A DNA stretch of 51,816 bases from contig CAZMTN010000003.1 of NCBI GenBank assembly GCA_964569655.1, positions 1-51,816 on the forward strand, written 5' to 3'. Position 1 is the stretch's first letter; the number at the start of each line of letters is the position of its first letter. Shown here in pieces: positions 1-51,816 of the stretch. The translations under genes were made by a program, and so were the position numbers. The notes beneath the pieces were generated by a model. It was given only the letters and a program-made list of their open reading frames with translations. It was not told the DNA's origin and did no database searches. Source of the stretch: an uncultured Candidatus Saccharibacteria bacterium (GTDB taxonomy: Bacteria > Patescibacteriota > Minisyncoccia > Phycocordibacterales > Phycocordibacteraceae).

Positions 1-66
1 AATTACAACAGGCTGTAAACCTGTCGGCTTCGGCCTACGAAGGTTCGAATCCTTCCCGGCGCACCA
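1..66 (+). tRNA. tRNA-Tyr(GUA), 5' part outside the window
   Basis: Anticodon arm ACAGG-CT-GTA-AA-CCTGT, long variable arm GGC-TTCG-GCC, T-loop GGTTCGAATCC, encoded CCA at 64-66. Confidence 0.93.
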
Positions 67-74
67 AAGGAAAG

Positions 75-104
75 GACCCTGAAGAACTTGCGTTCTCCAG
101 GGTC
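75..104. terminator. Hairpin between tRNA-Tyr and the convergent orphan
   Basis: GACCCTG(75-81)/CAGGGTC(98-104) with inner AGAAC/GTTCT. Confidence 0.55.
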
Positions 105-111
105 TCTCGCT

Positions 112-546
112 TTACGTGCCGCAATGATAGCTCGACAGAGTGGTAATGACCCTCACCGCCCTGACCCACAGGCCGCCGAACTCCACACTGAGGAACGTGC
201 GGTCCTCAGCGCCTAGACGGTCGTCCCGAGACAGCTCCTCGATCAAATCGGTGTATGAGTCGTTGATGCTATCGGTCAAGAACGGCTCGAGATCGTAGTA
301 GGCCGTATCGATATATGACCTCAGCCGCTCCACCTTAGGGTCCCAGGGCGAGCGCTTCCGGGTCCGCTCATAGTCTATGTGCGCCGCTGCAAGCTCGCGG
401 AGTTTATCCGGCTCGATGTACTCCTCGCCGGTGATAACGATACTCTTCTGTTTATTCAGCTTTGCCAGCCACTCGTATGAGGCATCGTCTTCAAGAGCGC
501 GGAACTCTATAAGGCACCGCGCGAACTCTATCTGATCCTGGCGCAT
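112..546 (-). CDS. Hypothetical acidic helical protein, 144 aa (orphan)
   Basis: C-terminal part of the 112..1158 ORF that does not overlap trpS; ATG 546 with GAGGGG 5 nt upstream and TTGACA/TATACC further up. Confidence 0.6.
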   Translation of the reverse strand: MRQDQIEFARCLIEFRALEDDASYEWLAKLNKQKSIVITGEEYIEPDKLRELAAAHIDYERTRKRSPWDPKVERLRSYIDTAYYDLEPFLTDSINDSYTDLIEELSRDDRLGAEDRTFLSVEFGGLWVRAVRVITTLSSYHCGT

Positions 547-657
547 AGCTACCCCTCGTTGAAAGACCTTCGCTATACACCGGTATAGCAATGGCGCAGG
601 GCTTCTGTCAAAAACGGCGAGTGCTGCCTCCTGCGCACGTATGCTATCGTGATGAGC

Positions 658-1602
658 ATGACCAGCGGGAAAAAGACACTCCTCACCGGACTCCAGCCGT
701 CTGGAGATCTCCATATCGGCAACTACTTCGGCGCCTTGAAGCCGTTCGTGGACGCATACGGGAAATACGACAGCTACCTCATGATCGCGGACTACCACGC
801 GCTCACGTCGCTCCATGACCGGGATGCGCTCCGTCAGAACACCATTGAAGTGGTGAAGGACTACCTCGCTGCAGGCATCAATCCTGCTAAGGCGGTCATC
901 TTCAAGCAGTCGGACGTGCCGGCGCACACCGAGCTGGCCTGGATCTTCGACTGCCTCGTTACCGTCCCGTTCCTCATGCAAGGGCATGCCTATAAGGACA
1001 AGGTAGCGAAGGGCCTCGAGCCGAACGCAGGCCTCTTCACCTATCCGATGCTCATGGCAGCGGACATCCTCCTCTACAACACTGACGTAGTGCCTGTCGG
1101 CGAGGACCAGCGCCAGCATATCGAGTACGCCCGCGAAGCAGCTTCGAAGTTCAATCACGCGTTCGGCGAGCTCTTCAAAGAGCCGAAGGAGATGATCCTC
1201 TCGGGCGTCGGCATCGTGCCGGGCACGGACGGGAAGAAGATGAGCAAGAGCTACAAGAACACCATCCCGCTCTTCGGCTCAAGAGAAGAGCTCGCGAAGG
1301 CGGTCATGAGCATCGTCACGGACTCGGGTTCAGACAGGCCGGAGAACGTGTTCGCGATCCATAAGCTCCTCAAGACTGACGCGGAGCTCATGCCGCTGTA
1401 CGAGGACAAGAAGGGGAGGTATAAGGACCTGAAGGAGGCCCTCATTGAGGATCTCGACGCGTTCCTCGCTCCCATGCGAGAGAAGCGCGCATCCATCACG
1501 GACGCAGACGTGGCCAAGGTGCTGTCTTCAGGAGCTGAGAAGGCGAGGGCGGCGAGCGAAGCGAAGATGCAGGAGGTGCGGAAGGCGGTGGGCGTACGCT
1601 AA
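658..1602 (+). CDS. trpS: Tryptophanyl-tRNA synthetase
   Basis: TGLQPSG-LHIGNY (HIGH), YPMLMAADILLY, VPVGEDQ-QH, KMSKS; start placed at 658 from the -10 box at 645-650. Confidence 0.97.
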   Translation: MTSGKKTLLTGLQPSGDLHIGNYFGALKPFVDAYGKYDSYLMIADYHALTSLHDRDALRQNTIEVVKDYLAAGINPAKAVIFKQSDVPAHTELAWIFDCLVTVPFLMQGHAYKDKVAKGLEPNAGLFTYPMLMAADILLYNTDVVPVGEDQRQHIEYAREAASKFNHAFGELFKEPKEMILSGVGIVPGTDGKKMSKSYKNTIPLFGSREELAKAVMSIVTDSGSDRPENVFAIHKLLKTDAELMPLYEDKKGRYKDLKEALIEDLDAFLAPMREKRASITDADVAKVLSSGAEKARAASEAKMQEVRKAVGVR

Positions 1603-1659
1603 GTTGCTCAGCGCTGCCCGCTGCGCTATAAGGTAATGGGACAAAGAGGGCTTGGGCCA

Positions 1660-1881
1660 ATGATTCACCCGCTCATCGGTTGCATGGAGCGTACGGCGGA
1701 TGTCATTTTCACCGGACCTGATGCGCACGCCTTGCTTGCAGACTGGCTTCCGACAGCGGAAACCGAAACCCACACGGCTGCTCTTGTCGGGCAGATCTAT
1801 CTCGGCAAGAGCAAGCCGCCGGAATTGCATGCCTGGGTTATGCTGATTGAAAGGCCGGTACAGCTGAGCTTCGATTTCTGA
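1660..1881 (+). CDS. Small hypothetical protein (73 aa; alternative start 1636) ending in QLSFDF
   Basis: Fills the trpS-aspS gap; AGAGGG upstream of ATG 1660; possible TTGCTC-N17-TATAAG promoter; C-terminal clamp-binding-like hexamer. Confidence 0.5.
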   Translation: MIHPLIGCMERTADVIFTGPDAHALLADWLPTAETETHTAALVGQIYLGKSKPPELHAWVMLIERPVQLSFDF

Positions 1882-1942
1882 GTTTTAAGTACACGACGAT
1901 TACGCCCTGCGGATAACCGCAGGGCGTGGTATTTTATAGTCC

Positions 1943-3304
1943 ATGACCGAACGAACACTTATAGGGGAATTGGGACAGCGCGTCGGCGAGACCGTATCGA
2001 TCTCGGGCTGGGTAGATGTCCGCCGCGACCAGGGGAAGCTCATCTTCTTCGATTTCCGCGATCGCACCGGGAAAGCGCAAGGCGTGGTACTGCCGGGCTC
2101 TCCGGCAACTGACGTCGCCAAGGAGACGCGCAACGAGTTCGTCGTGCGCGTGGAGGGCATCGTGAACAAGCGCCCGGAGAAGAACGTCCAGGCGGATAAA
2201 CAGAACGGGGACATCGAGCTCGAGATCAAGGGCATCGAGGTCCTCGCTGCTGCCGAAGCGCTCCCGTTCGCCATGGATGCGGAGCTCAATCTCGATACGT
2301 TGCTTGATAACCGCCCGCTCACGCTCCGCACCGAGCAGGCCCGAGCCATCTTCAAAGTCCAGGCGGCCATTACGAGCGCCTACCGCACCTTCCTCAACGA
2401 TGAAGGCTTTACCGAATTCCAGGCGCCTAAGCTCATCGGCGATGATGCCGAAGGCAGCGGCGAGGTGTTTGCCGTGCCTTATTTCTACGGGAAGACCGCG
2501 CATCTTGCGACCTCCCCTCAGCTCTACAAGCAGATCATGGTCGGCGTCTATGAGCGCGTCTACGCGATCGGTAACGTGTTCCGCGCGGAGAAGCACTCCA
2601 CCTCGCGCCATCTGAACGAATACACCTCGCTCGATGTCGAGATGGGATTCATCAAGGATCATCATGACGTCATGGATATGGAGACGCGCTTCATGCGTTT
2701 CCTCATCGAGAAATTCAAGAAGCACTGCGCGACCGAATTCCAGCTCTTCAGCTCGGAGATCCCCACCGTTCCTGAGGAGGGCATCCCGTTCATGAAGCTC
2801 CGCGAGGCACAGGAGCTCATCTTCAAGGAGACCGGCAAGGACAAGCGCGAGGAGCCGGACCTCGAACCCGAGGACGAGCGCTGGCTCTGCGAATGGGCGA
2901 AGCGCGAGAAGGGCAGCGATTTCATCTTCGTCACGCACTACCCGGTCTCGAAGCGCCCGATGTACACCTTCGAGGATCAGGAGGACCCGGGCTTCACCAA
3001 GAGCTTCGACCTCCTCTTTAGGGGGCTTGAAATCACGACCGGCGGACAGCGCCGCCATGAGTACCAGAACCTCATCGACGGCATCCGCATGAAGGGACTC
3101 GACCCGGATCAGTTCTCGTATTACCTCCAGGCCTTCAAGTACGGCATGCCGCCGCACGGCGGATGGGGCATGGGGCTTGAACGTCTCACCGAGAAGATGC
3201 TCGGACTTGCTAACGTGAAGGAAGCGACGCTCTTCCCGCGCGATATCAATCGCATCGACGTACTCCTCTCGCAGGAAGATACCTCCAAGGGCGCATCGCT
3301 ATGA
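1943..3304 (+). CDS. aspS: Aspartyl-tRNA synthetase, short archaeal/non-discriminating type
   Basis: N-terminal OB fold (GWVDVRRDQGKLIFFDFRDRTG), LATSPQLYKQ, FRAEKH-TSRHLNEY, GGQR, PPHGG-G-GLERL; no GAD insertion. Confidence 0.93.
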   Translation: MTERTLIGELGQRVGETVSISGWVDVRRDQGKLIFFDFRDRTGKAQGVVLPGSPATDVAKETRNEFVVRVEGIVNKRPEKNVQADKQNGDIELEIKGIEVLAAAEALPFAMDAELNLDTLLDNRPLTLRTEQARAIFKVQAAITSAYRTFLNDEGFTEFQAPKLIGDDAEGSGEVFAVPYFYGKTAHLATSPQLYKQIMVGVYERVYAIGNVFRAEKHSTSRHLNEYTSLDVEMGFIKDHHDVMDMETRFMRFLIEKFKKHCATEFQLFSSEIPTVPEEGIPFMKLREAQELIFKETGKDKREEPDLEPEDERWLCEWAKREKGSDFIFVTHYPVSKRPMYTFEDQEDPGFTKSFDLLFRGLEITTGGQRRHEYQNLIDGIRMKGLDPDQFSYYLQAFKYGMPPHGGWGMGLERLTEKMLGLANVKEATLFPRDINRIDVLLSQEDTSKGASL

Positions 3305-4716
3305 AGCTGACTTTCTCGAAGAAATCCATCGACGAGGCACCGAAAGAATATGTGCGCATCCGCCTTACGGAGGAAACGCGCGGCACGAAGAACCTGGCGC
3401 GCGAGAACGGCGTGATCTCTATCGAGGTAGGCGCTGGGAAAGCAGAGGAAATGAACCCACGTCGCTTCATCACGCTCTGCCGCTCCATCGTCCGCGCGGC
3501 TCGCGCGCACAAGTCGAAAAAGATTGTCATCCAGTTCGATCAGTCGCCTGAGCTCTTCGGGAACCTTCAGTCCGTCACTCCTGAATGGGTATCCCAGAAG
3601 GCAGGGGAGAACTTCGAGATGGCGAACTTCGAGTTCACTACGTTCAAGACAAAGCCGAAGGAGGGCTGGAGCGAGCTCGAAGAGATCCTGCTCTGCGGGA
3701 AGTCCTCGCCGAGCATCGAGGCAGCTGCGAAGAAGGGGCAGGCCATCGGCCAGTCCGTGAATGACTGCCGCGCCCTGGCCAATACGCCAGGCGGCGACAT
3801 GACCCCCCGAGGCCTCGCCAAGGCCGCAAAACAGGCCGTAGCCGGGCTCCCGGTGAAGATACAGACCCTGGGGCAGAAGGAGATGGAGAAGCTCGGCATG
3901 GGGGCGATCCTCGGCGTCGCCAAAGGCTCGAGCGAGGAGCCGACGTTCACCATCATGGAGTACAAGGGGGCTGCCGGGGCACCCATCGTGCTCGCCGGCA
4001 AGGGCGTCACCTTCGACAGCGGCGGATTGAACCTGAAGCCCGAATCCGGCATCTACGAGATGCACATGGACATGTCCGGCGCGGCATCCGTGATTCACGC
4101 GGTCGCCCTCGCCGCGCGATTGAAGCTCAAGAAGCACGTCATCGGGCTCATTCCGTCAGTAGAGAATATGCCAGGAAACAACGCATATCGTCCGGGAGAC
4201 ATCCTCCGCTCCATGGCGGGGAAGACCATAGAGGTTTTGAATACCGATGCCGAAGGACGCCTCATCCTCGCGGATGCGATCACCTATGCGAAGCGCTTCA
4301 AGCCGTCGGTCGTGATCGACGTCGCGACGCTCACGGGAGCCGTCCTGGTTGCGCTCGGCCTCCACGCGAACGGCGTCATGTCGCGCGACAAGAAGCTCGC
4401 GAATGCGCTCGTCGAGATGGGCGAGAGCTCTGGAGATTACTGCTGGGAGCTCCCGCTCTGGGACGAGTACGAGGATTGCGTTCGCGGCACCTTCGCGGAC
4501 ATCAGTAATGTGCCGGGTAACGGGTCCTCGAGCCGCTACGGCGGCGCCATCAACGGCGGCATGTTCCTCTGGCAGTTCGCCAAGGAGCTCGACTGTCCGT
4601 GGGCGCACATCGACATCGCTTCCCGCATGACCGCAGCCCCGTCCGATGAGCTTGCCAAGGGCGCAGCCGGTTCTCCAGTCCGGCTCCTGATACAATTCAT
4701 CGAGTCATGGAAATAG
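3301..4716 (+). CDS. pepA: Leucyl aminopeptidase (M17)
   Basis: GKGVTFDSGG, MHMDMSGAA, NTDAEGRL-LAD, DVATLTGA, WAHIDIA; ATGA overlap with aspS. Confidence 0.95.
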   Translation: MKLTFSKKSIDEAPKEYVRIRLTEETRGTKNLARENGVISIEVGAGKAEEMNPRRFITLCRSIVRAARAHKSKKIVIQFDQSPELFGNLQSVTPEWVSQKAGENFEMANFEFTTFKTKPKEGWSELEEILLCGKSSPSIEAAAKKGQAIGQSVNDCRALANTPGGDMTPRGLAKAAKQAVAGLPVKIQTLGQKEMEKLGMGAILGVAKGSSEEPTFTIMEYKGAAGAPIVLAGKGVTFDSGGLNLKPESGIYEMHMDMSGAASVIHAVALAARLKLKKHVIGLIPSVENMPGNNAYRPGDILRSMAGKTIEVLNTDAEGRLILADAITYAKRFKPSVVIDVATLTGAVLVALGLHANGVMSRDKKLANALVEMGESSGDYCWELPLWDEYEDCVRGTFADISNVPGNGSSSRYGGAINGGMFLWQFAKELDCPWAHIDIASRMTAAPSDELAKGAAGSPVRLLIQFIESWK

Positions 4717-5447
4717 CTCCGGCAAGGACGAACTACACCATCCGTACCAATGCGTACGAAGGACCCTTCGAGCTCCTCCTCGACCTCATCGAGAAGCGGA
4801 AGGTATCGGTAAGCGACATCTCGCTCGCGACCGTCACCGACGAATTCATACAGCACGTACGCAGTCATGCGGATTTCCCGATGGAGGACGCCACGAACTT
4901 CATCGCTGTCGCCGCGACGCTGCTCCTCATCAAGTCGAAGTCGCTGCTTCCGGAGCTCGAGCTCTCCGAAGAGGAGGAAGAGGGCATCGCGGACCTTGAG
5001 CGCCGGCTGGCGCTCTATGAGAAAGCCCGTGAAGCTGCGCGTGAGCTCAGCCACCTATTCGGCAGGAAGGTGATGCTTGCGGCAGGAGAGCGACAAGCCG
5101 AACCTATCTTCGCCCCGAGCAAGGATCTGACCGCGCAGGCGCTCTCCGATGCGCTCTCGAACGCGCTTACGGCGCTTGAGAAGGTGGAGGAGCTTCCGGA
5201 AGCTCGCGTTAAATCCACCGTCACCATCGAGGAGATGATGGACAGCCTCTTGAAGCGCGTGCAGACCACGCTCACCATGTCCTTCAAGGACTTCGCTGCC
5301 GGCAGCAAGGAGAAGGTGGAGGTGATCGTCTCATTCCTCGCACTTCTGGAACTCGTGAAGCAGGGGGCGGTAGACGCGGCCCAGCATGATCATTTCGGAG
5401 ACATCAAGATTACGAATACGTCTGCGGCGGTGCCGAGGTACGCGTAA
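4707..5447 (+). CDS. scpA: Segregation and condensation protein A (kleisin)
   Basis: YEGPFELLLDLIE, ISLATVTDEF, FI-VAATLLLIKSKSLLP, IVSFLALLELVK. Confidence 0.93.
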   Translation: MEIAPARTNYTIRTNAYEGPFELLLDLIEKRKVSVSDISLATVTDEFIQHVRSHADFPMEDATNFIAVAATLLLIKSKSLLPELELSEEEEEGIADLERRLALYEKAREAARELSHLFGRKVMLAAGERQAEPIFAPSKDLTAQALSDALSNALTALEKVEELPEARVKSTVTIEEMMDSLLKRVQTTLTMSFKDFAAGSKEKVEVIVSFLALLELVKQGAVDAAQHDHFGDIKITNTSAAVPRYA

Positions 5448-5450
5448 GGC

Positions 5451-6026
5451 ATGACGAAATTCATACTCCATGGCGGATTTACTCGACAGGAGAATGAGCT
5501 TAATTATTCCTTCTTCAAAGAGCTTTTAAAAGATGTCCCTGATGGAGGAAGCATTCTCATGATCTTCTTTGCGTCCCGATCTGAGAATCCGACTCAAGAT
5601 TTCAAAGAAATGAAGGAGAGGATTCTCAGGCAGTCAGAAGGCAGGAAGGTGAATTTTGAATACGCGACCGAGGAGGAGCTTCTTGACCAAATCAGTGCTT
5701 CCCACGCCATCTATATCCATGGAGGAAGCACAAACAAGTTACTGAAGGTTCTCCGCAGCTATCCGGACCTGGGTCCTCTAGTGGCGGGGAAAACAGTAGC
5801 CGGCTCATCTGCCGGGGCCTATGCACTATCCAAGTTCGGCACTTCGCATTCGGAAGATGCAGTGCGCGAAGGGCTTGGACTGTTGCCGGTACGAGTTGTC
5901 TGTCATTACGAAAGCCCGACGCTTCCGCCGGCGCCGGGAGCAGTCGCTATCATTAAGAAAATGGATACGGATATGGAGCTCGTTCTTCTGCGGGATTTCG
6001 AGTGGAAAGTATTCAGCACCGTCTAG
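5451..6026 (+). CDS. Peptidase E / S51 family (class I glutamine amidotransferase-like) protein
   Basis: ILHGG, IYIHGG-T, nucleophile elbow VAGSSAGA, C-HYE; visibly more AT-rich than its neighbours. Confidence 0.75.
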   Translation: MTKFILHGGFTRQENELNYSFFKELLKDVPDGGSILMIFFASRSENPTQDFKEMKERILRQSEGRKVNFEYATEEELLDQISASHAIYIHGGSTNKLLKVLRSYPDLGPLVAGKTVAGSSAGAYALSKFGTSHSEDAVREGLGLLPVRVVCHYESPTLPPAPGAVAIIKKMDTDMELVLLRDFEWKVFSTV

Positions 6027-6083
6027 CCATCCCCACCTCTAGTGGGTAGCCCTCCTAGCCAAATAGGGCTAAAATGGCGATAT

Positions 6084-6629
6084 ATGGCGCTTTCACCATC
6101 CGCCGCCCTGGAGGCGCTCCTCTTCGCATCCGGCGAGCCGGTATCGAAGAAGCGACTTATGTCCCTTCTTGGCTTTTCTGCCGTCCAGCTTGATACCGTG
6201 ACTGGAGACCTCCGCAATTCGCTCTTCAATCGCGGGCTTGCCCTCATCGAAACGCATGAGGAACTTGACCTCCGTACGGCACCTGATGCCGGAGAATTCA
6301 TCAAGAAGATGCGCGAAGGGGAACTCACCAAGGACCTCGGCAAGGCCGGGCTTGAAGCGCTCGCTATCATCCTCTACAACGGCGGCGCCACCCGCAGCGA
6401 GATCGACTGGATCCGCGGCGTGAATTCCGCGCAGATCGTCCGCTCCCTCATGCTGCGCGGCCTCATCGAGCGCACCGAGGATGAGAAGGACAAGCGCAAG
6501 TTCATCTATCGCGGCACCACGGACGCGCTCGCGCATATCGGCGTCGGGCGGGTGGAAGACCTCCCGCGCTTCGCGGAGCTGAAGAAAGAGAGCGAGCTCG
6601 CGGTAGCCGCCGAAACCTCAGATGTATAA
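6084..6629 (+). CDS. scpB: Segregation and condensation protein B
   Basis: LEALLFASGEP, LEALAIILY, TRSEIDWIRGVNS, LM-RGLIE, Y-GT; ATG 6084 follows TAAAAT. Confidence 0.95.
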   Translation: MALSPSAALEALLFASGEPVSKKRLMSLLGFSAVQLDTVTGDLRNSLFNRGLALIETHEELDLRTAPDAGEFIKKMREGELTKDLGKAGLEALAIILYNGGATRSEIDWIRGVNSAQIVRSLMLRGLIERTEDEKDKRKFIYRGTTDALAHIGVGRVEDLPRFAELKKESELAVAAETSDV

Positions 6630-7560
6630 GTTTTCCGTACCAGACCTGGCCACTCCGATCGAGCGCAAACAGGCGGGCATCGCGCTCGTCATGCTGGCGG
6701 TCATCCTCGGCGCGACCGCCTACTTCTTCCCAAAGAGGGAGGAGCCGGCGCCGGTCATCGTGCAGGAGAGGCCGGCGCCGGACGCATACAAGGACGTTTC
6801 AGTACTCGGCAAGTCCGCCATCGTCTACGACCTCACCACCGGCCACACCCTATTCGAGCGAAACGCGGACGCGCAGCTCCCGCTCGCGTCCCTCACCAAG
6901 CTCCTCTCCGCATACGCCGCGAGCGAGGCTCTCGCGCCGTCTACCTTGGTCACCATTGATGCTGAGGACCTCGCCGCCGAAGGGGACAGCGGCCTCCAGA
7001 TCGGGGAGGTGTTCGCGCTCAAGGACATCGCGAAGCTCGCGCTCGTCGCTTCCTCGAACGATGCCGCCGAAGCCATCACCAACGCCGCGAGAGAGAACCG
7101 CTCCCTCACCACCGAGGACCTTCTCAAGAACGCAGCGGCATCGGTGCACCTTTCCCAGACGTATGCCGTGAACGGCACCGGCCTCGACGAGAACGAGTCC
7201 GTGTCCGGCGGCTACGGCTCAGCGCACGATGTCGCCCGCCTCGCGGGCGCTATCCTCGCGAAGGCACCGGAGCTCGCGAAGGCCACCACCGAGCACACCG
7301 TTACCGTGCAGTCCCTGAACGGCATCACGCACACGCTCCCGAACACGGATCCGTCGGTCGACCGCTTCCCGAATCTGCTCCTCTCGAAGACCGGCTTTAC
7401 GGACCTTGCCGGCGGGAACCTCGTCGTCGTATTCGATGCCGGGCTTAATCACCCGGTCGCGGTAGTAGTGCTCGGCTCCACGCGCGAGTCCCGCTTCACG
7501 GACGTGGAAACGCTCATCCACGCGACGCTCGCGCACTTCGCTAAGATTTCACCATCATGA
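6622..7560 (+). CDS. D-alanyl-D-alanine carboxypeptidase (S11), membrane anchored
   Basis: N-terminal TM; SxxK (ASLTK), SxN (SSN), KTG (KTGFT). Confidence 0.9.
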   Translation: MYKFSVPDLATPIERKQAGIALVMLAVILGATAYFFPKREEPAPVIVQERPAPDAYKDVSVLGKSAIVYDLTTGHTLFERNADAQLPLASLTKLLSAYAASEALAPSTLVTIDAEDLAAEGDSGLQIGEVFALKDIAKLALVASSNDAAEAITNAARENRSLTTEDLLKNAAASVHLSQTYAVNGTGLDENESVSGGYGSAHDVARLAGAILAKAPELAKATTEHTVTVQSLNGITHTLPNTDPSVDRFPNLLLSKTGFTDLAGGNLVVVFDAGLNHPVAVVVLGSTRESRFTDVETLIHATLAHFAKISPS

Positions 7561-8615
7561 TCGGGGAAGCTGCACAGGTTCTCGTCCCGGCGGTCGTCTC
7601 CTTCGCGATCGGCATCGCGTTTGCGCCCGTGCTGACTCACTACCTCTACCGCCATCAGGCGTGGAAGAAGGTGGGCGGGAAGGGCAGGGGCATCGGCGGG
7701 GGAGGCACCCCCATCTTCGACGAACTCCACCGCGAACGCGAGATCTCGACCCCGCGCATGGGCGGCATCCTCATCTGGATGTCCGTACTCATCACGGCAG
7801 GCGGCATCGCGGCGCTCGCCATGGTATTCGGCGAGCCGTTCACCAGCTTCGGATTCATCAACCGCAGCCAGACCTGGCTCCCGCTTGCGGCCCTGTTCGT
7901 AGGAGCCGTGGTGGGCCTCATCGATGACGTGCTCGAGATAACCAAGAGCGCCGGCGGCGTGCCGCTCAAGCTCCGCCTCTTCGTCGTAGCGACTATCGCT
8001 ACCTTCTGCGGCTGGTGGTTCTACGAGAAGCTCGATGTCTCCTCGATAGGCATCCCGTTCTCTGCTCCGCTCGAGCTCGGCGGTTTCTTCGTCCTCTTTT
8101 TCGTGCTCGTCGCCCTGGCCCTCTACGCGAGCGGTATCATAGACGGCATTGACGGCCTCGCCGGCGGCGTCTTCGGCATCGTATTCATGGCGTACGCGGG
8201 CATCGCGTTCACCCAAGACCAGATCGCACTCGCCGCGTTCTCCGCCTGCGTTTCAGGCGCCGTACTAGCGTTCCTGTGGTTCAACGTGCCTCCCGCTCGT
8301 TTCTATCTCTCTGAGACCGGGACCATGGCGCTTACCCTGGCCCTGACCGTGGTCGCGTTCTCCGCGGACGTGCTCGGAGACGGCGTCGGCGTGTTCGTCC
8401 TTCCGATACTCGCGTTCCCGCTCGCGGCTACCGTGGTCTCGAGCCTGCTCCAGGTCTTCTGGAAGATAGTGTTCAAGCGGAAGCTCTTCCGCGTCGCTCC
8501 GGTGCACCACCATTTCGAAGCGCTCGGCTGGCCGCCCTATAAAGTGACCATGCGCTACTGGATCATCACCATCATCGCGGGCGCCTTCGGCCTCTCGCTC
8601 GCGCTCCTGACCTAG
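7557..8615 (+). CDS. mraY: Phospho-N-acetylmuramoyl-pentapeptide transferase
   Basis: TPRMGG, GLIDD, DGIDGL, FNVPPA, APVHHHFE; multi-TM. Confidence 0.93.
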   Translation: MIGEAAQVLVPAVVSFAIGIAFAPVLTHYLYRHQAWKKVGGKGRGIGGGGTPIFDELHREREISTPRMGGILIWMSVLITAGGIAALAMVFGEPFTSFGFINRSQTWLPLAALFVGAVVGLIDDVLEITKSAGGVPLKLRLFVVATIATFCGWWFYEKLDVSSIGIPFSAPLELGGFFVLFFVLVALALYASGIIDGIDGLAGGVFGIVFMAYAGIAFTQDQIALAAFSACVSGAVLAFLWFNVPPARFYLSETGTMALTLALTVVAFSADVLGDGVGVFVLPILAFPLAATVVSSLLQVFWKIVFKRKLFRVAPVHHHFEALGWPPYKVTMRYWIITIIAGAFGLSLALLT

Positions 8616-8616
8616 C

Positions 8617-9717
8617 ATGCGGATACTCGGAGACCGCTTATTCGTGCTCATCGTGACCGTCCTCGTGCTTGGCGGTCTCGCCACGTTCTTCTCCGCGTCA
8701 CTGGGACTCCTCGCGCGCGAGAGTGCGTCCCTCACCCGCATCGCTACCTCGCAGCTCCTTCTCGGCCTCATCCCGGGGATCATCGCGCTCATCGGCATCC
8801 GCTTCATGCCGAGCAAATGGCTTGCGAAGGCGACCATCCCGTTCTATGCCTTCACCCTCTTCCTTACGCTGCTCGTATTCACGCCGCTCGGCATCCACGC
8901 GAACGGCGCCAGCCGCTGGCTCGATTTCGGGTTCACCACGCTCCAGCCAAGCGAGTTCCTGAAGATCGGGGTCATCCTCATGCTTGGGGGATATCTCTCG
9001 TTCGCAGGGAAGGGTATCAGCAACATCCGCACCGGGCTCATCCCGTTCATCGGCATCGTGGGGGTCCCGGTGTTCATCCTCCTCATGCAGCCCAACACCT
9101 CGACCGTGCTCGTGCTCGGGGCGACCTGCGCTGTCATGTATTTCCTCGCGGGCGCTCCCTTGCGGGACTTTGCGATACTCGCGGTGATCGCCATCATCGG
9201 CCTTACGACGCTCGTCATGATGCGCCCATACCTCATGAACCGCGTGCAGACATTCCTCGACCCGTCAGCAGACGCGTTTAACTCGGGGTACCAGATCCAG
9301 CAGTCCCTCATCGCCATCGGGTCAGGCGGCATCATGGGCCGCGGGTTCGGTCAGAGCGTCGAGAAGTTCAACTACCTGCCCGAGGCCGTGAACGACTCGG
9401 TATTCGCCGTCTTCGGCGAGGAGTTCGGGTTCGTGGGGGCCACTGCGCTCATCCTCCTCTTCCTCGCGTTCGCCGCCCGGGGCTTCCGTATCGCGAGCGA
9501 AGCCGGGACGGCCGCTGGCGCCTATATAGCCGTGGGGCTCACCCTCATGATCGTGCTCTCGGCATTCCTCAATATCGGGGCCATGCTGGGCGTCCTGCCC
9601 CTTACCGGCCTCCCATTACCCTTCGTGAGCCACGGCGGAACAGCCCTTTTCGCGGCATTGTGCGCCGTGGGCATCATTTTGAACGTCGCCGGGGGCAAGA
9701 AGAAGGCGAACCGCTAG
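8617..9717 (+). CDS. ftsW: SEDS family peptidoglycan polymerase (FtsW/RodA)
   Basis: NGASRWL, QPSEFLK, GYQIQQSL-AIGSGG, LPEAVNDSVF, TGLPLPFVSHGG; follows mraY. Confidence 0.88.
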   Translation: MRILGDRLFVLIVTVLVLGGLATFFSASLGLLARESASLTRIATSQLLLGLIPGIIALIGIRFMPSKWLAKATIPFYAFTLFLTLLVFTPLGIHANGASRWLDFGFTTLQPSEFLKIGVILMLGGYLSFAGKGISNIRTGLIPFIGIVGVPVFILLMQPNTSTVLVLGATCAVMYFLAGAPLRDFAILAVIAIIGLTTLVMMRPYLMNRVQTFLDPSADAFNSGYQIQQSLIAIGSGGIMGRGFGQSVEKFNYLPEAVNDSVFAVFGEEFGFVGATALILLFLAFAARGFRIASEAGTAAGAYIAVGLTLMIVLSAFLNIGAMLGVLPLTGLPLPFVSHGGTALFAALCAVGIILNVAGGKKKANR

Positions 9718-9828
9718 GAAGGGCCTATAATGAGGAGCATTCTGAGCAGGGAAGGGACAAAGAAATAGCCTTATTATAAGCCATATTTCAATACCTGGAT
9801 TAAGGGAAGATGAGGCTGAACCCCTTGA

Positions 9829-9852
9829 CTATTGACACCTAGCGTGCTACTA
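9829..9852 (+). promoter_or_regulatory. Sigma70-type promoter of the 3D-domain gene
   Basis: TTGAC-like hexamers upstream and an extended -10 TGcTACTAT about 30 nt before ATG 9885. Confidence 0.5.
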
Positions 9853-9884
9853 TGGTCTGACGAAGTGGTTATCCGCTTCGTGCT

Positions 9885-10451
9885 ATGTCTACCTTCATTG
9901 CTTCAGCTCTCGTGGCTGGATTTTTCATTATGTCAGGCGCCCAGGCGGCGTCTGCACCGGCGGCTCCGGAAGTGCCTGAGCCGACGCATCCGACCTTCTC
10001 AGTCAGCCTCACGTCGTATAACGCCGTCGAGGGGCAGACCGATGAGGATCCGATGACCACCGCTTCTGGACTTCGTTCGAATCCGGAGACCATCGCTGCC
10101 CGTTCGCGAGACCTCGCTGAGGTCCTCCCGTTCGGTACGGTGATCGCCATCGAACGCGTCTCGAGCGACACGAACAACTGCCGTTTCTCCGAAGTGGAGT
10201 CCCTCATCGGATACCGCGTCGTGGGAGACAGCATGGCTGCTCGTATGAAGAATCGCGTCGACGTCCTCCTTGACCACGAAGACAAGATCGAGGTCAACGG
10301 GAAGCCGACCAACCCAAGCCGGGTGCTCGGCGTCTGCGATGAGGTGACGGTGCACGTCGTGGGATTCATCCCCGTTAAGGACGTACCGGATACCCAGGAA
10401 GAGCTCCGCCGGATGGTGGATGCCTCCAACAAGGTCGCGATCAAGAACTAA
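9885..10451 (+). CDS. Secreted 3D (Asp-Asp-Asp) domain protein, lytic-transglycosylase-like
   Basis: Signal peptide; TSYNAV-QTDEDP-TTASG, A-SRDL, PFGT, V-DSM, NRVDV. Confidence 0.75.
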   Translation: MSTFIASALVAGFFIMSGAQAASAPAAPEVPEPTHPTFSVSLTSYNAVEGQTDEDPMTTASGLRSNPETIAARSRDLAEVLPFGTVIAIERVSSDTNNCRFSEVESLIGYRVVGDSMAARMKNRVDVLLDHEDKIEVNGKPTNPSRVLGVCDEVTVHVVGFIPVKDVPDTQEELRRMVDASNKVAIKN

Positions 10452-10465
10452 TCTGTCCGACTAGC

Positions 10466-10499
10466 CAACACCCCCGCATCATCCGATGCGGGGGTGTTG
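10466..10499. terminator. Perfect 15-bp hairpin after the 3D gene
   Basis: CAACACCCCCGCATC-ATCC-GATGCGGGGGTGTTG; no U-tract. Confidence 0.6.
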
Positions 10500-10516
10500 C
10501 TATACTGCCCGGAGCA

Positions 10517-11617
10517 ATGGCCCTACCCGAGCACGGCGTATCCATCGTGTCCTTGGTCGGCGCGCTCATCGAAGAGGCGTGCGCGGAACGCTGCTCCGAT
10601 CTCCATATCGATCCCGTACCTGACGGCGTCCGGGTGCGGATGCGCGCGGACGGCATCCTGCTCGATCGCCATGCGCTCCCGGCTCACGTGCACCAGGAGA
10701 TCATCTCCCGCATCAAGATACTGTCCGGTCTCCGCACCGACGAGCATAACGCGCCGCAGGACGGGCGTTTCCGCTACACCTTCGCGGACGGGAAGTGGGT
10801 GGATATCCGCGTCTCGGTGATGCCCACCTATCACGGGGAGAATGCCGTGCTGCGGCTCCTCGCGAACGCCGCAGAGGAGCAGACACTCGCCTCGCTCGGC
10901 TTCGGCGAGGAGGACCAGGCCCGGATCAGGAAGGCGCTCGAGCGCCGAGGCGGCATGATCCTTGCGACCGGCCCCACGGGCTCCGGAAAGACCACGACGC
11001 TTTATACCCTCATCCAGATGCTCAACCGACCGGATGTCTCCATCATGACGGTGGAGGACCCCATCGAGTACGCCATGGAGGGCGTCCGCCAGGTCCAAGT
11101 GAACCATCGGACCGGCCTTACGTTTGCCTCCGGCCTCCGCTCCATGCTGCGCCAGGATCCGGACGTGATCATGGTGGGCGAGGTACGGGACGCGGAGACG
11201 GCCGGCATCGCGGTGAATACCGCGCTCACGGGCCATCTCCTTCTCACGACGCTCCACACCACTAACGCAGCTACGTCCATCCCGCGCCTCCTCGACATGA
11301 AGGTGGAGCCGTACCTTGCCGCATCCACGATGCAGCTCGCCATCGGGCAGCGCCTCGTGCGCCGCATCTGCAAGGAATGCGCGAAGGAAGGATGCGATGC
11401 CTGCAAGGGTTCCGGGTATCGCGGGCGCATTTCCATAAACGAGGTATTAGTAGCCACCGACCGTATCCGGGACGCCATAGCCCGGAGAGCATCAGCGGGA
11501 GAGATACAGGGCATCGCGACAGAGGAAGGCATGCGGACCATGCTCGAGGACGGCATGCAAAAGGCGGAACGTGGAGAGACCACCCTCGAAGAAGTGCTGC
11601 GCGCCGTCCATGAATAG
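10517..11617 (+). CDS. GspE/PilB-family pilus assembly ATPase (short form)
   Basis: SDLHIDP, PQDGRF, Walker A GPTGSGKT, VEDPIEY, LRQDPDVIMVGEVRD, TGHL-LTTLH, CxxC..CxxC. Confidence 0.95.
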   Translation: MALPEHGVSIVSLVGALIEEACAERCSDLHIDPVPDGVRVRMRADGILLDRHALPAHVHQEIISRIKILSGLRTDEHNAPQDGRFRYTFADGKWVDIRVSVMPTYHGENAVLRLLANAAEEQTLASLGFGEEDQARIRKALERRGGMILATGPTGSGKTTTLYTLIQMLNRPDVSIMTVEDPIEYAMEGVRQVQVNHRTGLTFASGLRSMLRQDPDVIMVGEVRDAETAGIAVNTALTGHLLLTTLHTTNAATSIPRLLDMKVEPYLAASTMQLAIGQRLVRRICKECAKEGCDACKGSGYRGRISINEVLVATDRIRDAIARRASAGEIQGIATEEGMRTMLEDGMQKAERGETTLEEVLRAVHE

Positions 11618-12686
11618 CCTCCTCGACACGCTCCGCGCGCCGCGCCTCTCTCAGAAGCAGCAGGCACTCTTCATGCAGCGGCTCTCGTTCCTCATCAGCT
11701 CCGGCATGCCGCTCACGCAGGGGCTTTCCATACTGGAATCCCAGGAGCGCGGAGGAAGCGTCCGGGAGGCTCTCAGGCAGGTGAGCCGGTCCGTTGAGGA
11801 AGGGAAGACGCTCGGGGAAAGCATGGCGCCATACCCCTACGCCTTCACCCGGTTCTCCATCGAAGTCATCCGGGTCGGGGAGTCGAGCGGGACGCTCGCG
11901 GAGAACCTGGAGTACCTTTCCAGGGAACTGAGGAAGCGGGCAGAGCTCCGCACGAAGCTCGTGGGGTCGCTTATCTACCCGGGACTCATTACCGGAGCCA
12001 CCATCCTTCTGTCCGCATCCCTCATCCTGTTCATCTTCCCGAAGATCGTCCCGGTGTTCTCGAGCACCGGCATGGAGCTGCCCTGGTCCACGCGCTCATT
12101 GCTTGCGGTGAGCTCCTACCTCAGCGAGTGGGGTCTCGTCACGCTCATCGCGGTTGTCGCTGCTGCGACAGCTCTTATCCTGGTTCATCGGCGCTACGAG
12201 CGCATGCAGAGGTATTCCGCGTGGCTCACCGGGCATGTGCCTGTCCTTGGCGGGATGGTGCAGGCGTACCACCTCTCGAACCTCACGCGTACGCTCTCGC
12301 TGCTCCTTACGAGCGGCATGCCGCTCGCGCTGGCGCTTCCGGGCACCGCGCGCTCCGTGACGCATATCCTGTTCCGGGATGCGCTTATGGAGATATCCGA
12401 GGCTGCAGTACGCGGCGAGGGCATGAGCCTGCATATCCAGAAGCGGAGGGATCTCTTCCCGGACATGGTGGGGCATATGCTCATGGTCGGGGAAACGAGC
12501 GGGACGCTGCCGGAGACGCTTTCCTACGTATCCGCGTTCTATGAGGCAGAGCTCGATGAGCGCTCGAAGCAGCTCTCTACGCTTATAGAGCCCGCGCTCA
12601 TGATCCTCATGGGGCTCATCGTCGGATTCGTCGCCGTATCCATGATCCTGCCGATATACGGCATAACCGAGCACCTGCATGGCTAA
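11610..12686 (+). CDS. GspF/PilC-family pilus platform protein
   Basis: Two T2SSF repeats (GE-SG-L twice), LIYP, LIEP-LM, ILPIY; overlaps the ATPase stop. Confidence 0.93.
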   Translation: MNSLLDTLRAPRLSQKQQALFMQRLSFLISSGMPLTQGLSILESQERGGSVREALRQVSRSVEEGKTLGESMAPYPYAFTRFSIEVIRVGESSGTLAENLEYLSRELRKRAELRTKLVGSLIYPGLITGATILLSASLILFIFPKIVPVFSSTGMELPWSTRSLLAVSSYLSEWGLVTLIAVVAAATALILVHRRYERMQRYSAWLTGHVPVLGGMVQAYHLSNLTRTLSLLLTSGMPLALALPGTARSVTHILFRDALMEISEAAVRGEGMSLHIQKRRDLFPDMVGHMLMVGETSGTLPETLSYVSAFYEAELDERSKQLSTLIEPALMILMGLIVGFVAVSMILPIYGITEHLHG

Positions 12687-13089
12687 GGGATTCACGCTCA
12701 TCGAGTGCGTCCTTGTGATAGGCCTCCTTGCGGCTGTAGCTGGCATAGGGTTATTCGGGACGCTAAGCATGTACCGGTCTTCCTCGCTCGAGGATGAACG
12801 AGACCTCCTGGTCGCACTCCTTGAGCGGGCCCGCAGCCATGCGCTTGCGAATCTATACCAGTCATCGCATGGCGTATGCGCAGGAGAGGGGCGGTACGTC
12901 GTATTCCGAGAGCCGTTCATCCTTGAGGAGGAAGCGCAGCAGGGAGTTGCTTCTGACCTGCCGCCTTGTCCAGAGGGCATCGTCTTTACGGCTCCATCCG
13001 CTACGACATCACCCCTAGAGATCACCCTTTCCAACGGGGAGGACTCTGCAGTTATCACCATAAACAGGGAGGGGGCAATCGGGTGGTAG
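12679..13089 (+). CDS. Prepilin-like protein (type IV pilin N-terminal methylation motif)
   Basis: MAKG|FTLIE plus hydrophobic helix. Confidence 0.88.
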   Translation: MAKGFTLIECVLVIGLLAAVAGIGLFGTLSMYRSSSLEDERDLLVALLERARSHALANLYQSSHGVCAGEGRYVVFREPFILEEEAQQGVASDLPPCPEGIVFTAPSATTSPLEITLSNGEDSAVITINREGAIGW

Positions 13090-13121
13090 CATGGAGGGGT
13101 TACCAGCATTTACCGATATCC

Positions 13122-13532
13122 ATGACACTTCCGTATCACACAGCTTCTTACACGACTTGGGCGCCGCTCGTCGCGCGCATCATCATCGGTGCCGCATTCG
13201 TCTTCGCGGCTACGATGAAGATCCCGGGCACCGAATCCTTCAATATGGAGGTCGGCATGACGGCCGCCGTCGGCGTGCCGTTCGCGTATCTCGCCGTCAT
13301 CCTTGCGGGCATCCTCGAGGCGGCAGCGGGACTCGCGCTTATCTTCGGGTACCAGACGCGCCTCGCGGCGTTCGCTCTCGTGCTCTTCGTCGCGCTCCTC
13401 ACCGTCCTCTTCCACTGGAACTTCTCGGACATGATGGCGATGGGGTCGTTCATCTCGCACCTTGAGCTCATTGCGGCTCTGCTCTACATCTCCGTATACG
13501 GAGCGAAGAGCATCGCCGTGCAGCGGGACTAG
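13122..13532 (+). CDS. DoxX family membrane protein
   Basis: ARIIIG-FV-A-MKI, E-AAG-LIFGYQTR-AA, FHW; four TM helices. Confidence 0.85.
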   Translation: MTLPYHTASYTTWAPLVARIIIGAAFVFAATMKIPGTESFNMEVGMTAAVGVPFAYLAVILAGILEAAAGLALIFGYQTRLAAFALVLFVALLTVLFHWNFSDMMAMGSFISHLELIAALLYISVYGAKSIAVQRD

Positions 13533-13549
13533 GTTCTGAAGCTCATGCA

Positions 13550-13577
13550 GAAAAGCCGCCCGTACGGGCGGCTTTTC
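13550..13577. terminator. Bidirectional intrinsic terminator
   Basis: GAAAAGCCGCCC-GTAC-GGGCGGCTTTTC between convergent genes. Confidence 0.85.
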
Positions 13578-13620
13578 GTATAAAAATGCCCCCGGATGGT
13601 TAGTCCGGAGGCAGATGGGG

Positions 13621-14304
13621 CTATGCGATATTAAGGGATTCCCGGGAAAGGCGGCGCACTTTCTCATGCGCTGCCTTTTTCTCCGCCTGATACGCGCTAA
13701 GGAACATGCGTCCCTCAGTGCTGCCGAGCCAGTGCATGAGGCCACGCATGACGATCCGATCCCGGTGCTGCACAGCAAAGGGATCAAAGCGGTGCGGGGA
13801 CTCGCCGAGCGGACCGAGGACGATGCCGCTGTTGCAGCGGCTCGAGCACACATGCGTGAGAAGCAGAGCGAGGCAGAAGCTCCGCTTCTTCCGCTCCTGA
13901 TCGAATTTGTGGACGAACTCGAGCGCCGGGTCCTCGGGAGCGGGATCGTGGTAGAGCGGAGACCCTTCCACGAAGACGGTCCCGCAATGAGCACCGAGCC
14001 ATTGCACTGTGCTCGAGAGCACGAGAATATCCCGATTGAGGTAGGGAAGGTCAGCGAAGACGAAGTCCCCGTTCAGGATCCGATCCGACCGGTTGAAGTC
14101 CGGGAGGATGCGGTGGATGATCTTCTCCGCAGGAAGGACTGGCGAGGCGTTGGAGCGATTGGCCCGGTCCCAGTGCTGGGCGATGATGCGCTCCGAATTC
14201 ACGTGGAAGCGGGGATCCCGACCATTGAAGGCCAGGCGCTCCACGGAAAGCGGGAAAGCGAATCCGTAGGGCGTAAGCGAGAGGTCCATCATGGGATGGC
14301 GCAT
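13621..14304 (-). CDS. Hypothetical protein, 227 aa, with a 90-aa internal duplication
   Basis: AAAGGA 6 nt upstream; repeated RDxxV...WLGxxxGxxF motif at residues 90-112 and 180-202. Confidence 0.7.
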   Translation of the reverse strand: MRHPMMDLSLTPYGFAFPLSVERLAFNGRDPRFHVNSERIIAQHWDRANRSNASPVLPAEKIIHRILPDFNRSDRILNGDFVFADLPYLNRDILVLSSTVQWLGAHCGTVFVEGSPLYHDPAPEDPALEFVHKFDQERKKRSFCLALLLTHVCSSRCNSGIVLGPLGESPHRFDPFAVQHRDRIVMRGLMHWLGSTEGRMFLSAYQAEKKAAHEKVRRLSRESLNIA

Positions 14305-14386
14305 GCGTTTTCCTTTCAGGTAACAGGTCTCGGGGGACTATACCGCAAATGGCCTGGCAAATGAAATCGGCCACTGTTTAGGTAAC

Positions 14387-14423
14387 GGAAAAGCCCACCG
14401 CTGTCGTGCCGGTGGGCTTTTCC
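14387..14423 (-). terminator. Terminator downstream of tRNA-Glu
   Basis: GGAAAAGCCCACCG / CGGTGGGCTTTTCC 14-bp stem. Confidence 0.75.
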
Positions 14424-14431
14424 TCTGTATG

Positions 14432-14503
14432 TGACCCTACGGGGAATCGAACCCCGATTTAAGCCTTGAGAAGGCTCCGTCCTAACCGTTAGACGATAGG
14501 GCC
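14432..14503 (-). tRNA. tRNA-Glu(CUC), CCA not encoded
   Basis: Reverse complement reads GGCCCTA...GAGCC-TT-CTC-AA-GGCTT...GGTTCGATTCC...TAGGGTC-A. Confidence 0.93.
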
Positions 14504-14540
14504 TGGTCTCACTGTTATAGCAGAAATCGGGCAAAAGAAA

Positions 14541-14574
14541 AACCGCCCGCCGGATGAAGTGTCCGGGGGCGGTT
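14541..14574 (-). terminator. Intrinsic terminator of the 14593..14913 orphan
   Basis: AACCGCCC/GGGCGGTT stem with an A-run 5' on + (U-tract on -). Confidence 0.65.
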
Positions 14575-14592
14575 CTCTAGAGACGGCGGCAT

Positions 14593-14913
14593 TTAGTCCA
14601 CTGGTTCCGGCTTGGTCTTGAAGCGCAGGTGCTTGGTAATCGCATCACCGAGGCGATACGCATCACTTTCCAGGCTGAGGCTCTGAGGTATGACCGGTCG
14701 AGAGAACTTCGTGCCCTCGGCGCAGCCATGCAGTTCGACGAAGCCATTGGTCGCAGCATGGAAATCCTGCAGCTCCTCGACACCGAAGTCGCGCGGCCTG
14801 CGGGGAACTACGGCAAAGATCTGCTCTTGATGTCCGATCCGGACCAGGCTCGGATAGAAGACCTTTACGGTCTCCGGCCGGTCCTCAGCATCGGAGGTTC
14901 TTGCAAGACGCAT
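14593..14913 (-). CDS. Hypothetical protein, 106 aa (orphan)
   Basis: AGGAG 6 nt upstream, TGcTATAAT at 14974-14979 (- strand), own terminator. Confidence 0.6.
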   Translation of the reverse strand: MRLARTSDAEDRPETVKVFYPSLVRIGHQEQIFAVVPRRPRDFGVEELQDFHAATNGFVELHGCAEGTKFSRPVIPQSLSLESDAYRLGDAITKHLRFKTKPEPVD

Positions 14914-15001
14914 GGTTAGCTCCTGTGTTGTGTATCTGGTTGGGCCCCACCAACAACGCTTTCTTGCGCTTTGATTATAGCACGATGTCCTCCTTTTGTC
15001 C

Positions 15002-15457
15002 CTACTGGAGCAAGGAATCTACAACCGCCTTCACGTCGCCGCCGTCCGCCTTGCCTTTGAGCTCCTTCATGAGGATGCCAGTGAACTTACCGGCCTCGGC
15101 CTTGCCGGTGATGCCGAGCTCCGCGATCTTCGCCTCCGCGATAGCCTTGATGTCCTCGCGGCTCATCATGGCCGGCATGAGGGACTCGATGATGACGAGC
15201 TCCTCCTTCTCGCCGCCCGTGAGCTCGATGCGGCCCGCGGCCTCGAACTGCTGGATGGAGTCCTTGCGCTGATTCGCCGCGCGTTTGAGCACCGCCTGCG
15301 CCTCCTCGTCCGTGAGGAACTGGTCCGGCTTGCGGCCTTTCGCTACCGCTTCGTTCGTCATCGCGGATACCAAGGAGCGCAGCGTGCGGAGCTTCGCCTC
15401 GTCCTTGGCGCGCATCGCGTCCGGGATGCTTGCCTTCAGGGATTCGTGTATAGCCAT
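15002..15457 (-). CDS. GatB/YqeY domain protein
   Basis: DAMRAKDEAKLRTLRS, KRAANQRKDSIQQFEAAGR-EL, KELKGKADG. Confidence 0.93.
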   Translation of the reverse strand: MAIHESLKASIPDAMRAKDEAKLRTLRSLVSAMTNEAVAKGRKPDQFLTDEEAQAVLKRAANQRKDSIQQFEAAGRIELTGGEKEELVIIESLMPAMMSREDIKAIAEAKIAELGITGKAEAGKFTGILMKELKGKADGGDVKAVVDSLLQ

Positions 15458-15559
15458 GCCCGCATAGTAGCACCTGGACATTATGCACAGGCCTGCTTGA
15501 TTTATTACAACTATAGTGGTATAGTAATTCCAGCCTGCACCCTTCAGCTGGAGATATCC

Positions 15560-15841
15560 ATGCAAGACACGCTCACACGGAAACTTCCGGTGGTACCCCG
15601 CCTCGGCAGCCCGTGGCTGCACTTCACCCCCAAGGCCCTGTATCGTTTCCTCGGGGAGCCGCAATGGACCGACCCTGACCGGATCGGACAGTGCCCGCTC
15701 ATCATGATCGTCTGCGAAGTCCGCGACGGCCAGACCTGCGAGTTCAGCGCGTTCATGATCGACCACGCTGATCTGCTTGCGAAGGCGCTCGACTATAGCC
15801 GGCCGTTCGTCGTGATCGACGGCGTCCCTCGCAGCCGCTGA
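15560..15841 (+). CDS. Hypothetical protein, 93 aa (orphan)
   Basis: TTGATT-N17-TATAGT (15497-15525), GGAG 6 nt upstream, terminator downstream. Confidence 0.6.
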   Translation: MQDTLTRKLPVVPRLGSPWLHFTPKALYRFLGEPQWTDPDRIGQCPLIMIVCEVRDGQTCEFSAFMIDHADLLAKALDYSRPFVVIDGVPRSR

Positions 15842-15862
15842 GTCCAGCACAGAAGAAGCAAG

Positions 15863-15895
15863 GGCCCGCGCTTAACAACGCGGGCCTTTTTCTTT
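15863..15895 (+). terminator. Intrinsic terminator
   Basis: GGCCCGCG/CGCGGGCC followed by a T-run. Confidence 0.75.
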
Positions 15896-15911
15896 GGGAT
15901 ATAATCAGCGC

Positions 15912-16967
15912 ATGGATATCGTCGCCGTAGGCATCATCGTCATCATCGTTTTCATACTCCAGGGCATCGGCCTCTGGTACCTCTTCGGCCGCAGGCAGGA
16001 CGTGCCCGCAGACAACGGCGGCATGCTGCTGCTCCAGAAGCAGGTCCAGGACATGGCGCGCTCCATCGATCAGCGCGTCTCGGAGTCGAGCAAGCAGATG
16101 CAGGACAGCGTCCACCGCCAGCTCACCGAATCCACGCGCATCATCCGGGAGGTGACCGAAGGACTCACCAAGCTCGATGAGACCAATAGGCAGGTGGTCT
16201 CCTTCGCGGACCAGCTCCAGGGGCTCCAGGATATCCTCAAGAACCCGAAGCAGCGCGGCATCCTCGGCGAGTACTACCTCGAGACCGTGCTCAAGAACGT
16301 CATGCCGCCCGGTAGCTACCAGATGCAGTTCCCGTTCGCGAACGGGGAGATCGTAGACGCGGTGGTGTTCGTGAAGGACCGCATCATCCCGATTGACTCC
16401 AAGTTCTCGCTCGAGAACTACAACCGCGCCATCGAGGCCCGTGACCCCGAGGACCGCGCCGTATACGAGAAGCAGTTCAAGACGGACCTCAAGAACCGCA
16501 TCGACGAGACCGCTAAGTACGTCCGTCCGGAGGAGAACACCATGGAATTCGCCTTCATGTTCATCCCCAGCGAGGGCATCTACTACGACCTCCTCTCGAA
16601 CCAGGTGGGGGCGCTCAAATCGGCTACCCGGGACCTCATCGAGTACGCCTTCCAGAAGAAGGTCATCATCGTCTCGCCGACCTCCTTCCTCGCGTACCTC
16701 CAGACCGTCATGCAGGGACTCAAAGGCATGCAGATCGAGGAGCAGGCAGCGGAGATCAAGAAGCGGGTAGGGGAGCTCGGGAAGCACGTGGCTGCCTTCG
16801 AGGAGTTCTACCGGAAGATCGGTGTCGCGCTCGGCACTACCGTTTCGCATTACAACAGCGCGTACAAGGAGCTCGCGAAGATAGACAAGGACGTCTACCG
16901 CATAGACGGGAGCAAGATAGGCATCGAGCAGAACCTTCTGGATAAGCCGGTAGCGGAGCTTGACTGA
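15912..16967 (+). CDS. rmuC: DNA recombination protein RmuC
   Basis: N-terminal TM and coiled coil, KQRGILGEYYLE, IPIDSKF-LENY, FAFMFIPSEG, SPTSFLAYL. Confidence 0.93.
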   Translation: MDIVAVGIIVIIVFILQGIGLWYLFGRRQDVPADNGGMLLLQKQVQDMARSIDQRVSESSKQMQDSVHRQLTESTRIIREVTEGLTKLDETNRQVVSFADQLQGLQDILKNPKQRGILGEYYLETVLKNVMPPGSYQMQFPFANGEIVDAVVFVKDRIIPIDSKFSLENYNRAIEARDPEDRAVYEKQFKTDLKNRIDETAKYVRPEENTMEFAFMFIPSEGIYYDLLSNQVGALKSATRDLIEYAFQKKVIIVSPTSFLAYLQTVMQGLKGMQIEEQAAEIKKRVGELGKHVAAFEEFYRKIGVALGTTVSHYNSAYKELAKIDKDVYRIDGSKIGIEQNLLDKPVAELD

Positions 16968-17044
16968 TTTATATAACTGTGTTAGATTATTAACAGTCGT
17001 TCCCAGCACAATTCCTGTGCTGAACAAATATAGAAAGGACTCCC

Positions 17045-17401
17045 ATGCTGCGTCTTTCCTTGGTTATCATTCTCACCGTGCTGTGTCTTATTCTTCTGAA
17101 GGGCATGGCTGAGTCGTATACCGGGGCTCTCAGCTTCGGCATCTTCATCACCGCCATCGGTCTCTCCTTCGCGAGCTACTGCGCCGGGCTCTCACGGCCG
17201 GGCTACTCCCGTGACAAGCTCAAGGCAGGGGTCAAATACCATGTGGTGCATCGCGACAAGCTGCACCCAAGGGAAGTGATGCCCGCTGGACAGATCACCT
17301 GGCTGCGGACCAGCACGGGGGAGAACCTGATGATTATCTTCAACAGCGAAATCCCGCCTGATTCCTTCATGGTGAGCAAAGGTCAGCTGGTTCCTTGCTG
17401 A
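17045..17401 (+). CDS. Hypothetical membrane protein, 118 aa (orphan)
   Basis: Two N-terminal hydrophobic segments; TTGACT-N17-TAGATT (16960-16988); AAAGGA 5 nt upstream. Confidence 0.65.
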   Translation: MLRLSLVIILTVLCLILLKGMAESYTGALSFGIFITAIGLSFASYCAGLSRPGYSRDKLKAGVKYHVVHRDKLHPREVMPAGQITWLRTSTGENLMIIFNSEIPPDSFMVSKGQLVPC

Positions 17402-17419
17402 GCACGGTAGATCAGCGAA

Positions 17420-17454
17420 AAGGCCGGTACTCTTTAGTACCGGCCTTGTCTTTT
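17420..17454 (+). terminator. Intrinsic terminator
   Basis: AAGGCCGGTACT/AGTACCGGCCTT 12-bp stem. Confidence 0.75.
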
Positions 17455-17483
17455 ACCTAGGCAAGTGGTACCTTTTGGGGACT

Positions 17484-17798
17484 ATGGAACTCGCAGTGAT
17501 CAAGACCGGGGGAAAGCAGTACCTCGTCCAGAAGGGTACTAATATTTACATCGAGAAGCTCCCGGAGGGGCTCACCGCAGGTGACCCGGTCACCTTCGAG
17601 GACGTCCTCATGACCGACGACGGCTCGACGCTTACCGTCGGCACCCCGATGGTGAAGGGCAAGTCCGTAAAGGGCACCGTCATCCGCGATGACAAGGGTA
17701 TCAAGAAGGAAGTCGTCCGTTACAAGGCGAAGAGCCGCTACCTGAAGCGCCGCGGACACCGCCAGCCGTACCTCAAGGTACAGATCGATTCGATCTAA
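17484..17798 (+). CDS. rplU: 50S ribosomal protein bL21
   Basis: AVIKTGGKQY, GTPMV-G, YK-KSRY-KRRGHRQPY. Confidence 0.97.
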   Translation: MELAVIKTGGKQYLVQKGTNIYIEKLPEGLTAGDPVTFEDVLMTDDGSTLTVGTPMVKGKSVKGTVIRDDKGIKKEVVRYKAKSRYLKRRGHRQPYLKVQIDSI

Positions 17799-17803
17799 TC
17801 AAC

Positions 17804-17825
17804 AACCCGCCCTCCGGCGGGTTTT
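17804..17825 (+). terminator. Intrinsic terminator after rplU
   Basis: AACCCGCC-CTCC-GGCGGGTT plus TT. Confidence 0.65.
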
Positions 17826-17882
17826 GACTTTAACGGCCGGTGCGCCATACTCAGCCGCAGATCAATTTGTTGGGAGGGAATA

Positions 17883-18293
17883 ATGAGGAAACGAAGCGTG
17901 GCGCCCATCTTCGCCGCCGCCGTCATAATCGGAGGGATCATTGGATTCCTACATGTGCTGAACGAGCTTGAAAAGCCAATTCGTGCTGAGCACGCCCGCG
18001 TGCAAGGACTGATCGAGGAGATCAAGCAAAGCCCCGCGTGCTCACGACTGGTGATAGAGAGACCGGTCGTGGTAATGGGCAAGAAGGGCCTGCATCTCAG
18101 CGATTGGGTCATGCTGAATATGGACCTGATCGATGGCTACGTAGTGATCTGGGACAAGCGGAGGGGTCTCCGCCGGCTCGAATTCAAGGATCCGGAAGAT
18201 TTCTTCAACGTCCGTGCCGTCATCCCCGGAGAGAAGCCTGACCGCTTCGTGCATAACGACTACTGCACCAAGCGCGAAGCCACGTCCATCTGA
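17883..18293 (+). CDS. Hypothetical membrane-anchored protein, 136 aa (orphan)
   Basis: N-terminal TM, GGGAGG 5 nt upstream, one Cys pair. Confidence 0.65.
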   Translation: MRKRSVAPIFAAAVIIGGIIGFLHVLNELEKPIRAEHARVQGLIEEIKQSPACSRLVIERPVVVMGKKGLHLSDWVMLNMDLIDGYVVIWDKRRGLRRLEFKDPEDFFNVRAVIPGEKPDRFVHNDYCTKREATSI

Positions 18294-18300
18294 AAGAAAC

Positions 18301-18337
18301 GAAGAACCGCCGTGCCCTGTGGCCGGCGGTTTTCTTT
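18301..18337. terminator. Bidirectional terminator
   Basis: GAACCGCCG/CGGCGGTTTT stem between convergent genes. Confidence 0.65.
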
Positions 18338-18938
18338 ACGTCTCCTTCCTGTTCTGAAGCGCGCTCGTAAGAGTGGTCGCGTCCGCGTACTCGAGCTCGG
18401 AGCCGGTCGCGAGGCCGCGGCCGAGCACGGTCAGCGCCACGCGGTCGCGGTAGGGAGCGAGGAGCTCGCGGACGCGGTCCGCCGTGTGCTCGCCTTCGCT
18501 CGTCGCCGAAAGCGCGAGCACGATCTCCTTGAGGCCCTTGGCGAGCCTCATATCCGCCATCTTCCCGAGCTCCCGCTCGCGGATGATGCCTTTGCCCGAG
18601 AGCGTGAGGACGCCTCCTAGTACGAAATAGCGGCCGCGGTAGGTGCCGGCGCGCTCGACCGCGAGCAGGTCCTGGTCCTTCTCCACCACCATGAGCATGG
18701 AATCGTCGCGGGAGGTGTCGGCGCAGTAGTTGCAGAGGTTGTTCTGCGTGGAGGCGAAGCGGTAGCACTGCGCGCACTGCTGCACGTCGCGAGCGAGGTC
18801 CTGTATCAAGGAGGAGAGCTTTGCGCGGTCCGCAGACGATGCGGAAAGGAGGTGGTAGACGAAGCGTTTGGCCTGGCGGGGACCGATTCCCGGGAACCGG
18901 GCGAACGCGTGCGCGAGCTCCTCGATGCGGTCCCGCAT
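18336..18938 (-). CDS. recR: Recombination protein RecR
   Basis: FPGIGPRQA-R, C4 zinc finger CAQC..CNYC, TOPRIM (VVEK, YFVLGG, EGEHTA), GSELEYAD. Confidence 0.96.
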   Translation of the reverse strand: MRDRIEELAHAFARFPGIGPRQAKRFVYHLLSASSADRAKLSSLIQDLARDVQQCAQCYRFASTQNNLCNYCADTSRDDSMLMVVEKDQDLLAVERAGTYRGRYFVLGGVLTLSGKGIIRERELGKMADMRLAKGLKEIVLALSATSEGEHTADRVRELLAPYRDRVALTVLGRGLATGSELEYADATTLTSALQNRKET

Positions 18939-18939
18939 A

Positions 18940-20301
18940 TTAGAACTCGGTAGCGAGGTCGCCGTAGCCGCTCTTGTCCACCGGCATGAAGCTGGTGCGC
19001 TTCTCGTCGAAGTAGAGCTCGACGGAGCCCGTCGGGCCGTTACGGTGCTTCTCGACGAGGATCTCGGCGATGTTCGGCTTGTCGCTGTCCGGGTTACGCT
19101 TGTCGTCGCGGTGGATGAACATGACGACGTCCGCATCCTGCTCGATGGAGCCCGAGTCGCGGAGGTCCGAGAGGCGGGGCTTGCCGCCGCGCTGCTCGAC
19201 GGCGCGGGAGAGCTGGGAGAGGGCGAGCACCGGCACCTCGAGCTCGCGAGCGAGACCCTTCAAGGAGCGGGAGATCTCGGTGACCTGCTGGACCATGGAG
19301 TCTGAATTGCGGGTGTTGGTCGGCGCCATGAGCTGGAGGTAGTCCACTACGATGAGCCCGATGCCGCGCTCGCGCTTCAAGCGCCGCGCTACCGCGCGCA
19401 TGGCGAGGATATTGTTGCCCGGCTTGTCGTCGATGTAGATCGGCGCCTTCGAGAGGCTATCGAGCGCGTCGCGGATCTTATCGAAGTCCGCCTCGTCATG
19501 GACCGCGCCTGTCCTGATCTTCCAGGAATTCACATACGACTCCGCGGAGAGCATACGGTCGATGATCTGCTCCGAGCTCATCTCGAGCGAGAAGATGCCC
19601 ACCGGCACCTTATGCTTCACGGCCGCGTTGCGGGCGATATCGAGGGCGAACGAGGTCTTACCGATGGACGGGCGGGCTGCGAGGATGATGAGGTCCGAAG
19701 GGTGGAAGCCGGAGAGGAGGTTATCGAGGTCGGGGTAGCCGGTCGGCACGCCGCGGATCCCGCCTTCGCGCTTGCTCATCATCTCGATGCGCTCCATGGT
19801 CTCGATAGCCTTGTCCGCGACCGCGACGAACTTATGCGCGGTAGTGGCGTTCCCGATGGCATAGACCATCTTCTCGGCATCGTCGAGGACCTGGACCGTA
19901 TCCTTCGATTCGTCGTAGCAGGCTTCGGTGATCTCGTACGCTGCATCGATCAAGGAGCGCATGATGAACTTGCGGGAGACGAGGTCCGCGTAGTGCGCGA
20001 AGTTGCCCGGAGACGGCGTCGCGGTGACGAGCTCGGCAAGATAGCTCTTCGTGCCCGCGCGCTCGAGGAGACCCTTCGCGGTCAGGCGCTCGCCGAGCGA
20101 GAGGAGGTCGATCGGCTCGCCGCGGCTCGAGAGCTCGAGCATCGCATCGAAGATGATGCGGTGGCGTTCGGCATAGAACGAATCCGGCTTGATGAGATCG
20201 CCGACGTCATGGATAGCGTCAGGCTTGAGGAGGAGCGCGCCGAGAAGCGCTCGTTCTGATTCGAGACTCTGTGGCGGGATGCGATGAGGAGAATTGCTCA
20301 C
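18940..20301 (-). CDS. dnaB: Replicative DNA helicase
   Basis: PPQSLESERALLG, ARPSIGKT, FSLEMS, VVDYLQLM, LSQLSRAVE, P-LSDLRDSGSIEQDAD, KHRNGPTG; GTG start; no intein. Confidence 0.98.
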   Translation of the reverse strand: MSNSPHRIPPQSLESERALLGALLLKPDAIHDVGDLIKPDSFYAERHRIIFDAMLELSSRGEPIDLLSLGERLTAKGLLERAGTKSYLAELVTATPSPGNFAHYADLVSRKFIMRSLIDAAYEITEACYDESKDTVQVLDDAEKMVYAIGNATTAHKFVAVADKAIETMERIEMMSKREGGIRGVPTGYPDLDNLLSGFHPSDLIILAARPSIGKTSFALDIARNAAVKHKVPVGIFSLEMSSEQIIDRMLSAESYVNSWKIRTGAVHDEADFDKIRDALDSLSKAPIYIDDKPGNNILAMRAVARRLKRERGIGLIVVDYLQLMAPTNTRNSDSMVQQVTEISRSLKGLARELEVPVLALSQLSRAVEQRGGKPRLSDLRDSGSIEQDADVVMFIHRDDKRNPDSDKPNIAEILVEKHRNGPTGSVELYFDEKRTSFMPVDKSGYGDLATEF

Positions 20302-20313
20302 CCCCTCATGCTA

Positions 20314-21765
20314 TCACTCAGCGTCTCTCGTCAACAGGGTCCCGGAAGGCCCGTCGTCCACACGATATCCCCGTTCCTGGAGTTGATAGCGGAGCTCGTC
20401 CGCCCTCTTCCAATCCTTGGACGTGCGGGCGAGGTCCCGCTCGTACACGAGCGCCTGGATATGCTCCGGGAGGTCTTCCGTATCCGTAGGAAGCGCGATA
20501 GGCGGGTTAGTTAGGGAGAGGCCGAGGTACGCCTCCGCGGTCTCGAGGATGGCCCATTTCTGCTCCGGGGAGAGCTCGTCGGTCTTCATCCCATCCCAGA
20601 GCGCGGCAAGCGCCTGCGGCGTGGAAAGGTCATCGCGCATGAAAGAAACGATGCGGAGGCGTACCTCCGAATCCTCTGGGCCGTCCGCTTCCTTCTTGAT
20701 CTCAAGCGCAAGGCGCCAGAGGCGGCGGAGCGCCTCGTTGGCGGCCGTAAGCGCGTCGAAGGAGAAGGAAAGGGGAGTGCGGTAATGCGCCTGGAGGAAG
20801 AAGTAGCGGAGCGAGAGCGGGTGGAGGCCGCGCTCCACGATGTCTGAGAGGTAGACGTCGTTCCGGAGGGATTTCGAGATCTTCTCGTCCTCTATCGTCA
20901 CGAACGCTTCATGCATCCAGTAGCGCACGAAGGGGCGCCCGTTCGCCGCCTCGGACTGCGCGATCTCATTGTTGTGGTGGACCGGGATGTGGTCCATGCC
21001 GCCCGTATGGATATCGAGCTCGGTGCCGAGGAGGACCTTGCTCATCGCGGAGCATTCGATGTGCCAGCCCGGGTTCCCGCGGCCCCACGGCGAATCCCAG
21101 ACCTGGAGGTCCTGGGGGCCTGCGTCCCTCCAGAGCACGAAGTCCTTCCCGCTCTTTTTCCCGGCGATCTTCTCCACGCGCGCGCCCGGGAGGAGCTCCG
21201 CCTTATCCGCGCCCCCGAGCTTCCCGTAGGTAGGGAACTTCTCCGTATCGAAATAGATGCCGTCCTGCGCCCGGTAGGCGAAGCCTTTCTTCTCGAGGAC
21301 CTTGATCATCTCGATCTGCGCGTCGATATGCTCGGTCGCGCGGGGGAAGCGGACGTTCTCCGTCACGATGTTCATGAGGCTGAGGTCCGTGAGGAACATG
21401 CTGGTGTAGCGATCTGCGACTTCCTTGGGCGTCGCGTTCGCCTCGCGCGCGCCCTTCGCCATCTTGTCCTCGCCATGGTCCGCGTCGCCGACCATATGAC
21501 CCACGTCCGTGATATTGATGACGCGCGTGAGGTGGTAGCCCGCATTCGCGAGCGTGCGCGCGACGAGGTCCGCGAAAAGGGGCGCCTTCAGGTTCCCGAT
21601 GTGCTGTTTGCTATATACGGTCGGGCCGCAGGAATACATGGAGACCACGCCCGCCCTGAGGGGCACGAAGAGCTCCTTCCTCCCGGAGAGGGTATTGGTG
21701 AAGAACACGGGGGCAGCGGACTCATTGAGTCCCTTGGGGCGGCTGAAGTACGAGAACGGCCACAT
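20314..21765 (-). CDS. cysS: Cysteinyl-tRNA synthetase
   Basis: YSCGPTVY, HIGN, NITDVGH, GWHIECSAM, HH-NEIAQ, KISKS. Confidence 0.97.
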   Translation of the reverse strand: MWPFSYFSRPKGLNESAAPVFFTNTLSGRKELFVPLRAGVVSMYSCGPTVYSKQHIGNLKAPLFADLVARTLANAGYHLTRVINITDVGHMVGDADHGEDKMAKGAREANATPKEVADRYTSMFLTDLSLMNIVTENVRFPRATEHIDAQIEMIKVLEKKGFAYRAQDGIYFDTEKFPTYGKLGGADKAELLPGARVEKIAGKKSGKDFVLWRDAGPQDLQVWDSPWGRGNPGWHIECSAMSKVLLGTELDIHTGGMDHIPVHHNNEIAQSEAANGRPFVRYWMHEAFVTIEDEKISKSLRNDVYLSDIVERGLHPLSLRYFFLQAHYRTPLSFSFDALTAANEALRRLWRLALEIKKEADGPEDSEVRLRIVSFMRDDLSTPQALAALWDGMKTDELSPEQKWAILETAEAYLGLSLTNPPIALPTDTEDLPEHIQALVYERDLARTSKDWKRADELRYQLQERGYRVDDGPSGTLLTRDAE

Positions 21766-21779
21766 GCCTACAGTCTACC

Positions 21780-22697
21780 TTATAGCCAGCGGCGTATGCG
21801 GAAGTACAGAAAGACGAGGCTTGCCGCAACCACCATCATCGAGAGGATGATCCAGAAGCCGTGCTCATGCCCGACCAGCGGCACGGAGTCGGTGTTCATG
21901 CCGAACATGCCGGCGATGAGAATCGGCGGGAAGGTCACGAAGGTAATGATGGTGAGCTTCTTGATAATCTCGTTCTGCGTGCTCGAGAGGAGCGAGTCGT
22001 TGGTATCGCGGAGCTCGTGCGCCACCGCGCGATACGACTCGACGAGGTGCGCCGCATGGTCCCGCTCCGCGCGGATATGGGTCGCGTGCTCGGCGAAGGA
22101 CTTCCCGAAGTATTCGGTCGTAGACAGCGCGCTAAGCAGCGAGATAAGCACGTCGTCGTGGTGGATGAGGGCAGTCTCGAACCGCAGCAGGGTGCGCCCG
22201 ACCTCCGATATCTTGCGCACGGTGACGCGCTCGCGCCCGGAGAAGATATCGCGCTCGATCCGATCGAGCGTCTGCGCCACGTCCTCAGTCTCTCGCGCGA
22301 GCGCGCCGTAGAGGCGGCGGAGCAATCGCTCCAGGATGAACGCCGTACGCATGTGCTTGTCGGTCGCGCTAATCAGGTCCTCCGCTTCGAAAGCCCGGTG
22401 GAGGCTGTATATGGAATCGATTACCTCGTAGCGGCAGGTGATGAGATAGTCCTTCCCGATTATGAAATCTATCTCCTGATCCTTGGCGCCGCCTCCAGCT
22501 AGGGCGGTCGGGAAGTGGAGGATGGCATAGAGGTGGTCGGAAAAGGAGACGAAGAGCGGATAGGGCGTCGGCGTGATCACCTCGTGCTCGATGCCGGCGT
22601 CGACGTCGAACTCGCGCAGGACGTCGCGCAGCTCATCGCGTGTCGGGGACTCGAGATCGATCCACGTCGTCCTGCCGTAGTGATGCCGAAAGATCAT
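21780..22697 (-). CDS. corA: CorA-family Mg2+/Co2+ transporter
   Basis: TWIDL-SPT, C-terminal GMFGMN signature followed by a second TM. Confidence 0.9.
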   Translation of the reverse strand: MIFRHHYGRTTWIDLESPTRDELRDVLREFDVDAGIEHEVITPTPYPLFVSFSDHLYAILHFPTALAGGGAKDQEIDFIIGKDYLITCRYEVIDSIYSLHRAFEAEDLISATDKHMRTAFILERLLRRLYGALARETEDVAQTLDRIERDIFSGRERVTVRKISEVGRTLLRFETALIHHDDVLISLLSALSTTEYFGKSFAEHATHIRAERDHAAHLVESYRAVAHELRDTNDSLLSSTQNEIIKKLTIITFVTFPPILIAGMFGMNTDSVPLVGHEHGFWIILSMMVVAASLVFLYFRIRRWL

Positions 22698-22772
22698 GCA
22701 TTCAGTATACAAGCCGCCTGCGCACAACAAATCGCTCGCTGGGTATACATGCCTAATGCTATGATGAGATAA

Positions 22773-24035
22773 ATGATCGACGAGCGCGAAGCATTCGAAG
22801 AGTCAGAGAAATCACCAGTGCTGCGCGGCGGCATCATGTATGCCGTCGTCGCGGTCATCTGCTTCGGCGCAGGCCTCTATATGGGCGGCGGCAGCGCGCA
22901 CGACATCTTCTCGAACGTGCCGCTCATCGGCGGGCAGTTCCTCGACGCGACGCCGGCCGAGGACGCTGACCTCTCTGATTTCTGGCGCGCCTGGAACACC
23001 CTCGACGCGCGATTCGTCGAGACGCATGCCTCCTCCTCCGCGCCTACCAGCAAGGAGAAGATCTGGGGCGCTATCCAGGGCCTCGCAGCATCCTACGGGG
23101 ACCCCTACACCACCTACATGCCGCCTGAGGAGGCGAAAATCTTCGAGGAGACCATCTCCGGGAACTTCTCAGGCGTGGGCATGGAGATCGGCGTGCAGGA
23201 CGACGTCCTCACGGTCATCGCGCCGCTCAAGGGCACGCCAGCCGACAGGGCAGGCATCCGGACCGGGGACAAGATACTGACCATCGACGGCGCTCCGACC
23301 GATGGCATGTCTACCGATGAAGCGGTATCGATCATCCGCGGCGAGAAGGGGACCACCGTCACGTTCTCCATCTACCGGGACGGGTCGCTGCTTGAAATCG
23401 CGGTGGTGCGCGACACCATCGTCGTGCCGCAGATTGAGCAGGATTTTGACGCCGCCACCGGCGTCTACTACATCGCGCTCTACGAATTCAGCGGCACCTC
23501 GTCCGGTATGTTCGCGGAGGCGCTCCAGGAATTCAAGGCGTCTGGTTCGACGAAGCTCATCATCGACCTGCGCGGGAATCCGGGCGGATACCTGGCCGCG
23601 GCGGTGAATATCGCAAGCCACTTCCTCCCGAAGGGCACGGTCATCGTGACGGAGGACTACAAGGGCAAGCAGGAAAACGAGGAGCATCGGAGCCTTGGCA
23701 CGGGCGGGGTGCCCTCCGGCATCGAGACGGTCATCCTCATGAACGGAGGATCAGCGAGCGCATCGGAGATCCTTGCCGGGGCGCTCCGGGACAACGGCGT
23801 CGCGACCATCGTTGGCACCCGCTCTTTCGGTAAAGGGTCGGTGCAGGAACTCGTCGACATCGATAAGGGCTTCCTGAAGGTGACGGTCGCCCGCTGGCTC
23901 ACTCCGTCCGGGAAGAACATCTCGGACGGCGGCATCGAGCCTGATATCCTGGTAGAGCTCACGGAAGCAGACATCACTGGGGGCGTGGATGCGCAGCGCG
24001 AGCGGGCGGTGCAGTTCCTATCCACAGGGAAGTAG
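22773..24035 (+). CDS. ctpA: Carboxyl-terminal processing protease (S41, PDZ-containing)
   Basis: DPYT-Y, F-GVGMEI, PDZ, IDLRGNPGG-L, SASASEI-AGAL-D, SFGKGSVQ, W-TP-G. Confidence 0.93.
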   Translation: MIDEREAFEESEKSPVLRGGIMYAVVAVICFGAGLYMGGGSAHDIFSNVPLIGGQFLDATPAEDADLSDFWRAWNTLDARFVETHASSSAPTSKEKIWGAIQGLAASYGDPYTTYMPPEEAKIFEETISGNFSGVGMEIGVQDDVLTVIAPLKGTPADRAGIRTGDKILTIDGAPTDGMSTDEAVSIIRGEKGTTVTFSIYRDGSLLEIAVVRDTIVVPQIEQDFDAATGVYYIALYEFSGTSSGMFAEALQEFKASGSTKLIIDLRGNPGGYLAAAVNIASHFLPKGTVIVTEDYKGKQENEEHRSLGTGGVPSGIETVILMNGGSASASEILAGALRDNGVATIVGTRSFGKGSVQELVDIDKGFLKVTVARWLTPSGKNISDGGIEPDILVELTEADITGGVDAQRERAVQFLSTGK

Positions 24036-24037
24036 CA

Positions 24038-24066
24038 TTGACGGGAAGCCTTGGTGGTGGTACCTT
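24038..24066 (+). promoter_or_regulatory. Sigma70 promoter pointing into a non-coding region
   Basis: TTGACG(24038-43)-N17-TACCTT(24061-66) with extended TG. Confidence 0.65.
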
Positions 24067-24072
24067 AGGGGT

Positions 24073-24165
24073 ATCCCTGAGGCAAGCTTCTTATGGCTTA
24101 TGCTCGGTACATAAGGTACCCAGCCACTTTTTACAACTAGGCCATAAGAAATTCGTCTGAGGAAT
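24073..24165 (+). ncRNA. Candidate small structured RNA (6S-like termini, unusually short)
   Basis: Promoter upstream, terminator downstream, no ORF; nested complementarity 24073-83/24155-65 and 24088-100/24138-50. Confidence 0.5.
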
Positions 24166-24197
24166 GAGAAAGAGCCGCGGAAACGCGGCTCTTTCTC
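24166..24197. terminator. Bidirectional terminator
   Basis: GAGAAAGAGCCGCG-GAAA-CGCGGCTCTTTCTC, perfect 14 bp. Confidence 0.88.
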
Positions 24198-24199
24198 TT

Positions 24200-24979
24200 T
24201 TAGATCCGATTACGCCGATCCGCGAAGAAGACGCGGATCAGCTTCCATAGTATGTAGATGACGAAAAGGAGAAGGAGGTAGAAGAGGAACTGGAGCTGGA
24301 ATACGAAGAGGAGGCCCTTGAGGAGGCCGCCCCAGGCGCGGTCCAGCATCCCTACGGCTGCGGCAGGGCTGTTATACGTGCTTGCGCCCAAGACCTGGGT
24401 GTCTGATGAAGCTTGGGGTGGGGCGGCAGCCTCCAGGCGCTCCTCTATATAAGCGATACCGGCCTCGCGGAGGCCTTCCGTAGCGGTCCCAAGGGACCCG
24501 AGGACGGTAGCCGCCTCCGGGGAGACGGAGGTGAGGTATGCAGAGGCGTCCTTGGCCAGGCGCTCGGCCTTGGTGGGCGGGGCAGGGGAGACGGAGACGG
24601 CGACCTTGGTGTTCTCTCCCTCTTGGAGGGTTAGCGTCTCCGAGGAGCCCTTCCGGTGCGCGTTACGTATGGAGACATGGATGTCATGGTCTCCCTCCTT
24701 CGCCTTCCATTCCACTGACACGATCCTGCTCTCCCGGCTGTCTAGGGAGAATTGCGCTGTTGCTACGTTCTCCGAATCTACCCAGAACGCTACCTCGCCC
24801 TCGATATCCGCCGAGGTGCTGTTGTATACAGGCGCATACAGCCGCACCGTATCTCCATCTTCGGGCGTGAAGTCGGAGAGCCATACCGACCCTGAGGGGA
24901 AACCCGCAGGAATGGACTGCGCGAATGCCGCGACAGGGAAGAGGAGAGACGCGAGGATGAGGAGTGCCGTGCGTGTCAT
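24200..24979 (-). CDS. Secreted/membrane protein with a CARDB-like Ig domain and C-terminal TM
   Basis: Signal peptide ending AAFA, beta-rich segment (GDTVRLYA-VYN, V-W-A-EGDH-I-V), Pro/Ala linker, TQVLGA, C-terminal TM with basic tail. Confidence 0.7.
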   Translation of the reverse strand: MTRTALLILASLLFPVAAFAQSIPAGFPSGSVWLSDFTPEDGDTVRLYAPVYNSTSADIEGEVAFWVDSENVATAQFSLDSRESRIVSVEWKAKEGDHDIHVSIRNAHRKGSSETLTLQEGENTKVAVSVSPAPPTKAERLAKDASAYLTSVSPEAATVLGSLGTATEGLREAGIAYIEERLEAAAPPQASSDTQVLGASTYNSPAAAVGMLDRAWGGLLKGLLFVFQLQFLFYLLLLFVIYILWKLIRVFFADRRNRI

Positions 24980-25147
24980 TAATGCGTTCTTAATACTCAA
25001 ACTGTAACACTTCGAAGGTGTGTGATTGCGAAATATCCACCCCGTTCTGGCAAGTGGATTGACTTACCCGTACATAGGCGCATAGTTCAAGGGTACAGGG
25101 GGCAGAGGGCACTTTAGATCGGGCTTTTACTTAGCTTACACATACTT

Positions 25148-28048
25148 ATGTCTATTCAGTTTGTCAGCGGAACAAGCGCAAAGGCGCTCGCTACCGCAGT
25201 TGCGATCGCGACACTCGCGTTCGCTCCTTTTACCAGCTATGCCGCACCGCTCGTAGTCACTCCAAGCGAGAACCAGGGATGGGAGGACTCATCAAGCGAT
25301 GGGGCTACCGTGTCCTTTGTTGCTGATGAAACGGCGTCAGGAGACGGGGCACTTCAGCTCGTTACGGCGGCTACCAACGAGTCGCGTGCGCACTACTCTC
25401 TTGAGGTTGACGACGTCCGCCTCACCGATGCTACGGATATCTCATACAGCACCAAGCAGGTGAGCGTGCCTGCAGTGGCCCAGACTTATGGGAACGCAAC
25501 GCTTCGCATCACCCTCGACCTCGACGGCGAAGCAGGGAGCGAGGAGGATCAGCTCATGTACGAGCCGTACTACAACGGCTTCGGAGGCAGCACCAACTGG
25601 GTTACTTACGACATCTCAAGCTCAAACGGCAAGTTCTGGTCAAACAGCGACACCCCTCGCACCTACAACGGATCTGCCCCTGCACAGAATGCCGGCGGAT
25701 ATGACACGAACTTCACCCTTGGCGACGTCCTTCATGACTTCCCAGAGGCAGTCGTTACTGAAATCGTCGTAAGCATGGGTACCTGGAACCCTGACCAGAC
25801 CATCCTCGTGGATGAGGTCGAGTTCAACGGAACCACCTACGATTTCGAGCAGGATCCTCCAGTACCGTTCGCGACGAACACCACTTCCGGAGAGGAGTAC
25901 ACCGACCTTGGGGAGGCAGTCGGTGAGGCCCTCGACGGCGAGACCATCCTCATTGAGGCGGGTACGCATACTGTCCCGGCAGGAACTATCACCATCAGCA
26001 AGGACATCACTATCATTGGAGAAGAGAACGCAGTCCTCCAGACTTCTGGAAGCGATGTCCTCTTCCGCATCAGCGCGAACGGCGTGACGATCGAGAATCT
26101 CACTATCGAGAAGACCGACGACAACGTCAGCCAGAACATCATCTCGATCCAGGGCAGCGACGCGTCTATCGTCCACAACCACTTCAAGGGTCGCTTCAAT
26201 ATTGGGGACAGCGAGACTACCCGCGCCCTCGAAGTCAGCACGACTAACGGCCTCCTCGTAGATAGCAACATCTTCGAGAACCTCCGCCAGCCTGCCTACG
26301 TGAACGACAACACCGTCGGAACGATCAGCAACAACTACACTACTGACACGAAGGGATGGGTCGTGGTGTCGAACTCTAACCTCACCTTCACCGATAACAC
26401 GTGGGGAACGAACGTTGTAGATATCGCCATCATCGCGGGAGGAAGCGACAACTACACCGACATCCTCGCCATGAGCGGGAACAACGATGGGGCAGTCATC
26501 ATCAACAAGTTCGCTCCGGTCCGCCAGACCGAGGCTTGGGTAAACGCATCGGCACCGAACGACAATGACGATGGCAGCTCTATTGTCCCGCTGAAGACGC
26601 TCGGCGCGGCTATGAGCCGCATCGTGAACGGCGGCACGATCCACCTCATGAGTGACATCACGCTCTCGTCCCAGCTCAACGTCAACAAGTCGGTCACCAT
26701 CGAAGGTAACGACCACCAGGTAACCGCGGACTTCTCCGGCGGATCTGTGGTCCAGATCATCACCGCGAACAACGTCACTATCAACGACCTCGTCGTAGAT
26801 GGCGGCGGCGCAGGGAAGAACAACCGCGGCATCAACGCCTACGTCGTTACCGGCGTCCTTCTCGACGGCGTCACCGTTCAGAACAACAACAAGAACGGCC
26901 TTGTCGTTAATGGCTCGACAGTCGTCGTGAACAACATCACGACCGACGGGAACGGCTGGGAAGCTATCGACGTGGACATGGGAGGCGGCGTTACCACACA
27001 GGCTCACCTCACGGTGAACGGCGTGAGCGTGCACCTCAACTCAGCTAAGGCGGCTATCCGCATCGACAACGTTACCAAGTCTCCGACCCCTACGGTCGTC
27101 GATACGAACGATCAGTACACCATCACCGAAACCAGCGAGATCATCAGGGACTACTTCCCGAAGAATGAGAACACAGAGACCGAGGAAGAATTCGAAGAAA
27201 CGACTACCAGTGGTGATGTGCAGGTCGATATTTACCTCCCAGAAGGAACCATCGTCACTGCAGACGCTGACTGGGACGGCATCATCAACGCTCCTATCGC
27301 AACCACGACTACCGTCACGGTAGACGGAGCAGAGACGGTCGTTACAGCAGCGATTACTGTCGGCTCTGACCTCTACACCCTCTACTTCGACCAGGCAGCG
27401 AAGATTACCTTCGAAGGACAAGTGAACACTCGCGCCGGCTGGATCAACCACGCGGGAGTATTCACTGAGATTACTACTGTTTGCGATGCAAACACTCAGG
27501 AATCTGCTGATAGCCAGCTCGGTACAGGTGAAGACTGCAAGATCGACGTAGGTGATGATCTCGTCGTCTGGACCAAGCACTTCTCGACCTTCATGACCTA
27601 CACTCAGACCAGTACCTCATCAGGAGGCAATGGCGGAGGGGGCAGTTCATCGAACAATGACGATGATGACAACGAAAGCACTGCAACTGACGGCTCAGTA
27701 GACGCAGGCGGGGAAGTCCTCGGTGCGGCGACCTTTGCCTTCACTACCGATATGACCATCGGCTCTACCGGCGAGGCCGTCATCGAGCTCCAGAAGATCC
27801 TCATCGCAGCCGGCCATCTCCAGATTGCCGCTCCGACCGGATATTTCGGCGAGCTCACGAAGGCAGCGCTCGTTAAGTGGCAGGTAGCGCACGGCGTTCC
27901 GGGAACCGGATACTTCGGCCCGCTCACCCGCGCGGCGATCAATGCCGCTGCACCGATGGAGAGCACGGAGACGCAGCAGAAGGTAATCGAGCTCATGCAG
28001 CAGCTGATCAAGCTCCTGCAGGAACTGCGAGACATGAAGAACAGCTAG
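25148..28048 (+). CDS. Large secreted surface protein: beta-sandwich, two parallel beta-helix regions, HFS domain, peptidoglycan-binding domain
   Basis: Signal peptide; Asn/Asp/Thr/Val-rich beta-helix-like repeats; WTKHFSTF; Ser/Gly linker; PG_binding_1-like V-ELQK-L...TGYFG-LTKAA-V-WQ-AHG...TGYFGPLTRA. Confidence 0.8.
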   Translation: MSIQFVSGTSAKALATAVAIATLAFAPFTSYAAPLVVTPSENQGWEDSSSDGATVSFVADETASGDGALQLVTAATNESRAHYSLEVDDVRLTDATDISYSTKQVSVPAVAQTYGNATLRITLDLDGEAGSEEDQLMYEPYYNGFGGSTNWVTYDISSSNGKFWSNSDTPRTYNGSAPAQNAGGYDTNFTLGDVLHDFPEAVVTEIVVSMGTWNPDQTILVDEVEFNGTTYDFEQDPPVPFATNTTSGEEYTDLGEAVGEALDGETILIEAGTHTVPAGTITISKDITIIGEENAVLQTSGSDVLFRISANGVTIENLTIEKTDDNVSQNIISIQGSDASIVHNHFKGRFNIGDSETTRALEVSTTNGLLVDSNIFENLRQPAYVNDNTVGTISNNYTTDTKGWVVVSNSNLTFTDNTWGTNVVDIAIIAGGSDNYTDILAMSGNNDGAVIINKFAPVRQTEAWVNASAPNDNDDGSSIVPLKTLGAAMSRIVNGGTIHLMSDITLSSQLNVNKSVTIEGNDHQVTADFSGGSVVQIITANNVTINDLVVDGGGAGKNNRGINAYVVTGVLLDGVTVQNNNKNGLVVNGSTVVVNNITTDGNGWEAIDVDMGGGVTTQAHLTVNGVSVHLNSAKAAIRIDNVTKSPTPTVVDTNDQYTITETSEIIRDYFPKNENTETEEEFEETTTSGDVQVDIYLPEGTIVTADADWDGIINAPIATTTTVTVDGAETVVTAAITVGSDLYTLYFDQAAKITFEGQVNTRAGWINHAGVFTEITTVCDANTQESADSQLGTGEDCKIDVGDDLVVWTKHFSTFMTYTQTSTSSGGNGGGGSSSNNDDDDNESTATDGSVDAGGEVLGAATFAFTTDMTIGSTGEAVIELQKILIAAGHLQIAAPTGYFGELTKAALVKWQVAHGVPGTGYFGPLTRAAINAAAPMESTETQQKVIELMQQLIKLLQELRDMKNS

Positions 28049-28066
28049 AGATTCCTATCTCTGGGG

Positions 28067-28097
28067 AAACGCCACCTTCGCGGGTGGCGTTTTTCTT
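28067..28097 (+). terminator. Intrinsic terminator
   Basis: AAACGCCACC/GGTGGCGTTT followed by a T-run. Confidence 0.8.
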
Positions 28098-28119
28098 AAT
28101 GCACGATATAATCGCGGTT

Positions 28120-29106
28120 ATGACAAGGAAGCGGCGTTCCCGCGTGAAGCACTACCTCCTCCCGCATCGGGGCAACGGGTACAAACCCCAGCTCTTCGCC
28201 GCGTCCTCTATCGCTATCGTCATCGCCGCAGTGGTGATCCTCCAGGGGCTCTACTTCTTCACCACCCAGGTGGTGTTCAAGCAGTCCGACTTCCTTGCGA
28301 GCGTGCTCCCGGGAGCGCTCGTCGCGCTCACCAACACCGATCGCGCGGAGAATAACCTTGGTGCACTCATCGAGGACCAGAGGCTTGCCGCGGCTGCGCA
28401 GCTCAAGGCTGATGACATGGCCGCGAAGGGCTACTTCGCGCATGTTACCCCTGAGGGGTACCAGCCATGGCACTGGCTTGAACAGGTCGGCTACGACTAC
28501 ACCTACGCCGGTGAGAATCTCGCCGTGAACTTCACGGATTCCGAGGAGGTCGAGGAAGCGTGGATGAACTCGCCGACGCACCGGGCGAATATCGTGAAGC
28601 CGGAGTACACCCATGTCGGCATCGCGACCGCGAACGGCACATACAAGGGAAAGGAGGTGACGTTCGTGGTGCAGATGTTCGCGACAAAACCCGGAGAAGT
28701 GGCTCCTCCCGAACCTGAGGAGGCCGTGATCGCGACCGCGGATGAGGAACCGGCTGCTCCGGTCGCCGAGGAGGCGGAGGCACCTACGGTTGCCGCAGGG
28801 ATCGTCGCCGAGACCCAGGTCCTCGGAGAGGAGACGACGGCCGCTATCGAGCAGGCAGCCACCTCGCCGACCCGGACCATCGTCTATATCCTTTCAGGAC
28901 TGGCCCTGCTCATCCTCCTCGTGCTCATCGTCGCGTTCTTCGTGCACCTCAAGACGCAGTACGTGCAGGCCCTCGGCGGCGGCGTCGCGCTGCTTGCGGT
29001 GGTGGTCGGATTCATGCTCTTCAACGCATCGAACCTCGAGCAGGTAGAGGTTCCAGAAGCCAGCCAATCCGCCTCGGTCATCAACGCCTTTCCAGGGTTG
29101 CGGTAG
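28120..29106 (+). CDS. CAP (SCP-like) domain membrane protein
   Basis: LTN-DR, KADDMAAKGYFAH, YTYAGENLA, WMNSPTHRANI, VVQMF; N- and C-terminal TMs; start follows TATAAT (28107-12). Confidence 0.9.
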   Translation: MTRKRRSRVKHYLLPHRGNGYKPQLFAASSIAIVIAAVVILQGLYFFTTQVVFKQSDFLASVLPGALVALTNTDRAENNLGALIEDQRLAAAAQLKADDMAAKGYFAHVTPEGYQPWHWLEQVGYDYTYAGENLAVNFTDSEEVEEAWMNSPTHRANIVKPEYTHVGIATANGTYKGKEVTFVVQMFATKPGEVAPPEPEEAVIATADEEPAAPVAEEAEAPTVAAGIVAETQVLGEETTAAIEQAATSPTRTIVYILSGLALLILLVLIVAFFVHLKTQYVQALGGGVALLAVVVGFMLFNASNLEQVEVPEASQSASVINAFPGLR

Positions 29107-29135
29107 CCCGCCGGAAAGGGTAGGATGGGTCAACT

Positions 29136-29561
29136 ATGAAAGTCGTACTAACCCGAGACGTGAAAGACATGGGCCGCGCCAACGAGGTCATCGAGACCTC
29201 GGACGGGCACGCGCTCAATTTCCTTATCCCGAAGAAGATGGCCATCGCAGCGACCCCGTCAGCAGTGAAGGCTGCCGAGACCCGCAAGAAGGCGGTGGTA
29301 GACCGCAAGGAGCTCGACGTGAAGCTCATCGAGGAGCGCATCGAGGCGCTCGCCGGCGAGACGGTCACCATCGCGAAGAAGGCCAACGAGCAGGGCCACC
29401 TCTACGACGCCGTAGACGCAGCGGAGATCGCGGCAGCAGCCCAGCTCCCGGAGGATGCTATCCGCATCGAGAAGCCGTTCAAGGAGCTCGGCACCTTCGA
29501 GGTCCCGGTCATGATGAAGGAGCAGTTCGGCAAATTCTCCATCACCATCATCGCAGAATAG
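29136..29561 (+). CDS. rplI: 50S ribosomal protein bL9
   Basis: MKVVL-RDVK-MG, DGHALNFLIPK, G-LYDAV, PFKELG-F-V. Confidence 0.95.
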   Translation: MKVVLTRDVKDMGRANEVIETSDGHALNFLIPKKMAIAATPSAVKAAETRKKAVVDRKELDVKLIEERIEALAGETVTIAKKANEQGHLYDAVDAAEIAAAAQLPEDAIRIEKPFKELGTFEVPVMMKEQFGKFSITIIAE

Positions 29562-29581
29562 GACACGTTTCAGACGCAAGG

Positions 29582-29608
29582 CCAGCCGTTGACCGACGGC
29601 TGGTTTTT
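29582..29608 (+). terminator. Intrinsic terminator overlapping the next promoter
   Basis: CCAGCCGT/ACGGCTGG plus TTTTT; contains TTGACC(29589-94) 16 nt before TATCCT. Confidence 0.65.
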
Positions 29609-29664
29609 GCTATCCTGGCGCGATACCCATGCAGGGAAGCATGGGTTGTCTCAGGGGCTTCATC

Positions 29665-29895
29665 ATGAGCGCAATAGGGAATGCTCGTCATCGGTACTAC
29701 CGCGGTTCCCGGACAAGGGACCGCTACTCGCTTCACGCGAATATCCTCTGGTTCACGCTGACCGTCGTCCTGGTCCTGGTCCTCTACTTCTGGCTCCTTC
29801 AGTATCCTGAAGTGGGCTACATCGAAGCAGGACTCATCACCGGGCTGGTGGCCATCGTGACTCTCGGCATAGTGCTGTACTTCCGCAAATACTGA
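29665..29895 (+). CDS. Small two-TM hypothetical protein, 76 aa (orphan)
   Basis: Two hydrophobic helices; AGGGG 7 nt upstream of ATG 29665. Confidence 0.55.
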   Translation: MSAIGNARHRYYRGSRTRDRYSLHANILWFTLTVVLVLVLYFWLLQYPEVGYIEAGLITGLVAIVTLGIVLYFRKY

Positions 29896-29920
29896 TCTTT
29901 CCCCAATAAGAACGTAAAGA

Positions 29921-29958
29921 AAACGGCCCGCCTAGTCAGCGAGCCGTTTGTCTTTTTT
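29921..29958. terminator. Terminator between convergent genes
   Basis: AAACGGC/GCCGTTT stem flanked by A- and T-runs. Confidence 0.55.
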
Positions 29959-29965
29959 GTATCGC

Positions 29966-30238
29966 TTACGCGACGTCTACGACCTTCTTGCGGGTGATGC
30001 GTCCGTCAAAGCCGGTCTTGCGGCGCTCGCGGAAAGAAACGGTGCCCGCGGCAGATGCGTAGAGGGTGTGGTCCTTGCCCACGCGGACATTCTTGCCGGC
30101 CTCGATCTTCGTGCCGCGCTGGCGGACGATGATCATGCCTGCGCGGACCGCCTCGCCATCGGCGAGCTTAACGCCGAGGTATTTCGGGTTTGAAGTATTA
30201 AGGTTTTTCGCTGAGCCGCCCGCTTTTGTTGATGCCAT
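29966..30238 (-). CDS. rpmA: 50S ribosomal protein bL27
   Basis: [34 protein letters not shown]. Confidence 0.97.
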
Positions 30239-30257
30239 AGTGGTATGCTTTTGTGTG

Positions 30258-30686
30258 ATGACTATAGCAGAAGGCGGGGGACCAGGCAAGGCGGCCCTGG
30301 AGGGCTCCCTGGGGCCGGTCCTCGACCGTATCCCGAGGCCATACCTCTACCTGGGCATCCTGGCCCTGTCCTGCTCTACGGCCTTCGGCCTGGGGCATAT
30401 GGAGGGCAGGGGAGTAGCCCCGGACGAGGGAATCTCCATTTCACAGCTTGCGACCAGCACTCCGGAGTTCATGCGGGGCCAGGCGGCGGCAGCTGCCGCG
30501 GCAGTACCTGAGGACACTATGCCGGCCGGCGGGGAAGTGGTGGCATCGAAGAGCGGCACAAAGTACTACTTCCCCTGGTGCGGGACGGTGAAGCGCATCA
30601 AGGAGGAGAATAAGATCTGGTTCCCTAATAGAGAAGCGGCCGAAGCTGCCGGGTATGAGCCTGCGGCTAACTGCAAGGGGATGTAG
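30258..30686 (+). CDS. Membrane-anchored protein with a C-terminal Ada-like metal-binding domain
   Basis: TM near the N-terminus; [13 protein letters not shown]...[21 protein letters not shown]. Confidence 0.7.
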
Positions 30687-30701
30687 GTTATACTTTTGGT
30701 A

Positions 30702-31340
30702 ATGAAAGTAACAAAGTTCGGTCATTGTTGCCTCCTTATCGAGGAGAATGGTGCTCGCATATTGCTTGACCCAGGAAGTTTCTCAATAGTTCCGGATGTT
30801 GCGAATATCGACGCGATACTTATCACGCACGAACACGCGGATCATTATCATCTCGAGTCACTGAATGCTGTTCGCGCAAAGAACCCAAACGCGAGGGTCA
30901 TCACCAACGAGGGAGTAGGGAAACTGCTCAAGGAATCTGGCATCCCGCATGAGCTCATCGAGGACGGGCAGGACATCGAGGTTAAGGGAGTGTCTGTCGG
31001 AGGGAGAGGGGAGGATCATGCCTGCATCCATGCAGACATACCGCTTGTAAGAAATATAGGCTTCCTTATCGCCGGCAGGCTGTTCTATCCGGGAGACGCC
31101 TTTCATGCGCCTGTCGAGAAGGTCGAGATACTCGCGCTTCCGGTCATCGCGCCATGGATGCGGCTTGAGGAAGCGGTGGAGTACGCGAAAAAAATCAAGC
31201 CGCGGGTCGTTTTCCCGGTCCATGACGGCATGCTCCGCCAGGACAGGATGGGGTTCTCAAGGCGCATCCCCACTTCGCTGCTCGAGCCGCTCGGGATTGA
31301 GTTCAGGGATATGGGCGAAGGTTCGGTCGAAGAATTCTAG
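30702..31340 (+). CDS. Metallo-beta-lactamase-fold hydrolase
   Basis: GHCCLLIE, DPG, THEHADH, YPGD, PVHDG. Confidence 0.9.
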   Translation: MKVTKFGHCCLLIEENGARILLDPGSFSIVPDVANIDAILITHEHADHYHLESLNAVRAKNPNARVITNEGVGKLLKESGIPHELIEDGQDIEVKGVSVGGRGEDHACIHADIPLVRNIGFLIAGRLFYPGDAFHAPVEKVEILALPVIAPWMRLEEAVEYAKKIKPRVVFPVHDGMLRQDRMGFSRRIPTSLLEPLGIEFRDMGEGSVEEF

Positions 31341-31342
31341 CT

Positions 31343-31933
31343 ATGATCGTACTCGATATCGAATCAACCGGCCTCTCTCCAGAATCGAATTCGATTCTCT
31401 CTATCGGCGCACTCGACCTCGATAATCCCACCAACCAGTTCTATGACGAATGCCGCGCCTGGGACGGCGCGCATATCGAGGACGAGGCCCTGGCGATAAA
31501 CGGCTTCACCCGCGAGGAGGTAACGAATCCGGGTCGCAAATCCGAGGAGGAGGTCATCAAGGCATTCATCGCCTGGGCGACCGATCGACCTTTGAATCGC
31601 ACGCTCGCCGGGCAGAACGTATCATTCGATAGGGACTTCGTCCGAGCAGCCTGCAAGCGAGCGGGCATCGAATTCCCGTTCGCGCACCGCACCATCGATA
31701 CGCACACGCTCGTCTGGATGCACATGAAGCAGAAGGGCATCGAGCCGCCCATGCACAACAATCGGACTGCGCTCAGCCTCGACGCTGCGCTCGAGTACTG
31801 CGGACTTCCGGGAGAGCCGAAGCCGCACAATGCGCTCACGGGAGCGTTCTGCCACGCAGAAGTCATATCGCGCATCGTTTATAATAAGAAGCTATTACCG
31901 GACTTTGAAATGCACGCTATCCCATGGCTCTAG
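31343..31933 (+). CDS. DEDDh/DnaQ-like 3'-5' exonuclease with an altered ExoIII motif
   Basis: DIESTG (ExoI), QNVSFD (ExoII), HNALTGA (ExoIII, Asp replaced by Gly). Confidence 0.85.
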   Translation: MIVLDIESTGLSPESNSILSIGALDLDNPTNQFYDECRAWDGAHIEDEALAINGFTREEVTNPGRKSEEEVIKAFIAWATDRPLNRTLAGQNVSFDRDFVRAACKRAGIEFPFAHRTIDTHTLVWMHMKQKGIEPPMHNNRTALSLDAALEYCGLPGEPKPHNALTGAFCHAEVISRIVYNKKLLPDFEMHAIPWL

Positions 31934-32697
31934 ATCCCATACACCAGACCGTAGTGCCGCAGAAGGGCGGCGGCCGCGACGTCCATGAGACGGCGCAGGT
32001 CCTTGCGGATCATATCCAACAGGGAAAGCACACGGTGCCCGAGGTGCCTGCGCCGCTCGTCTGCAAGCCGAATCAGCTCGAGTCCTGGCGCGTGTTCAAG
32101 ATCATGTCCGAGTTCGTGGAAGGGTTCGACCTCCTCTCGAAGTACGGCCTTGCGGCGTCCTTCTTCGGCAGCACCCGCACCAGCGTGGATGATCCGTACT
32201 ACAAGGCGGCGCAGGAGCTCGCAGGACGCCTCGCGAAGTCCGGCTTCGCGGTGATCACCGGCGGCTCTGCCGGCATCATGCAGGCGGCGAACCAGGGCGC
32301 GCATGAGGCGGGCGGCTCGTCGGTCGGCCTCAACATCCGCCTCGACCAGGATCAGGGCATGAATAAGTTCCTGACCGACTATATGAAGTTCGACCACTTC
32401 TTCGTCCGCAAGGTGATGCTCACGTTCTCCTCCGAGGTCTACATCTATTTCCCGGGCGGGTTTGGCACCCTCGACGAGTTCTTCGAGATCCTGACCCTGG
32501 TGCAGACCAGGAAGATCAAGCAGATTCCCATCGTCATCTACGGCAAGGAGTACTGGGAGCCGCTCATCGCGTTCTTCGAGCAGAAGATGGAGAAGGACCA
32601 CGTCATGATCGACGCGGCCGATAAGGACCTGTACCGGCTCGTGGATTCGGTGGACGAGGCGTACGAGTACATCACGAAGTCCGTGACCTCCTGCTAG
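31924..32697 (+). CDS. LOG-family (TIGR00730-like) nucleotide phosphoribohydrolase
   Basis: FFGS-RT, ITGG-GIM-AAN-GA, F-VRKVML, PGGFGTLDE. Confidence 0.92.
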   Translation: MALDPIHQTVVPQKGGGRDVHETAQVLADHIQQGKHTVPEVPAPLVCKPNQLESWRVFKIMSEFVEGFDLLSKYGLAASFFGSTRTSVDDPYYKAAQELAGRLAKSGFAVITGGSAGIMQAANQGAHEAGGSSVGLNIRLDQDQGMNKFLTDYMKFDHFFVRKVMLTFSSEVYIYFPGGFGTLDEFFEILTLVQTRKIKQIPIVIYGKEYWEPLIAFFEQKMEKDHVMIDAADKDLYRLVDSVDEAYEYITKSVTSC

Positions 32698-33023
32698 CTA
32701 TGGGACTCGACTACAGCCAGAAGCGTCTCATCGGCACCGCGCTGCGCGGCAGGAACCAGCGCCTGCGCCTCTATGCGTTCCTCACGGGCGTCATGAGCAC
32801 CATCATTTCGCTCGCTCAGCTGGTCGTAATTGCCTCCCAGTAGGCAGGGAAGTAGGTGAGCTATTCCCACCCCCTCCCTCAGGACCCGCCTTGCATCCCC
32901 TATAATGACCGTATGAAAAGAACCCGCCGTTTGAATACGAAAAAGCTCGAAGTATACGCGTTCTGGACCGGCTTCATGAGCACGGTCATCAGCCTGGTGC
33001 AGGTGATCATCATCGCGAACCAT
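32694..33023 (-). CDS. Possible hypothetical protein, about 109 aa
   Basis: Fills a gap and overlaps the LOG stop convergently; no SD, no recognisable motif. Confidence 0.3.
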   Translation of the reverse strand: MVRDDDHLHQADDRAHEAGPERVYFELFRIQTAGSFHTVIIGDARRVLREGVGIAHLLPCLLGGNYDQLSERNDGAHDAREERIEAQALVPAAQRGADETLLAVVESHS

Positions 33024-33037
33024 TAAATAAGAGGTTC

Positions 33038-33086
33038 TTGACAATTTACTATAACTAAGGTATACTTCACCTTAGTAAATTGTCAT
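33038..33086. promoter_or_regulatory. Palindromic, face-to-face promoter pair / operator
   Basis: TTGACA-N17-TATACT on +; ATGACA-N16-TATACC on -; 13-bp perfect IR TGACAATTTACTA(33039-51)/TAGTAAATTGTCA(33073-85). Confidence 0.65.
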
Positions 33087-33126
33087 CCAGGCATCCCGCT
33101 TGGACCTACAGCTAAGGAGAGAAGAG

Positions 33127-33549
33127 ATGCGAATTGCTTTGATTGCTGCGGTCATGGGCGCCCTGCTCTATTCGAGCGAGACGACCCATGCGAAGTTCGG
33201 TGGCAGCCGCCCTGCCTGCAAGACGGAAGAATGCAAGCGCGATCGCCTCGGCCGCTATTACCACCAGCCGCTTCTGGACCGCGTCTTCGAAATCAAGAAT
33301 CAGCCGACCTGGATCAAGCTCGACAGCAAGGCGGATGAGACCGCGTATATCGGCTTCGGCCAGGTCGACATAGAGAACAGGATCTGCTTCGTGACGCTCA
33401 AGAACTCCGGACATGCCGCTCGCGTGCAAGGTACGCAATGGGGCGGCGGCAGCAACTGGATCTTCCTGACCATCGGCCACAGGACCTACGCTGCTCGTTG
33501 CACAAGCGGCAAGGTCGTCCTCGAAGCCCAGGCGAACAATCCCGTCTAA
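33127..33549 (+). CDS. Secreted Cys-containing hypothetical protein, 140 aa (orphan)
   Basis: Signal peptide, four Cys, AAGGAG 7 nt upstream, consensus promoter, terminator. Confidence 0.7.
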   Translation: MRIALIAAVMGALLYSSETTHAKFGGSRPACKTEECKRDRLGRYYHQPLLDRVFEIKNQPTWIKLDSKADETAYIGFGQVDIENRICFVTLKNSGHAARVQGTQWGGGSNWIFLTIGHRTYAARCTSGKVVLEAQANNPV

Positions 33550-33571
33550 TCCTCCTGACGAAGCCAAAACA

Positions 33572-33608
33572 ACGGGCGCCTACACATCGTAGGCGCCCGT
33601 ACTCTTTT
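33572..33608. terminator. Intrinsic terminator, possibly bidirectional
   Basis: ACGGGCGCCTAC/GTAGGCGCCCGT 12-bp stem. Confidence 0.8.
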
Positions 33609-33611
33609 ATA

Positions 33612-33909
33612 CAGATAAGGATAGGGAAGTGACTTCTCTATTCCATTTTGAACCGGATCACTTCCCTGGGATTCTGAGATTTACGGGGAAGTGCCCTGAA
33701 GGACGCATCGCATTCGGAAAAGTAAAAGAAAAGAGAGCGGAAAATTTGAGTCTTGAAAAATATTCAAGGCAAATGCAAGGGCGGGGAGGGAATGAGAAAT
33801 ACGAATTTGACCGATCACGTACCGTAGGGAAGCTTTATCTGAGCGCGTCGCACAATATACCTTTTGCGATGCGTTCTAGGAAGAAAGGCCTTCCCTCTAG
33901 GAATCACCT
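33612..33909. ncRNA. Candidate ~300-nt structured non-coding RNA of unknown class
   Basis: Gap between convergent genes with at least six 9-12-bp complementary segments; G-U pairs favour the + strand. Confidence 0.4.
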
Positions 33910-33927
33910 GCTATCGGTCCCTTCGTA

Positions 33928-34179
33928 CTATTCTCCTACCAGATGCCTCGTAAAATGTTTCTTGATCGTTGCGTCGAGCGCTTTGCTGAACTGTATCGCG
34001 TGCTTCGGGGTCAGGACGATTTCAGCCACCAGTTGGCCGGCGGGCGCATTCGGCCTCAGGTACGCGAACTGAATGACCACGGAGTCGTCCGATACGGTCA
34101 CCTGGGTCGCATTCGAGAAGCTCGGCTTGGCATCCGCGGGCATGGTGACTGGCATGGCTCGATTCTTTTTGGATTCCAT
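33928..34179 (-). CDS. DUF3467-like small protein
   Basis: FSNA-V, VVIQFAY, IVLTPKHA-F-KAL pattern. Confidence 0.65.
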   Translation of the reverse strand: MESKKNRAMPVTMPADAKPSFSNATQVTVSDDSVVIQFAYLRPNAPAGQLVAEIVLTPKHAIQFSKALDATIKKHFTRHLVGE

Positions 34180-34185
34180 AGAGGA

Positions 34186-34380
34186 TTAGGTTAGCGATCT
34201 GAGCCAGTCTACGCCATCCTCAAGGAAAGATACGATGAAGTCCCAGCCAGTCTCGATGAGATCACCAACGTAGTCGAAATTCGCCTGGCCAGCAGGAGAG
34301 TTGATGATGCTCTGGATGGTGATCCCGAAGAATGAGAGCACGAGCAGCGCTACGATCCCGTAGAATATGAGTCTGAGCAT
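34186..34380 (-). CDS. Small membrane protein, 64 aa
   Basis: N-terminal TM, amphipathic C-terminus; TATCAT 6 nt upstream. Confidence 0.7.
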   Translation of the reverse strand: MLRLIFYGIVALLVLSFFGITIQSIINSPAGQANFDYVGDLIETGWDFIVSFLEDGVDWLRSLT

Positions 34381-34488
34381 CCCTCAATGATACCGCACGG
34401 AATTCTCGCTTGGACCTGATTTGCACAGCCTCCTCCCCTGCCCTGTCCGGTTCTCGGCCGACCGAGATTCATGAAACTTTGGCGTATT

Positions 34489-35832
34489 TTAAAGGTAGGA
34501 CATCGGATTCAAGTATCCGGTCGGAGGAGATACGGGCATGGTCGCGTTAGAGCAGCCTGTCCTGCTGCCGTCCCCGCGGTATTGGCCGAGCGACATGATC
34601 TGCACGCCACTGGCTGCGTACACGCCGAAATGAAGGTGCGGGCCGGTCGCGTAGCCGGTCATGCCTGAGTTCCCTATCACCTGCCCCATGCTTACGGATT
34701 GTCCGGACGATACGTTGATCGATGAGAGGTGCGCATACAACGTCGCGAGCCCGTTCGGATGCTTGATCATGACCCACTTGCCAAACGAGTAGCATCCCGG
34801 CACCGCGTCCGTATTGCCGATGCCGAGTACCGAGCCTGAAGCAGCGGCCTGGACTGGCGTACCGACCGGAGAGCCCATATCGATGGCGTTGTGGCCGTTT
34901 CCGTTATAGATCTGCGGATTCGCGGTTGAGAAAGGAGTATTCCCGAAATACTGCGTGATACAGAAATTATTCCCCAGCGCGGCGGCCTTACCTTTGCAGG
35001 TAGCCATGAACTCGGCAGAATACGGCCATGCGAGCACGCCCGTTCCGATGGCCGGAACGCTCGCCGATCCGACCGACGTGAGGCTTGCTTCGAGCGCATT
35101 AAGCGCAGCCTCGAACGACTTCTGCTCGGCGCGCTTCTTCGCGATGAGGTCCTGATAGACCGTCTCCTGATTCTTCGTCTGCGCGAGAAGCTTGTTCTTC
35201 TCGGCGATGGCGATATCAAGCTGCTTCTTCTCGTTCGCGAGCTTAGTGTTGAGCTCGGTGAGCTGCGACTTCTGCTTGTCCTCTGCGGTCTTCTGCTCCG
35301 AGAGGTCTTCCTTGGCGCTCGTGAGATCGGCGGTGTGCTTCTTCAGCGCCTCGTTGAGCGCCATGTTAGCGTCCACCGCGGACCAGAGGTCCCCGAGGCT
35401 CTGGGAGGAGAAGACGCGCTCTGAGAGCGATGTCGTGTCCGCCTCGGCGATCTCTCGTATGGACTGCGCGAGTATCTGGCGGTCGAGCTCTATCTCGTAC
35501 TCGGTCTGAGTGATCTCGCCCGAGAGCTGTTTCAGCTTCAGGTTGCTCGCGGAAATCTGATTCTGGGTCACCTTGAGCTGTGACGTGGTCTGCGCGCGAG
35601 AGGTATCGATGGTCTTGATGGTGGTCTGCAGCGTCTGCTTCTGGGTCCCGAGGATATTCAGCTGGTTCTGGAACGTGGCGATCTCATCCTCGATAGCCTT
35701 GATCTTGGCGTTGTGCTCTTCGATCTGGTCTTGGATGTCGCTCTGGGCCTGCGCCGGAGAGACGAAGCACGCCAGGAGAAGGAATGCGGCGCTCAGGTAA
35801 GCGAATTGGAGCGCGTGCGTGCGAAAGGTCAT
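34489..35832 (-). CDS. M23 metallopeptidase with long coiled coil (EnvC/MepM-like)
   Basis: Signal peptide, heptad coiled coil, HNAID (HxxxD), YAHLS, GYATGPHLHF (HxH). Confidence 0.92.
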   Translation of the reverse strand: MTFRTHALQFAYLSAAFLLLACFVSPAQAQSDIQDQIEEHNAKIKAIEDEIATFQNQLNILGTQKQTLQTTIKTIDTSRAQTTSQLKVTQNQISASNLKLKQLSGEITQTEYEIELDRQILAQSIREIAEADTTSLSERVFSSQSLGDLWSAVDANMALNEALKKHTADLTSAKEDLSEQKTAEDKQKSQLTELNTKLANEKKQLDIAIAEKNKLLAQTKNQETVYQDLIAKKRAEQKSFEAALNALEASLTSVGSASVPAIGTGVLAWPYSAEFMATCKGKAAALGNNFCITQYFGNTPFSTANPQIYNGNGHNAIDMGSPVGTPVQAAASGSVLGIGNTDAVPGCYSFGKWVMIKHPNGLATLYAHLSSINVSSGQSVSMGQVIGNSGMTGYATGPHLHFGVYAASGVQIMSLGQYRGDGSRTGCSNATMPVSPPTGYLNPMSYL

Positions 35833-35853
35833 CAGCACCATTGTACGACAGAG

Positions 35854-37287
35854 CTAAAGCCGAGCAAGCGCAGCGGACACGCGGGACATCGCCTCAGCCC
35901 TGCCTAGTATGGAAATAAGCGTGAACGGATCCGGGGATTGATCCCGTCCGGAAAGGGCGTACCGGAGCGGGTGAAGGACGGCCCCCCTTCCCCCCTTCCC
36001 TTTGGCCTCCTCCGCGTCGGCAAGCGGCATGAGGGCCGCCTTGGCCTCCTCGCCCGTAACCTCGTCAGAAAGCGCTCCCAGCGCCTCCAGGAGGGTTTGA
36101 AGGGCTAGTTTGGTAGCTCCTGGGCGCTCCGCCGGCTCCTTAGCCAGGAGCCTAGCGGTATCCAGCTCCGGGGCGAAGAATAGGTGCTTCAATTCGTCCT
36201 CCAGCATGACCTTTGCCTCCCCGAACGTACGGGCACGGTCCTTGAGGAGCGAGACGGCCTTCATGAGCTTCGGATTCTCCTCAAGGCCTCCGCGGCGGAC
36301 ATACTCCGCATCCGTGAGCTTGCGCATCCACTGCTGGTTGATGTGGAGGAGCTTGTCCTCGTCGAATCGAGCGCCAGCCTTCTGCAGATGCGTGATTTCG
36401 AACTGGGCGATGAGTTCCTCGACGGACAAGATCTCTTGATCGGAATTGGAAGGATGCCAGCCGAGGAGCGCAAGGAAGTTGACCATGGCCTCCGGCAGGT
36501 AGCCGTCCGCACGGTACTCGAGGAGGTCCTTGGCGCCATCCCGCTTGCCGAGCTTCTTCGTTCCCTCCGACCCGAGGATGACGGGCATCGTCGCGATCTC
36601 AGGGCGCTCGATGCCGAGCGCATCATAGAGCGAAAGAAACTTCGGCGTGGACGAGATGAATTCCTCCCCGCGCATGATATGCGTGATCTTCATCTCGAGA
36701 TCGTCGATCACGTGCGCGAAGTTGTAGGTCGGATAACCGTCCGCCTTGATGAGTATGAAATCGTCGAGCGCCTCCTCGCCCGCAGAGAGTTCGCCGCGCA
36801 CAAGGTCGTTCCAGACGTAGCGCTTCACTTCCGGCACCTTGAACCGGAGCGGCTGCGTGCCGTCCCAGGTGCCGAAGGTTTCGGGACGATGCTCGCGGTA
36901 GAGGAAGGGGCGCTTCTCCGCTTCCGCCTTCTTGCGGAACGCTTCCACCTCTTCCTCGGTGAAGGGATCAGGGTACGCGTGTCCGGCATCGATGAGCTGC
37001 TGCGCGTACTTCCTATAGGAATCGAGGCGCGCGGACTGGAGATACGGCGCGTAGGGGCCGCCGATGTCGATACCCTCGTCCCACTCGATGCCGAGCCATT
37101 TCAGTGACTCCTGGATGTGTCCGACGGACCCCTCCACTTCGCGTGCCTTATCCGTGTCCTCGATGCGCAGGATGAACTGGCCGCCGTGCTTACGTGCGAA
37201 GAGCCATGCATACAGCGCAGTCCGGACGCTGCCGACATGCATGAAGCCGGTTGGGCTCGGGGCGAATCTGGTGCGGACGGTGCTCAT
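35854..37287 (-). CDS. gltX: Glutamyl-tRNA synthetase
   Basis: RTRFAPSPTG-MHVG, LRIEDTD, PTYNFA-VIDD, KLGKRDG. Confidence 0.97.
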   Translation of the reverse strand: MSTVRTRFAPSPTGFMHVGSVRTALYAWLFARKHGGQFILRIEDTDKAREVEGSVGHIQESLKWLGIEWDEGIDIGGPYAPYLQSARLDSYRKYAQQLIDAGHAYPDPFTEEEVEAFRKKAEAEKRPFLYREHRPETFGTWDGTQPLRFKVPEVKRYVWNDLVRGELSAGEEALDDFILIKADGYPTYNFAHVIDDLEMKITHIMRGEEFISSTPKFLSLYDALGIERPEIATMPVILGSEGTKKLGKRDGAKDLLEYRADGYLPEAMVNFLALLGWHPSNSDQEILSVEELIAQFEITHLQKAGARFDEDKLLHINQQWMRKLTDAEYVRRGGLEENPKLMKAVSLLKDRARTFGEAKVMLEDELKHLFFAPELDTARLLAKEPAERPGATKLALQTLLEALGALSDEVTGEEAKAALMPLADAEEAKGKGGRGAVLHPLRYALSGRDQSPDPFTLISILGRAEAMSRVSAALARL

Positions 37288-37289
37288 AC

Positions 37290-38444
37290 TTATGCGGCAG
37301 CCTGCTCAGGCGTCTCGTGCGTGAGCGCGATGCGGATTGCCTCTTCGGCGATGAGGCGCGCGGCGTTCCCGGGCATGAAGGCGCTTCCCTTCTCTGCCAT
37401 GCGCGCCGACAGCGCCTTGTCCGACACGATGCGCCGCGCCTCGGATACGAGCACGTTCGGCGTGAGGTTGGTCTCCTCGAGCACGGCAGCGCCGCCCGTA
37501 TGCGCGTACGCGTACGCATTAGTGCGCTGGTCGTGGCTCACCGTCTCCGGGATAGGGATGAGGATAGCCGGCTTCTTCCAATGCGAGATCTCCGCAATGG
37601 CCGTGGCGCCGGCGCGCGAGATGATGAGGTCTGCGACTCCCGACGCGCGACGCATCGCGTCCGCGGAAAGATACGCGAACGGATGGTAGCGGCTCGCGTG
37701 CGGATTATCCTGCAGCACCACCTTGCTCATGCTCTCCACCGTACCGATCTCCTTCTTCCCTGTCTGATGGATGACGTTCGCGAATGCGACCATATCCGAA
37801 AGACCCGCGAGCACGGTCTCGTTCATGCGCTGCGAGCCGGTCGAGCCGCCGAGAATGAGGACGGTGGGCGCGTCATCGAGACCGAGCTCCTGGCGAGCGC
37901 CCTCAGGCGCGGGACCCGTAAGCTCCTTCCTGATCGGGATGCCCACGAGCGCGATCTTCCCGCGTACCTTCTCCGGGAAGTAAGAAGCTGCTCCCGGAAA
38001 CGCGATGCCGATGCGTTCCGCATGCTTCGCGGCAAGGAGGTTCGCGCGGCCCGGCTTCGAATCCGATTCATGGACGATAACCGGGATGCCGATGAGGCGA
38101 GCCGCGAGCGTCACCGGGACGCTGCCGAATCCGCCGCGAGAGACGATGACGTCTGGGTAGATGCGGAAGAGCTCGTACACCGCGTCTACGAACCCGAAGA
38201 TGGTGTGGGCGACGTCGATGACGTTCTGGATCGAGAAATAGCGGCGGACCCTGCCCGCATCGATGCGAACGAAGACCATATTGTTCTGGAAGAGGGCTTC
38301 CTGGTCGTACGGCTCCGGCGCAAGGTAGTAGAGCTTGGGGGTGACGAGTTGCCGCTCCCCGACGACATCGCGGATAGCCTCAGCTATAGCGATGAGGGGG
38401 TAGAAATGACCGCCGGTTCCGGCTCCCGTGAACACAATCTTCAT
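37290..38444 (-). CDS. murG: Lipid II GlcNAc transferase
   Basis: TGAGTGGHFYP, GGFGSVP, HESD-PG-AN, G-PIR, LILGGS-GS, ISRAGA, HDQR-NA. Confidence 0.95.
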   Translation of the reverse strand: MKIVFTGAGTGGHFYPLIAIAEAIRDVVGERQLVTPKLYYLAPEPYDQEALFQNNMVFVRIDAGRVRRYFSIQNVIDVAHTIFGFVDAVYELFRIYPDVIVSRGGFGSVPVTLAARLIGIPVIVHESDSKPGRANLLAAKHAERIGIAFPGAASYFPEKVRGKIALVGIPIRKELTGPAPEGARQELGLDDAPTVLILGGSTGSQRMNETVLAGLSDMVAFANVIHQTGKKEIGTVESMSKVVLQDNPHASRYHPFAYLSADAMRRASGVADLIISRAGATAIAEISHWKKPAILIPIPETVSHDQRTNAYAYAHTGGAAVLEETNLTPNVLVSEARRIVSDKALSARMAEKGSAFMPGNAARLIAEEAIRIALTHETPEQAAA

Positions 38445-38490
38445 ACGTATAAGGATACTACCATTCCCGGCCCTATACGCCTCCGGGCTG

Positions 38491-38976
38491 TTAGCGGGTA
38501 GCTGAGATCTCTTCCCCGAGCTCCGCGGCTGGCGCGGATACCGTATAGCGACCCCCTGCATCCGCCTCTACCGTGTAGCCGGTATCATAGGTCGCCGCGG
38601 AATCCCATGATGCGCCGTCCGCCTTCGGATCCACCGGAAGCTGGGATGGGATATAGGTCGGCGTGAGGCAGCTCAGGTCCACTGAATCAGCGCCGGAGCT
38701 CTTGATGGCGAGCGTCTCCCCTTCCTCGATGGCGGGACAGGTGTACGTCGTACCGTCGTACTCGAAGCTGCCTTCGAATACGCCCTTGTTATCCGCGATG
38801 CGCTGGCCGATAGCGTTCAGGATGGTGGTAACGTTGCTGGTTCGCTGGCTATTGCGCGCCTGGGCGAACTGTCGTGACGGATTGAGCGCGACGAGCACGA
38901 TCGCCGCGAGCACCGCGATGATGCCGATGACGACAAGCACTTCGATAAGCGTGAATCCCCTATTTCGAGACGTCAT
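38491..38976 (-). CDS. Type IV pilin (major-pilin-like)
   Basis: RG|FTLIEVLVVIGIIAVLAAIV, NP-RQF-ARN, LPVDP, Cys pair. Confidence 0.92.
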   Translation of the reverse strand: MTSRNRGFTLIEVLVVIGIIAVLAAIVLVALNPSRQFAQARNSQRTSNVTTILNAIGQRIADNKGVFEGSFEYDGTTYTCPAIEEGETLAIKSSGADSVDLSCLTPTYIPSQLPVDPKADGASWDSAATYDTGYTVEADAGGRYTVSAPAAELGEEISATR

Positions 38977-39334
38977 GATAGGTAAGGTCGGTTACGTTGA
39001 ATGTAACTTCTAAGGCGGTTACGGCATGACTGTATGTCCCTGAAACTGAAGAAATCCTCAAGATGCCGTCCTTTTCCACAGGTCCGATGCTGCAGACCCC
39101 GCCTTCGAGCGCGTACTCCTCCTCGCCCGCGTACCATTCATCTTGCATGAGGTTCAGGAGCAGGATCGACTTGCACGCACCTGCGAGGAGCTCGCTCCTC
39201 TCCTTATATAGGCGCTCCAAGCCGTTTGCGCGAACGTAGAAGGCACGGGTACTCCCTGCGATGACGAGGCCGAGCATGAGCACCGAAAGAATCAGCACCG
39301 ACGTGAGCGCAACGAATCCTCTAGGAGCCATCAT
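38960..39334 (-). CDS. Minor pilin, PilX/GspK-like (no Glu+5)
   Basis: RG|FVALTSVLILSV, A-AC, G-C. Confidence 0.75.
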   Translation of the reverse strand: MMAPRGFVALTSVLILSVLMLGLVIAGSTRAFYVRANGLERLYKERSELLAGACKSILLLNLMQDEWYAGEEEYALEGGVCSIGPVEKDGILRISSVSGTYSHAVTALEVTFNVTDLTYHDVSK

Positions 39335-39725
39335 AGACAATATGGAATGCTCGCCCGTCGAGAGCGAATGACACGCCGAGCACGCCGTCTTCCTCGGCCA
39401 CGGAGAACGCGGATGCCGATACGCGCTGTGACGTAAGCGGCGTTCTATCGCTATCCTCCGTGAGCACGAGAGTTCCGTCCTCAAGCGTCAGCTCTGTCGT
39501 CCGCGCGGCCCCACGCATGGACAGGCGATCAGAGACATGAGTAACGGATTCAGCTTCCGAAAGTAGCTGCTCGATCTTCGCCGTTACGAACATGCCCTCG
39601 CTCTCGATGGTGATCGCTTCGCGCTGTGCCGCCTCGAAGGCGCTCATCGAGTAGAAGCTCGTTGTCGCCCCGACAAGGAGGAAGGACAGCAGCGACAAGT
39701 AGATGATGGTCTCGAGAATGCTCAT
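39321..39725 (-). CDS. Minor pilin-like protein starting directly at the mature N-terminus
   Basis: MSILETIIYLSLLSFLLVG (Glu at +5); ATGA overlap with the upstream stop. Confidence 0.75.
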   Translation of the reverse strand: MSILETIIYLSLLSFLLVGATTSFYSMSAFEAAQREAITIESEGMFVTAKIEQLLSEAESVTHVSDRLSMRGAARTTELTLEDGTLVLTEDSDRTPLTSQRVSASAFSVAEEDGVLGVSFALDGRAFHIVYDGS

Positions 39726-41089
39726 GGAGCGAATACGGTAAGCGCAGGCTCACTCCCCTTCGCGACCCATAGTCGGCCGCTCACCAGTTCGAGCCCAGCG
39801 GCTGTCATGCTCGGGAAGGCGTACTGATCAATCCGTTCCGGCTGCTCGACATCCTCGATATCCCAGAGCTCGATCCTGCGCGTCGAAGGCGTCGCGCTGA
39901 AGGCCGCTGAGAGGAAGGCGCGGTTCCCGTCGAGGATGATCTGCGAGACGTCCTTCTGCGGCACTTCCCCGCTGCCGATCGGTTCGAGCGGCGCGGAGAG
40001 ATCTGAGACGTCAAAGATGTAGAGCTCGGGCCCGTCTACGTTCGAGGCCCTGCCGAAATAGAGCAGGTCCCCCCGGAGCGCGAGACTCTTCCCGCCATCC
40101 CCTCCCCCGTCTGATCCGAAGTCAGACACGGCGACGGGCGCCACGGGTACGGAGAAAGCATTGCTGACGTCATAGACGGCAAGCTCCTTGTCCTCGTGCG
40201 CAGTGGCGGCGTACAGGAGTCCGCCGCGGACCTGCAGGTCGCGTATGGTCGTATTGATATTTGTCCCCACGCCGAGCTCAATGATCCACGAGGGGTACTC
40301 GGCATTGAATATATGCAGCTCGGGCTGCGCGCCGATGATGTAGCCGTTGCTCACATACAGGCGTTCATCATAGTAGTGGACCTGGCCGCCGTGCCCTGCA
40401 TTAGTCTGCGTGGTGACGCCGTGCAGCGAGCGCACCCCGATGAGTTCCGGCTCTTGCGACACATCTATTACGGCAAGCTGCCCAGTGCTCGTGGCGAGGG
40501 TCGCGAATACGTATCGCTCCTCGCCAAGGTGCACCGCATCGATATCGTTAACAGCTGCCGGCAGCGAGAACGAGGGCTCTTCCCACCCGTCGTCGTAAAT
40601 GAGGAAATACGGTTCCTCGCTGAGCCCCAGATAGAAGGTATCCCCTACCGCATCCATGGCGGTGACTGATGCCGCGAACGAGAACGTCTCGGCCGGCTTA
40701 AGGGCATCAAACTCTGCGGACGAGGCCGGCTCGCAATCCCCGCCGAGCCTCCCCGACTCCTCAAGATCAGCTTCGTACGAAACGAGCGCGAGCGGAGCTA
40801 TGTGGGTCCAGCTCGCAGGCCGCACCGAGGCGGACACCTTCCGCATGCACCGTGTCCCGTGCGTTACCGAGCGCGTAGCCGCATAGACGACACCATTGCG
40901 CTCCTCAGTCGTGTCCGCATTCCCTCCTACGATGATCGAACGGGCTATCGCGAGCGTCTCGGCATCCGCTTGTACCGTGCGAGCGCTACCCGCATCCTGC
41001 ACGAGCACCGCCGCGCTCAGGGAGATAGTGAGAATCCCAAACGCGATGAGGAGCTCGAGCGTGATGCTCCCCCTTAGCGGATCTGCCAT
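39722..41089 (-). CDS. Pilin-like protein fused to an LVIVD-type beta-propeller
   Basis: RG|SITLELLIAFGIL; repeated L-V/I-Y/F-DVS units (LAVIDVS, LAVYDVS, LYIFDVS, IELWDIE). Confidence 0.8.
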   Translation of the reverse strand: MADPLRGSITLELLIAFGILTISLSAAVLVQDAGSARTVQADAETLAIARSIIVGGNADTTEERNGVVYAATRSVTHGTRCMRKVSASVRPASWTHIAPLALVSYEADLEESGRLGGDCEPASSAEFDALKPAETFSFAASVTAMDAVGDTFYLGLSEEPYFLIYDDGWEEPSFSLPAAVNDIDAVHLGEERYVFATLATSTGQLAVIDVSQEPELIGVRSLHGVTTQTNAGHGGQVHYYDERLYVSNGYIIGAQPELHIFNAEYPSWIIELGVGTNINTTIRDLQVRGGLLYAATAHEDKELAVYDVSNAFSVPVAPVAVSDFGSDGGGDGGKSLALRGDLLYFGRASNVDGPELYIFDVSDLSAPLEPIGSGEVPQKDVSQIILDGNRAFLSAAFSATPSTRRIELWDIEDVEQPERIDQYAFPSMTAAGLELVSGRLWVAKGSEPALTVFAP

Positions 41090-42357
41090 TCCTTCTCCTG
41101 TCGCACGAGCTTCGAGGCATCATCCGGATCCGCGAGCAGCGCCTTCACTACGCGCTCCGTACGGATCGACTGCGAGCCTTTGATGAGCACCACATCTCCC
41201 TTCTGTATGAAATCTGACAGCATAGCGGCTGCCGCCTCGGAAGAATCGAGCGAGTAGATCCTGTCCTCCGCGAACCCGGTCTTGCGCGCTGCCTCGGCGA
41301 TCTTGCGCGCGCGAATGCCGACCGTGACGATCACGTCCGCGCATGCGGCAGCCTCCGTGCCGATTCGCTCATGCTCTTCTACGGAGTACCTCCCGAGCTC
41401 GAGCATATCCCCGAGCACGACGATCCTCCGTTCGTGCGGGATGAGGCAGAGCGCGGCGAGCGCCTCTTTGACTGCTGCCGGGGAAGCGTTATAGGAATCG
41501 TCGATGAGCGTCGACTCGTTCTTGCCGCGAAGCAAGCGAGAACGCCCCGGCGGGGGCGCGTATGATTTCAGTCCGGCGACGACATCCTTGAATCCGAATC
41601 CGAGCGCGCATGACACGGCGCATGCTGCGGCGACCGCAAGCAGCTGCTGCTTCCCGAGCGAGCCCTGCACGGCGATCTCGTGCTCCTCATCCCTATAGGC
41701 GAGCTTAGCTGCCATGCCGCGGGCCGCATTCTCCTCTATATGCACGTGCTCATCCTTGATGCGCGCGTCGGCATCCTCGTCGAAACCGAAGGTAGTCACG
41801 GATGCCCGGAGCCTCGATGCGTACATGCGGGCGTACTGGTCGTCCGACGCGATGATGAGCGGCGCGCCGGGAGCGAGGCCGTATGCGGGGACGAATTCCT
41901 CCTCGCGGACCGCTTCCGGAGAGGTATAGGCCTCTACGTGCACCGGGACCTCAGGAAGCCTCGTGACGACGACCGCATCCGGCGTGATGGTGCGCAGCGT
42001 CTTCGCGAGATCCCCGGGGCGATCAGCCCCGACTTCGAGCACGAGCACGTTCGGATAGTGGTTCGGGAGCACGATGAGCGCCAGGGCCTCCCGCATCACG
42101 CGCACCCAGCCGATGCCGCTATTCCACGGATTCCTGGCACCGATGACGGTCAGCGGCACGCCGAACTGGGTGTTATGACTCTTCTCGCTCGCGCGCACGA
42201 AGGTGCGCTCGCGGAGCGCCGCGGCGATCGCATCCTTGGTGGAGGTCTTCCCGACGCTGCCGGTGACCATGATCACCGTAGGCTTGTACTTGCGCACGAT
42301 GAAGCGCACGAGTAGCGCGAGGAGGAACACGACGATCGACTTTAGCGCAGACTTCAT
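41074..42357 (-). CDS. murF: UDP-MurNAc-tripeptide:D-Ala-D-Ala ligase
   Basis: VTGSVGKTSTK, SHNT-FGVPLT, LEVGAD-PG, DDSYNASP, LGDMLELG, IKGS. Confidence 0.9.
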   Translation of the reverse strand: MKSALKSIVVFLLALLVRFIVRKYKPTVIMVTGSVGKTSTKDAIAAALRERTFVRASEKSHNTQFGVPLTVIGARNPWNSGIGWVRVMREALALIVLPNHYPNVLVLEVGADRPGDLAKTLRTITPDAVVVTRLPEVPVHVEAYTSPEAVREEEFVPAYGLAPGAPLIIASDDQYARMYASRLRASVTTFGFDEDADARIKDEHVHIEENAARGMAAKLAYRDEEHEIAVQGSLGKQQLLAVAAACAVSCALGFGFKDVVAGLKSYAPPPGRSRLLRGKNESTLIDDSYNASPAAVKEALAALCLIPHERRIVVLGDMLELGRYSVEEHERIGTEAAACADVIVTVGIRARKIAEAARKTGFAEDRIYSLDSSEAAAAMLSDFIQKGDVVLIKGSQSIRTERVVKALLADPDDASKLVRQEKEWQIR

Positions 42358-42365
42358 AGGCTCAG

Positions 42366-44093
42366 TTATTGGCTAGTATACTCCGCACGGTCTGGGGGCA
42401 CATCGTAATAGTTCGTGAGGAAGTGCACAAGCTCGAGGAAGGAAGAGGTGAGCGTCTCAGACGCGTATTGCACGCCCTGCGGCTCGCGCGTATAGAGGAG
42501 GATGATGAACTCCGGGTCATACGCCGGGAAGTAACCGAAGAAGGAATGGAAGTAGCGATCCGTGTAATACCCGCCCTCCGGAGACGCCATCTGCGCGGTA
42601 CCGGTCTTCGCAGCGACGCTCATCTCCGGAGTCCGCGCACGGCCATCGAGGAGCGTCGTATCCACGACCTTGGTGAGCATCCCGCTCACCGTCGCCGCGG
42701 TCGCCGGCGTAAATACCTGATCCGGCTCGCCCCACGAGAGCTTCCTCGTAACGCCCGAGTCGAGGCGGATGGCGGTCGCCAGATGCGGCGTCACGATGGC
42801 GCCGTCATTCGCGAGCGCACCGAGCGCGCGGATCATCTCTATCGGCGTCTGTGCGACGCCCTGTCCATACGACGCCGTAAAGAAGTTGATGTCTCGATCC
42901 ACATCGAGGTTCCCAAGCGTTCCCTTAATCTCTCCCGGGAGATCCACGCCAGTCTCCGTGTCCATGCCGAGCTCCTTGAAATAGCTGCGCATATGGTCGT
43001 GCCCTGCCCGGCCGGCGATCCAGGACGCGCCGACGTTAAGCGATTGTGAGAGCACCTCCTGTACGGCCACGACGCCGCGTGCCTTGAGGTCGAAGTTGCA
43101 GATCTTCTTCGTATTTGCGGTGATGCAGCCGGTATCGTTGTAGGTCGTGTCCGGGGTCACCACGCCGGTGTCGATGCCGATACCCATGGTGAGCGCCTTC
43201 ATGATGGATCCGAATTCGTAGCGGCTCTCGATGAGCGGGTTGCCGAAGACGCCCACGTCTTCGCCCTGGAAGTCGTTCGGATCGAAGGAGGGGAAGGCGT
43301 CGAGCGCGAGAATCTCGCCGGTCTTCGGATTCATGATAATCCCGCCGGTCTCCCTGCTGTTGTAGCGCTCATGCACGTCCTTGAGCACCTCGTCGAGCTT
43401 CTCGATGACCATGGGCTCGATCGAAGTGACCACGTCTCCCTTCTTCGCGTCTCGCGCATCGGCGACGACGCTCCCTATGTCCGCGAACAGCTCAGCGAAG
43501 AAATTGCCGAAGAGTCCCTCCCCCTCGCGCGATAGCGTGCCTTGGTAGTAGCGCTCGAGCCCGTACCTGCCGACGATCTGGTCCTCATTGTCGTACGCGA
43601 CGAAGCCGATGGATTGCGCTGCCTTCCGCACGGCCGGGTACGCGCGCCAGCGCTCGCGGATTACGGTAACTCCGGGGATGTCGAGCGCATCGATGGTCTT
43701 GCCGTCGAGCTCGGACACCTGGTCCGCGATCTCCTCGTAGGGGTCCCCCTCCTTGTTCGCGCGCATGATGAAATCCTCCCGGTCTATGTCGATGACCGCC
43801 GAAAGCGCCGTGTATGCCGCCTCGGCATCTATGACCTTCTCAGGATTGATGGCCACGAGGAAGCCGGTGGCGAGCGTCGCCGCCGAGATGAGCGTCCCGT
43901 CCTTGCGGGTGAAGTAGATGGTGCCGCGATCATAGAGTTGCTGGCTCGTGTTTATGTATTGATGCTCCGCACGGAGCGAGTATTCTTCTCCGTTTACGAT
44001 CTGTAAGAAATAGAGCCGCACGATGAGGAGCGCGGCGAACGCGAGTATGACGCACACCAGGATGCGGAGCCGGGATCTGAAGACGTGCCGCAT
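42366..44093 (-). CDS. ftsI: Class B penicillin-binding protein (FtsI-like)
   Basis: RGTIY, G-YGLE, YEFGSIMK (SxxK), SLN (SxN), KTGTAQ; position in the mraZ operon. Confidence 0.88.
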   Translation of the reverse strand: MRHVFRSRLRILVCVILAFAALLIVRLYFLQIVNGEEYSLRAEHQYINTSQQLYDRGTIYFTRKDGTLISAATLATGFLVAINPEKVIDAEAAYTALSAVIDIDREDFIMRANKEGDPYEEIADQVSELDGKTIDALDIPGVTVIRERWRAYPAVRKAAQSIGFVAYDNEDQIVGRYGLERYYQGTLSREGEGLFGNFFAELFADIGSVVADARDAKKGDVVTSIEPMVIEKLDEVLKDVHERYNSRETGGIIMNPKTGEILALDAFPSFDPNDFQGEDVGVFGNPLIESRYEFGSIMKALTMGIGIDTGVVTPDTTYNDTGCITANTKKICNFDLKARGVVAVQEVLSQSLNVGASWIAGRAGHDHMRSYFKELGMDTETGVDLPGEIKGTLGNLDVDRDINFFTASYGQGVAQTPIEMIRALGALANDGAIVTPHLATAIRLDSGVTRKLSWGEPDQVFTPATAATVSGMLTKVVDTTLLDGRARTPEMSVAAKTGTAQMASPEGGYYTDRYFHSFFGYFPAYDPEFIILLYTREPQGVQYASETLTSSFLELVHFLTNYYDVPPDRAEYTSQ

Positions 44094-44102
44094 GCGCCCA
44101 GA

Positions 44103-44387
44103 TTACTCTCCTGCGCGCGTGACGCTCGGCGCATCTGCCGCGCGAGCGAACACCTTCTTGCTCGGGAGCACGAAGCCGTACTGTGCCGGATCCTCCGCAT
44201 TCATGCGGGCGATCGCCTCGTAGTACTGGGCCTCGAGCACGCCGATGGAAGCCTCAGCGTCATTCACGCGCCCAATCATCTCGGTCTGCCAGTTGGCGAG
44301 GAAGATGGTGGCGATGACGAGCGCGATGTAGATCGCGACCATGCCGCAGAGGGATGCGCCCAGGTACATACGAATTCGGCTATGCAT
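44103..44387 (-). CDS. FtsL-like bitopic protein
   Basis: One TM plus short coiled coil between rsmH and ftsI (positional inference). Confidence 0.6.
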   Translation of the reverse strand: MHSRIRMYLGASLCGMVAIYIALVIATIFLANWQTEMIGRVNDAEASIGVLEAQYYEAIARMNAEDPAQYGFVLPSKKVFARAADAPSVTRAGE

Positions 44388-45327
44388 AAAGAGCTTGAGC
44401 TGATACGGCTGATAACTGCGCTTCCGGGCTTCTTCCCTCGAACACGCGAAGCTTCGCGCTTCGGGAGCGAGGGTTCCGGATCACCTCCTCCCGGGACGGG
44501 GCGATGACCTTCTTCGTGAGCACGCTTCCCTTCCCGCTCTGCTCGGCAGTACGGAAGAGGTTCTTCACGATGCGATCCTCGATGCTGTGGAAGGTGATGA
44601 CCGCGACGCGTCCGCCCTCCGAGAGACGGGAGATCGCAGCGGTCACGCCCTCCTCGATTGCGCCGAACTCGTCGTTCACCGCGATGCGCAGCGCTTGGAA
44701 GGTCTTCGTCGCCGGATGGATGCGGCCGGTTCGGTACGAGGCCGGGACGCCAGCCTCGATCGCAGCGACCAGCTCCCCGGTGGAGACGATGGTTTTCTGC
44801 GCGCGTGCCCTAACGATGGATTTCGCGATCTGCCGAGAGAAGCGCTCTTCCCCGTAGGCGTAGATGATGTCCGCAAGCTCCTTCTCGGGCATGGTATTCA
44901 CGAGCTCTGCCGCGGTAGTACCCACGTCCGGATTGCCGTAGGTCATGAGGAGCGGCTCATCCCCCTGAAAGGAGAAGCCGCGCCCGAGACCGAGCTGGTA
45001 TCCGCTCCAGCCGAGATCGAAGAGCGCCTTCGAGATGCGGTCGATCTTGAGGCGTCCGAGCACGCGATCGAGATTGCGGAAATTGTCCTCGACGACATGT
45101 GCTACTGGACGATCGGCTCGCTTGTCCTCCGCGAGCACCTCGCGAGCCCGCTCGATGGCCTCGTGGTCGGCATCGATGCCGATGAGCGTGCCTTCAGAAC
45201 CGAGCGCCGCGAGCATCGCCTTGAAGTGGCCGGTGCCGCCTACCGTTGCGTCGACGACGACATCCTCCGGCGCGATCGAAAGACCGGTCATGACTTCATC
45301 GAGGAGTACGCTCTGGTGTCCGCTCAT
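44380..45327 (-). CDS. rsmH: 16S rRNA m4C1402 methyltransferase
   Basis: H-SVLL, DAT-GG-GH, FDLGWS-QL, HPATKTFQALRIAVNDE, FHSIEDRIVK, NPRSRSAKLR. Confidence 0.97.
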   Translation of the reverse strand: MSGHQSVLLDEVMTGLSIAPEDVVVDATVGGTGHFKAMLAALGSEGTLIGIDADHEAIERAREVLAEDKRADRPVAHVVEDNFRNLDRVLGRLKIDRISKALFDLGWSGYQLGLGRGFSFQGDEPLLMTYGNPDVGTTAAELVNTMPEKELADIIYAYGEERFSRQIAKSIVRARAQKTIVSTGELVAAIEAGVPASYRTGRIHPATKTFQALRIAVNDEFGAIEEGVTAAISRLSEGGRVAVITFHSIEDRIVKNLFRTAEQSGKGSVLTKKVIAPSREEVIRNPRSRSAKLRVFEGRSPEAQLSAVSAQALYA

Positions 45328-45329
45328 AC

Positions 45330-45752
45330 TTACATTGCGAGCTTCTCAGCGAACTGGTCCGCGTCGCGCTCGATGGTCTTGGTGTACTTCTCCCATGCAT
45401 CCTCATCCCAGAACTCGACGCGGTCGTTCACGCCGGCGACCACGGCCTTTGATTTCAACGCAGCGAACTGCTTGAGGTAGTCGGGCACGAGAATGCGTCC
45501 TGCGCTATCGACTTCCGCTTCCGTCGCGCCGGAGAGCATGAGGCGCGAGAGGCCGCGTCCAGCCGCGCTTCCGGTCGAGTACGCGGCGATCTTCTCGGCC
45601 TGCTTCTCCCATGCCTTCTTCGGGTACACGAACAGACAGGTATCGAGACCGCGCGTAACCACCACCGATCGACCGAGTTCCTTCCGGAACTTGGCCGGAA
45701 GCGAGATGCGGTTCTTAGGGTCGAAAGTGTGGCGGTATTCTCCGATGAACAT
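45330..45752 (-). CDS. mraZ: Division/cell wall cluster transcriptional regulator MraZ
   Basis: MFIGEYRHTFD-KNRISLPAKFR, TRGLDTCL, DSAGRILVP, GVNDRVEFW. Confidence 0.97.
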   Translation of the reverse strand: MFIGEYRHTFDPKNRISLPAKFRKELGRSVVVTRGLDTCLFVYPKKAWEKQAEKIAAYSTGSAAGRGLSRLMLSGATEAEVDSAGRILVPDYLKQFAALKSKAVVAGVNDRVEFWDEDAWEKYTKTIERDADQFAEKLAM

Positions 45753-45819
45753 ATTTTGGTAAAGCGGATGATGAAGCTGCTTCATGAAACGGTGGTGGTT
45801 CGTTTCATGACACTTCATC

Positions 45820-45875
45820 CCACCTACATATGAGTATATGCCACTCTCCCCCACCGCCCTACCCCTTATCCCCAC
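45820..45875 (-). promoter_or_regulatory. mraZ promoter with phased GTGG boxes (putative MraZ operator)
   Basis: CCAC at 45820, 45841, 45851, 45872 (10/21-nt spacing) around TATACT (reverse complement of 45833-38). Confidence 0.55.
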
Positions 45876-46108
45876 CGTTTTAGGCCCTCGGATTTGACCA
45901 CTCCGCCTCCCCCGGCTACTCTCAAGAGGCAATGATGCATCGAGCGGATTGGCGTTATTCAGCCTACGGCCTCTTTAGGAAGGTCGGGGGTTCGCTTGAT
46001 GTTTCTCTCCAGAAGTAGCACTATCCGGACAGAGACATGAATCGAGCTCCCGACCATACGGCCAGGAGCTCGAGTTCTTTCTAACCAACCATCAGATAGT
46101 GAGGGACA

Positions 46109-46564
46109 ATGATCATCTATGCTGCTACCGAGCACTGCAGTCCATTAGCTCGGCACACCATCAGATGCTGTCAGGAACTGGGTTACAATTCCGTCCTACT
46201 CAGCATCTCGAAGCCAACTACCAACGAATCACTGGTACCGGTGGTGCCGATTTCCGCTCGCTTTCCCGGCGTCCCGTACATGACAACCCGGCTTCGCGAT
46301 TATCGGGCTCACGTGCCCTTCCTAGACTGGGCGCCTCGTGTACGGCTCATGCTGCTCGTAAACCAGAGCTTCGAGAATGTCATCTTCCTGGGCCGCGGTC
46401 AGCAGCATCAGGAATTCTTGAGGGCGTTGAGAAAGTGCAATCAGGAGCTGGAAGAGAGGGCGAGGATAGGAGTTAACACCTTGCCTCGCCCTATTCGAAA
46501 GCGCGATCTGAAAGCCATGGTGCAGCCAAAGCCCAAGCTCCAGCGAGCGGCAACTGGTTGGTGA
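46109..46564 (+). CDS. Hypothetical protein, 151 aa (orphan)
   Basis: GTGAGG just upstream; terminator downstream; no recognised motif. Confidence 0.55.
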   Translation: MIIYAATEHCSPLARHTIRCCQELGYNSVLLSISKPTTNESLVPVVPISARFPGVPYMTTRLRDYRAHVPFLDWAPRVRLMLLVNQSFENVIFLGRGQQHQEFLRALRKCNQELEERARIGVNTLPRPIRKRDLKAMVQPKPKLQRAATGW

Positions 46565-46579
46565 ACCTTACAAAATTAG

Positions 46580-46608
46580 AAGAGCGGCTTTTGCGAGCCG
46601 CTCTTTTT
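46580..46608. terminator. Bidirectional terminator
   Basis: AAGAGCGGCT/AGCCGCTCTT 10-bp stem plus T-run. Confidence 0.8.
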
Positions 46609-48178
46609 AGTTCACTGCCTCTTCCAATCTTTCGATTACGAAATCCCGCGGCAGCACAGATAGGAACCATCCCGCCTTCGGTCCTGAGTCGCGATTGAGG
46701 AAGAGCCGGTAGATCGCGGTGAAAAGCTCCTTCGGTGCAATCGAAACTTCATCCTTGAGCTCATGCAGCTTCGCGTGCATATCTTCCCCGTTCTTCTCTC
46801 CCTCCCGCATGAACGAAAGCAGCGAGACCATCGCGTGCTTCTGCGTGTCCGAGAGCGCGTATGCCGGCAGTTCCTGCTGAAGCTCGTAGCGGTACTGCTC
46901 AGGCGCATACGTGGAGAGCCAGAACTTCGCGTACCCGGCGCGCTCCGCGAGCGCTTCCTTCTCCTCGTCGTTCAAGGCGCTGCCCTTCACGCGCGCAGCT
47001 TCCTCTTCAAGATTCAGATGCGGCATCTGCACTATGAACGCCACCTGCGAGAAGCGCAGCATCCACGGGAGCGGCACGTCTCCCTGGTTCTCCGGGGTCT
47101 GGGTGAGCGTGAAGAGGCGGGTGTAGTCGGTATCGCCGCCGCTGCGGACGTACTCAGCGAGCTCATCGTACCAGTCGTACCAGCGCGGCACACTCTCGCC
47201 TTCGGGCTCGAAGTTGATCTGCTCCTTTATGTCTTTCCCAATGAGCGCGAGGCGGAACACGGACGGCGGGAAGAGCTCCGCGATATCCCTCGCGGACGTG
47301 CCCCTCCCCTTCGACGAGGACATCTTCTTCCCGCCGACGAGGAAGAACTCGTACGGGATATTGTATGGCGGCTCATAGCCGTAGACCTCCCTGGCGATGT
47401 GGTTCGAGACATCGCGGGAACCGCCTTTGGTCGAGTGGTCCTTCCCGCCACCTTCGACGTCCACCCCGAGCGCCACCCACTTTGCGGCCCAATCCACCTT
47501 CCAGAAGAGCTTTGCCGTGCCGCCGTACGGCGCGATGCGTCCTGAATGCCCGCATGCCTTCACCTCGTCCGGATTCTTATCGCAGGCGTACGCGACGGTC
47601 TCACCATCGAAGTCGTAGACGCGGGTGGTCATCATCTTCCCGCACTGCTCGCACACCACCGATACCGGGAGCCAACTATCGTCCTTCACTGAACCGGATA
47701 CTTCCTTCAGGATGCGGCGGATATCTGGAGCGCGCTCGAGCGCTACCTTGATGAGCGCATCCATCTTTCCCGCCTTGTACAGGTCTGCATAGGCGCGGTA
47801 GTAGGTTGGCGTGAATCCGCCCTTCGCATGGACACTCGCGAACTCTGCGCCGAAGTACTCGGCGTAATTCGGATATGCCGGGTCCGGAGACGGCACTGCA
47901 TAGAGCGGCTTCCCGAGATGTTCCGCATAGGCCTGCGCATCCAGATAGCCCGGAACCGAGTCGAACGGATCAAAGTCGTTAAGCTCGTAGCGGTATTCGT
48001 TCTGAATGCCGTACTCGCTCAATACTTCCGCGATGATCCCGTGAATGGCAACGCCGCGCATGGAGCCGATATGGACGCGGCCGGAAAGGGTCTTCTCATC
48101 GCGGATAAGGAGCGGCTTGTCCGCCTTTCCTGCGCGCGATTCCTGGATTTCTCTCGCGATGCGGTCTGCCCAAAACAT
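46607..48178 (-). CDS. lysS: Class I lysyl-tRNA synthetase
   Basis: MFWAD, SG-VHIG-MRG, W-P-V-C-CG, KL-WKVDW, GGKDH, PYEFF, KMSSSKG. Confidence 0.95.
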   Translation of the reverse strand: MFWADRIAREIQESRAGKADKPLLIRDEKTLSGRVHIGSMRGVAIHGIIAEVLSEYGIQNEYRYELNDFDPFDSVPGYLDAQAYAEHLGKPLYAVPSPDPAYPNYAEYFGAEFASVHAKGGFTPTYYRAYADLYKAGKMDALIKVALERAPDIRRILKEVSGSVKDDSWLPVSVVCEQCGKMMTTRVYDFDGETVAYACDKNPDEVKACGHSGRIAPYGGTAKLFWKVDWAAKWVALGVDVEGGGKDHSTKGGSRDVSNHIAREVYGYEPPYNIPYEFFLVGGKKMSSSKGRGTSARDIAELFPPSVFRLALIGKDIKEQINFEPEGESVPRWYDWYDELAEYVRSGGDTDYTRLFTLTQTPENQGDVPLPWMLRFSQVAFIVQMPHLNLEEEAARVKGSALNDEEKEALAERAGYAKFWLSTYAPEQYRYELQQELPAYALSDTQKHAMVSLLSFMREGEKNGEDMHAKLHELKDEVSIAPKELFTAIYRLFLNRDSGPKAGWFLSVLPRDFVIERLEEAVN

Positions 48179-48257
48179 GAGTGCATCCTAGCATGAGTTG
48201 CGATATGCCTCGTTTTATGGCTGAATGGCTCGGTATTCGATAAAGGGGAGTTCTTTG

Positions 48258-48488
48258 ATGCGTTTCTTCGTAACACTGTGTTTCGTTTGCTTGCTCGCTA
48301 GCTTCTTCTACGGCATGCGCCTCGTTACCCCGTTCCCGGGGCTGCCGAGCGGCCTCGGGTGGCTGGGAGTAGTCCTATTTGTCATCCTGCTCGTCGGGTG
48401 CATCTTCCAGAGAGCATTGAAAGCCCAGGACGAAGCACACCTGAAGCGGGAACGTGACATCGCTTTGCGCGCAGGCTGTCAGCTGTAG
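48258..48488 (+). CDS. Small two-TM hypothetical protein, 76 aa (orphan)
   Basis: Two hydrophobic helices; GGGGAG 7 nt upstream. Confidence 0.55.
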   Translation: MRFFVTLCFVCLLASFFYGMRLVTPFPGLPSGLGWLGVVLFVILLVGCIFQRALKAQDEAHLKRERDIALRAGCQL

Positions 48489-48496
48489 CCCAAATA

Positions 48497-48529
48497 GAAA
48501 AGGCGCCCCCGTTAGAGGGCGCCTTTTTC
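48497..48529. terminator. Bidirectional terminator
   Basis: AAAAGGCGCCC/GGGCGCCTTTT. Confidence 0.8.
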
Positions 48530-48536
48530 ATTTCCC

Positions 48537-49013
48537 TTACGCAACCTTCTCGACCGAATACGTCTGCTTCCCGTTGGGCGTCTCGAAGGTGAAGACTTCC
48601 CCCTTCTTCTTGCCCATGAGCGCTGCGCCGAGCGGCGAAAGGTGGGAGAGCTTGCGCTCGCGCATGTCGGCTTCCTCGCTGCCGACGATGGTGTACTCGT
48701 GCGCCTCAGCGCCGCCGCTCTTCTTGATGGAGACCTTGGTGCCGAAGCCGACGACGTCCTTCTTCTTGTTGTCCGTCTGGATCTTCGCGTGCTTCACGAG
48801 CTCGTCGAGCTTGCGGATGCGCTCCTCGGTCGCAGCCTGGAGCTCGCGCGCCTCCTGGTACTCCGCGTTCTCGGAAAGGTCGCCGAGTGAGCGGGCGTAC
48901 TCGAGATTCTTCGCGATCTCCGTGCGGCGCACGGTCTTCAAGTGCTCGAGCTCCTTGGTCATCTCGTCGAATTTGTCCTGCGAGACGATGGTCTCTTTGT
49001 CGATTTCCTGCAT
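48537..49013 (-). CDS. greA: Transcription elongation factor GreA
   Basis: ARSLGDLSENAEY, V-FG-KV, YTIVGSEEAD, S-SPLG-AL. Confidence 0.97.
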   Translation of the reverse strand: MQEIDKETIVSQDKFDEMTKELEHLKTVRRTEIAKNLEYARSLGDLSENAEYQEARELQAATEERIRKLDELVKHAKIQTDNKKKDVVGFGTKVSIKKSGGAEAHEYTIVGSEEADMRERKLSHLSPLGAALMGKKKGEVFTFETPNGKQTYSVEKVA

Positions 49014-49073
49014 GAAAATTAGGTTACGGTGGGCTAATTGTACCGGTAGCAAGAATTGGCGCAAGGAAGCGCC

Positions 49074-50735
49074 TTATTCGAAGTAATACGGGGCGTTCTT
49101 GTGCAGGGCCTGGAGCACCTGGTGCATGACGTAGACGCCTCCGCGCAGACTTCCGGCCGGACCCTTCTCCATGACGACGACATATGCGTACTTCGGATTG
49201 TCATGCGGGAAGTACCCCACTGCCCACGAGTTCTGGAACTCGTTATTGAAGCCAAGCTGGGCGGTACCGGTCTTCCCCGCCGCTTCCACGAAGGAGAGGT
49301 CATTGAGACCGAGCGACGTGCCTACGGTGACGCCGAGCCGCATGCCCTCGCGAGCGATGCGCAGGCCTTCCGCGTTTATCGCGATGGTCTCGCCAGAGGG
49401 TTCGGCATCAGCGCGCAGCGTGGTATGGAGCAGCTTGCCGCCATTGGCGACCGCAGCCACCGCGCGCGCAGCTTCGAGCGGCGTCACCTGCATGGCGTAC
49501 TGCCCGATCGCGGTGTTGTAGGTGTCGCCGATGCGCCACGGCTCGTCGAACGTCTCCTCCTTCCAGGCTGGCGTCGGGAGGAAGCCGCTGTTCTCGCCGG
49601 AGAGCTCGATGCCCGTCGGCGTATCGAAGCCGAACGCGCGATACCAGTAGTTGAGGCGGTCGATGCCGAGGCCCTTCTGGTCCGCGAACCCGCCGCCGAT
49701 CGAGTAGAAGTAGACGTCAGAAGACCACGCTACCGCATGCCGCATGTCCATCGCGCCATGGGCTTTCCAGTCCTTAAAGATGGACGGCTTGTCTGGATTG
49801 TAAGGGTTCGGAATGGAGATGGATCCTGAGGAGAAGATAGTCTTCTCCGCCGAGATGATGCCGTCCGAGAATGCGCCTGCGGCTTCCATCGGCTTCACGA
49901 TGGACCCGGGCGTGTAGAGGCCCGCAACCGGGCGATTCAGGTACGGCCGGCGCGGATCCTCCTGATAGCCCCGGATTACGTCGCCCGGGCCGCCGGAAGA
50001 CATCACGTTCGAGTCGAACTCCGGATACGAAACGAGCGCATGGATCTCGCCCGTATTCACGTCCATGAGGACCCCCGATCCGCTCTGGTACCCGGTCGCG
50101 TCCGCCGTATCCTGGATGGCGTGATAGAACGCCTCCTGCGCATGCGCGTCGATGGAAAGCGTAAGCGTCTCTCCGTTCACGGGCGGTATGAGGCTCCCCT
50201 GAGACACCACGTTCCCGCGCGCATCCTCCTCGATGAGGAGCGAACCGTTCTCTCCGGAAAGTTCCTCGTCAAACGCGGATTCGACGCCAGCCAAGCCTTC
50301 TACTTCGTACGTGTAGTAGTAGCCGGACTTGTCTTTCTTCGGATACGAGACGTAGCCGAGGAGCGCCGAGAATCCCGGCGCGCGATAGACGCGCTTCGCG
50401 AAGGTGCCGTCTCCCGGCTCGTTCTCGATGAGCGGAATGCCGTTCCGGTCCATCACTGCGCCGCGCGTAGCGAAGATGGTCTCGGGACGCAGCACGTTCT
50501 TCTCGCTCTGCTCGGCATAGGCCGTACCCTGCATCACCTGCAGCTTCCCTGCTTGTCCCATAAGCACGAGGAGCGCGAGCAGGATGACGCCGCCGAAGGC
50601 GTAATACGTGGCGCGCGAGATGGGCTGCTCGAACCGGCCCTCGAACTGCGCCTTGTCGAATTCGGGGAGGTTGCTCGCGTCGAGGAAAATCTCGTCTGGA
50701 GCGATCTCATGGTCCCGATAGCGACGGCGAAACAT
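49074..50735 (-). CDS. mrdA: Class B penicillin-binding protein (PBP2-like)
   Basis: RGAVMDRNG, G-AGVE, YTPGSIVK (SxxK), WSSDVYFY, KTGTAQ; downstream of mreC. Confidence 0.88.
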   Translation of the reverse strand: MFRRRYRDHEIAPDEIFLDASNLPEFDKAQFEGRFEQPISRATYYAFGGVILLALLVLMGQAGKLQVMQGTAYAEQSEKNVLRPETIFATRGAVMDRNGIPLIENEPGDGTFAKRVYRAPGFSALLGYVSYPKKDKSGYYYTYEVEGLAGVESAFDEELSGENGSLLIEEDARGNVVSQGSLIPPVNGETLTLSIDAHAQEAFYHAIQDTADATGYQSGSGVLMDVNTGEIHALVSYPEFDSNVMSSGGPGDVIRGYQEDPRRPYLNRPVAGLYTPGSIVKPMEAAGAFSDGIISAEKTIFSSGSISIPNPYNPDKPSIFKDWKAHGAMDMRHAVAWSSDVYFYSIGGGFADQKGLGIDRLNYWYRAFGFDTPTGIELSGENSGFLPTPAWKEETFDEPWRIGDTYNTAIGQYAMQVTPLEAARAVAAVANGGKLLHTTLRADAEPSGETIAINAEGLRIAREGMRLGVTVGTSLGLNDLSFVEAAGKTGTAQLGFNNEFQNSWAVGYFPHDNPKYAYVVVMEKGPAGSLRGGVYVMHQVLQALHKNAPYYFE

Positions 50736-50771
50736 GCGTCTATCGTATCGCAAACGGCTAGCGAGGGCGAA

Positions 50772-51026
50772 TCAGGAGAAATCAGCCACGTACTTGCTCA
50801 CGAACCGGCGCGCGAACAGCATGAAAATGGAGATGGCGGCGCCGATTACCGAAGCCGGCACGGGATACGCGCCGGGCACGTAATAGACGACGTCGTAGAG
50901 GATGCCGATGAGGAGCGCCGCTACCGGGAACAGGTACGAGGCGACGAGCGCAAGCAGCAGCGTGTAGATCCACGGGAAGAAGAAGACGCCGAAGACCGCG
51001 AGCGACGGGATAGCGTAGCGGATCAT
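50772..51026 (-). CDS. Small hydrophobic protein in the mreD position, 84 aa
   Basis: About three TM segments; ATGA overlap with the mreC stop; LYDVVY motif. Confidence 0.65.
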   Translation of the reverse strand: MIRYAIPSLAVFGVFFFPWIYTLLLALVASYLFPVAALLIGILYDVVYYVPGAYPVPASVIGAAISIFMLFARRFVSKYVADFS

Positions 51027-51808
51027 AGGGCGTCGGGCGCGACGGAAACCCACGTGAGCGAGAAGAGATTAGCGGCGGGCTGCACCCGCAGGATGACCGA
51101 AGGCGTCGCCGCGTCGCTGTCGAGCCGGAGCACGGTTCCGATACGCAGCGAGTTCGAGAGATAGACCGCATCGCCTACATTGATGAGCGCTTCCTTGGGC
51201 GCCACCGCATCGAACGCTCCCCCGCCGCTACCGGTAAGCGTAATCGCGAGACGCTCCTCACCGACCCACGCCACCGAGGAGAAGCCAGGAGCAGAATAGA
51301 GGAGCGCGCGCGAAGACGAGCGCTCCACCGAGGTGATACTGCCGATCGGCGTGCCTCCCGGACCCGATACGACCGCCCCAACCTTCACGCCCGCGTCCGA
51401 CCCCTGATCAAGGAGCAGGGTGTCGTACGGGCTCATCGGCGGACGGGATACCACCGCGGCGACGATGCCCCTCGCCGGCTCCGCGCGCTCGCCGAGGAGC
51501 CGCTGCAGATCCGCAGCCCTCGCCGCGAGCGCTGCGTTCTGCTCGATAAGGATGGCGTTGTTCGCGTTCGCCGCGTCGAGCGCTCGCTGGAGCGTCGCCG
51601 GATTCCTGAAGGTCGCGGTCGCGTCGCTCGCGGCAGCCGCAGCGAGATTAGAGACATGCGAGACCGGCGAAAGTATGGAAACGAGGAAATCGGGCGCGAA
51701 CAAGCGCATAAGAATGAACAGCAGCGCAAGCCCTACCGCCCCCGCAGCGAACGGCGAGAAGGAACGCGGCAAGAAGGCGTTACGCCTCGCGAAGGACATC
51801 CTCTTCAT
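51023..51808 (-). CDS. mreC: Rod shape-determining protein MreC
   Basis: TM, coiled coil, A-VVSRPP-SPYD-LLLD-G-DAGV-VG, IG-I-V; start 51808 or 51799. Confidence 0.88.
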   Translation of the reverse strand: MKRMSFARRNAFLPRSFSPFAAGAVGLALLFILMRLFAPDFLVSILSPVSHVSNLAAAAASDATATFRNPATLQRALDAANANNAILIEQNAALAARAADLQRLLGERAEPARGIVAAVVSRPPMSPYDTLLLDQGSDAGVKVGAVVSGPGGTPIGSITSVERSSSRALLYSAPGFSSVAWVGEERLAITLTGSGGGAFDAVAPKEALINVGDAVYLSNSLRIGTVLRLDSDAATPSVILRVQPAANLFSLTWVSVAPDAL

Positions 51809-51816
51809 CGATGAAT

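Follow-up and report, generated by a model that had tools for sequence, protein, structure and literature searches.

Two start-signal architectures at core and accessory genes of a Kaiserbacteria-like Paceibacteria contig and its relatives

The window (a whole contig of 51.8 kb) belongs to a Kaiserbacteria-like member of the Paceibacteria (Patescibacteria/CPR) and carries two kinds of gene start, with an SD motif leading accessory, fast-evolving genes and a Pribnow-type box abutting the start codon of most core genes. This architecture and the statistics that describe it are conserved in ~120 related loci. The explanation that we favour, with slightly better than even confidence, is that two modes of expression coexist, that SD-led genes are young or fast-turnover and lineage-specific, and that the signal tracks the age or residence time of a gene and not its donor. 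Genomes with dual Pribnow-box/SD signals form an established class, group C of GeneMarkS-2 (PMC6028130).

An SD was scored as a GGAG, GAGG or AGGA core at a gap of 3–10 nt ahead of the start, and a box as a Pribnow-type TAnnnT ending 4–9 nt ahead of the ATG. An earlier note on this DNA had listed ten orphan genes with SD-like motifs 4–7 nt from the start codon, and all ten motifs were found at the starts claimed:

Cassette 1, 75..557, minus strand: ORF 112-546, 144 aa; SD GAGGGG 552-557; terminator hairpin 75-104; the protein is a singleton cluster with no match in Pfam, PHROG, NCBIfam or PADLOC.
Cassette 2, 13587..14345, minus strand: ORF 13621-14304, 227 aa; SD AAAGGA 14311-14316; TATAGT box 32 nt upstream of the ATG; terminator 13587-13613.
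Cassette 3, 14528..15002, minus strand: promoter GGGACA-17-TATAAT at 15002-14974; ORF 14593-14913, 106 aa; SD AGGAG 14920-14924; weak terminator 14528-14549; a single weak match (32% identity) among 80 relatives.
Cassette 4, 15497..15889, plus strand: promoter TTGATT-17-TATAGT at 15497-15525; SD GGAG 15550-15553; ORF 15560-15841, 93 aa; bidirectional terminator 15860-15889; 0 matches in 80 relatives.
Cassette 5, 16960..17447, plus strand: promoter TTGACT-17-TAGATT at 16960-16988; SD AAAGGA 17034-17039; ORF 17045-17401, 118 aa, with an N-terminal transmembrane segment; terminator 17420-17447; gene in the RmuC-L21 junction.
Cassette 6, 17824..18293, plus strand: promoter TTGACT-16-CATACT at 17824-17851; SD GGGAGG 17872-17877 (duplex energy -10.7 kcal/mol); ORF 17883-18293, 136 aa; no terminator of its own found; 0 matches in 80 relatives.
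Cassette 7, 29589..29949, plus strand: promoter TTGACC-16-TATCCT at 29589-29616; SD-like AGGGG 29653-29657; ORF 29629 or 29665 to 29895, 88 or 76 aa (the deposited protein starts at 29629); hairpin 29921-29949 common to convergent L27; the weakest case of the ten.
Cassette 8, 33038..33600, plus strand: promoter TTGACA-17-TATACT at 33038-33066 (11/12 match); SD AAGGAG 33114-33119; ORF 33127-33549, 140 aa, signal-peptide-like; bidirectional terminator 33572-33600; no homologue among 5.8 billion proteins.
Cassette 9, 46039..46605, plus strand: 5' hairpin ~46039-46082; SD GTGAGG 46099-46104; ORF 46109-46564, 151 aa; terminator hairpin 46580-46605 common to LysRS.
Cassette 10, 48225..48528, plus strand: SD GGGGAG 48245-48250; ORF 48225 or 48258 to 48488, 87 or 76 aa, an opposite-strand membrane protein gene within the GreA-LysRS junction; terminator 48497-48528.

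A consensus scan recovered the four -35/-10 promoters placed by the earlier note at 15497, 16960, 29589 and 33038, and added two more upstream of orphans, at 17824 and 15002 (minus strand). The claim that most orphans end at their own hairpin terminator stood for seven (546, 14304, 14913, where it is weak, 15560, 17045, 33127 and 48258) but not for 29665 and 46109, each of which has one hairpin in common with a convergent neighbour, nor for 17883. The SD core occurred at 9/10 orphan starts, compared to 11.8% of the 1,777 window ATGs (binomial p = 4e-8) and 2/39 Pfam genes (Fisher p = 2.6e-7), both of the latter being TAGGAT -10 boxes. The anti-SD energy scan proposed by the earlier note also separated the classes, with mean duplex energies (kcal/mol, computed with a generic anti-SD) that averaged -7.2 in orphans against -2.95 in core genes and -3.4 in the background. 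Because eleven further hypothetical genes, mostly of the pilin operon, have neither an SD nor an abutting box, the fair contrast for the window is 10/21 genes without Pfam versus 2/39 with Pfam (p = 2e-4).

The ORFs of three orphans (29665, 33127 and 48258) have an earlier start codon than the one used, which was apparently selected for its SD; the AGGGG motif of 29665 is weak. Annotation bias, through spurious orphan ORFs or starts chosen for a purine motif, would also be in keeping with orphans 546, 15560 (long form), 46109 and 48258 scoring like non-coding shadow ORFs under a native codon model, and with the preference of gene finders for SD-preceded starts. As an account of the contrast it is extremely improbable and already largely refuted: with 5'-most starts the SD persists at 7/10 orphans (p = 4e-5 versus core genes), orphans 14304 and 46109 have alignable homologues and conserved motifs, and the plus frame of orphan 15560 has coding-type GC by position (0.65/0.45/0.82). 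Further, independent genomes gave an odds ratio of 10 under one start rule and positional null, higher coding scores came with a larger SD fraction, and shared orphans are at dN/dS <1.

The core side of the two regimes had been argued from the absence of an SD, and now has evidence of its own, with a TAnnnT box at a gap of 4–9 nt in 22/39 Pfam genes (3.3% background, p = 6e-23) and 0/10 orphans. The statement that no core gene has a well-spaced SD held, apart from the two TAGGAT boxes, for a core set that numbers ~39 Pfam- or family-annotated genes and not 20, and the purine runs reported to abut the starts of dnaB and a 64-aa gene are the 6-nt spacers that follow a TAGCAT or TATCAT box. From this promoter geometry the box-abutted core genes are probably leaderless. 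The core features are:

RmuC, 15900..16967, plus strand: TATAAT 15900-15905, 6-nt spacer, ATG 15912; box at gap 5–8 in 91% of orthologues (n = 57).
DnaB, 18940..20313, minus strand: TAGCAT 20308-20313, spacer GAGGGG, GTG 20301; 86% of orthologues box-abutted (n = 77).
CysRS, 20314..21777, minus strand: TAGACT 21772-21777, 6-nt spacer, ATG 21765.
CorA and S41 peptidase, 21780..22765, divergent putative leaderless pair: boxes before both ATGs; 66% of orthologues box-abutted in each family.
CorA, minus strand: TATACT 22704-22709, ATG 22697.
S41 peptidase, plus strand: TATGAT 22760-22765, ATG 22773.
Class-I LysRS, 46607..48190, minus strand: TAGGAT 48185-48190, 6-nt spacer, ATG 48178; the layout recurs in loci L163 (TACGAT+6), L164 (TAGTAT+6) and L165 (TAGGAT+7).
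YqeY, 15002..15469, minus strand: TACTAT 15464-15469, 6-nt spacer, true start ATG 15457.
M23 peptidase, in 34186..35845, minus strand: TACAAT 35840-35845, 7-nt spacer, ATG 35832; 21/21 orthologues box-abutted.
Conserved 64-aa gene, in 34186..35845, minus strand: TATCAT 34387-34392, 6-nt spacer, ATG 34380.
RecR, 18336..18938, minus strand: ATG 18938, 1 nt after the dnaB stop (TAAtATG), without SD or -10 box; 76 orthologues downstream of DnaB.
L27, 29966..30266, minus strand: ATG 30238, TATAGT 30261-30266, 22 nt upstream.

The AGGA ahead of LysRS was rejected as an SD, as it belongs to the TAGGAT -10 box, and a 282-aa ORF for YqeY was rejected as an over-extension. With neither signal, RecR falls into a third category of core genes, the coupled ones. 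L27 has a short leader without an SD, and its 5' end overlaps a divergent Ada-like gene (ATG 30258) by 21 nt. Other leadered genes of the window are SD-free as well, e.g. the 966-aa gene at 25148 and hyp9885.

The contrast was compared across 77 species-representative related loci, window excluded, and replicated in 47 metagenome loci, with an any-candidate-start rule and positional null used alike for conserved and singleton classes. Across the 77 loci, 114/230 singleton ORFs (50%) were SD-led compared to 83/944 conserved genes (9%; odds ratio 10.2, p = 4e-41), the conserved genes being orthologues whose effective sample amounts to the window and ~30 families in the vicinity of dnaB; SD use is thus unequal in core and accessory sets. 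The contrast was present in all upstream-distance classes, and the SD share of singletons rose from 50% to 61% with coding score. The metagenome loci gave 30% versus 7% (p = 3e-8), and the pattern was replicated in another genomic neighbourhood (L163-L165) using the depositors' gene calls and Pfam labels. In an unrelated island, 8/8 hypothetical genes had a strong SD, while neighbouring PEMT and GrpE had a box 6 nt ahead of the ATG and DUF2283 one 4 nt ahead. Conserved genes were box-abutted in 51% of cases, with a TAnnnT gap peak at 6–9 nt (8–11.5% versus a null of ~0.7%), and no family among ~30 was mainly SD-led. The start codon was ATG at 96% of box-abutted versus 80% of SD-led starts (p = 5e-7), which fits leaderless initiation.

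The SD gap in singleton ORFs peaked at 5–9 nt (4.5–7.5% versus a null of ~1.8%), and this sharp peak suggests that the SD functions in this lineage. The motif might instead be a decaying relic or serve another role, with no working ribosome-binding site in a lineage that may lack the anti-SD tail; for Parcubacteria, Tsurumaki et al. (2022; PMC9297842) detected the anti-SD motif CCTCCT at the 3' end of the 16S in only 48%, SD frequency in conserved genes lies below the null, and some leadered window genes have no SD. We consider this very improbable given a canonical composition (G 50–65% at -12 to -9, C/T depleted), a spacing peak drawn from hundreds of unrelated genes in >100 genomes, retention of the motif in vertically inherited small families and a motif frequency that climbs with coding score.

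The orphans are accessory at otherwise syntenic junctions, as the earlier note had proposed, and are not conserved vertically across the order: the seven within comparison reach had 0–1 matches in 80 syntenic loci, and relatives from the source sample covered the core genes but not the orphans. In 24/59 relatives the L21-RmuC junction is compact (<150 nt); in the others it is filled by unrelated genes. No relative above ~73–86% protein identity was present in any collection searched, so that insertion and divergence beyond recognition look alike at occupied junctions. In two protein collections, of 5.8 billion and 1.84 billion entries, the orphans were singletons or had one distant relative. 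Shared orphans had 5–20x faster dN than their neighbours at dN/dS of 0.06–0.70, rates which indicate that they are real coding genes, evolving fast.

The earlier note likened these units to phage morons, with the initiation signal a possible mark of gene origin. On a foreign-origin reading, SD-led ORFs would be horizontally acquired cassettes that CPR phages or another kind of mobile DNA brought in, with an SD inherited from an SD-using donor, which is possible but unlikely. The part that stood is that of accessory, self-contained units with their own promoter and terminator, and several observations lean the same way: absence from the 80 syntenic relatives, junction hot spots that hold unrelated genes (RelE/ParE-type toxin-antitoxin pairs, an FAD oxidoreductase, a porin-like protein), and a sole homologue of orphan 14304 (40% identity) that sits in another Paceibacteria MAG in a different context, an island of SD-led hypothetical genes. 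Orphan GC3 is also lower than that of core genes (0.73 versus 0.80, p = 0.0025), as are native codon scores. The foreign origin itself did not hold up as well, as the proposed search against phage families (PHROG) gave no orphan match, nor did Pfam, NCBIfam or PADLOC, and no donor appeared in either protein collection. The note's own failure to find an integrase or shared att repeat was borne out, and flanking direct repeats are absent too. Orphan and host GC had a mean difference of 0.000 (r = 0.76 over hosts of 42–65% GC), though the ORF caller filters for host-like codon usage and so favours this result. Small SD-led families lay at the same junction in sister species in 18/19 cases, consistent with inheritance in place, and the clearly mobile toxin-antitoxin pairs do not have SD-led starts.

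Cassette 9 has a counterpart on L162 with regulatory flanks (5' hairpin, SD, terminator) ~90% identical, a protein 30% identical and an adjoining GreA 91% identical, a pattern that favours fast divergence in place, or a swap of alleles, over a fresh insertion. In L163 and L164 the GreA-LysRS junction is occupied by other SD-led genes on the opposite strand, of 80 and 340 aa respectively. A leader so conserved beside so divergent a protein implies selection on the leader itself, as might be expected if conditional or tunable genes keep an SD leader (for attenuators, RNA structures or 30S-dependent control) while constitutive genes are leaderless, accessory genes being overrepresented among the regulated ones. 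Information-processing functions are known to be overrepresented among leaderless genes (PMC3160421), and members of small families keep the SD. Such a functional split is nonetheless distinctly improbable as the explanation: the conserved leader is known from one case, SD-led orphans have no common protein property (transmembrane 32% versus 24–47% of conserved genes), and an SD is missing ahead of regulated core genes such as mraZ. The SD-led share also declines steeply with phylogenetic breadth (53% for genes with hits in 0 loci, 40% in 1, 16% in 2–4, 6–13% in >=5), a trend not expected under a purely functional model.

In the explanation by age or residence time, core genes (tRNA synthetases, DnaB, RmuC, CorA, penicillin-binding proteins, GreA, L9, YqeY) mostly carry TAnnnT 6–9 nt ahead of the ATG, a distance that would place the transcription start on the start codon or only a few bases from it, with the ribosome predicted to load directly on a 5'-terminal AUG; others have a stop/start overlap with the preceding gene (RecR) or very short SD-less leaders (L27). 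Species- or clade-restricted genes sit singly at borders between syntenic core genes, turning over and diverging rapidly, with a sigma-70-type -35/-10 promoter 25–60 nt upstream, an SD 5–9 nt before the start and usually their own intrinsic terminator. A new gene that has arisen or landed at a transcription-unit boundary may need a start signal able to work at varying distances from the promoter, as an SD leader would be, while the leaderless layout would require ~7 nt between -10 box and AUG; the two would exclude each other because they occupy the same positions. Leaderless starts may be what the long-resident genes of a streamlined genome settled on, and with the tolerance of the SD this would make the signal one of residence and not of a particular donor. 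A simple maturation series from SD to leaderless is not apparent, since genes of intermediate breadth (2–9 loci) are poor in both signals. Of the non-conserved genes, about half have no SD and a quarter carry an abutting box. For this lineage, the start signal predicts whether a gene is core or accessory.

As a complete contig of 51,816 bases (GC ~60%), the window holds ~60 genes typical of the Patescibacteria/CPR, including tRNA synthetases (TrpRS, AspRS, CysRS, GluRS, and class-I LysRS), ScpA/B, MraY, FtsW, MurG, MurF, penicillin-binding proteins, MraZ, RsmH, and MreC, type-IV pilus genes (PilB/PilC and pseudopilins), and DnaB, RmuC, YqeY, CorA, GreA, and the ribosomal proteins L21 and L9, along with one tRNA-Glu and one truncated tRNA at the 5' end. 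Set among the 39 Pfam-annotated genes (core genes) are ten ORFs, termed orphans, which start at positions 546, 14304, 14913, 15560, 17045, 17883, 29665, 33127, 46109, and 48258. Three core-gene positions were fixed as follows.

18336-18938, minus strand: RecR, its ATG separated from the dnaB stop by one base (TAAtATG)
29966-30238, minus strand: L27, with its ATG at 30238
15457, minus strand: true start of YqeY

The DnaB-RecR pair is kept in 76 relatives. L27 and an Ada-like zinc-binding gene (plus strand, ATG 30258) are divergent and share 21 nt at the 5' ends of their coding sequences (30238-30258), and the -10 box of each lies inside the coding sequence of the other. Long in-frame upstream extensions occur for YqeY, MraZ, MurG, GreA, ScpB, and a CAP-domain protein, so that taking the longest ORF would place all of these starts wrongly. 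Long shadow ORFs (337-464 aa), typical of high-GC DNA, run antisense to real genes at 112-1158, 12096-13109, 15753-17027, and 25640-27034 (all minus strand), and a 147-aa ORF antisense over DUF3467 (33629-34072) also looks spurious. The ~330 nt from the terminator of the orphan at 33127 to the end of DUF3467 (33601-33927) hold no convincing gene.

The earlier note had placed a purine motif before the start of each orphan, and all ten were located, 4-7 nt before the start codon. When the signal was restricted to a Shine-Dalgarno (SD) core of GGAG, GAGG, or AGGA at a gap of 3-10 nt (motif end to start codon), it preceded nine of the ten orphan starts, compared to 2 of the 39 Pfam-annotated starts (Fisher p = 2.6e-7) and 11.8% of the window's 1,777 ATGs. 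In both SD-positive Pfam genes, L9 and LysRS, the motif is a TAGGAT box. Three orphan starts had been chosen downstream of the first start codon; with the 5'-most starts the SD count is 7 of 10 (p = 4e-5). Eleven further hypothetical genes, mostly from the pilus operon, have neither an SD nor a box, and the unbiased contrast within the window is 10/21 genes without a Pfam annotation versus 2/39 with one (p = 2e-4). Only orphans and accessory genes showed a purine-rich GGAGG-type motif at a spacing of 5-10 nt. A 16S rRNA gene with its 3' end was sought in the window and in up to 165 related loci, and was found in neither.

The orphans also have the remaining parts of a self-contained transcription unit. 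A consensus scan recovered all four of the -35/-10 promoters previously proposed and added one before the orphan at 17883 and one before that at 14913, for a total of six orphans with such a promoter; of the 13 strong -35/-10 matches that the first 40 kb contains, 6 stand before orphans. The claim that most orphans end at their own hairpin terminator was borne out as well, with a hairpin and T-run after seven of the ten, two sharing one with a convergent gene, and one having none. A leadered class that lacks an SD is present too, seen in two hypothetical genes, one for a 966-aa PG-binding protein (upstream region 25059-25148) and one starting at 9885 (upstream region 9825-9885), with consensus -35/-10 elements and leaders of ~60 and 31 nt, respectively.

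For the core genes, a leaderless layout had previously been deduced from the missing SD alone, and the sequence upstream of their starts adds positive evidence for this prediction. A -10 (Pribnow-type) box of the form TAnnnT precedes 22 of 39 annotated genes, its end 4-9 nt and usually 6-7 nt from the start codon, against a background of 3.3% (p = 6e-23); none of the ten orphans has one. The purine runs reported to abut the starts of dnaB and a 64-aa gene do exist, and constitute the spacer between box and start. This spacing matches the geometry by which GeneMarkS-2 recognises leaderless transcription in bacteria, with the Pribnow box placed 6-8 nt from the start (PMC6028130). RNA sequencing runs were searched for the contig, and none was found to contain it.

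Boxes abutting core-gene starts (gene: box, spacer in nt)
RmuC: TATAAT, 6
CysRS: TAGACT, 6
CorA: TATACT, 6
S41: TATGAT, 7
LysRS: TAGGAT, 6
PBP2: TACGAT, 6
M23: TACAAT, 7
YqeY: TACTAT, 6
DnaB: TAGCAT, 6, then GTG

Between TrpRS and AspRS, a gap of 340 nt (1603-1942) contains a low-scoring 81-aa ORF (1636-1881) and then, at 1899-1930, a strong hairpin of 14 bp, the T-run of which overlaps the AspRS -10 box (TATTTT, 1930-1935), such that a terminator and a leaderless promoter are seemingly fused.

Using a DnaB scan restricted to one genome per species, it was possible to collect 80 loci with 72-86% DnaB identity, labelled Paceibacteria, Kaiserbacteria, Parcubacteria, or Minisyncoccia. ORFs were called in all 80 loci, a codon model was trained per locus, conservation was assessed by all-against-all BLASTP, and a single rule was applied to every gene, namely whether a signal occurs at any candidate start, with in-frame start codons inside genes as the null. 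With the window left out, 77 loci were usable, and in these, genes counted as conserved (hits in >=10 loci) were SD-led in 83/944 cases, compared to 114/230 ORFs with <=1 hit (odds ratio 10.2, p = 4e-41), while 51% of conserved genes and 24% of the ORFs with <=1 hit were abutted by a box. The TAnnnT box peaked at a gap of 6-9 nt in conserved genes (8-11.5% vs. ~0.7% for the null) and the SD core at a gap of 5-9 nt in singleton ORFs (4.5-7.5% vs. ~1.8%), with conserved genes below the null for the latter. The SD contrast held with the upstream neighbour <30, 30-120, or >=120 nt away; among conserved genes abutting their upstream neighbour, 6% had an SD and about 47% a -10 box of their own, with others being stop/start coupled. 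The share of SD-led genes fell with breadth of distribution (53%, 40%, 16%, and 6-13% for hits in 0, 1, 2-4, and >=5 loci) and the contrast strengthened with coding score (50% to 61%). With families as the unit, none of ~30 conserved families was mainly SD-led, the conserved set being limited in family number, and the box-abutted state was consistent within families (DnaB, 86%; RmuC, 91%; M23, 100%; YqeY, 79%; MurG, 86%). Box-abutted genes started with ATG in 96% of cases (481 ATG, 22 GTG), compared to 80% of SD-led genes (89 and 22; p = 5e-7), which fits a leaderless preference for AUG.

The association was replicated in three further settings. For 47 metagenome loci, an SD was present in 7% of conserved and 30% of non-conserved genes (p = 3e-8). 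In a different neighbourhood (loci L163-L165), based on the depositors' gene calls and Pfam labels, an SD occurred in 1-2 of 37 Pfam genes versus 6 of 17 without Pfam. An unrelated island from another Paceibacteria MAG (locus L081, 116-5465) consisted of eight hypothetical genes in a row, all of them preceded by a strong SD (GGGAGGG, AAGGAG, GAGGGGAGG, and similar), flanked by annotated genes of the leaderless type (PEMT, GrpE, and DnaK); beside it, a box ends 6 nt before the ATG in PEMT and GrpE and 4 nt before the ATG in DUF2283. Across hundreds of unrelated genes the SD motif keeps a canonical composition and a sharply defined spacing, which argues that it is probably functional in this lineage. 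Searches for closer relatives reached no further than 86% DnaB identity among the one-genome-per-species representatives, 78% RmuC identity among metagenome contigs, and 74% LysRS identity among 5.8 billion proteins, and the DNA runs contain the same strain and distant relatives only.

The gene order around the orphans is conserved, with YqeY, RmuC, L21, RecR, DnaB, CysRS, CorA, S41, L9, L27, and LOG collinear in 53-80 of the 80 loci; the seven orphans covered by this synteny comparison have 0-1 hits. The L21-RmuC junction is <150 nt in 24 of 59 relatives, and in the rest is occupied by unrelated genes, approximately two-thirds of them SD-led, including small membrane proteins, soluble proteins, RelE/ParE-type toxin-antitoxin (three species), an FAD oxidoreductase, and a porin-like protein. 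The RelE/ParE-like pairs at this junction (L015, 10397-11021; L036, 14200-14754; L045, 7378-7920) are not SD-led, unlike most junction genes. At the GreA-LysRS junction, a different SD-led gene on the opposite strand is found in the window, L163, and L164; the orphan at 48258 was compared with the 80-aa gene of L163 at this junction, and a relationship was rejected for want of any similarity. The CysRS-DnaB, CorA-CysRS, and S41-CorA junctions are nearly always compact. Within a sequencing run of the source metagenome (X1), relatives with >=80% nucleotide identity raise the read depth 3-6-fold over RmuC, L21, and YqeY (interval 13000-19000) and leave the orphan intervals unraised. One relative's contig in this run joins 16900 to 17588, skipping the orphan at 17045, and the relatives' depth over the tRNA-Glu is raised far above 3-6-fold.

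The proteins encoded by the ten orphans had zero matches in Pfam, PHROGs, NCBIfam, and PADLOC. In a collection of 15 billion proteins, nine of them form singleton clusters and the tenth (queried as an 87-aa form) is absent. The orphan at 14304 has one homologue (40% identity, clear conserved motifs), with which AlphaFold2 gave a pLDDT of 38, the orphan at 46109 has one homologue (30% identity), and a homologue search among 5.8 billion proteins for the orphan at 33127 found none. The proposition that SD-led genes simply encode membrane or secreted proteins was rejected, as transmembrane proteins make up 32% of them versus 24-47% of conserved genes.

Evidence on the origin of the orphans is mixed. 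The earlier note had likened them to phage morons, which are promoter-ORF-terminator units placed between conserved prophage genes, and a recent foreign origin of this kind is not singled out. The orphans are like morons in being autonomous transcription units, with their own promoter and terminator around a single ORF, each placed alone between two genes that are neighbours in relatives, and perhaps in deviating slightly in composition (GC3 0.06 lower). Unlike morons, they reside on a bacterial chromosome among housekeeping genes rather than in a prophage, their GC is near that of the host, and within small clades many have been inherited at a fixed site. No PHROG was matched by any of the ten, no donors are visible, and the window contains neither an integrase nor att-like flanking repeats, as previously reported: no such Pfam family is present and the direct repeats are at chance level and inside coding regions. 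Orphan GC in the window differs little from the remainder (0.583 vs. 0.606), though GC3 is nonetheless lower (0.73 vs. 0.80, p = 0.0025). Across relatives, the GC of SD-led orphans tracks the host over 42-65% (r = 0.76) with a mean difference of 0.000, an outcome that the codon filter favours. Of the earlier interpretation, the two initiation regimes and the accessory nature of the SD-led ORFs stand, while the moron or foreign origin stays conjectural; the resemblance is limited to the promoter-ORF-terminator unit and the defining context fails.

Inheritance in place with very fast change and mobility each find some support. Consistent with the former, SD-led families of 2-5 members occupy the same junction in 18/19 cases, and in pairs of sister species the dN of SD-led genes is 5-20x that of flanking core genes (dN/dS 0.06-0.70). 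The counterpart of the orphan at 46109 on locus L162 has a 5' hairpin, SD and ATG region, and terminator that are ~90% identical, around a protein of 30% identity, with GreA alongside at 91%. These conserved flanks (window, 46039-46108 and 46580-46605; L162, 60-133 and 608-628) include the stretch AACCAACCA. From its sequence, this orphan resembles a hypervariable cassette set within regulatory flanks that are conserved, possibly produced by diversifying selection or allele swapping, and the terminator-like hairpin inside its leader might be an attenuator. Mobility is favoured by junction contents that are unrelated between species and by the family of the orphan at 14304, which recurs in a different context, its sole homologue being in the L081 island.

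Taxonomically restricted genes and hot spots of pangenomes are generally short, fast-evolving, and without homologues, and are located at a few core junctions with species-variable occupancy. The orphans are similarly short, fast-evolving, homologue-poor, and clustered at few syntenic junctions; unlike such genes elsewhere, the accessory class here is also marked by a different initiation signal. A literature search for an accessory/core split by initiation signal found no description of one, and a full-text search for leaderless genes in CPR, Parcubacteria, or Patescibacteria found nothing relevant.

The layout most resembles group C of GeneMarkS-2, in which, according to the sections of Lomsadze et al. 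2018 (PMC6028130) on this group, genomes of the Actinobacteria and Deinococcus-Thermus mix leaderless and SD initiation, with a Pribnow box 6-8 nt before many starts and an SD equally far before others. In the window and the 77 loci, a Pribnow-like box ~6-8 nt before a large share of starts was likewise found, and box and SD exclude each other, since both take up the same positions. The SD class of group C, as those sections define it, consists of operon-internal genes and leadered first genes, whereas here conserved and operon-internal genes are almost without an SD; the peak at a gap of 5-9 nt is present essentially in non-conserved genes alone, and the class is almost entirely non-conserved and monocistronic. 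Patescibacteria are not among the lineages that the same sections name as frequent in group C. The dual Pribnow/SD layout is already known, and the departure from the published group C is an SD class coinciding with the flexible genome. For the Parcubacteria, which have reduced ribosomes, Tsurumaki et al. 2022 (PMC9297842) detected an anti-SD motif in no more than 48%; their study concerns the same broad group and covers rRNA and ribosomal-protein features, not start-site architecture. A core largely without SD fits a de-emphasised SD pathway, and the strong accessory SD peak argues that this pathway probably still operates in the lineage. Elsewhere, leaderless genes are reported to be enriched in information-processing functions (PMC3160421).

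On top of this architecture and its association with conservation, a mechanism can be proposed in which leaderless mRNAs of core genes would arise from promoters ~7 nt ahead of the AUG, often within the 3' end of the preceding gene, while other core genes would depend on stop/start coupling for their translation. Genes that are young or quickly replaced, at the boundaries of transcription units, would have an ordinary promoter, a leader of 25-60 nt, and SD pairing, for which an exact promoter-to-AUG spacing would not matter. As the -10 box and the SD would compete for the same positions, a gene would carry one or the other. We therefore infer that the signal probably reflects how old a gene is, or how long it has been resident, rather than which donor it came from. 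A bolder version, which we offer tentatively and consider rather doubtful, is that initiation mode is a sequence-readable marker of gene age in this Paceibacteria lineage, with new genes (by birth or transfer) entering as leadered SD monocistrons at a few junction hot spots and the ancient core converted almost wholesale, even in clusters, to promoter-abutted leaderless transcripts.

Gene finders that assume an SD will mis-place most core starts here, a risk illustrated by the mis-extended YqeY, MraZ, MurG, and GreA, while still performing well on accessory genes. The layout suggests that in a streamlined, probably symbiotic lineage most housekeeping genes are seemingly transcribed as individual leaderless mRNAs. 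The SD pathway is apparently retained but relegated to young genes, which bears on the Parcubacteria without a detectable anti-SD and raises the question of how genes switch initiation mode with age. The signal also provides a one-contig criterion for the flexible gene pool, small, fast-evolving, and often membrane proteins likely mediating host or phage interactions. If initiation mode does mark gene age, the ribosome would run two mechanistically distinct initiation pathways for two evolutionary strata, and the core and flexible genomes of uncultured CPR bacteria would be separable from a single contig.

Follow-up and report, generated by a model that had tools for sequence, protein, structure and literature searches.

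Many genes in this stretch of 51,816 nucleotides, which we call the window and which was analyzed at its whole length, carry a TAnnnT hexamer 6-9 nt before the start codon, raising the question of whether this box is the -10 element of a promoter whose transcript would have its 5' end on or beside the AUG. The initial annotation had listed 20 such boxes, and we found all 20 combinations of hexamer, spacer (N, in nucleotides) and start codon at the expected coordinates, with 8 boxes at N6, 8 at N7, 2 at N8 and 2 at N9, so that its count of 16 of 20 at N6-7 is correct. The listed boxes are as follows.

645..660, plus strand: trpS, TGcTATCGT-N7-ATG(658); the Pfam domain tRNA-synt_1b begins at residue 8 counted from a start at 649.
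1930..1945, plus strand: aspS, TGgTATTTT-N7-ATG(1943), with an in-frame stop immediately upstream.
6070..6086, plus strand: scpB, TAAAAT-N8-ATG(6084); a public gene call on the Logan contig likewise yields a 181-aa product.
15455..15469, minus strand: yqeY, TGcTACTAT-N6-ATG(15457); 46 of 53 orthologues keep the box at N5-9.
15900..15914, plus strand: rmuC, TATAAT-N6-ATG(15912), directly 3' of a bidirectional terminator hairpin (15860-15889); box kept in 44 of 53 orthologues.
17469..17486, plus strand: rplU (L21), TGgTACCTT-N9-ATG(17484), with a -35 TTGTCT at 17-nt spacing; box kept in 54 of 62 orthologues, 47 of them at N9, with 'ACT ATG' conserved.
20299..20316, minus strand: dnaB, extended -10 TGaTAGCAT-N6-GTG(20301); 67 of 80 orthologues keep the box and 76 of 80 begin with ATG.
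21763..21777, minus strand: cysS, TAGACT-N6-ATG(21765).
22695..22709, minus strand: corA, TATACT-N6-ATG(22697); box kept in 55 of 58 orthologues.
22760..22775, plus strand: ctpA (S41 peptidase), TGcTATGAT-N7-ATG(22773), divergent from corA; box kept in 42 of 57 orthologues.
28107..28122, plus strand: CAP-domain protein, TATAAT-N7-ATG(28120), after a terminator-like hairpin (28069-28097).
29121..29138, plus strand: rplI (L9), TAGGAT-N9-ATG(29136), with a -35 TTGCGG at 17-nt spacing; 59 of 63 orthologues keep the box at N8 or N9.
30244..30260, plus strand: Ada-like Zn-binding protein, TGgTATGCT-N8-ATG(30258), back-to-back with the rpmA promoter; box kept in 37 of 51 orthologues.
30689..30704, plus strand: MBL-fold hydrolase, TATACT-N7-ATG(30702).
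34378..34392, minus strand: 64-aa protein, TATCAT-N6-ATG(34380); box kept in 14 of 24 orthologues.
35830..35845, minus strand: M23 peptidase, TACAAT-N7-ATG(35832); box kept in 11 of 15 orthologues.
38442..38457, minus strand: murG, TATCCT-N7-ATG(38444).
48176..48190, minus strand: class I lysS, TGcTAGGAT-N6-ATG(48178).
49011..49026, minus strand: greA, TAACCT-N7-ATG(49013), a weak box.
50733..50747, minus strand: mrdA (PBP2), TACGAT-N6-ATG(50735).

The gene identities in the window agree with Pfam matches, and the residue at which domains begin (1 in L9, 2 in LysRS and MBL, 3 in murG) is compatible with the chosen starts, as are the orthologue N-termini, the offset being 0 in 50/53 comparisons for yqeY, 50/53 for rmuC, 62/62 for rplU, 58/58 for corA and 63/63 for rplI. 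Four cases are weaker: trpS has an alternative register, TATGCT(640-645)-N6-ATG(652); the TATTTT box of aspS doubles as the T-tract in the trpS terminator (hairpin 1899-1930); only 37 of 73 cysS orthologues (51% of species) keep a box; and for greA, TACAAT 23 nt upstream makes a better box. Some further boxes were absent from the initial annotation or lie slightly farther from the start.

44091..44105, minus strand: PBP/ftsI-like gene, TAATCT-N6-ATG(44093), additional to the list; this box may be a chance product, its TAA being the stop codon of the upstream gene.
34177..34193, minus strand: DUF3467 gene, TAACCT-N8-ATG(34179), additional to the list.
10501..10519, plus strand: pilT/pilB-type ATPase, TGcTATACT-N10-ATG(10517); similar N10-12 boxes belong to scpA (4691), the 25148 gene (25132) and the 29629 gene (29611).

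Could the boxes be an artefact of start codons chosen to fit the motif, of upstream stops (TAA or TAG followed by nnT) or of AT-rich intergenic composition? Several genes do have 2-3 candidate starts, a few boxes include the upstream stop codon, and intergenic DNA is richer in AT than coding DNA. Nevertheless, TAnnnT stood at N6-9 before 24 of the 54 window genes, while 5000 shuffles of the same upstream 40 nt gave 2.7±1.6 genes and a maximum of 10; chance would thus account for 2-3 of the 24, and the other 4-nt position windows hold 1-5 boxes each. The peak persisted when the first ATG or GTG in each ORF was taken as an unbiased rule (16 of 51 genes) and was missing at out-of-frame triplets of the same DNA, a box preceding 22 of 101 in-frame start-like triplets and 3 of 79 out-of-frame ones (Fisher p=4e-4). 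Boxes at spacers 7 and 8 cannot be in-frame stops and yet are 5-fold enriched, the box remains when starts are set purely by orthologue N-termini, and the same pipeline run on 50 kb of E. coli yielded a strong Shine-Dalgarno (SD) peak without any box peak. These controls largely refute an artefact, which we regard as extremely improbable. The megaplasmid of D. radiodurans, taken as a positive control from a known leaderless genome, gave only a weak signal in the same pipeline, and this counts against our reading.

A motif-position analysis of the kind proposed in the initial annotation gave the N6-9 peak in the window, and a sharp peak at N6-9 recurs across about 1,165 genes from 80 related Paceibacteria/'Kaiserbacteria' loci. 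In these loci the spacer histogram of TAnnnT reads 181 at N6, 93 at N7, 107 at N8 and 125 at N9 against about 20 per position elsewhere, control motifs of the same composition are flat across spacers, and 26.4% of in-frame ATG/GTG triplets have a box compared with 4.3-5.7% of out-of-frame ones (p=7e-93). The enrichment is present in each GC bin from 0.42 to 0.65, and 91% of the starts after a box are ATG compared with 78% in other genes. The 1,165 genes are not independent, as they fall into 295 families of which 24 have at least 5 members, and in small families only 34% of genes have a box against about 14% in the control, which counts against the leaderless explanation. When start codons were set by N-terminal alignment alone, the box was kept by 95% of corA, 94% of rplI, 87% of yqeY, 87% of rplU, 84% of dnaB and 83% of rmuC orthologues, and the sequence flanking the box showed no conservation among orthologues. 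Only 9% of gltX and about 12% of murE orthologues have a box, and both genes are also box-less in the window.

An AT-rich motif at a position like that of a ribosome-binding site in a 60% GC genome could also mark a non-SD site of ribosome binding or an unstructured region on leadered mRNAs, the situation in the Bacteroidetes (GeneMarkS-2 group B). SD motifs are rare here, loss of the anti-SD has been reported for part of the Parcubacteria (PMC9297842), and TAnnnT also stands before 54% of co-directional genes whose gaps measure 0-15 nt; dnaB and cysS orthologues dominate this class in the related loci. The flanks of 625 boxes, which had played no part in box selection, speak instead for the signature of sigma70. 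T (0.50) and G (0.63) at -3/-2 of the box correspond to TG at -15/-14; TGn accompanies 25-68% of boxes in every genomic context and 8 of the 20 listed ones, where the initial annotation had noticed an extended TG, against 6.1% of all TAnnnT in the related loci. TTG at -23 to -21 relative to the box, that is, a -35 at 17-bp spacing, is found in 34-42% of boxes at co-directional genes but only 8% at divergent genes, the background being 5.5%. The box interior resembles TAtaaT. Counting downstream from the box, position 7 is enriched in A at every spacer: 42-67% of N7-N9 cases have A there, and N6 boxes have a pyrimidine at position 6 in 73%, with the A of ATG next to it (Y-1 R+1). The same box also precedes a tRNA gene.

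14504..14522, minus strand: promoter of tRNA-Glu(CUC), TGcTATAAC, 10 nt before the mature 5' end.

Most of 33 orthologous loci share with the window a TGnTATAA 9-11 nt ahead of tRNA-Glu; that this box ends in A or C, not T, counts against the assignment. Moreover, the interval between box and start shows no general A/T enrichment, and the box is depleted before overlapped internal genes. Unselected TG, TTG, 7th-base A and the tRNA-Glu box together argue for an extended -10 promoter rather than a ribosome site, and we consider the ribosome-binding explanation very unlikely. They support the view that the boxes behave as sigma70 -10 elements, for which the canonical start position, the 7th base after the box, would be the A of ATG at N6 or lie 1-3 nt before ATG at N7-9. 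It counts against this that the window holds no excess of promoters with a full -35/-10 consensus (15 against about 14.4 expected); the promoter case rests on the -10 and TGn.

The initial annotation had further proposed that what look like operons are rows of genes with promoters of their own. Several tight same-strand junctions do have their own box, namely corA>cysS>dnaB, MBL, M23, mrdA and murG, and two boxes lie, as it had observed, at the stop of the preceding gene: the dnaB box abuts the cysS stop, whose TGA (20314-20316) supplies the TGn of the extended -10, and the cysS box lies 2 nt after the corA stop TAA. In the related loci, 14 of 93 tight-junction boxes are partly made of the upstream stop codon, which counts against the leaderless reading. 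As a general rule the proposal fails, since 14 of the 17 window genes that overlap or abut the preceding gene (upstream gap of at most 3 nt) have no N6-9 box, among them pepA, dacA, ftsW, pilC, RNaseT, LOG, gltX, recR, mraW and the ftsL-like and mreD-like genes, with scpA having only its N10 box. The related loci give 30% for this class against a 14% control and 54-77% elsewhere. Real operons therefore exist. The 14 box-less genes show no SD-like motif except for the LVIVD-repeat gene (AGGAG), gltX orthologues share a conserved overlap ...CACGAATC-ATGA, and such genes are probably translated by coupling. Of the 35 window genes that no upstream gene overlaps or abuts, 21 (about 60%) have a box, or 24 when N10-12 is included.

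SD motifs are rare and limited to lineage-specific hypothetical genes. They precede 7 of 15 window genes without a Pfam hit and 1 of 41 with one, and 23.5% of singleton genes against 1.2% of conserved genes in the related loci, where GGAG at spacers 6-8 reaches only 23 over a background of about 8, about 3-fold. Classical leadered, SD-led genes in the window are those at 17883, 33127, 14913 and 15560. Two of these, together with rpmA and a coupled junction, illustrate the other arrangements.

17824..17885, plus strand: leadered hypothetical gene, TTGACT-16-CATACT, with GGGAGGG 5 nt before ATG(17883).
33038..33129, plus strand: TTGACA-17-TATACT, matching 11/12 of the consensus, with a leader of about 55 nt and TAAGGAG before ATG(33127).
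30236..30289, minus strand: rpmA (L27), outside the initial list, TTGCCT-17-TGcTATAGT, N22 to ATG(30238), with a short leader of about 15 nt and no SD.
18936..18942, minus strand: recR junction, dnaB stop TAA, 1 nt, ATG(18938), without a box; it is typical of true operon-internal genes.

That leaderless initiation is the default for housekeeping genes is partly supported at the level of sequence: a box precedes 22 of the 41 window genes with a Pfam hit and is conserved clade-wide, gene by gene, but probably coupled and SD-led genes exist beside them.

The box-less abutting genes also suit a different explanation, in which the boxes are real but secondary or internal promoters, longer polycistronic leadered transcripts dominate, leaderless mRNAs are minor and operons are functionally conventional. 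The gaps of 12-14 nt at corA, cysS and dnaB leave no space for terminators, making read-through from upstream promoters likely, and better -10 boxes lie at N21-23 for greA and murE. However, many box genes are directly behind terminator hairpins (aspS, rmuC, rplU, CAP) or at the divergent junctions corA/ctpA and yqeY/rmuC, where an upstream promoter cannot serve them; on a read-through transcript the AUGs of box genes would have no SD, and the retention of the box by 83-95% of orthologues also speaks against a secondary role. We therefore regard this explanation as unlikely, although less so than a ribosome-binding signal.

The position of the motif, its enrichment, its promoter-type flanks and its evolutionary conservation are direct observations, and from them we infer where transcription starts and how the mRNAs are translated, hence 'leaderless'. 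We consider it likely that TAnnnT is the -10 of sigma70-type promoters, mostly as TGnTAnnnT with the -35 weak or absent. RNA polymerase would initiate on the start codon's A when the spacer is N6 and 1-3 nt short of it at N7-9, giving mRNAs with neither a 5' UTR nor an SD, on which the ribosome and initiator tRNA would bind the 5'-terminal AUG. Genes overlapping the preceding gene or within 3 nt of it would be translated by termination-reinitiation coupling, usually with neither box nor SD, and a minority of lineage-specific hypothetical genes would use a classical promoter, leader and SD. Judged from the DNA, the leaderless arrangement would be used by about 45% of window genes and about 60-70% of those not overlapped or abutted upstream, including most conserved housekeeping genes, and the same would apply to around 80 related species of Paceibacteria. 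The 5' end of most core mRNAs is probably the AUG itself or a base close to it.

A comparable architecture defines GeneMarkS-2 group C, in which a Pribnow box lies 6-8 nt from the starts of leaderless first genes; its members, Actinobacteria (Mycobacterium, Streptomyces, Corynebacterium) and Deinococcus-Thermus, have abundant leaderless transcription, predicted at 25-50% for the group and mapped for 167 of 262 genes in D. deserti (PMC6028130). The text of that paper does not mention the CPR/Patescibacteria clade, the reduced-genome clade to which the present lineage belongs (PMC6028130). Shared with group C are the Pribnow-type box at about -10 before start codons, the coexistence of promoter-proximal starts and SD-led genes in one genome, and a comparable predicted leaderless fraction of units. 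Unlike group C, SD use is much lower here, with GGAG at 5-9 nt in about 1% of conserved genes, and boxes are also frequent at tight same-strand junctions, inside the upstream 3' end or stop codon. Leaderless transcripts of M. tuberculosis have been associated more with non-growth and with toxin-antitoxin genes; here it is the core housekeeping genes that carry the box.

Like the extended -10 (TGnTATAAT) sigma70 promoters of E. coli and Gram-positives, the boxes here have TG one base upstream, a weak or dispensable -35 and a predicted start about 7 nt downstream at a purine after a pyrimidine; they differ in that the predicted +1 is the start codon itself and that a final A or C replaces the T in the tRNA-Glu version. 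Archaeal group D (haloarchaea, Sulfolobus) similarly has most first genes leaderless and SD for a minority or for internal genes, but with a TATA box about 26 nt upstream in place of the bacterial -10 about 12 nt upstream here. Group B shares the scarcity of SD and an AT-rich motif near the start, but there the motif precedes all genes, operon-internal ones included, without promoter features, while here TGn and -35 features are present and the box is depleted before overlapped genes. We found no report of a leaderless -10 architecture for this CPR (Parcubacteria/Paceibacteria) lineage. The sole CPR set of transcription start sites that we found, that of N. lyticus, is coverage-inferred.

Long familiar from Actinobacteria and Deinococcus, such an architecture would extend to a CPR lineage, in which a putative -10 box stands 6-9 bases before the start codon in roughly half of the genes of this genome and of about 80 related species.

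The window (51.8 kb, GC ~60%, GC3 ~0.8 in coding frames) encodes some 56 proteins along with a full-length tRNA-Glu(CUC). A second tRNA is truncated by the edge of the window, so that only its 3′ part is present at 1-63 (+) (Rfam, 30.8 bits), with a hairpin at 75-104 behind it; an Rfam scan of the window detected tRNAs only. Every gene name proposed in the initial annotation was borne out by Pfam: TrpRS, archaeal-type AspRS, ScpB, YqeY, RmuC, L21, DnaB, CysRS, CorA, S41 peptidase, CAP, L9, Ada-like Zn domain, MBL, M23, MurG, class I LysRS, GreA and PBP2. Four gaps of 170-360 nt (9718-9884, 38977-39320, 45786-46108 and 48179-48536) have no called gene, Rfam match or similarity in the related loci described below, and an 87-aa ORF at 48225-48488 (+) has no Pfam match. 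The sole contig on record for the genome, a Logan contig of 8.8 kb (SRR15237806), falls within the window, and no record was found for lysS.

With DnaB as the query against one-genome-per-species contigs, 80 related loci were recovered at 72-86% identity, and genes in them were called with a self-trained codon model. The source labels of all 80, which are MAGs with GC of 0.42-0.65, read Patescibacteria, Paceibacteria, Parcubacteria or 'Candidatus Kaiserbacteria', and because the DnaB relatives all belong to those lineages, the window can be assigned to a CPR bacterium of a Paceibacteria/Kaiserbacteria-like clade. The Kaiserbacteria are presumably members of the 'OD1-L1' group.

The initial annotation had listed 20 genes preceded by a TAnnnT hexamer (hereafter the box) at a short distance Nk, k being the number of nucleotides between box and start codon. 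All 20 combinations of box, spacer and start are present in the window, the spacer is N6-7 in 16 of them as had been counted, and the extended −10 element (TGn), i.e., TG one base 5′ of the hexamer, accompanies 8. Among 54 curated window genes, 24 have a box at N6-9 versus 2.7±1.6 when the same upstream 40 nt were shuffled (5000 shuffles, maximum 10 genes with a box), and other position windows in the same genes yielded 1-5 boxes each. Even under a mechanical rule taking the first ATG/GTG in the ORF, the box was found at 16 of 51 genes; within the 5′ regions of the genes it precedes 22/101 in-frame ATG/GTG but only 3/79 out-of-frame triplets. The starts themselves are supported by in-frame stops just 5′ of the aspS and lysS starts, by Pfam domains that open within the first few residues, and by orthologue N-termini that align at offset 0.

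The same peak was seen in the related loci. Before the first ATG/GTG of 1,165 ORFs, boxes numbered 181 at N6, 93 at N7, 107 at N8 and 125 at N9, compared with ~20 per position elsewhere, and the control motifs ATnnnT, TTnnnA and AnnnTT gave no comparable peak in these loci. The box preceded 26.4% of in-frame triplets versus 4.3-5.7% of out-of-frame ones (p=7e-93), and the in-frame excess was 5-6-fold in each GC bin. These genes are not independent, as they fall into 295 families, 24 of them with at least 5 members; at least 60% of members carry the box in 15 of these 24 large families, and in small families it precedes 34% of genes versus ~14% in the control. When a 50-kb region of E. coli was run through the same pipeline, there was no box peak and a strong Shine-Dalgarno (SD) peak. 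In the D. radiodurans megaplasmid MP1, used as a positive control, boxes at N6-9 numbered only 4 and the SD peak was clear; this replicon represents a leaderless chromosome poorly. Raw genome-wide counts of TAnnnT-Nk-ATG taken without gene context were uninformative, being swamped by coding periodicity. The box observation is thus confirmed, far above chance.

To follow the box gene by gene, we fixed orthologue starts by N-terminal alignment alone and counted boxes at N5-9. The upstream sequence around the orthologue boxes is otherwise not conserved.

Share of species with a box before the orthologous start
corA: 95%
rplI: 94%
yqeY: 87%
rplU: 87%, with 47/62 at exactly N9 and 'ACT ATG' kept
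dnaB: 84%
rmuC: 83%
ctpA: 74%
Ada-like: 73%
cysS: 51%
murE: 12%, without a box in the window too
gltX: 9%, without a box in the window too

Two explanations can be considered for an element so close to the start codon: a promoter, or a ribosome-binding site of non-SD type. When 625 boxes were aligned with TAnnnT as the sole selection criterion, the extended −10 element showed up as T (0.50) and G (0.63) at −3/−2, a −35 at 17-bp spacing showed up as TTG at −23 to −21, and the interior of the box was near TAtaaT. Depending on the genomic context, TGn accompanies 25-68% of boxes, versus 6.1% of all TAnnnT. The seventh base after the box is enriched in A whatever the spacer (42% at N7, 47% at N8, 67% at N9), and in N6 boxes, where the seventh base is the A of ATG, the sixth is a pyrimidine in 73%, a pattern that corresponds to the canonical distance from −10 to start, with Y-1 R+1 preferred. 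ATG makes up 91% of start codons after boxes versus 78% elsewhere. A box is also found before tRNA-Glu(CUC) (14504-14522, −; TGcTATAAC, 10 nt before the mature 5′ end) and, as TGnTATAAA at 9-11 nt from the mature 5′ end, in most of 33 orthologous loci, so that the same element appears to serve a gene that is never translated. Taken together, the flanking features, start geometry, ATG bias and tRNA-Glu box argue strongly against a non-SD ribosome-binding site. Sequence statistics and conservation thus lend good support to the promoter reading, and the boxes are probably sigma70 extended −10 promoters that would give mRNAs with no leader or a leader of 1-3 nt. In the window and the 33 loci, the last position of the tRNA-Glu box is A or C, where T is usually invariant, and a leader of only ~3 nt is predicted for the pre-tRNA. 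A −35 plus −10 consensus scan of the window returned 15 sites versus ~14.4 expected and recovered 0 of the 20 listed boxes; such a scan is uninformative for promoters dominated by the −10.

Several boxes are nested in the end of the preceding gene. As had been noted for dnaB, the box lies at the preceding stop: the cysS TGA at 20314-20316 (−) is the TGn of the dnaB TGaTAGCAT, an arrangement seen again in orthologues. A TTGAC lies in the last cysS codons, ~15 nt upstream; it may be conserved through constraint on the coding sequence and not as a functional −35. Boxed junctions of 9-46 nt were found at cysS, dnaB, MBL, M23, rplI, mrdA and murG, and terminator hairpins run into four boxes.

Terminator hairpins running into boxes
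1899-1930: aspS box; T-tract and box are identical bases
15860-15889: rmuC box
17420-17447: rplU box; −35 inside the terminator tail
28069-28097: CAP box

Two conserved 'intergenic' blocks considered as RNAs were rejected, since they are recR and rpmA. The recR block is kept in 76/80 loci and the rpmA block shows ~80% nucleotide identity in 60 loci.

18336-18938 (−): recR, starting 1 nt past the dnaB stop (TAA-t-ATG), no box, no SD
29966-30289 (−): rpmA (L27), conserved promoter TTGCCT-17-TGcTATAGT 22 nt before ATG, no SD

The rpmA leader predicted from the promoter position is ~15 nt, and this promoter stands back-to-back with the Ada-like box, placing two opposite-strand promoters within ~30 bp.

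Box use depends on gene position. Window genes that have their own upstream space or are divergent carry a box at N6-9 in 21/35 (24/35 including N10-12). The proposal that apparent operons are chains of separately promoted genes is not supported as a rule, and the initial interpretation is therefore only partly supported: some tight junctions are indeed boxed, but an N6-9 box is missing at 14 of the 17 genes whose start falls inside the upstream gene or follows it by 3 nt or less. The genome is thus a mosaic rather than uniformly 'one promoter per gene', and it contains true operons, in which the internal genes are probably coupled. These 14 include scpA (box only at N10), pepA, dacA, ftsW, pilC, pilin, RNaseT, LOG, gltX, recR, mraW and the ftsL-like and mreD-like genes, and no SD-like motif precedes any of them except the LVIVD-repeat gene (AGGAG). 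Short units would thus consist of a leaderless gene at the head with coupled followers behind.

SD use appears to be confined to non-conserved genes. In the window, SD-like motifs precede 7/15 genes without a Pfam match versus 1/41 with one (p=2e-4), while boxes precede 2/15 and 22/41, respectively. Such motifs lie 4-8 nt upstream of lineage-specific hypothetical genes (14304(−), 14913(−), 15560(+), 17045(+), 17883(+), 33127(+) and 46109(+)), several of which have classical −35/−10 promoters plus leaders.

Leadered genes with SD-like motifs
ATG 17883 (+): TTGACT-16-CATACT...GGGAGGG
ATG 33127 (+): TTGACA-17-TATACT...TAAGGAG

The same split appears in the 80 loci: in families of at least 10 members, 63% of genes have a box and 1.2% have GGAG at a distance of 5-9 nt, versus 30% and 23.5% for singletons and doubletons (p=2e-29). 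In these comparisons the starts of the SD class were chosen using the motif itself, and the conserved class comprises a few dozen syntenic families. Across the clade, GGAG is only ~3-fold enriched, at spacers of 6-8. A 16S 3′ end, sought for the anti-SD, was not found among the sequences of the related loci; that accessory genes still use SD motifs suggests that the anti-SD is present.

Two further loci bear on gene starts. On the minus strand, mraZ starts at MFIGEY (ATG 45752) rather than at the longest ORF; GTGGG-type direct repeats at 45841-45876, which resemble MraZ autoregulatory sites, lie beside a TATACT box (region 45823-45876), and the leader of ~70 nt means that the head of the dcw cluster is leadered. 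In a gap without an assigned gene, TATAAT-N6-ATG(32913) opens a 37-aa ORF, MKRTRRLNTKKLEVYAFWTGFMSTVISLVQVIIIANH (32901-33026, +), possibly a small, leaderless gene for a membrane protein that has escaped annotation.

The arrangement is the same as that of the GeneMarkS-2 group C genomes, in which a Pribnow box lies 6-8 nt from leaderless first-gene starts; it is frequent in Actinobacteria (90%) and Deinococcus-Thermus (97%) (PMC6028130). Among the papers searched on leaderless and SD initiation, none reports this architecture for CPR, Patescibacteria, Parcubacteria or Saccharibacteria; the only CPR TSS set found, from N. lyticus, is coverage-inferred, and promoters and UTRs are not analysed in a TM7x transcriptome preprint. 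What may be new is the lineage in which the architecture occurs, together with the almost complete lack of SD at core genes, the split between core and accessory genes, and the promoters nested in stops and terminator tails. Core genes without SD use fit the reported state of Parcubacteria, in which an anti-SD is detectable in only 48% of 16S genes and bS21 is often absent (Tsurumaki et al. 2022, PMC9297842).

We tentatively propose, as a possibility somewhat short of probable, a two-tier initiation shared across the clade (GC 42-65%). Core mRNAs would be leaderless, transcribed from extended −10 promoters that are often embedded in the gene before them, at its 3′ end, stop codon or terminator tail; operon-internal genes would initiate by coupling, i.e., termination-reinitiation; and SD initiation would be left almost only to lineage-specific accessory genes. 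On the functional side, such a system could correspond to features reported for Parcubacteria, namely reduced ribosomes, a frequently lost bS21 and a partly lost anti-SD. If so, start prediction in Parcubacteria/Paceibacteria MAGs needs a leaderless (promoter-at-minus-10) model, as SD-trained callers misplace starts and overlook small leaderless ORFs, and the TGnTAnnnT-N6-ATG rule would offer promoter and TSS predictions testable with metatranscriptome 5′ ends in organisms almost all of which are uncultured. The two-tier system would also illustrate genome compaction in which the same bases are common to promoters, terminators and stop codons, and would bring a deep-branching, genome-reduced lineage into the discussion of whether leaderless initiation is an ancestral trait or has arisen repeatedly. 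SD-independent core genes would help explain how ribosomes can work in the part of the Parcubacteria that reportedly has neither the anti-SD motif nor bS21 (PMC9297842).

Follow-up and report, generated by a model that had tools for sequence, protein, structure and literature searches.

A candidate small RNA gene with its own predicted promoter in the ctpA 3′ untranslated region of a patescibacterial genome

The large 5′-central bulge of canonical 6S RNA carries the pRNA template, and DapZ, MicL and MicX are examples of small RNAs (sRNAs) driven by their own promoters in the 3′ regions of mRNAs. Promoter-driven sRNAs embedded in mRNA 3′ regions are a known layout (PMC9438474), and 6S RNAs are 160–200 nt long, with the bulge set between long arms on both sides (PMC8414754). 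In our literature searches, no description of regulatory RNAs from Patescibacteria/CPR bacteria came to light, nor anything relevant on 6S RNA or sRNAs in Patescibacteria. Here we examine an intergenic element in the window, the 51.8-kb stretch of patescibacterial DNA analyzed in this study. An earlier inspection of the letters (the sequence-only reading) had described this element as a dedicated promoter, a structured RNA and a terminator, and had proposed, as an inference, a miniature 6S-like RNA or a new sRNA class. Our analysis retains the unit of promoter, structured non-coding RNA and terminator and drops the 6S-like half of that interpretation. We propose that the element may be a gene for a small non-coding RNA, restricted to its lineage, that lies within the ctpA 3′ UTR and is furnished with its own promoter, a reading predicted from sequence to which we assign a probability of about 0.5.

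The window has a G+C content of ~60%, and its genes find their nearest relatives in MAGs carrying the labels Patescibacteria, Parcubacteria or Paceibacterota. The element occupies the 164-nt gap separating ctpA from a convergent gene on the opposite strand (Table 1). Beyond ctpA, the upstream neighbors are corA, cysS, dnaB and recR; downstream, beyond the convergent gene, are genes for a 966-aa peptidoglycan-binding protein and a CAP-domain protein, together with rplI and rpmA. The product of the convergent gene is predicted to be secreted or membrane-anchored; it has no Pfam domain, and a search for its relatives came back empty. Elsewhere, the window contains a 5′-truncated tRNA at 1–63 and tRNA-Glu(CUC) at 14431–14503 on the minus strand.

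Table 1 Coordinates of the ctpA-downstream element, its predicted parts and the adjoining genes.
Feature	Position	Strand	Description
ctpA	22773..24035	+	S41 C-terminal processing protease with PDZ; Pfam Peptidase_S41 3e-48 and PDZ
Predicted sigma-70-type promoter	24038..24066	+	-35 TTGACG 24038-24043, 17-nt spacer, extended -10 TGgTACCTT 24058-66
Predicted transcription start, A	24073	+	7 nt past -10; placed by spacing rule only
Imperfect hairpin (rod), 93 nt	24073..24165	+	RNAfold MFE -35.1 kcal/mol, z = -4.7
Stable core of the rod	24088..24150	+	13-bp helix, U24101, 3-bp GCU/AGC helix, C-C mismatch, apical hairpin
Micro-ORF MAYARYIRYPATFYN, 15 codons	24093..24140	+	ATG inside 13-bp helix; GAGG 10 nt upstream
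Intrinsic terminator	24166..24201 (stem 24166-24197)	+	14-bp stem, 9 G-C, GAAA loop, TTTT
Convergent gene, 259-266 aa	24200..24979 (or 25000)	-	N-terminal signal-like segment, C-terminal hydrophobic segment

The stop codon of ctpA lies at 24033–24035, and there is no terminator between it and position 24166. The perfect 14-bp stem at 24166–24197, which the sequence-only reading had already recognized as a terminator and which we recovered in full, is the only one downstream of the gene. To end there, the ctpA mRNA must read through the hairpin described below, which makes that hairpin part of the ctpA 3′ UTR as well. The stop codon of the convergent gene (24200–24202) overlaps the U-tail of the plus-strand terminator and touches its stem, suggesting that the terminator serves both directions; the minus-strand fold contains the same terminator stem followed by UUUCUCAUU, counting only the G+C-rich upper stem. 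The terminator is also that of ctpA, so that the description of it as dedicated to the small RNA does not hold; most likely, it works bidirectionally and serves the convergent gene too. Like the 3′-region sRNAs, the candidate has a Rho-independent terminator in common with its parental mRNA.

The predicted promoter, which begins 3 nt past the ctpA stop codon, is the best-supported part of the element. Its TTGACG-N17-TGgTACCTT motif was found where the earlier reading had placed it, with the TG at 24058–24059, the -10 box TACCTT at 24061–24066 and a G-rich discriminator, AGGGGTA, immediately after. The window contains just two copies of the extended -10 TGGTACCTT, one at the candidate promoter and one upstream of rplU, where an identical GTGGTACCTT plus GGGG lies at 17465–17474, so that both copies are accompanied by a G-rich discriminator. 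The rplU promoter is laid out as TTGTCT-N17-TACCTT-TTGGGGACT-ATG; within the promoter region of this gene (L21; 17408–17487), the terminator hairpin that precedes it contains the -35 in its 3′ arm.

A TAnnnT box ending 4–12 nt before the start codon accompanies 16/50 gene starts in the window versus 4% of random positions, an enrichment indicating that the organism uses sigma-70-type -10 boxes. Examples lie at 1927–1945, 17466–17487 and 22755–22775 and, on the minus strand, at 21766–21785 and 48179–48196. All six TTGAC-N17-19-TAnnnT sites in the window are intergenic. The -10 boxes of other genes in the genome lie 6–10 nt before the start codon and Shine-Dalgarno motifs are uncommon in the window, which together suggest that the genome is largely leaderless or short-leader. 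No canonical start codon is found at the predicted 5′ end of the candidate transcript (24073), which in a leaderless genome argues for a non-coding transcript. Another near-consensus promoter, TTGACA-N17-TATACT, was observed at 33038–33130 inside a long, operator-like palindrome (TGACAATTTACTA..CTAAGGT / ACCTTAG..TAGTAAATTGTCA), upstream of a gene that starts at 33128 and is among the few led by a Shine-Dalgarno motif.

The only close relative of the locus (hereafter, L040; ENA ERZ27257315) encodes a CtpA ~90% identical to that of the window, and its DNA is 85.6% identical over 21810–24073. Between the two sequences, 22 of the 24 promoter motif positions are kept (CATTGAC, GTGGTAyCTT and GGGGTA, corresponding to the -35, the extended -10 and the start region), versus 4 of the 14 spacer positions, with the spacer length unchanged. 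Measured against a neutral identity of 63% at four-fold degenerate sites in ctpA (binomial P = 0.002; Fisher P = 1e-4), this footprint suggests that the promoter motif is under selective conservation between the two genomes. The consensus match, the identity with rplU and the L040 footprint thus place the candidate, on its sequence, beside 3′-region sRNAs whose own promoter sits where the coding sequence ends or past that point. The L040 contig (k141_855357; end at 3744–3782) stops exactly at the equivalent of 24073, the first base of the hairpin. The break could reflect low coverage or a branch in the assembly graph arising from a presence/absence or sequence polymorphism.

Downstream of the promoter, the 93-nt hairpin (hereafter, the rod) was stabler on its own than every shuffled sequence (0/200 equalled it), and together with the terminator it reached -63.4 kcal/mol (z = -8.6). 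Its G+C content is 45%, versus ~60% for the genome. No other inverted repeat in the window is as long; the rod is single-copy there, and the other strong intergenic repeats are ordinary terminators. The pairings listed by the sequence-only reading were recovered: nine of the 11 positions of the outer stem (24073–24083 with 24155–24165) pair, in weak runs of 3+4+2 separated by 1-nt mismatches; the 13-bp helix (24088–24100 / 24138–24150) comprises 12 Watson-Crick pairs and one U-G; and the apical hairpin GGUAC-AUAAG-GUACC spans 24106–24120. The asymmetric bubble of 5 versus 17 nt is also present, except that RNAfold adds the GCU/AGC helix within it, leaving 1 nt on the 5′ strand, 13 nt (CACUUUUUACAAC, 24125–24137) on the 3′ strand and a C-C mismatch. 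By base-pair probabilities, the rod is most accessible in the 13-nt bulge and at the 5′ end, where pairing is weak. The earlier length estimate of ~93 nt holds for the rod, and an unprocessed primary transcript including the terminator would measure ~129 nt. In the fold of a ctpA read-through transcript the outer stem is swapped for other pairings, while the 13-bp core and the apical part persist. An identical copy of the element was found in the Logan assembly of SRR15237806; together with its mid-contig position in the 51.8 kb, this argues against an assembly artefact, the source sample possibly being common to the two assemblies.

Despite its rod-like shape, the candidate is very probably not a 6S RNA, and the miniature-6S label lacks support. 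Scanned in full at the gathering score, the window yielded two tRNAs and no 6S in Rfam. Local Rfam scans, including RF00013, had been suggested by the sequence-only reading as a check of its 6S proposal; run on 351 nt and 103 nt at E ≤ 10, they returned no RF00013, 6S, SRP or stable-RNA model, and what appeared up to that threshold was noise (terminator look-alikes and miRNA-precursor hairpins). In the 39 related loci, Rfam found only tRNAs, and neither covariance models nor ARAGORN placed a tmRNA or tRNA at the site. The candidate is like 6S RNA in being mainly double-stranded, in having an internal unpaired region and in its housekeeping-type promoter, which is stable-RNA-like and in common with that of a ribosomal-protein gene, rplU. 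Unlike 6S RNA, it has an intrinsic terminator hairpin at its end, is about half the length (93 nt, or ~129 nt with the terminator), matches no covariance model and is absent at this site from relatives (38 ctpA loci). Its unpaired region comprises 1–5 nt on the 5′ strand versus 13–17 nt on the 3′ strand, which puts the large unpaired strand on the 3′ rather than the 5′ side. Beyond the bubble there are only 3+5 bp (8 bp) and a 5-nt loop in place of a long helix, bearing out the earlier remark that the apical stem is too short for 6S.

The -10 region GGTACCTTA (24059–24067) matches exactly, as its reverse complement, the apical 3′ arm TAAGGTACC (24112–24120), which also reads as UAAGGUACC. This match would suit an open-promoter mimic that binds the RNA polymerase holoenzyme, and it may be a coincidence; given the differences in length, architecture, model matches and distribution set out above, we consider such a miniature 6S-like RNA highly improbable. 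We consider equally improbable a minimal protein-sequestering decoy in this reduced genome, for example a compact binder of RNA polymerase or a sigma factor that replaces canonical 6S, for which the sole positive features are the rod shape and an apical GGUACAUAAGGUACC that repeats the organism's own extended -10 (promoter GGTACCTTA). In a ctpA read-through RNA, the -10 region and the apical 3′ arm could pair with each other, replacing the apical hairpin. The motif GGTACC occurs three times within 62 nt. We also noted a resemblance between GGUAC..CAGCCA in the rod and GGUCC-GGAA-GGAAGCAGCCA, which we take to be an SRP sequence; an SRP (4.5S)-like reading was rejected on the lack of a model match and on a loop asymmetry that lies on the wrong strand.

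The sequence-only reading had noted no ORF in the interval, which stands for canonical ORFs downstream of the predicted start, with the exception of the 15-codon ATG ORF (24093–24140). Translation of this micro-ORF from the short transcript would turn the element into a tiny protein gene, and the ATG, the GAGG upstream of it and an ORF that runs from arm to arm across the hairpin are in keeping with that idea. However, the predicted fold buries the start codon and the bases around it in the 13-bp helix, the genome rarely uses Shine-Dalgarno motifs and has mostly leaderless starts, and a 40-aa ORF overlapping the region was not on record in an exact look-up. We conclude that the micro-ORF is probably not translated and consider a tiny protein gene very unlikely.

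The sequence-only reading had also proposed a search of the ctpA-downstream regions of relatives. Neither nhmmer nor blastn detected a homologue of the rod in L039, L040 or 37 further ctpA loci (species representatives with CtpA identities ≤ 67%), a covariance model built from the rod found none over 305 kb, and overall the rod is absent from 38 related ctpA loci. In most of the 37 representative loci, ctpA is followed by a plain terminator or the rplI promoter. In L039, where CtpA is 74% identical and the gene order is the same, the convergent gene runs 14 nt into ctpA, leaving no intergenic region. Two metagenome pattern scans, one for the conserved promoter and one for the apical hairpin with the bubble, gave 0 matches; two viral scans for the element gave chance matches only, and blastn against plasmids and phages gave nothing. 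Since rod homologues are absent from all searched collections, the element offers neither covariation nor a conserved seed, and to call it a new sRNA class is an overstatement for something seen in one genome and as an identical copy in a second assembly.

Sampling around this genome is thin. The CtpA cluster at 90% identity contains one real relative, L040, and two unrelated fragments of 55–56 aa; these fragments (P0121/P0122; L041–L043) come from unrelated AT-rich contigs, and their filing with CtpA looks like a clustering artefact. No close relatives were found for the 266-aa and 966-aa neighbor proteins, and all six neighboring proteins are singletons at 90% identity, indicating that the lineage is barely sampled. 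The element was either gained recently in the lineage of the window and L040 or lost elsewhere.

The ctpA–rplI interval is a variable hotspot in the clade, with hairpins in L001/L002/L004, L016 and L020 that are unrelated to the rod (no homology, z < 1.5). In L001 (4246–4400), L002 (4246–4386) and L004 (4252–4400), where CtpA is 65–67% identical, a hairpin carrying TGGTATAAT in its loop follows the ctpA stop codon and shows compensatory and wobble changes between genomes. A second hairpin in these loci, whose 16-bp outer stem (TTCGTCACAGCAGAAAG...CTTTTTTCTGCTGTGACGAA) is invariant in all three genomes, belongs to the leader of a gene encoding a ~185-aa hypothetical protein, and rplI comes next. 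In L020 (4250–4425), a ~175-nt multibranched element with an 18-bp closing stem (GGGTGTTCGATTCGAGGG / CCCTCGAATCGAATCACCC) lies between ctpA and rplI; its MFE z is -4.5, it has no Rfam match at E ≤ 1 and it is unlike the rod. In L016, the region downstream of ctpA (~3835–3880) contains a palindrome, CCGCCATCACTTTATTATGAC|GTCATAATAAAGTGATGGCGG, that is perfect over 21 bp.

This variability bears on a serious rival to the sRNA reading, namely that the rod has no role in trans and is either a young palindromic insertion (an inverted duplication) or what is left of the leader of a downstream gene since lost. The hairpin would then act at most in cis, protecting the 3′ end of the ctpA mRNA or insulating the convergent genes, and the promoter would be a relic or the source of a by-product transcript. 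The whole element is indeed an imperfect palindrome, including the bubble, in that the 3′ arm equals the 5′ arm with a 12–13-nt insertion. The minus strand folds nearly as well as the plus strand (-33.9 versus -35.1 kcal/mol), as a plain DNA palindrome would, and for this reason the strand is assigned by the promoter and terminator only. The absence of the rod from the 38 loci also speaks for this rival, as does the arrangement in L001/L002/L004, where ctpA is followed by a similar extended -10 promoter that drives a protein gene with a hairpin in its leader. On the other hand, one would not expect a relic in a streamlined genome to keep a promoter motif constrained between the window and L040, a recent duplication would not look like a perfect 13-bp core with a decayed outer stem around it, and the rod shows no sequence similarity to the other hairpins of the clade. 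On balance, we regard a cis-only or relic hairpin as possible, and as less probable than an sRNA gene.

A related alternative is that the element acts as DNA, as a MITE/REP-like palindrome, a recombination site or a set of operators (GGTAC-N5-GTACC, GGTAC-N7-GTATC). Like REP/BIME elements and MITEs at convergent junctions, it is an imperfect palindrome that separates convergent genes, adjoins a terminator and is inserted relative to relatives; the L040 contig ends at the palindrome boundary, as a presence/absence polymorphism could produce, and GGTACC is repeated. Unlike these elements, it is single-copy in the 51.8 kb, has no copies in the viral, plasmid, phage and metagenome collections searched and shows no target-site duplication at its ends, and its promoter is apparently under selection. 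In addition, one of the GGTACC copies is merely the -10 region, as at rplU, and no transposase or integrase was found among the eight flanking genes scanned (18.3–29.1 kb). We therefore think a DNA-level element unlikely.

We favor an sRNA gene in the ctpA 3′ UTR for several reasons: the consensus promoter with its extended -10, its identity with the rplU copy and its footprint in L040; a fold that is stabler than shuffles and unique in the window; the missing 5′ start codon; the strong terminator; the departure of the rod from genomic G+C; and the presence of the element in two assemblies. Against this reading stand the failure to find a rod homologue in the searched collections, the closed-up junction of L039, the end of L040 at the first hairpin base, such that its promoter might drive something else, and the similar folding of both strands. 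The sRNA part of the original interpretation accordingly remains plausible and is strengthened by the promoter evidence.

In the mechanism that we propose for such an sRNA, the sigma-70-type promoter just past the ctpA stop codon would start transcription near 24073, the transcript would fold into the imperfect hairpin with its 13-bp core helix, 13-nt 3′ bulge and small apical hairpin, and transcription would end at the common terminator to give the ~129-nt primary RNA, while the same sequence would double as the 3′ UTR of the ctpA mRNA. The RNA may then accumulate as a discrete species and may serve as a riboregulator that base-pairs with a target or binds a protein, using either the 13-nt bulge or the weakly paired 5′ end. 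The sequence features, the fold stability and the promoter conservation are direct observations, from which we infer the discrete RNA and its regulatory role. Target prediction gave nothing above the window-wide background, and the 13-nt bulge and the linker gave nothing. The best duplex in a scan of 50 start regions (-24.1 kcal/mol) paired the 5′ end with codons 2–9 of an 88-aa gene at 29629, was reached by ~1% of shuffles and was equalled or beaten at non-start sites across the window.

Compared with DapZ, MicL and MicX, the candidate likewise has its own predicted promoter where the upstream coding sequence finishes, a terminator held in common with the parental mRNA, a 3′ UTR that would form a separate transcript, and no ORF. 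The described 3′-region sRNAs have conserved seeds, targets, chaperones (Hfq/ProQ) and proven expression, whereas the candidate is known from sequence alone; they also present an accessible seed followed by a terminator, whereas the body of the candidate is mostly one long hairpin.

The element does not advance the 6S question. It is one orphan sRNA candidate from a single genome, of value chiefly for transcriptome mapping to aim at. If verified, it would be an early example of an sRNA with its own promoter among Patescibacteria/CPR bacteria, and it would mean that the layout of a 3′-UTR sRNA driven by an internal promoter exists in minimal, largely leaderless genomes.

Follow-up and report, generated by a model that had tools for sequence, protein, structure and literature searches.

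A conserved VLG motif ahead of the anchors of CPR surface proteins lies next to CAP-domain membrane protein or sortase genes and points to an undescribed mounting step

Introduction

Bacteria of the CPR (Patescibacteria) make up a large part of bacterial diversity and live attached to other cells. To our knowledge, almost nothing is known about how they construct their surfaces. Here we analysed a stretch of 51,816 nucleotides (the window) from an uncultured Candidatus Saccharibacteria bacterium, in which three adjacent genes encode envelope proteins carrying the same short motif, (Q/E)VLG(A/E), at the end of a linker. A first-pass annotation of this DNA had regarded the motif as a sorting, processing or assembly signal of the envelope and had pointed to an upstream S41 protease gene. 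Why would otherwise dissimilar proteins carry the same few residues just ahead of their anchors, and what could recognise them?

Results

Genes were called by a simple longest-ORF heuristic. The cluster neighbour is an S41 C-terminal processing peptidase with PDZ and S41 domains (22773-24035, forward strand), recognised by both Pfam and NCBIfam. Protein A (24200-24979, reverse strand; the ORF covers 24200-25000 and the database gene call, P0001, has 259 aa) consists of a signal peptide, a CARDB-like domain, a linker, the motif, a spacer of ~22 residues and a C-terminal TM helix (~24218-24331, residues ~224-261) ending in RRNRI. A hydrophobic helix with a basic tail is the arrangement seen in sortase substrates, and protein A is alone among the three in having it. 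It has no Pfam match itself; the CARDB match (E 6e-6) was found in its orthologue from locus L009. A word-indexed homology search with protein A returned only the protein itself, and phmmer identified 13 orthologues in related loci, usually located 1-3 genes upstream of the CAP gene described below. Protein A also contains an additional weaker VLG.

Protein B (25148-28048, forward strand) is composed of a signal peptide, a beta-helix passenger, a linker, the motif, a PG_binding_1 domain (PF01471; 27767-27940, residues 874-931, E 9e-12 in Pfam) and a C-terminal helix. A NosD match to residues 254-347 is weak, scoring far under the NCBIfam cut-off. Gene C (28120-29106, forward strand, with 28120 as the start in the database gene call) encodes a CAP-domain membrane protein, hereafter the CAP protein, in which TM1 is followed by an extracellular CAP/SCP domain (~28324-28680; PF00188, E 4e-19 in Pfam), a linker with the motif, TM2 (~28867-28947) and TM3 (~28963-29034). 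The AlphaFold2 model likewise has three TM helices. The CAP protein terminates in a pair of TM helices and a tail that is acidic or neutral. The family alignment shows no variation in the GENLA and NSPxH motifs, and the top Foldseek matches are the uncharacterised bacterial SCP proteins 4IFA, 4D53 and 4H0A (probability 1.00). The domain searches agree with the identities assigned in the first-pass annotation (CARDB-like, PG-binding, CAP and upstream S41, the first through the L009 orthologue) and with its claim that the three motif-bearing proteins have no other domain in common.

Read directly from the DNA, the first motif copy, DTQVLGAST (24377-24403, reverse strand, core QVLGA at 24397-24383), closes the Ala/Pro/Ser linker of protein A; the second, GGEVLGAAT (27707-27733, forward strand, core EVLGA at 27713-27727), closes the Gly/Ser/Asn/Asp linker of protein B; and the third, ETQVLGEET (28810-28836, forward strand, core QVLGE at 28816-28830), closes the Pro/Glu/Ala linker of the CAP protein. 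All three pentapeptides are exactly where they had been reported, and each ends a low-complexity stretch, as had also been reported. The only long low-complexity linkers of secreted proteins in the window are these three and a look-alike at 30066-30686. A six-frame scan of the window with [QE]VLG[AE] gave six matches, three of them antisense to cysS, gltX and scpB. Among the 42 ORFs with coding-like GC3 (13,429 aa, 5000 shuffles), three matches were observed against 0.12 expected, with P(>=3) = 2e-4 serving only as a guide because the pattern was set post hoc. The three copies are encoded by unlike codons (CAGGTCTTGGGCGCA, GAAGTCCTCGGTGCG and CAGGTCCTCGGAGAG), so the similarity resides at the protein level; a DNA-level repeat or recombination site is thereby ruled out. 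Examples of the motif as 12-15-mer peptides are SVDAGGEVLGAATFA, SSDTQVLGASTYN and VAETQVLGEETTA.

The motif is a real and conserved feature. In 120 CAP orthologues, which are 44-59% identical, V is found in 115, L in 119 and G in 116, with the neighbouring linker columns being variable. G-x-VLG-[AT]-[AE]-T is retained in 10 of the 14 members of the protein A family, and two others have VEG and ILG variants. The motif is under selection, with VLG nearly invariant in the otherwise variable CAP linker and kept in the A family. Enrichment was assessed in 80 related Parcubacteria loci chosen via their CAP gene. The pattern G.VLG[AEVTSI][SETAQ] occurs 54 times against 1.2 expected (~45-fold) in proteins that begin with a signal peptide or TM helix, the CAP and A families excluded, and 12 times against 0.9 expected in the remaining proteins; permuted tripeptides, used as a control, showed no excess in these loci. 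The motif thus extends across the lineage. Conservation among orthologues and enrichment in secreted proteins, on both of which the first-pass annotation had staked its proposal, are thus borne out. The logo of 133 instances gives the consensus G-[EQ]-V-L-G-A-[SE]-T, with T at +5 in 66 of them, and in the CAP family VLG-[AV]-E-[VT]-G predominates.

The motif lies outside the cytoplasm, where it closes low-complexity stalks at their C-terminal end, with the anchor immediately behind it. It is found in the final 40% of the protein in 65 of 75 instances, and an anchor always follows, be it PG_binding_1 of one of two subtypes, a TM helix, or [LF]PxTG/LAxTG with a TM helix and a basic tail. Among the genes occupying the slot of protein B upstream of CAP, 44 of 73 encode the motif; its distance to the C-terminus is mostly 44-155 aa, with clusters near 77 and 106-126 aa and an outlier at 585 aa. 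The spacer of protein A to its TM helix varies among orthologues, and no TM helix follows the motif in protein B. The anchor can be exchanged: the position upstream of CAP is taken in L035 by a protein with VLG, TPNTG and a TM helix together with a sortase, replacing the protein with VLG and a PG-binding domain. The passenger can also be absent, since proteins of 127-175 aa consist of a signal peptide, linker, VLG and PG-binding domain (L063, L064, L067 and L068), and other small carriers of a linker, VLG and sorting signal (L051, L076, L077 and L149).

The motif is disordered, with pLDDT < 50 in both AlphaFold2 models (protein B and the CAP protein) beside confident domains; the PG-binding helices that follow it in protein B reach pLDDT > 90. 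The PG-binding fold does not include it. In protein B it occupies residues 856-860, and the PG_binding_1 envelope begins at residue 874. No motif precedes the PG-binding domains of Clostridium baratii and Planococcus. Among the best 150 matches of an exhaustive PG-binding profile search, which returned multi-repeat PG-binding proteins, G.VLG occurs in two, in neither case ahead of the domain. A search with the PG-binding part of protein B gave 16 short matches, of which only the two closest have the motif. We also considered a lipobox, which we rejected because Cys never directly follows the Gly and the motif is hundreds of residues from the N-terminus, and autoproteolysis by an N-to-O acyl shift, rejected because Gly is followed by Ala, Val or Glu, none of them a nucleophile.

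Genomic linkage of the motif to CAP and sortase genes was examined in two samples. Synteny counts from the 80 CAP-selected loci are biased, and the sole independent sample is a set of metagenome loci selected solely by a DNA pattern for GG[QE]VLGA[ST]T. About 30 of its ~41 genuine instances have LAxTG, LGxTG or LPxTG within 0-12 residues, then a TM helix and a basic tail; the contigs combining GGQVLGAST with a sorting signal were assigned to Microgenomates. The gap between VLG and the pentapeptide ranges from 0 to 14 residues, most commonly with VLGAST abutting L[AG]xTG. At least 14 of these motif-selected loci have a sortase as the very next gene, and in 12 a CAP gene lies directly 3' of the motif gene. 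CAP is directly downstream in 8 of the 9 loci of the PG-binding type, and it directly follows a substrate-sortase pair in L088, L090, L151 and L158. Where sortase-type cassettes come with sufficient flanking DNA, a CAP gene is missing from the vicinity in about half of them. Class-F-like sortases are found near the CAP gene in related Parcubacteria loci; no sortase is encoded within the 52-kb window. The CAP protein lacks its own motif in 18 loci where the neighbours retain theirs, and joint loss from the CAP protein and its neighbours shows a weak association (odds ratio 3.5, p = 0.03, without phylogenetic correction).

Unrelated look-alikes of the motif were seen in DUF1501-like and SecDF proteins. 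The pattern GEVLGAST[YF]xF had zero matches in viral contigs, and a search of plasmids for the full VLGAST-LAATG signal gave nothing meaningful. A parallel with 'VLGARR' repeats before LPXTG in Lachnospiraceae was considered and dropped; the one Roseburia LPXTG match in a plasmid collection lacks such repeats.

Discussion

Since the motif stands outside any folded domain, it must be recognised in trans. We propose that it is a conserved extracytoplasmic short linear motif at the foot of a disordered stalk that spans the wall, read in trans, with the CAP/SCP domain of gene C as the likeliest reader, and we assign this reading a probability of roughly 40%. The choice of CAP is supported by its linkage to the motif in loci that were chosen by the motif alone. 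According to this model, the CAP protein would be placed in the membrane, at the interface with the wall, where it would bind the V-L-G strand of surface proteins that have just been exported and hold the stalk base while the anchor engages. Engagement might mean that the PG-binding domain docks, or that a sortase encoded nearby cuts LAxTG/LPxTG and links the protein to the wall. The motif copy carried by the CAP protein could be a self-ligand that competes with clients or mediates oligomerisation; in the AlphaFold2 model this copy is not docked onto the CAP domain. Both the CAP domain as the reader and docking rather than cleavage as the mode of recognition are what we infer here. The presence of the motif in proteins with no passenger to release favours recognition over shedding.

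The first-pass description of an envelope sorting or assembly signal remains apt in that the motif is conserved, enriched in secreted proteins and located before three kinds of anchor, including true sortase signals; as to the mechanism, we offer only the inference above. That annotation had treated the CAP protein as a mere carrier of the motif. In our data, CAP and sortases are much stronger genomic partners than S41.

The rival explanations differ in what they take the few residues to be recognised by. An envelope peptidase might cut at V-L-G|A and so detach the stalk with its passenger from the anchor, either to mature the protein or to shed it in a regulated way; the candidates would be the CtpA-like S41 protease, the CAP domain itself and a type I signal peptidase. 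The motif is indeed disordered, accessible and situated between passenger and anchor. Ser-Lys-dyad peptidases (families S26 and S41) prefer small residues, which V at P3 and G/A at P1/P1' would suit. Tandem copies near the anchor, not seen in the window proteins, occur in ten relatives' loci (L029, L041, L051, L069, L071, L076, L077, L131, L144 and L150), and the order VLG-protein, CAP, S41 recurs in L022, L023, L033, L041 and L106, with S41 also standing beside the cluster of the window. Nevertheless, we consider a cleavage site unlikely. S41 is present in just 6 of 81 CAP-selected sequences (the window and 5 of the 80 related loci) and in 1 of ~41 motif-selected loci, a linkage so low that the S41 partner suggested by the first-pass annotation was rejected as the main hypothesis. 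The passenger-less PG-binding carriers keep the motif, cleavage of the CAP protein would free nothing because TM1 tethers its CAP domain, and the residues after G vary (A/V/E, then S/E/A/T). A role in cis, by which the hydrophobic V-L between glycines would directly touch peptidoglycan or the membrane surface, or the motif would set an O-glycosylation boundary or sequon of the Ser/Thr-rich stalk through S/T at +4 and +5, strikes us as improbable. It would fit the constant location at the level of the wall or anchor, the S/T that follows the motif in most instances, and upstream linkers rich in Ser/Thr/Gly/Pro, which resemble the glycosylated stalks known from Actinobacteria and Firmicutes. However, the CAP family does not conserve S/T behind the motif, an 8-residue peptide would hardly bind the wall by itself, and such a role would not explain why the genes are so tightly linked to that for the CAP protein.

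Might the motif instead be an extension of the sortase signal, that is, an upstream recognition element (exosite ligand) of CPR sortases, with the other anchors as a second use or a matter of descent? In its favour, most of the metagenome instances have a sorting signal within 0-12 residues, a dedicated sortase is the next gene in at least 14 loci, and in L092 the motif is fused upstream of a sortase catalytic domain. Against it, no LPXTG-like pentapeptide follows the motif in protein A, protein B or the CAP protein, none of which is matched by TIGR01167, nor in most Parcubacteria instances; the variable spacing to the pentapeptide speaks against one rigid binding groove, and the eight CAP-paired loci of the PG-binding type have no sortase on the sampled, often short contig. 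Taken together, we regard this explanation as improbable too, if anything a shade more so than a role in cis. Far less credible than any of these is that there is no independent feature, the motif being a chance or compositional coincidence or the N-terminal edge of PG_binding_1. Short motifs are easily over-read, as the look-alikes above illustrate, and the main PG-binding subtype has its domain at a constant distance from the motif (VLGASTYNFT..L..GS). The results already contradict this explanation through the excess over expectation in the window and in its relatives, the occurrence of the motif, at variable spacing, ahead of another PG-binding subtype as well as of sortase signals and TM anchors, the 15 residues between the motif and the Pfam envelope, the low pLDDT, and the PG-binding domains elsewhere that do without it.

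Returning to the CAP protein as the putative reader, the occurrence of the motif next to genes for CAP-domain membrane proteins or sortases points to an undescribed step in the mounting of surface proteins. We found no description of a CPR pre-anchor motif in the literature searched and no database model for it; in particular, no NCBIfam model covers it. A more far-reaching and correspondingly more doubtful proposal is that the VLG motif and the three-TM CAP protein constitute an unrecognised CPR surface-protein mounting system, in which CAP would act as a receptor or enzyme that recognises a universal peptide ahead of the anchor and passes its clients to the sortase or the wall. We know of no peptide ligand of bacterial CAP domains, a fold for which we are aware of no established bacterial function; if our reading is true, VLG would be the first molecular ligand for them. 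The CPR surface proteome would then be defined by a simple sequence rule: a low-complexity stalk, G-x-VLG-A-S/T-T and an anchor would allow the wall-anchored surface proteins of CPR bacteria to be listed. One pathway would link three anchor types, with the CAP-domain membrane protein and the divergent sortases as concrete candidates for its machinery.

How does the motif relate to known systems? Sortase signals (LPXTG/LAXTG with a TM helix and a basic tail; TIGR01167) are likewise short extracytoplasmic C-terminal peptides beside the anchor of monoderm surface proteins, and in the Microgenomates-type contigs the motif abuts a genuine signal of this kind, with the cognate sortase as the next gene. 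Unlike them, the CPR motif stands ahead of the pentapeptide as an element in its own right and is also used with non-covalent PG_binding_1 anchors and with TM anchors, neither of which needs a sortase. The PPEP-1/Zmp1 sites beside the LPXTG anchors of Clostridioides difficile adhesins offer another parallel, being short linear motifs, sometimes in tandem, between a functional domain and its anchor that a secreted, genome-encoded enzyme recognises in trans; recognition in trans is what we predict for the CPR motif too. Their scissile bond is Pro-Pro, in contrast to V-L-G; the S41 candidate is weakly linked, and the CPR motif is also present in proteins devoid of a passenger. In PEP-CTERM, PGF-CTERM and GlyGly-CTERM, a signature motif stands immediately before a TM helix, and a dedicated enzyme (exosortase, archaeosortase or rhombosortase) removes it. 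Proteins A and B have no tripartite signal of the PEP-CTERM/PGF-CTERM type and no NCBIfam match to one, and the CPR motif is separated from any TM helix by 20-30 residues or by a whole domain and stays constant while the anchor changes. It does resemble the 'choice-of-anchor' families and C-terminal sorting domains of TIGRFAMs/NCBIfam, since homologues swap their anchor type (as in L035) and protein A ends with a TM helix and a basic cluster.

For the CAP protein itself, the nearest comparison is with DalA and YkwD, which share the CAP fold of gene C. Its NCBIfam scores are far under the respective cut-offs (54 vs 200 for DalA, 113 vs 171 for YkwD), and it differs from DalA in having three TM helices and a VLG linker of its own. 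DalA of Rhodobacter sphaeroides is a CAP-like outer-membrane lipoprotein of a diderm that binds peptidoglycan non-covalently, and its authors proposed that it is a scaffold or activator for wall transpeptidases (PMC10470522). This is the kind of role that we suggest for the CPR CAP protein.

A shared VLG motif in three envelope proteins

The three pentapeptides that the first-pass annotation had placed at the ends of low-complexity linkers were confirmed at exactly the same positions by direct reading. QVLGA occupies 24397-24383 (-) in the CARDB-like protein A (266-aa ORF 24200-25000; 259 aa in the database gene call), EVLGA occupies 27713-27727 (+) in the 966-aa surface protein B (ORF 25148-28048), and QVLGE occupies 28816-28830 (+) in the gene for a CAP-domain membrane protein with three TM helices (CAP protein); the database call of this last gene begins at 28120. 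All three copies stand at the end of a low-complexity linker, and the codons differ among the three copies, indicating that the resemblance is at the protein level. A six-frame scan of the window matched [QE]VLG[AE] six times, including three matches antisense to cysS, gltX, and scpB. Among the 42 ORFs with coding-like third-position GC, three copies were observed versus 0.12 expected, a number reached in 1 of 5000 shuffles, which serves as a guide only because the motif was defined post hoc. The secreted proteins of the window have no other long low-complexity linkers except for a look-alike at 30066-30686 (+), a TM protein with an Ala-rich linker running into an Ada_Zn_binding-like Cys domain (Pfam, E = 8e-4). 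This look-alike resembles GGEVLGA with Val-Ala for Leu-Gly, was left out of the motif count, and could have diverged from a relative of the motif or be similar by coincidence. In protein A, a weaker second VLG (AATVLGSLGTAT) stands at about ORF residue 165, ~37 residues upstream of the main motif in a predicted helical or Ala-rich segment.

Domain searches agreed with the earlier assignments for the three proteins and the upstream gene: PG_binding_1 at the C terminus of protein B, a CAP domain in the product of the third gene, an S41/PDZ C-terminal processing peptidase upstream, and CARDB, which was matched by a protein A orthologue. For the CAP gene, the longest ORF begins with GTG at 27877 and overlaps gene B (+) by ~170 nt; with the database call (P0002, 328 aa, MTRKRR... 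from 28120), the overlap is gone. The window, with a GC content of ~60% that is high for Patescibacteria, also contains type IV pilus genes (T2SSE, 10517-11617; T2SSF, 11571-12686; pilins, 12679-13089 and 38491-38976). The full set of wall genes, comprising S11 carboxypeptidase (6622-7560), FtsW (8617-9717), M23 peptidase (34489-35841), MurG (37290-38561), and PBP (49074-50753), indicates that the organism makes peptidoglycan.

Conservation and enrichment of the motif among Parcubacteria

The CAP protein has thousands of relatives. In an alignment of the best 120 (full length, 44-59% identical), the linker that joins the CAP domain to TM helix 2 differs in both length and sequence from protein to protein, and the motif columns are nearly constant (V, 115; L, 119; G, 116 of the 120 sequences), with [ST][QRE] preferred before and [AVE][EQ] after them. 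For protein A, a word-indexed homology search gave no matches; phmmer identified 13 orthologues in the fetched loci, usually 1-3 genes upstream of the CAP gene. G-x-VLG-[AT]-[AE]-T is kept in 10 of the 14 family members, and two further members have a VEG or ILG variant. The motif is thus conserved in the orthologues of both families, the lack of which the first-pass annotation had named as grounds for abandoning a signal function.

Using the CAP alignment, we fetched 80 loci (~1.3 Mb) from named Parcubacteria/Paceibacteria genomes, including Kaiser-, Zambryski-, Nomura-, Adler-, Lloyd-, Giovannoni-, Harrison-, and Colwellbacteria, as 20-kb neighbourhoods, in which 1310 ORFs were called by a simple longest-ORF rule. 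With the CAP and A families excluded, proteins that begin with a signal peptide or TM segment contained G.VLG[AEVTSI][SETAQ] 54 times versus 1.2 expected, as anticipated for a signal of secreted proteins, and the remaining proteins contained it 12 times versus 0.9 expected. These counts depend on simple heuristics for gene calling and signal-peptide/TM prediction and partly reflect synteny because the loci were chosen through the CAP gene. Many of the 12 matches in the remaining proteins appear 5'-truncated, or secreted but missed by the signal-peptide filter. Permuted tripeptides gave no comparable excess in the 80 loci. The logo of 133 instances reads G(-2), [EQ](-1), V, L, G, A, [SE], T, preceded by Ser/Thr/Gly/Ala/Pro-rich and followed by ordinary sequence.

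Within these loci, 65 of 75 strict instances fall in the C-terminal 40% of their protein, and the motif is always followed by an anchor. This anchor is PG_binding_1 (one subtype has fixed spacing, VLGASTYNFT..L..GS, and the other contains Cys and is variably spaced), a TM helix at the C terminus, or an [LF]PxTG signal that continues into a TM helix and basic tail. The passenger domains are mutually unrelated (beta-helix, DUF11, CARDB, DUF642, Ig-like, fn3, polysaccharide deacetylase), some proteins carry tandem copies, and 44 of the 73 genes immediately upstream of CAP encode the motif. In L035, the slot upstream of CAP is occupied by a VLG + TPNTG + TM protein and a sortase, which replace the usual VLG + PG-binding protein; the anchor is swapped and the motif is kept.

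Motif-sortase cassettes in metagenomes

We also scanned a metagenome collection with degenerate DNA for GG[QE]V[LF]GA[ST]T and read 80 returned loci. About 41 of 68 VLG matches were genuine, lying in a long ORF behind low-complexity sequence, and the others were chance matches or unrelated families (DUF1501-like, SecDF, GC-rich non-coding frames). In ~30 genuine instances, LAxTG, LGxTG, LPxTG, or VPNTG follows within 0-12 residues, then a TM helix and a Lys/Arg tail, as in GGQVLGAST-LAATG-YSSQVLLTLLGLGIISLGVWQAIKVLQAEKA; a PG_binding_1 domain follows in ~9. With a sortase HMM, the gene directly after the motif gene was identified as a sortase in at least 14 loci. One of them, L125 (3-2905, +), contains a tandem pair of cassettes; in both, a surface protein with GG[EQ]VLGA[ST]T-[LM]AA[TA]G + TM at its end precedes a sortase gene of its own, suggesting one dedicated sortase per substrate in Microgenomates-like contigs. 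L092 (792-2198, +) encodes one polypeptide that starts with a signal or TM segment, continues through a Cys-rich and fn3-like passenger and two VLG motifs, and then has a sortase catalytic domain (E = 4e-9 to NCBIfam sortase_fam), so that the motif also stands ahead of an enzyme of the anchoring pathway. The sortases reached no NCBIfam class cut-off, and those of Parcubacteria are closest to class F.

Contig taxonomy was taken from CAP protein homology and two exact-sequence look-ups, in which one motif-bearing substrate belonged to Candidatus Roizmanbacteria and the cluster of one neighbouring CAP protein had a Candidatus Woesebacteria member. These sequence matches point to Microgenomates as the source of at least some cassettes, which, together with the Parcubacteria loci, would make the motif common to both large CPR groups. 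The ORF of L078 (141-911, +) stops nine residues past the motif (...GSVLGAATEVSTGVLD*), directly before a sortase gene, as either a frameshifted sorting signal or a natural truncated form. Five GC-rich non-CPR contigs (L100, L104, L110, L140, L162) encode DUF1501-like proteins with a conserved GGGVRGGQV[LF]GATT, an unrelated look-alike and a false positive in a naive proteome-wide scan; SecDF proteins (L101, L118) have GGQVLGATTLQDL.

A disordered motif outside the PG-binding fold

In the AlphaFold2 model of the CAP protein (30-sequence alignment), the CAP domain is confident and three TM helices are present; pLDDT is <50 across residues 215-248, which include the motif and make no contacts. 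The best structural matches of this model are uncharacterised bacterial SCP proteins. In the model of the last 147 residues of protein B, the PG-binding helical bundle is confident and the motif has pLDDT <50. The Pfam PG_binding_1 envelope begins 15 residues past the motif, which is absent from the PG-binding domains of Clostridium and Planococcus and from 148 of the best 150 matches in an exhaustive PG-binding profile search. These data make the VLG peptide a conserved short linear motif of a disordered, extracytoplasmic region and imply that it is recognised in trans. Membership in the PG-binding domain and a chance origin were both excluded.

Possible recognition by the CAP protein or proteolytic processing

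The constant motif, the variable anchor, and the recurrent CAP neighbour, with a sortase where a sorting signal is present, led us to propose the CAP protein as the reader of the motif. Its ectodomain would bind the stalk base at the V-L-G strand and hold clients in position at the interface of membrane and wall as the anchor engages. In the metagenome sample, where CAP linkage was not built into the sampling because loci were chosen by motif, the three-TM CAP protein is encoded immediately downstream of the motif gene in 8 of 9 PG-binding-type loci; the CAP gene directly follows the substrate-sortase pair in L088, L090, L151, and L158 and is nearby in L124 and L149. Assuming an approximately single-copy CAP gene and several hundred genes per genome, this linkage is far beyond chance. 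Against a CAP reader count the many sortase cassettes without a nearby CAP gene, the 18 loci in which the CAP protein has lost its motif and the neighbouring proteins retain it, and the AlphaFold2 model of the CAP protein, in which its own motif is not docked.

The main rival is a protease site. Val at P3 and Gly/Ala at P1/P1' suit Ser-Lys-dyad peptidases (S41, S26), tandem copies occur, and an S41 gene recurs beside the cluster in a minority of genomes. It was located close to CAP in only 6 of 81 sequences selected through the CAP gene (the window and 5 of the 80 loci) and in one motif-selected locus. Recognition is favoured over shedding because the motif is kept in minimal proteins with nothing to release, consisting only of a signal peptide, short linker, VLG, and PG-binding domain, or of a linker, VLG, and sorting signal, and because the CAP domain would still be held by TM1 after any cleavage in the CAP protein. 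The only studied CAP-like bacterial envelope protein that we found, DalA, likewise favours recognition: it binds peptidoglycan, and its authors propose a transpeptidase scaffold or activator (PMC10470522). The motif could also be an upstream exosite of the sortase signal or a cis-acting wall-contact or glycosylation boundary.

Comparison with known surface signals

The motif would work as sorting and anchoring signals do and belong to the protein surface-anchoring signals. It is represented in no Pfam or NCBIfam model, and we found no description of it in the literature. It differs from the LPXTG signal in that the window proteins have neither the pentapeptide nor an NCBIfam match, and from PEP-CTERM-type tripartite signals in its long and variable spacing to the TM helix. 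PPEP-1 sites resemble the motif in position and repetition, whereas their chemistry differs.
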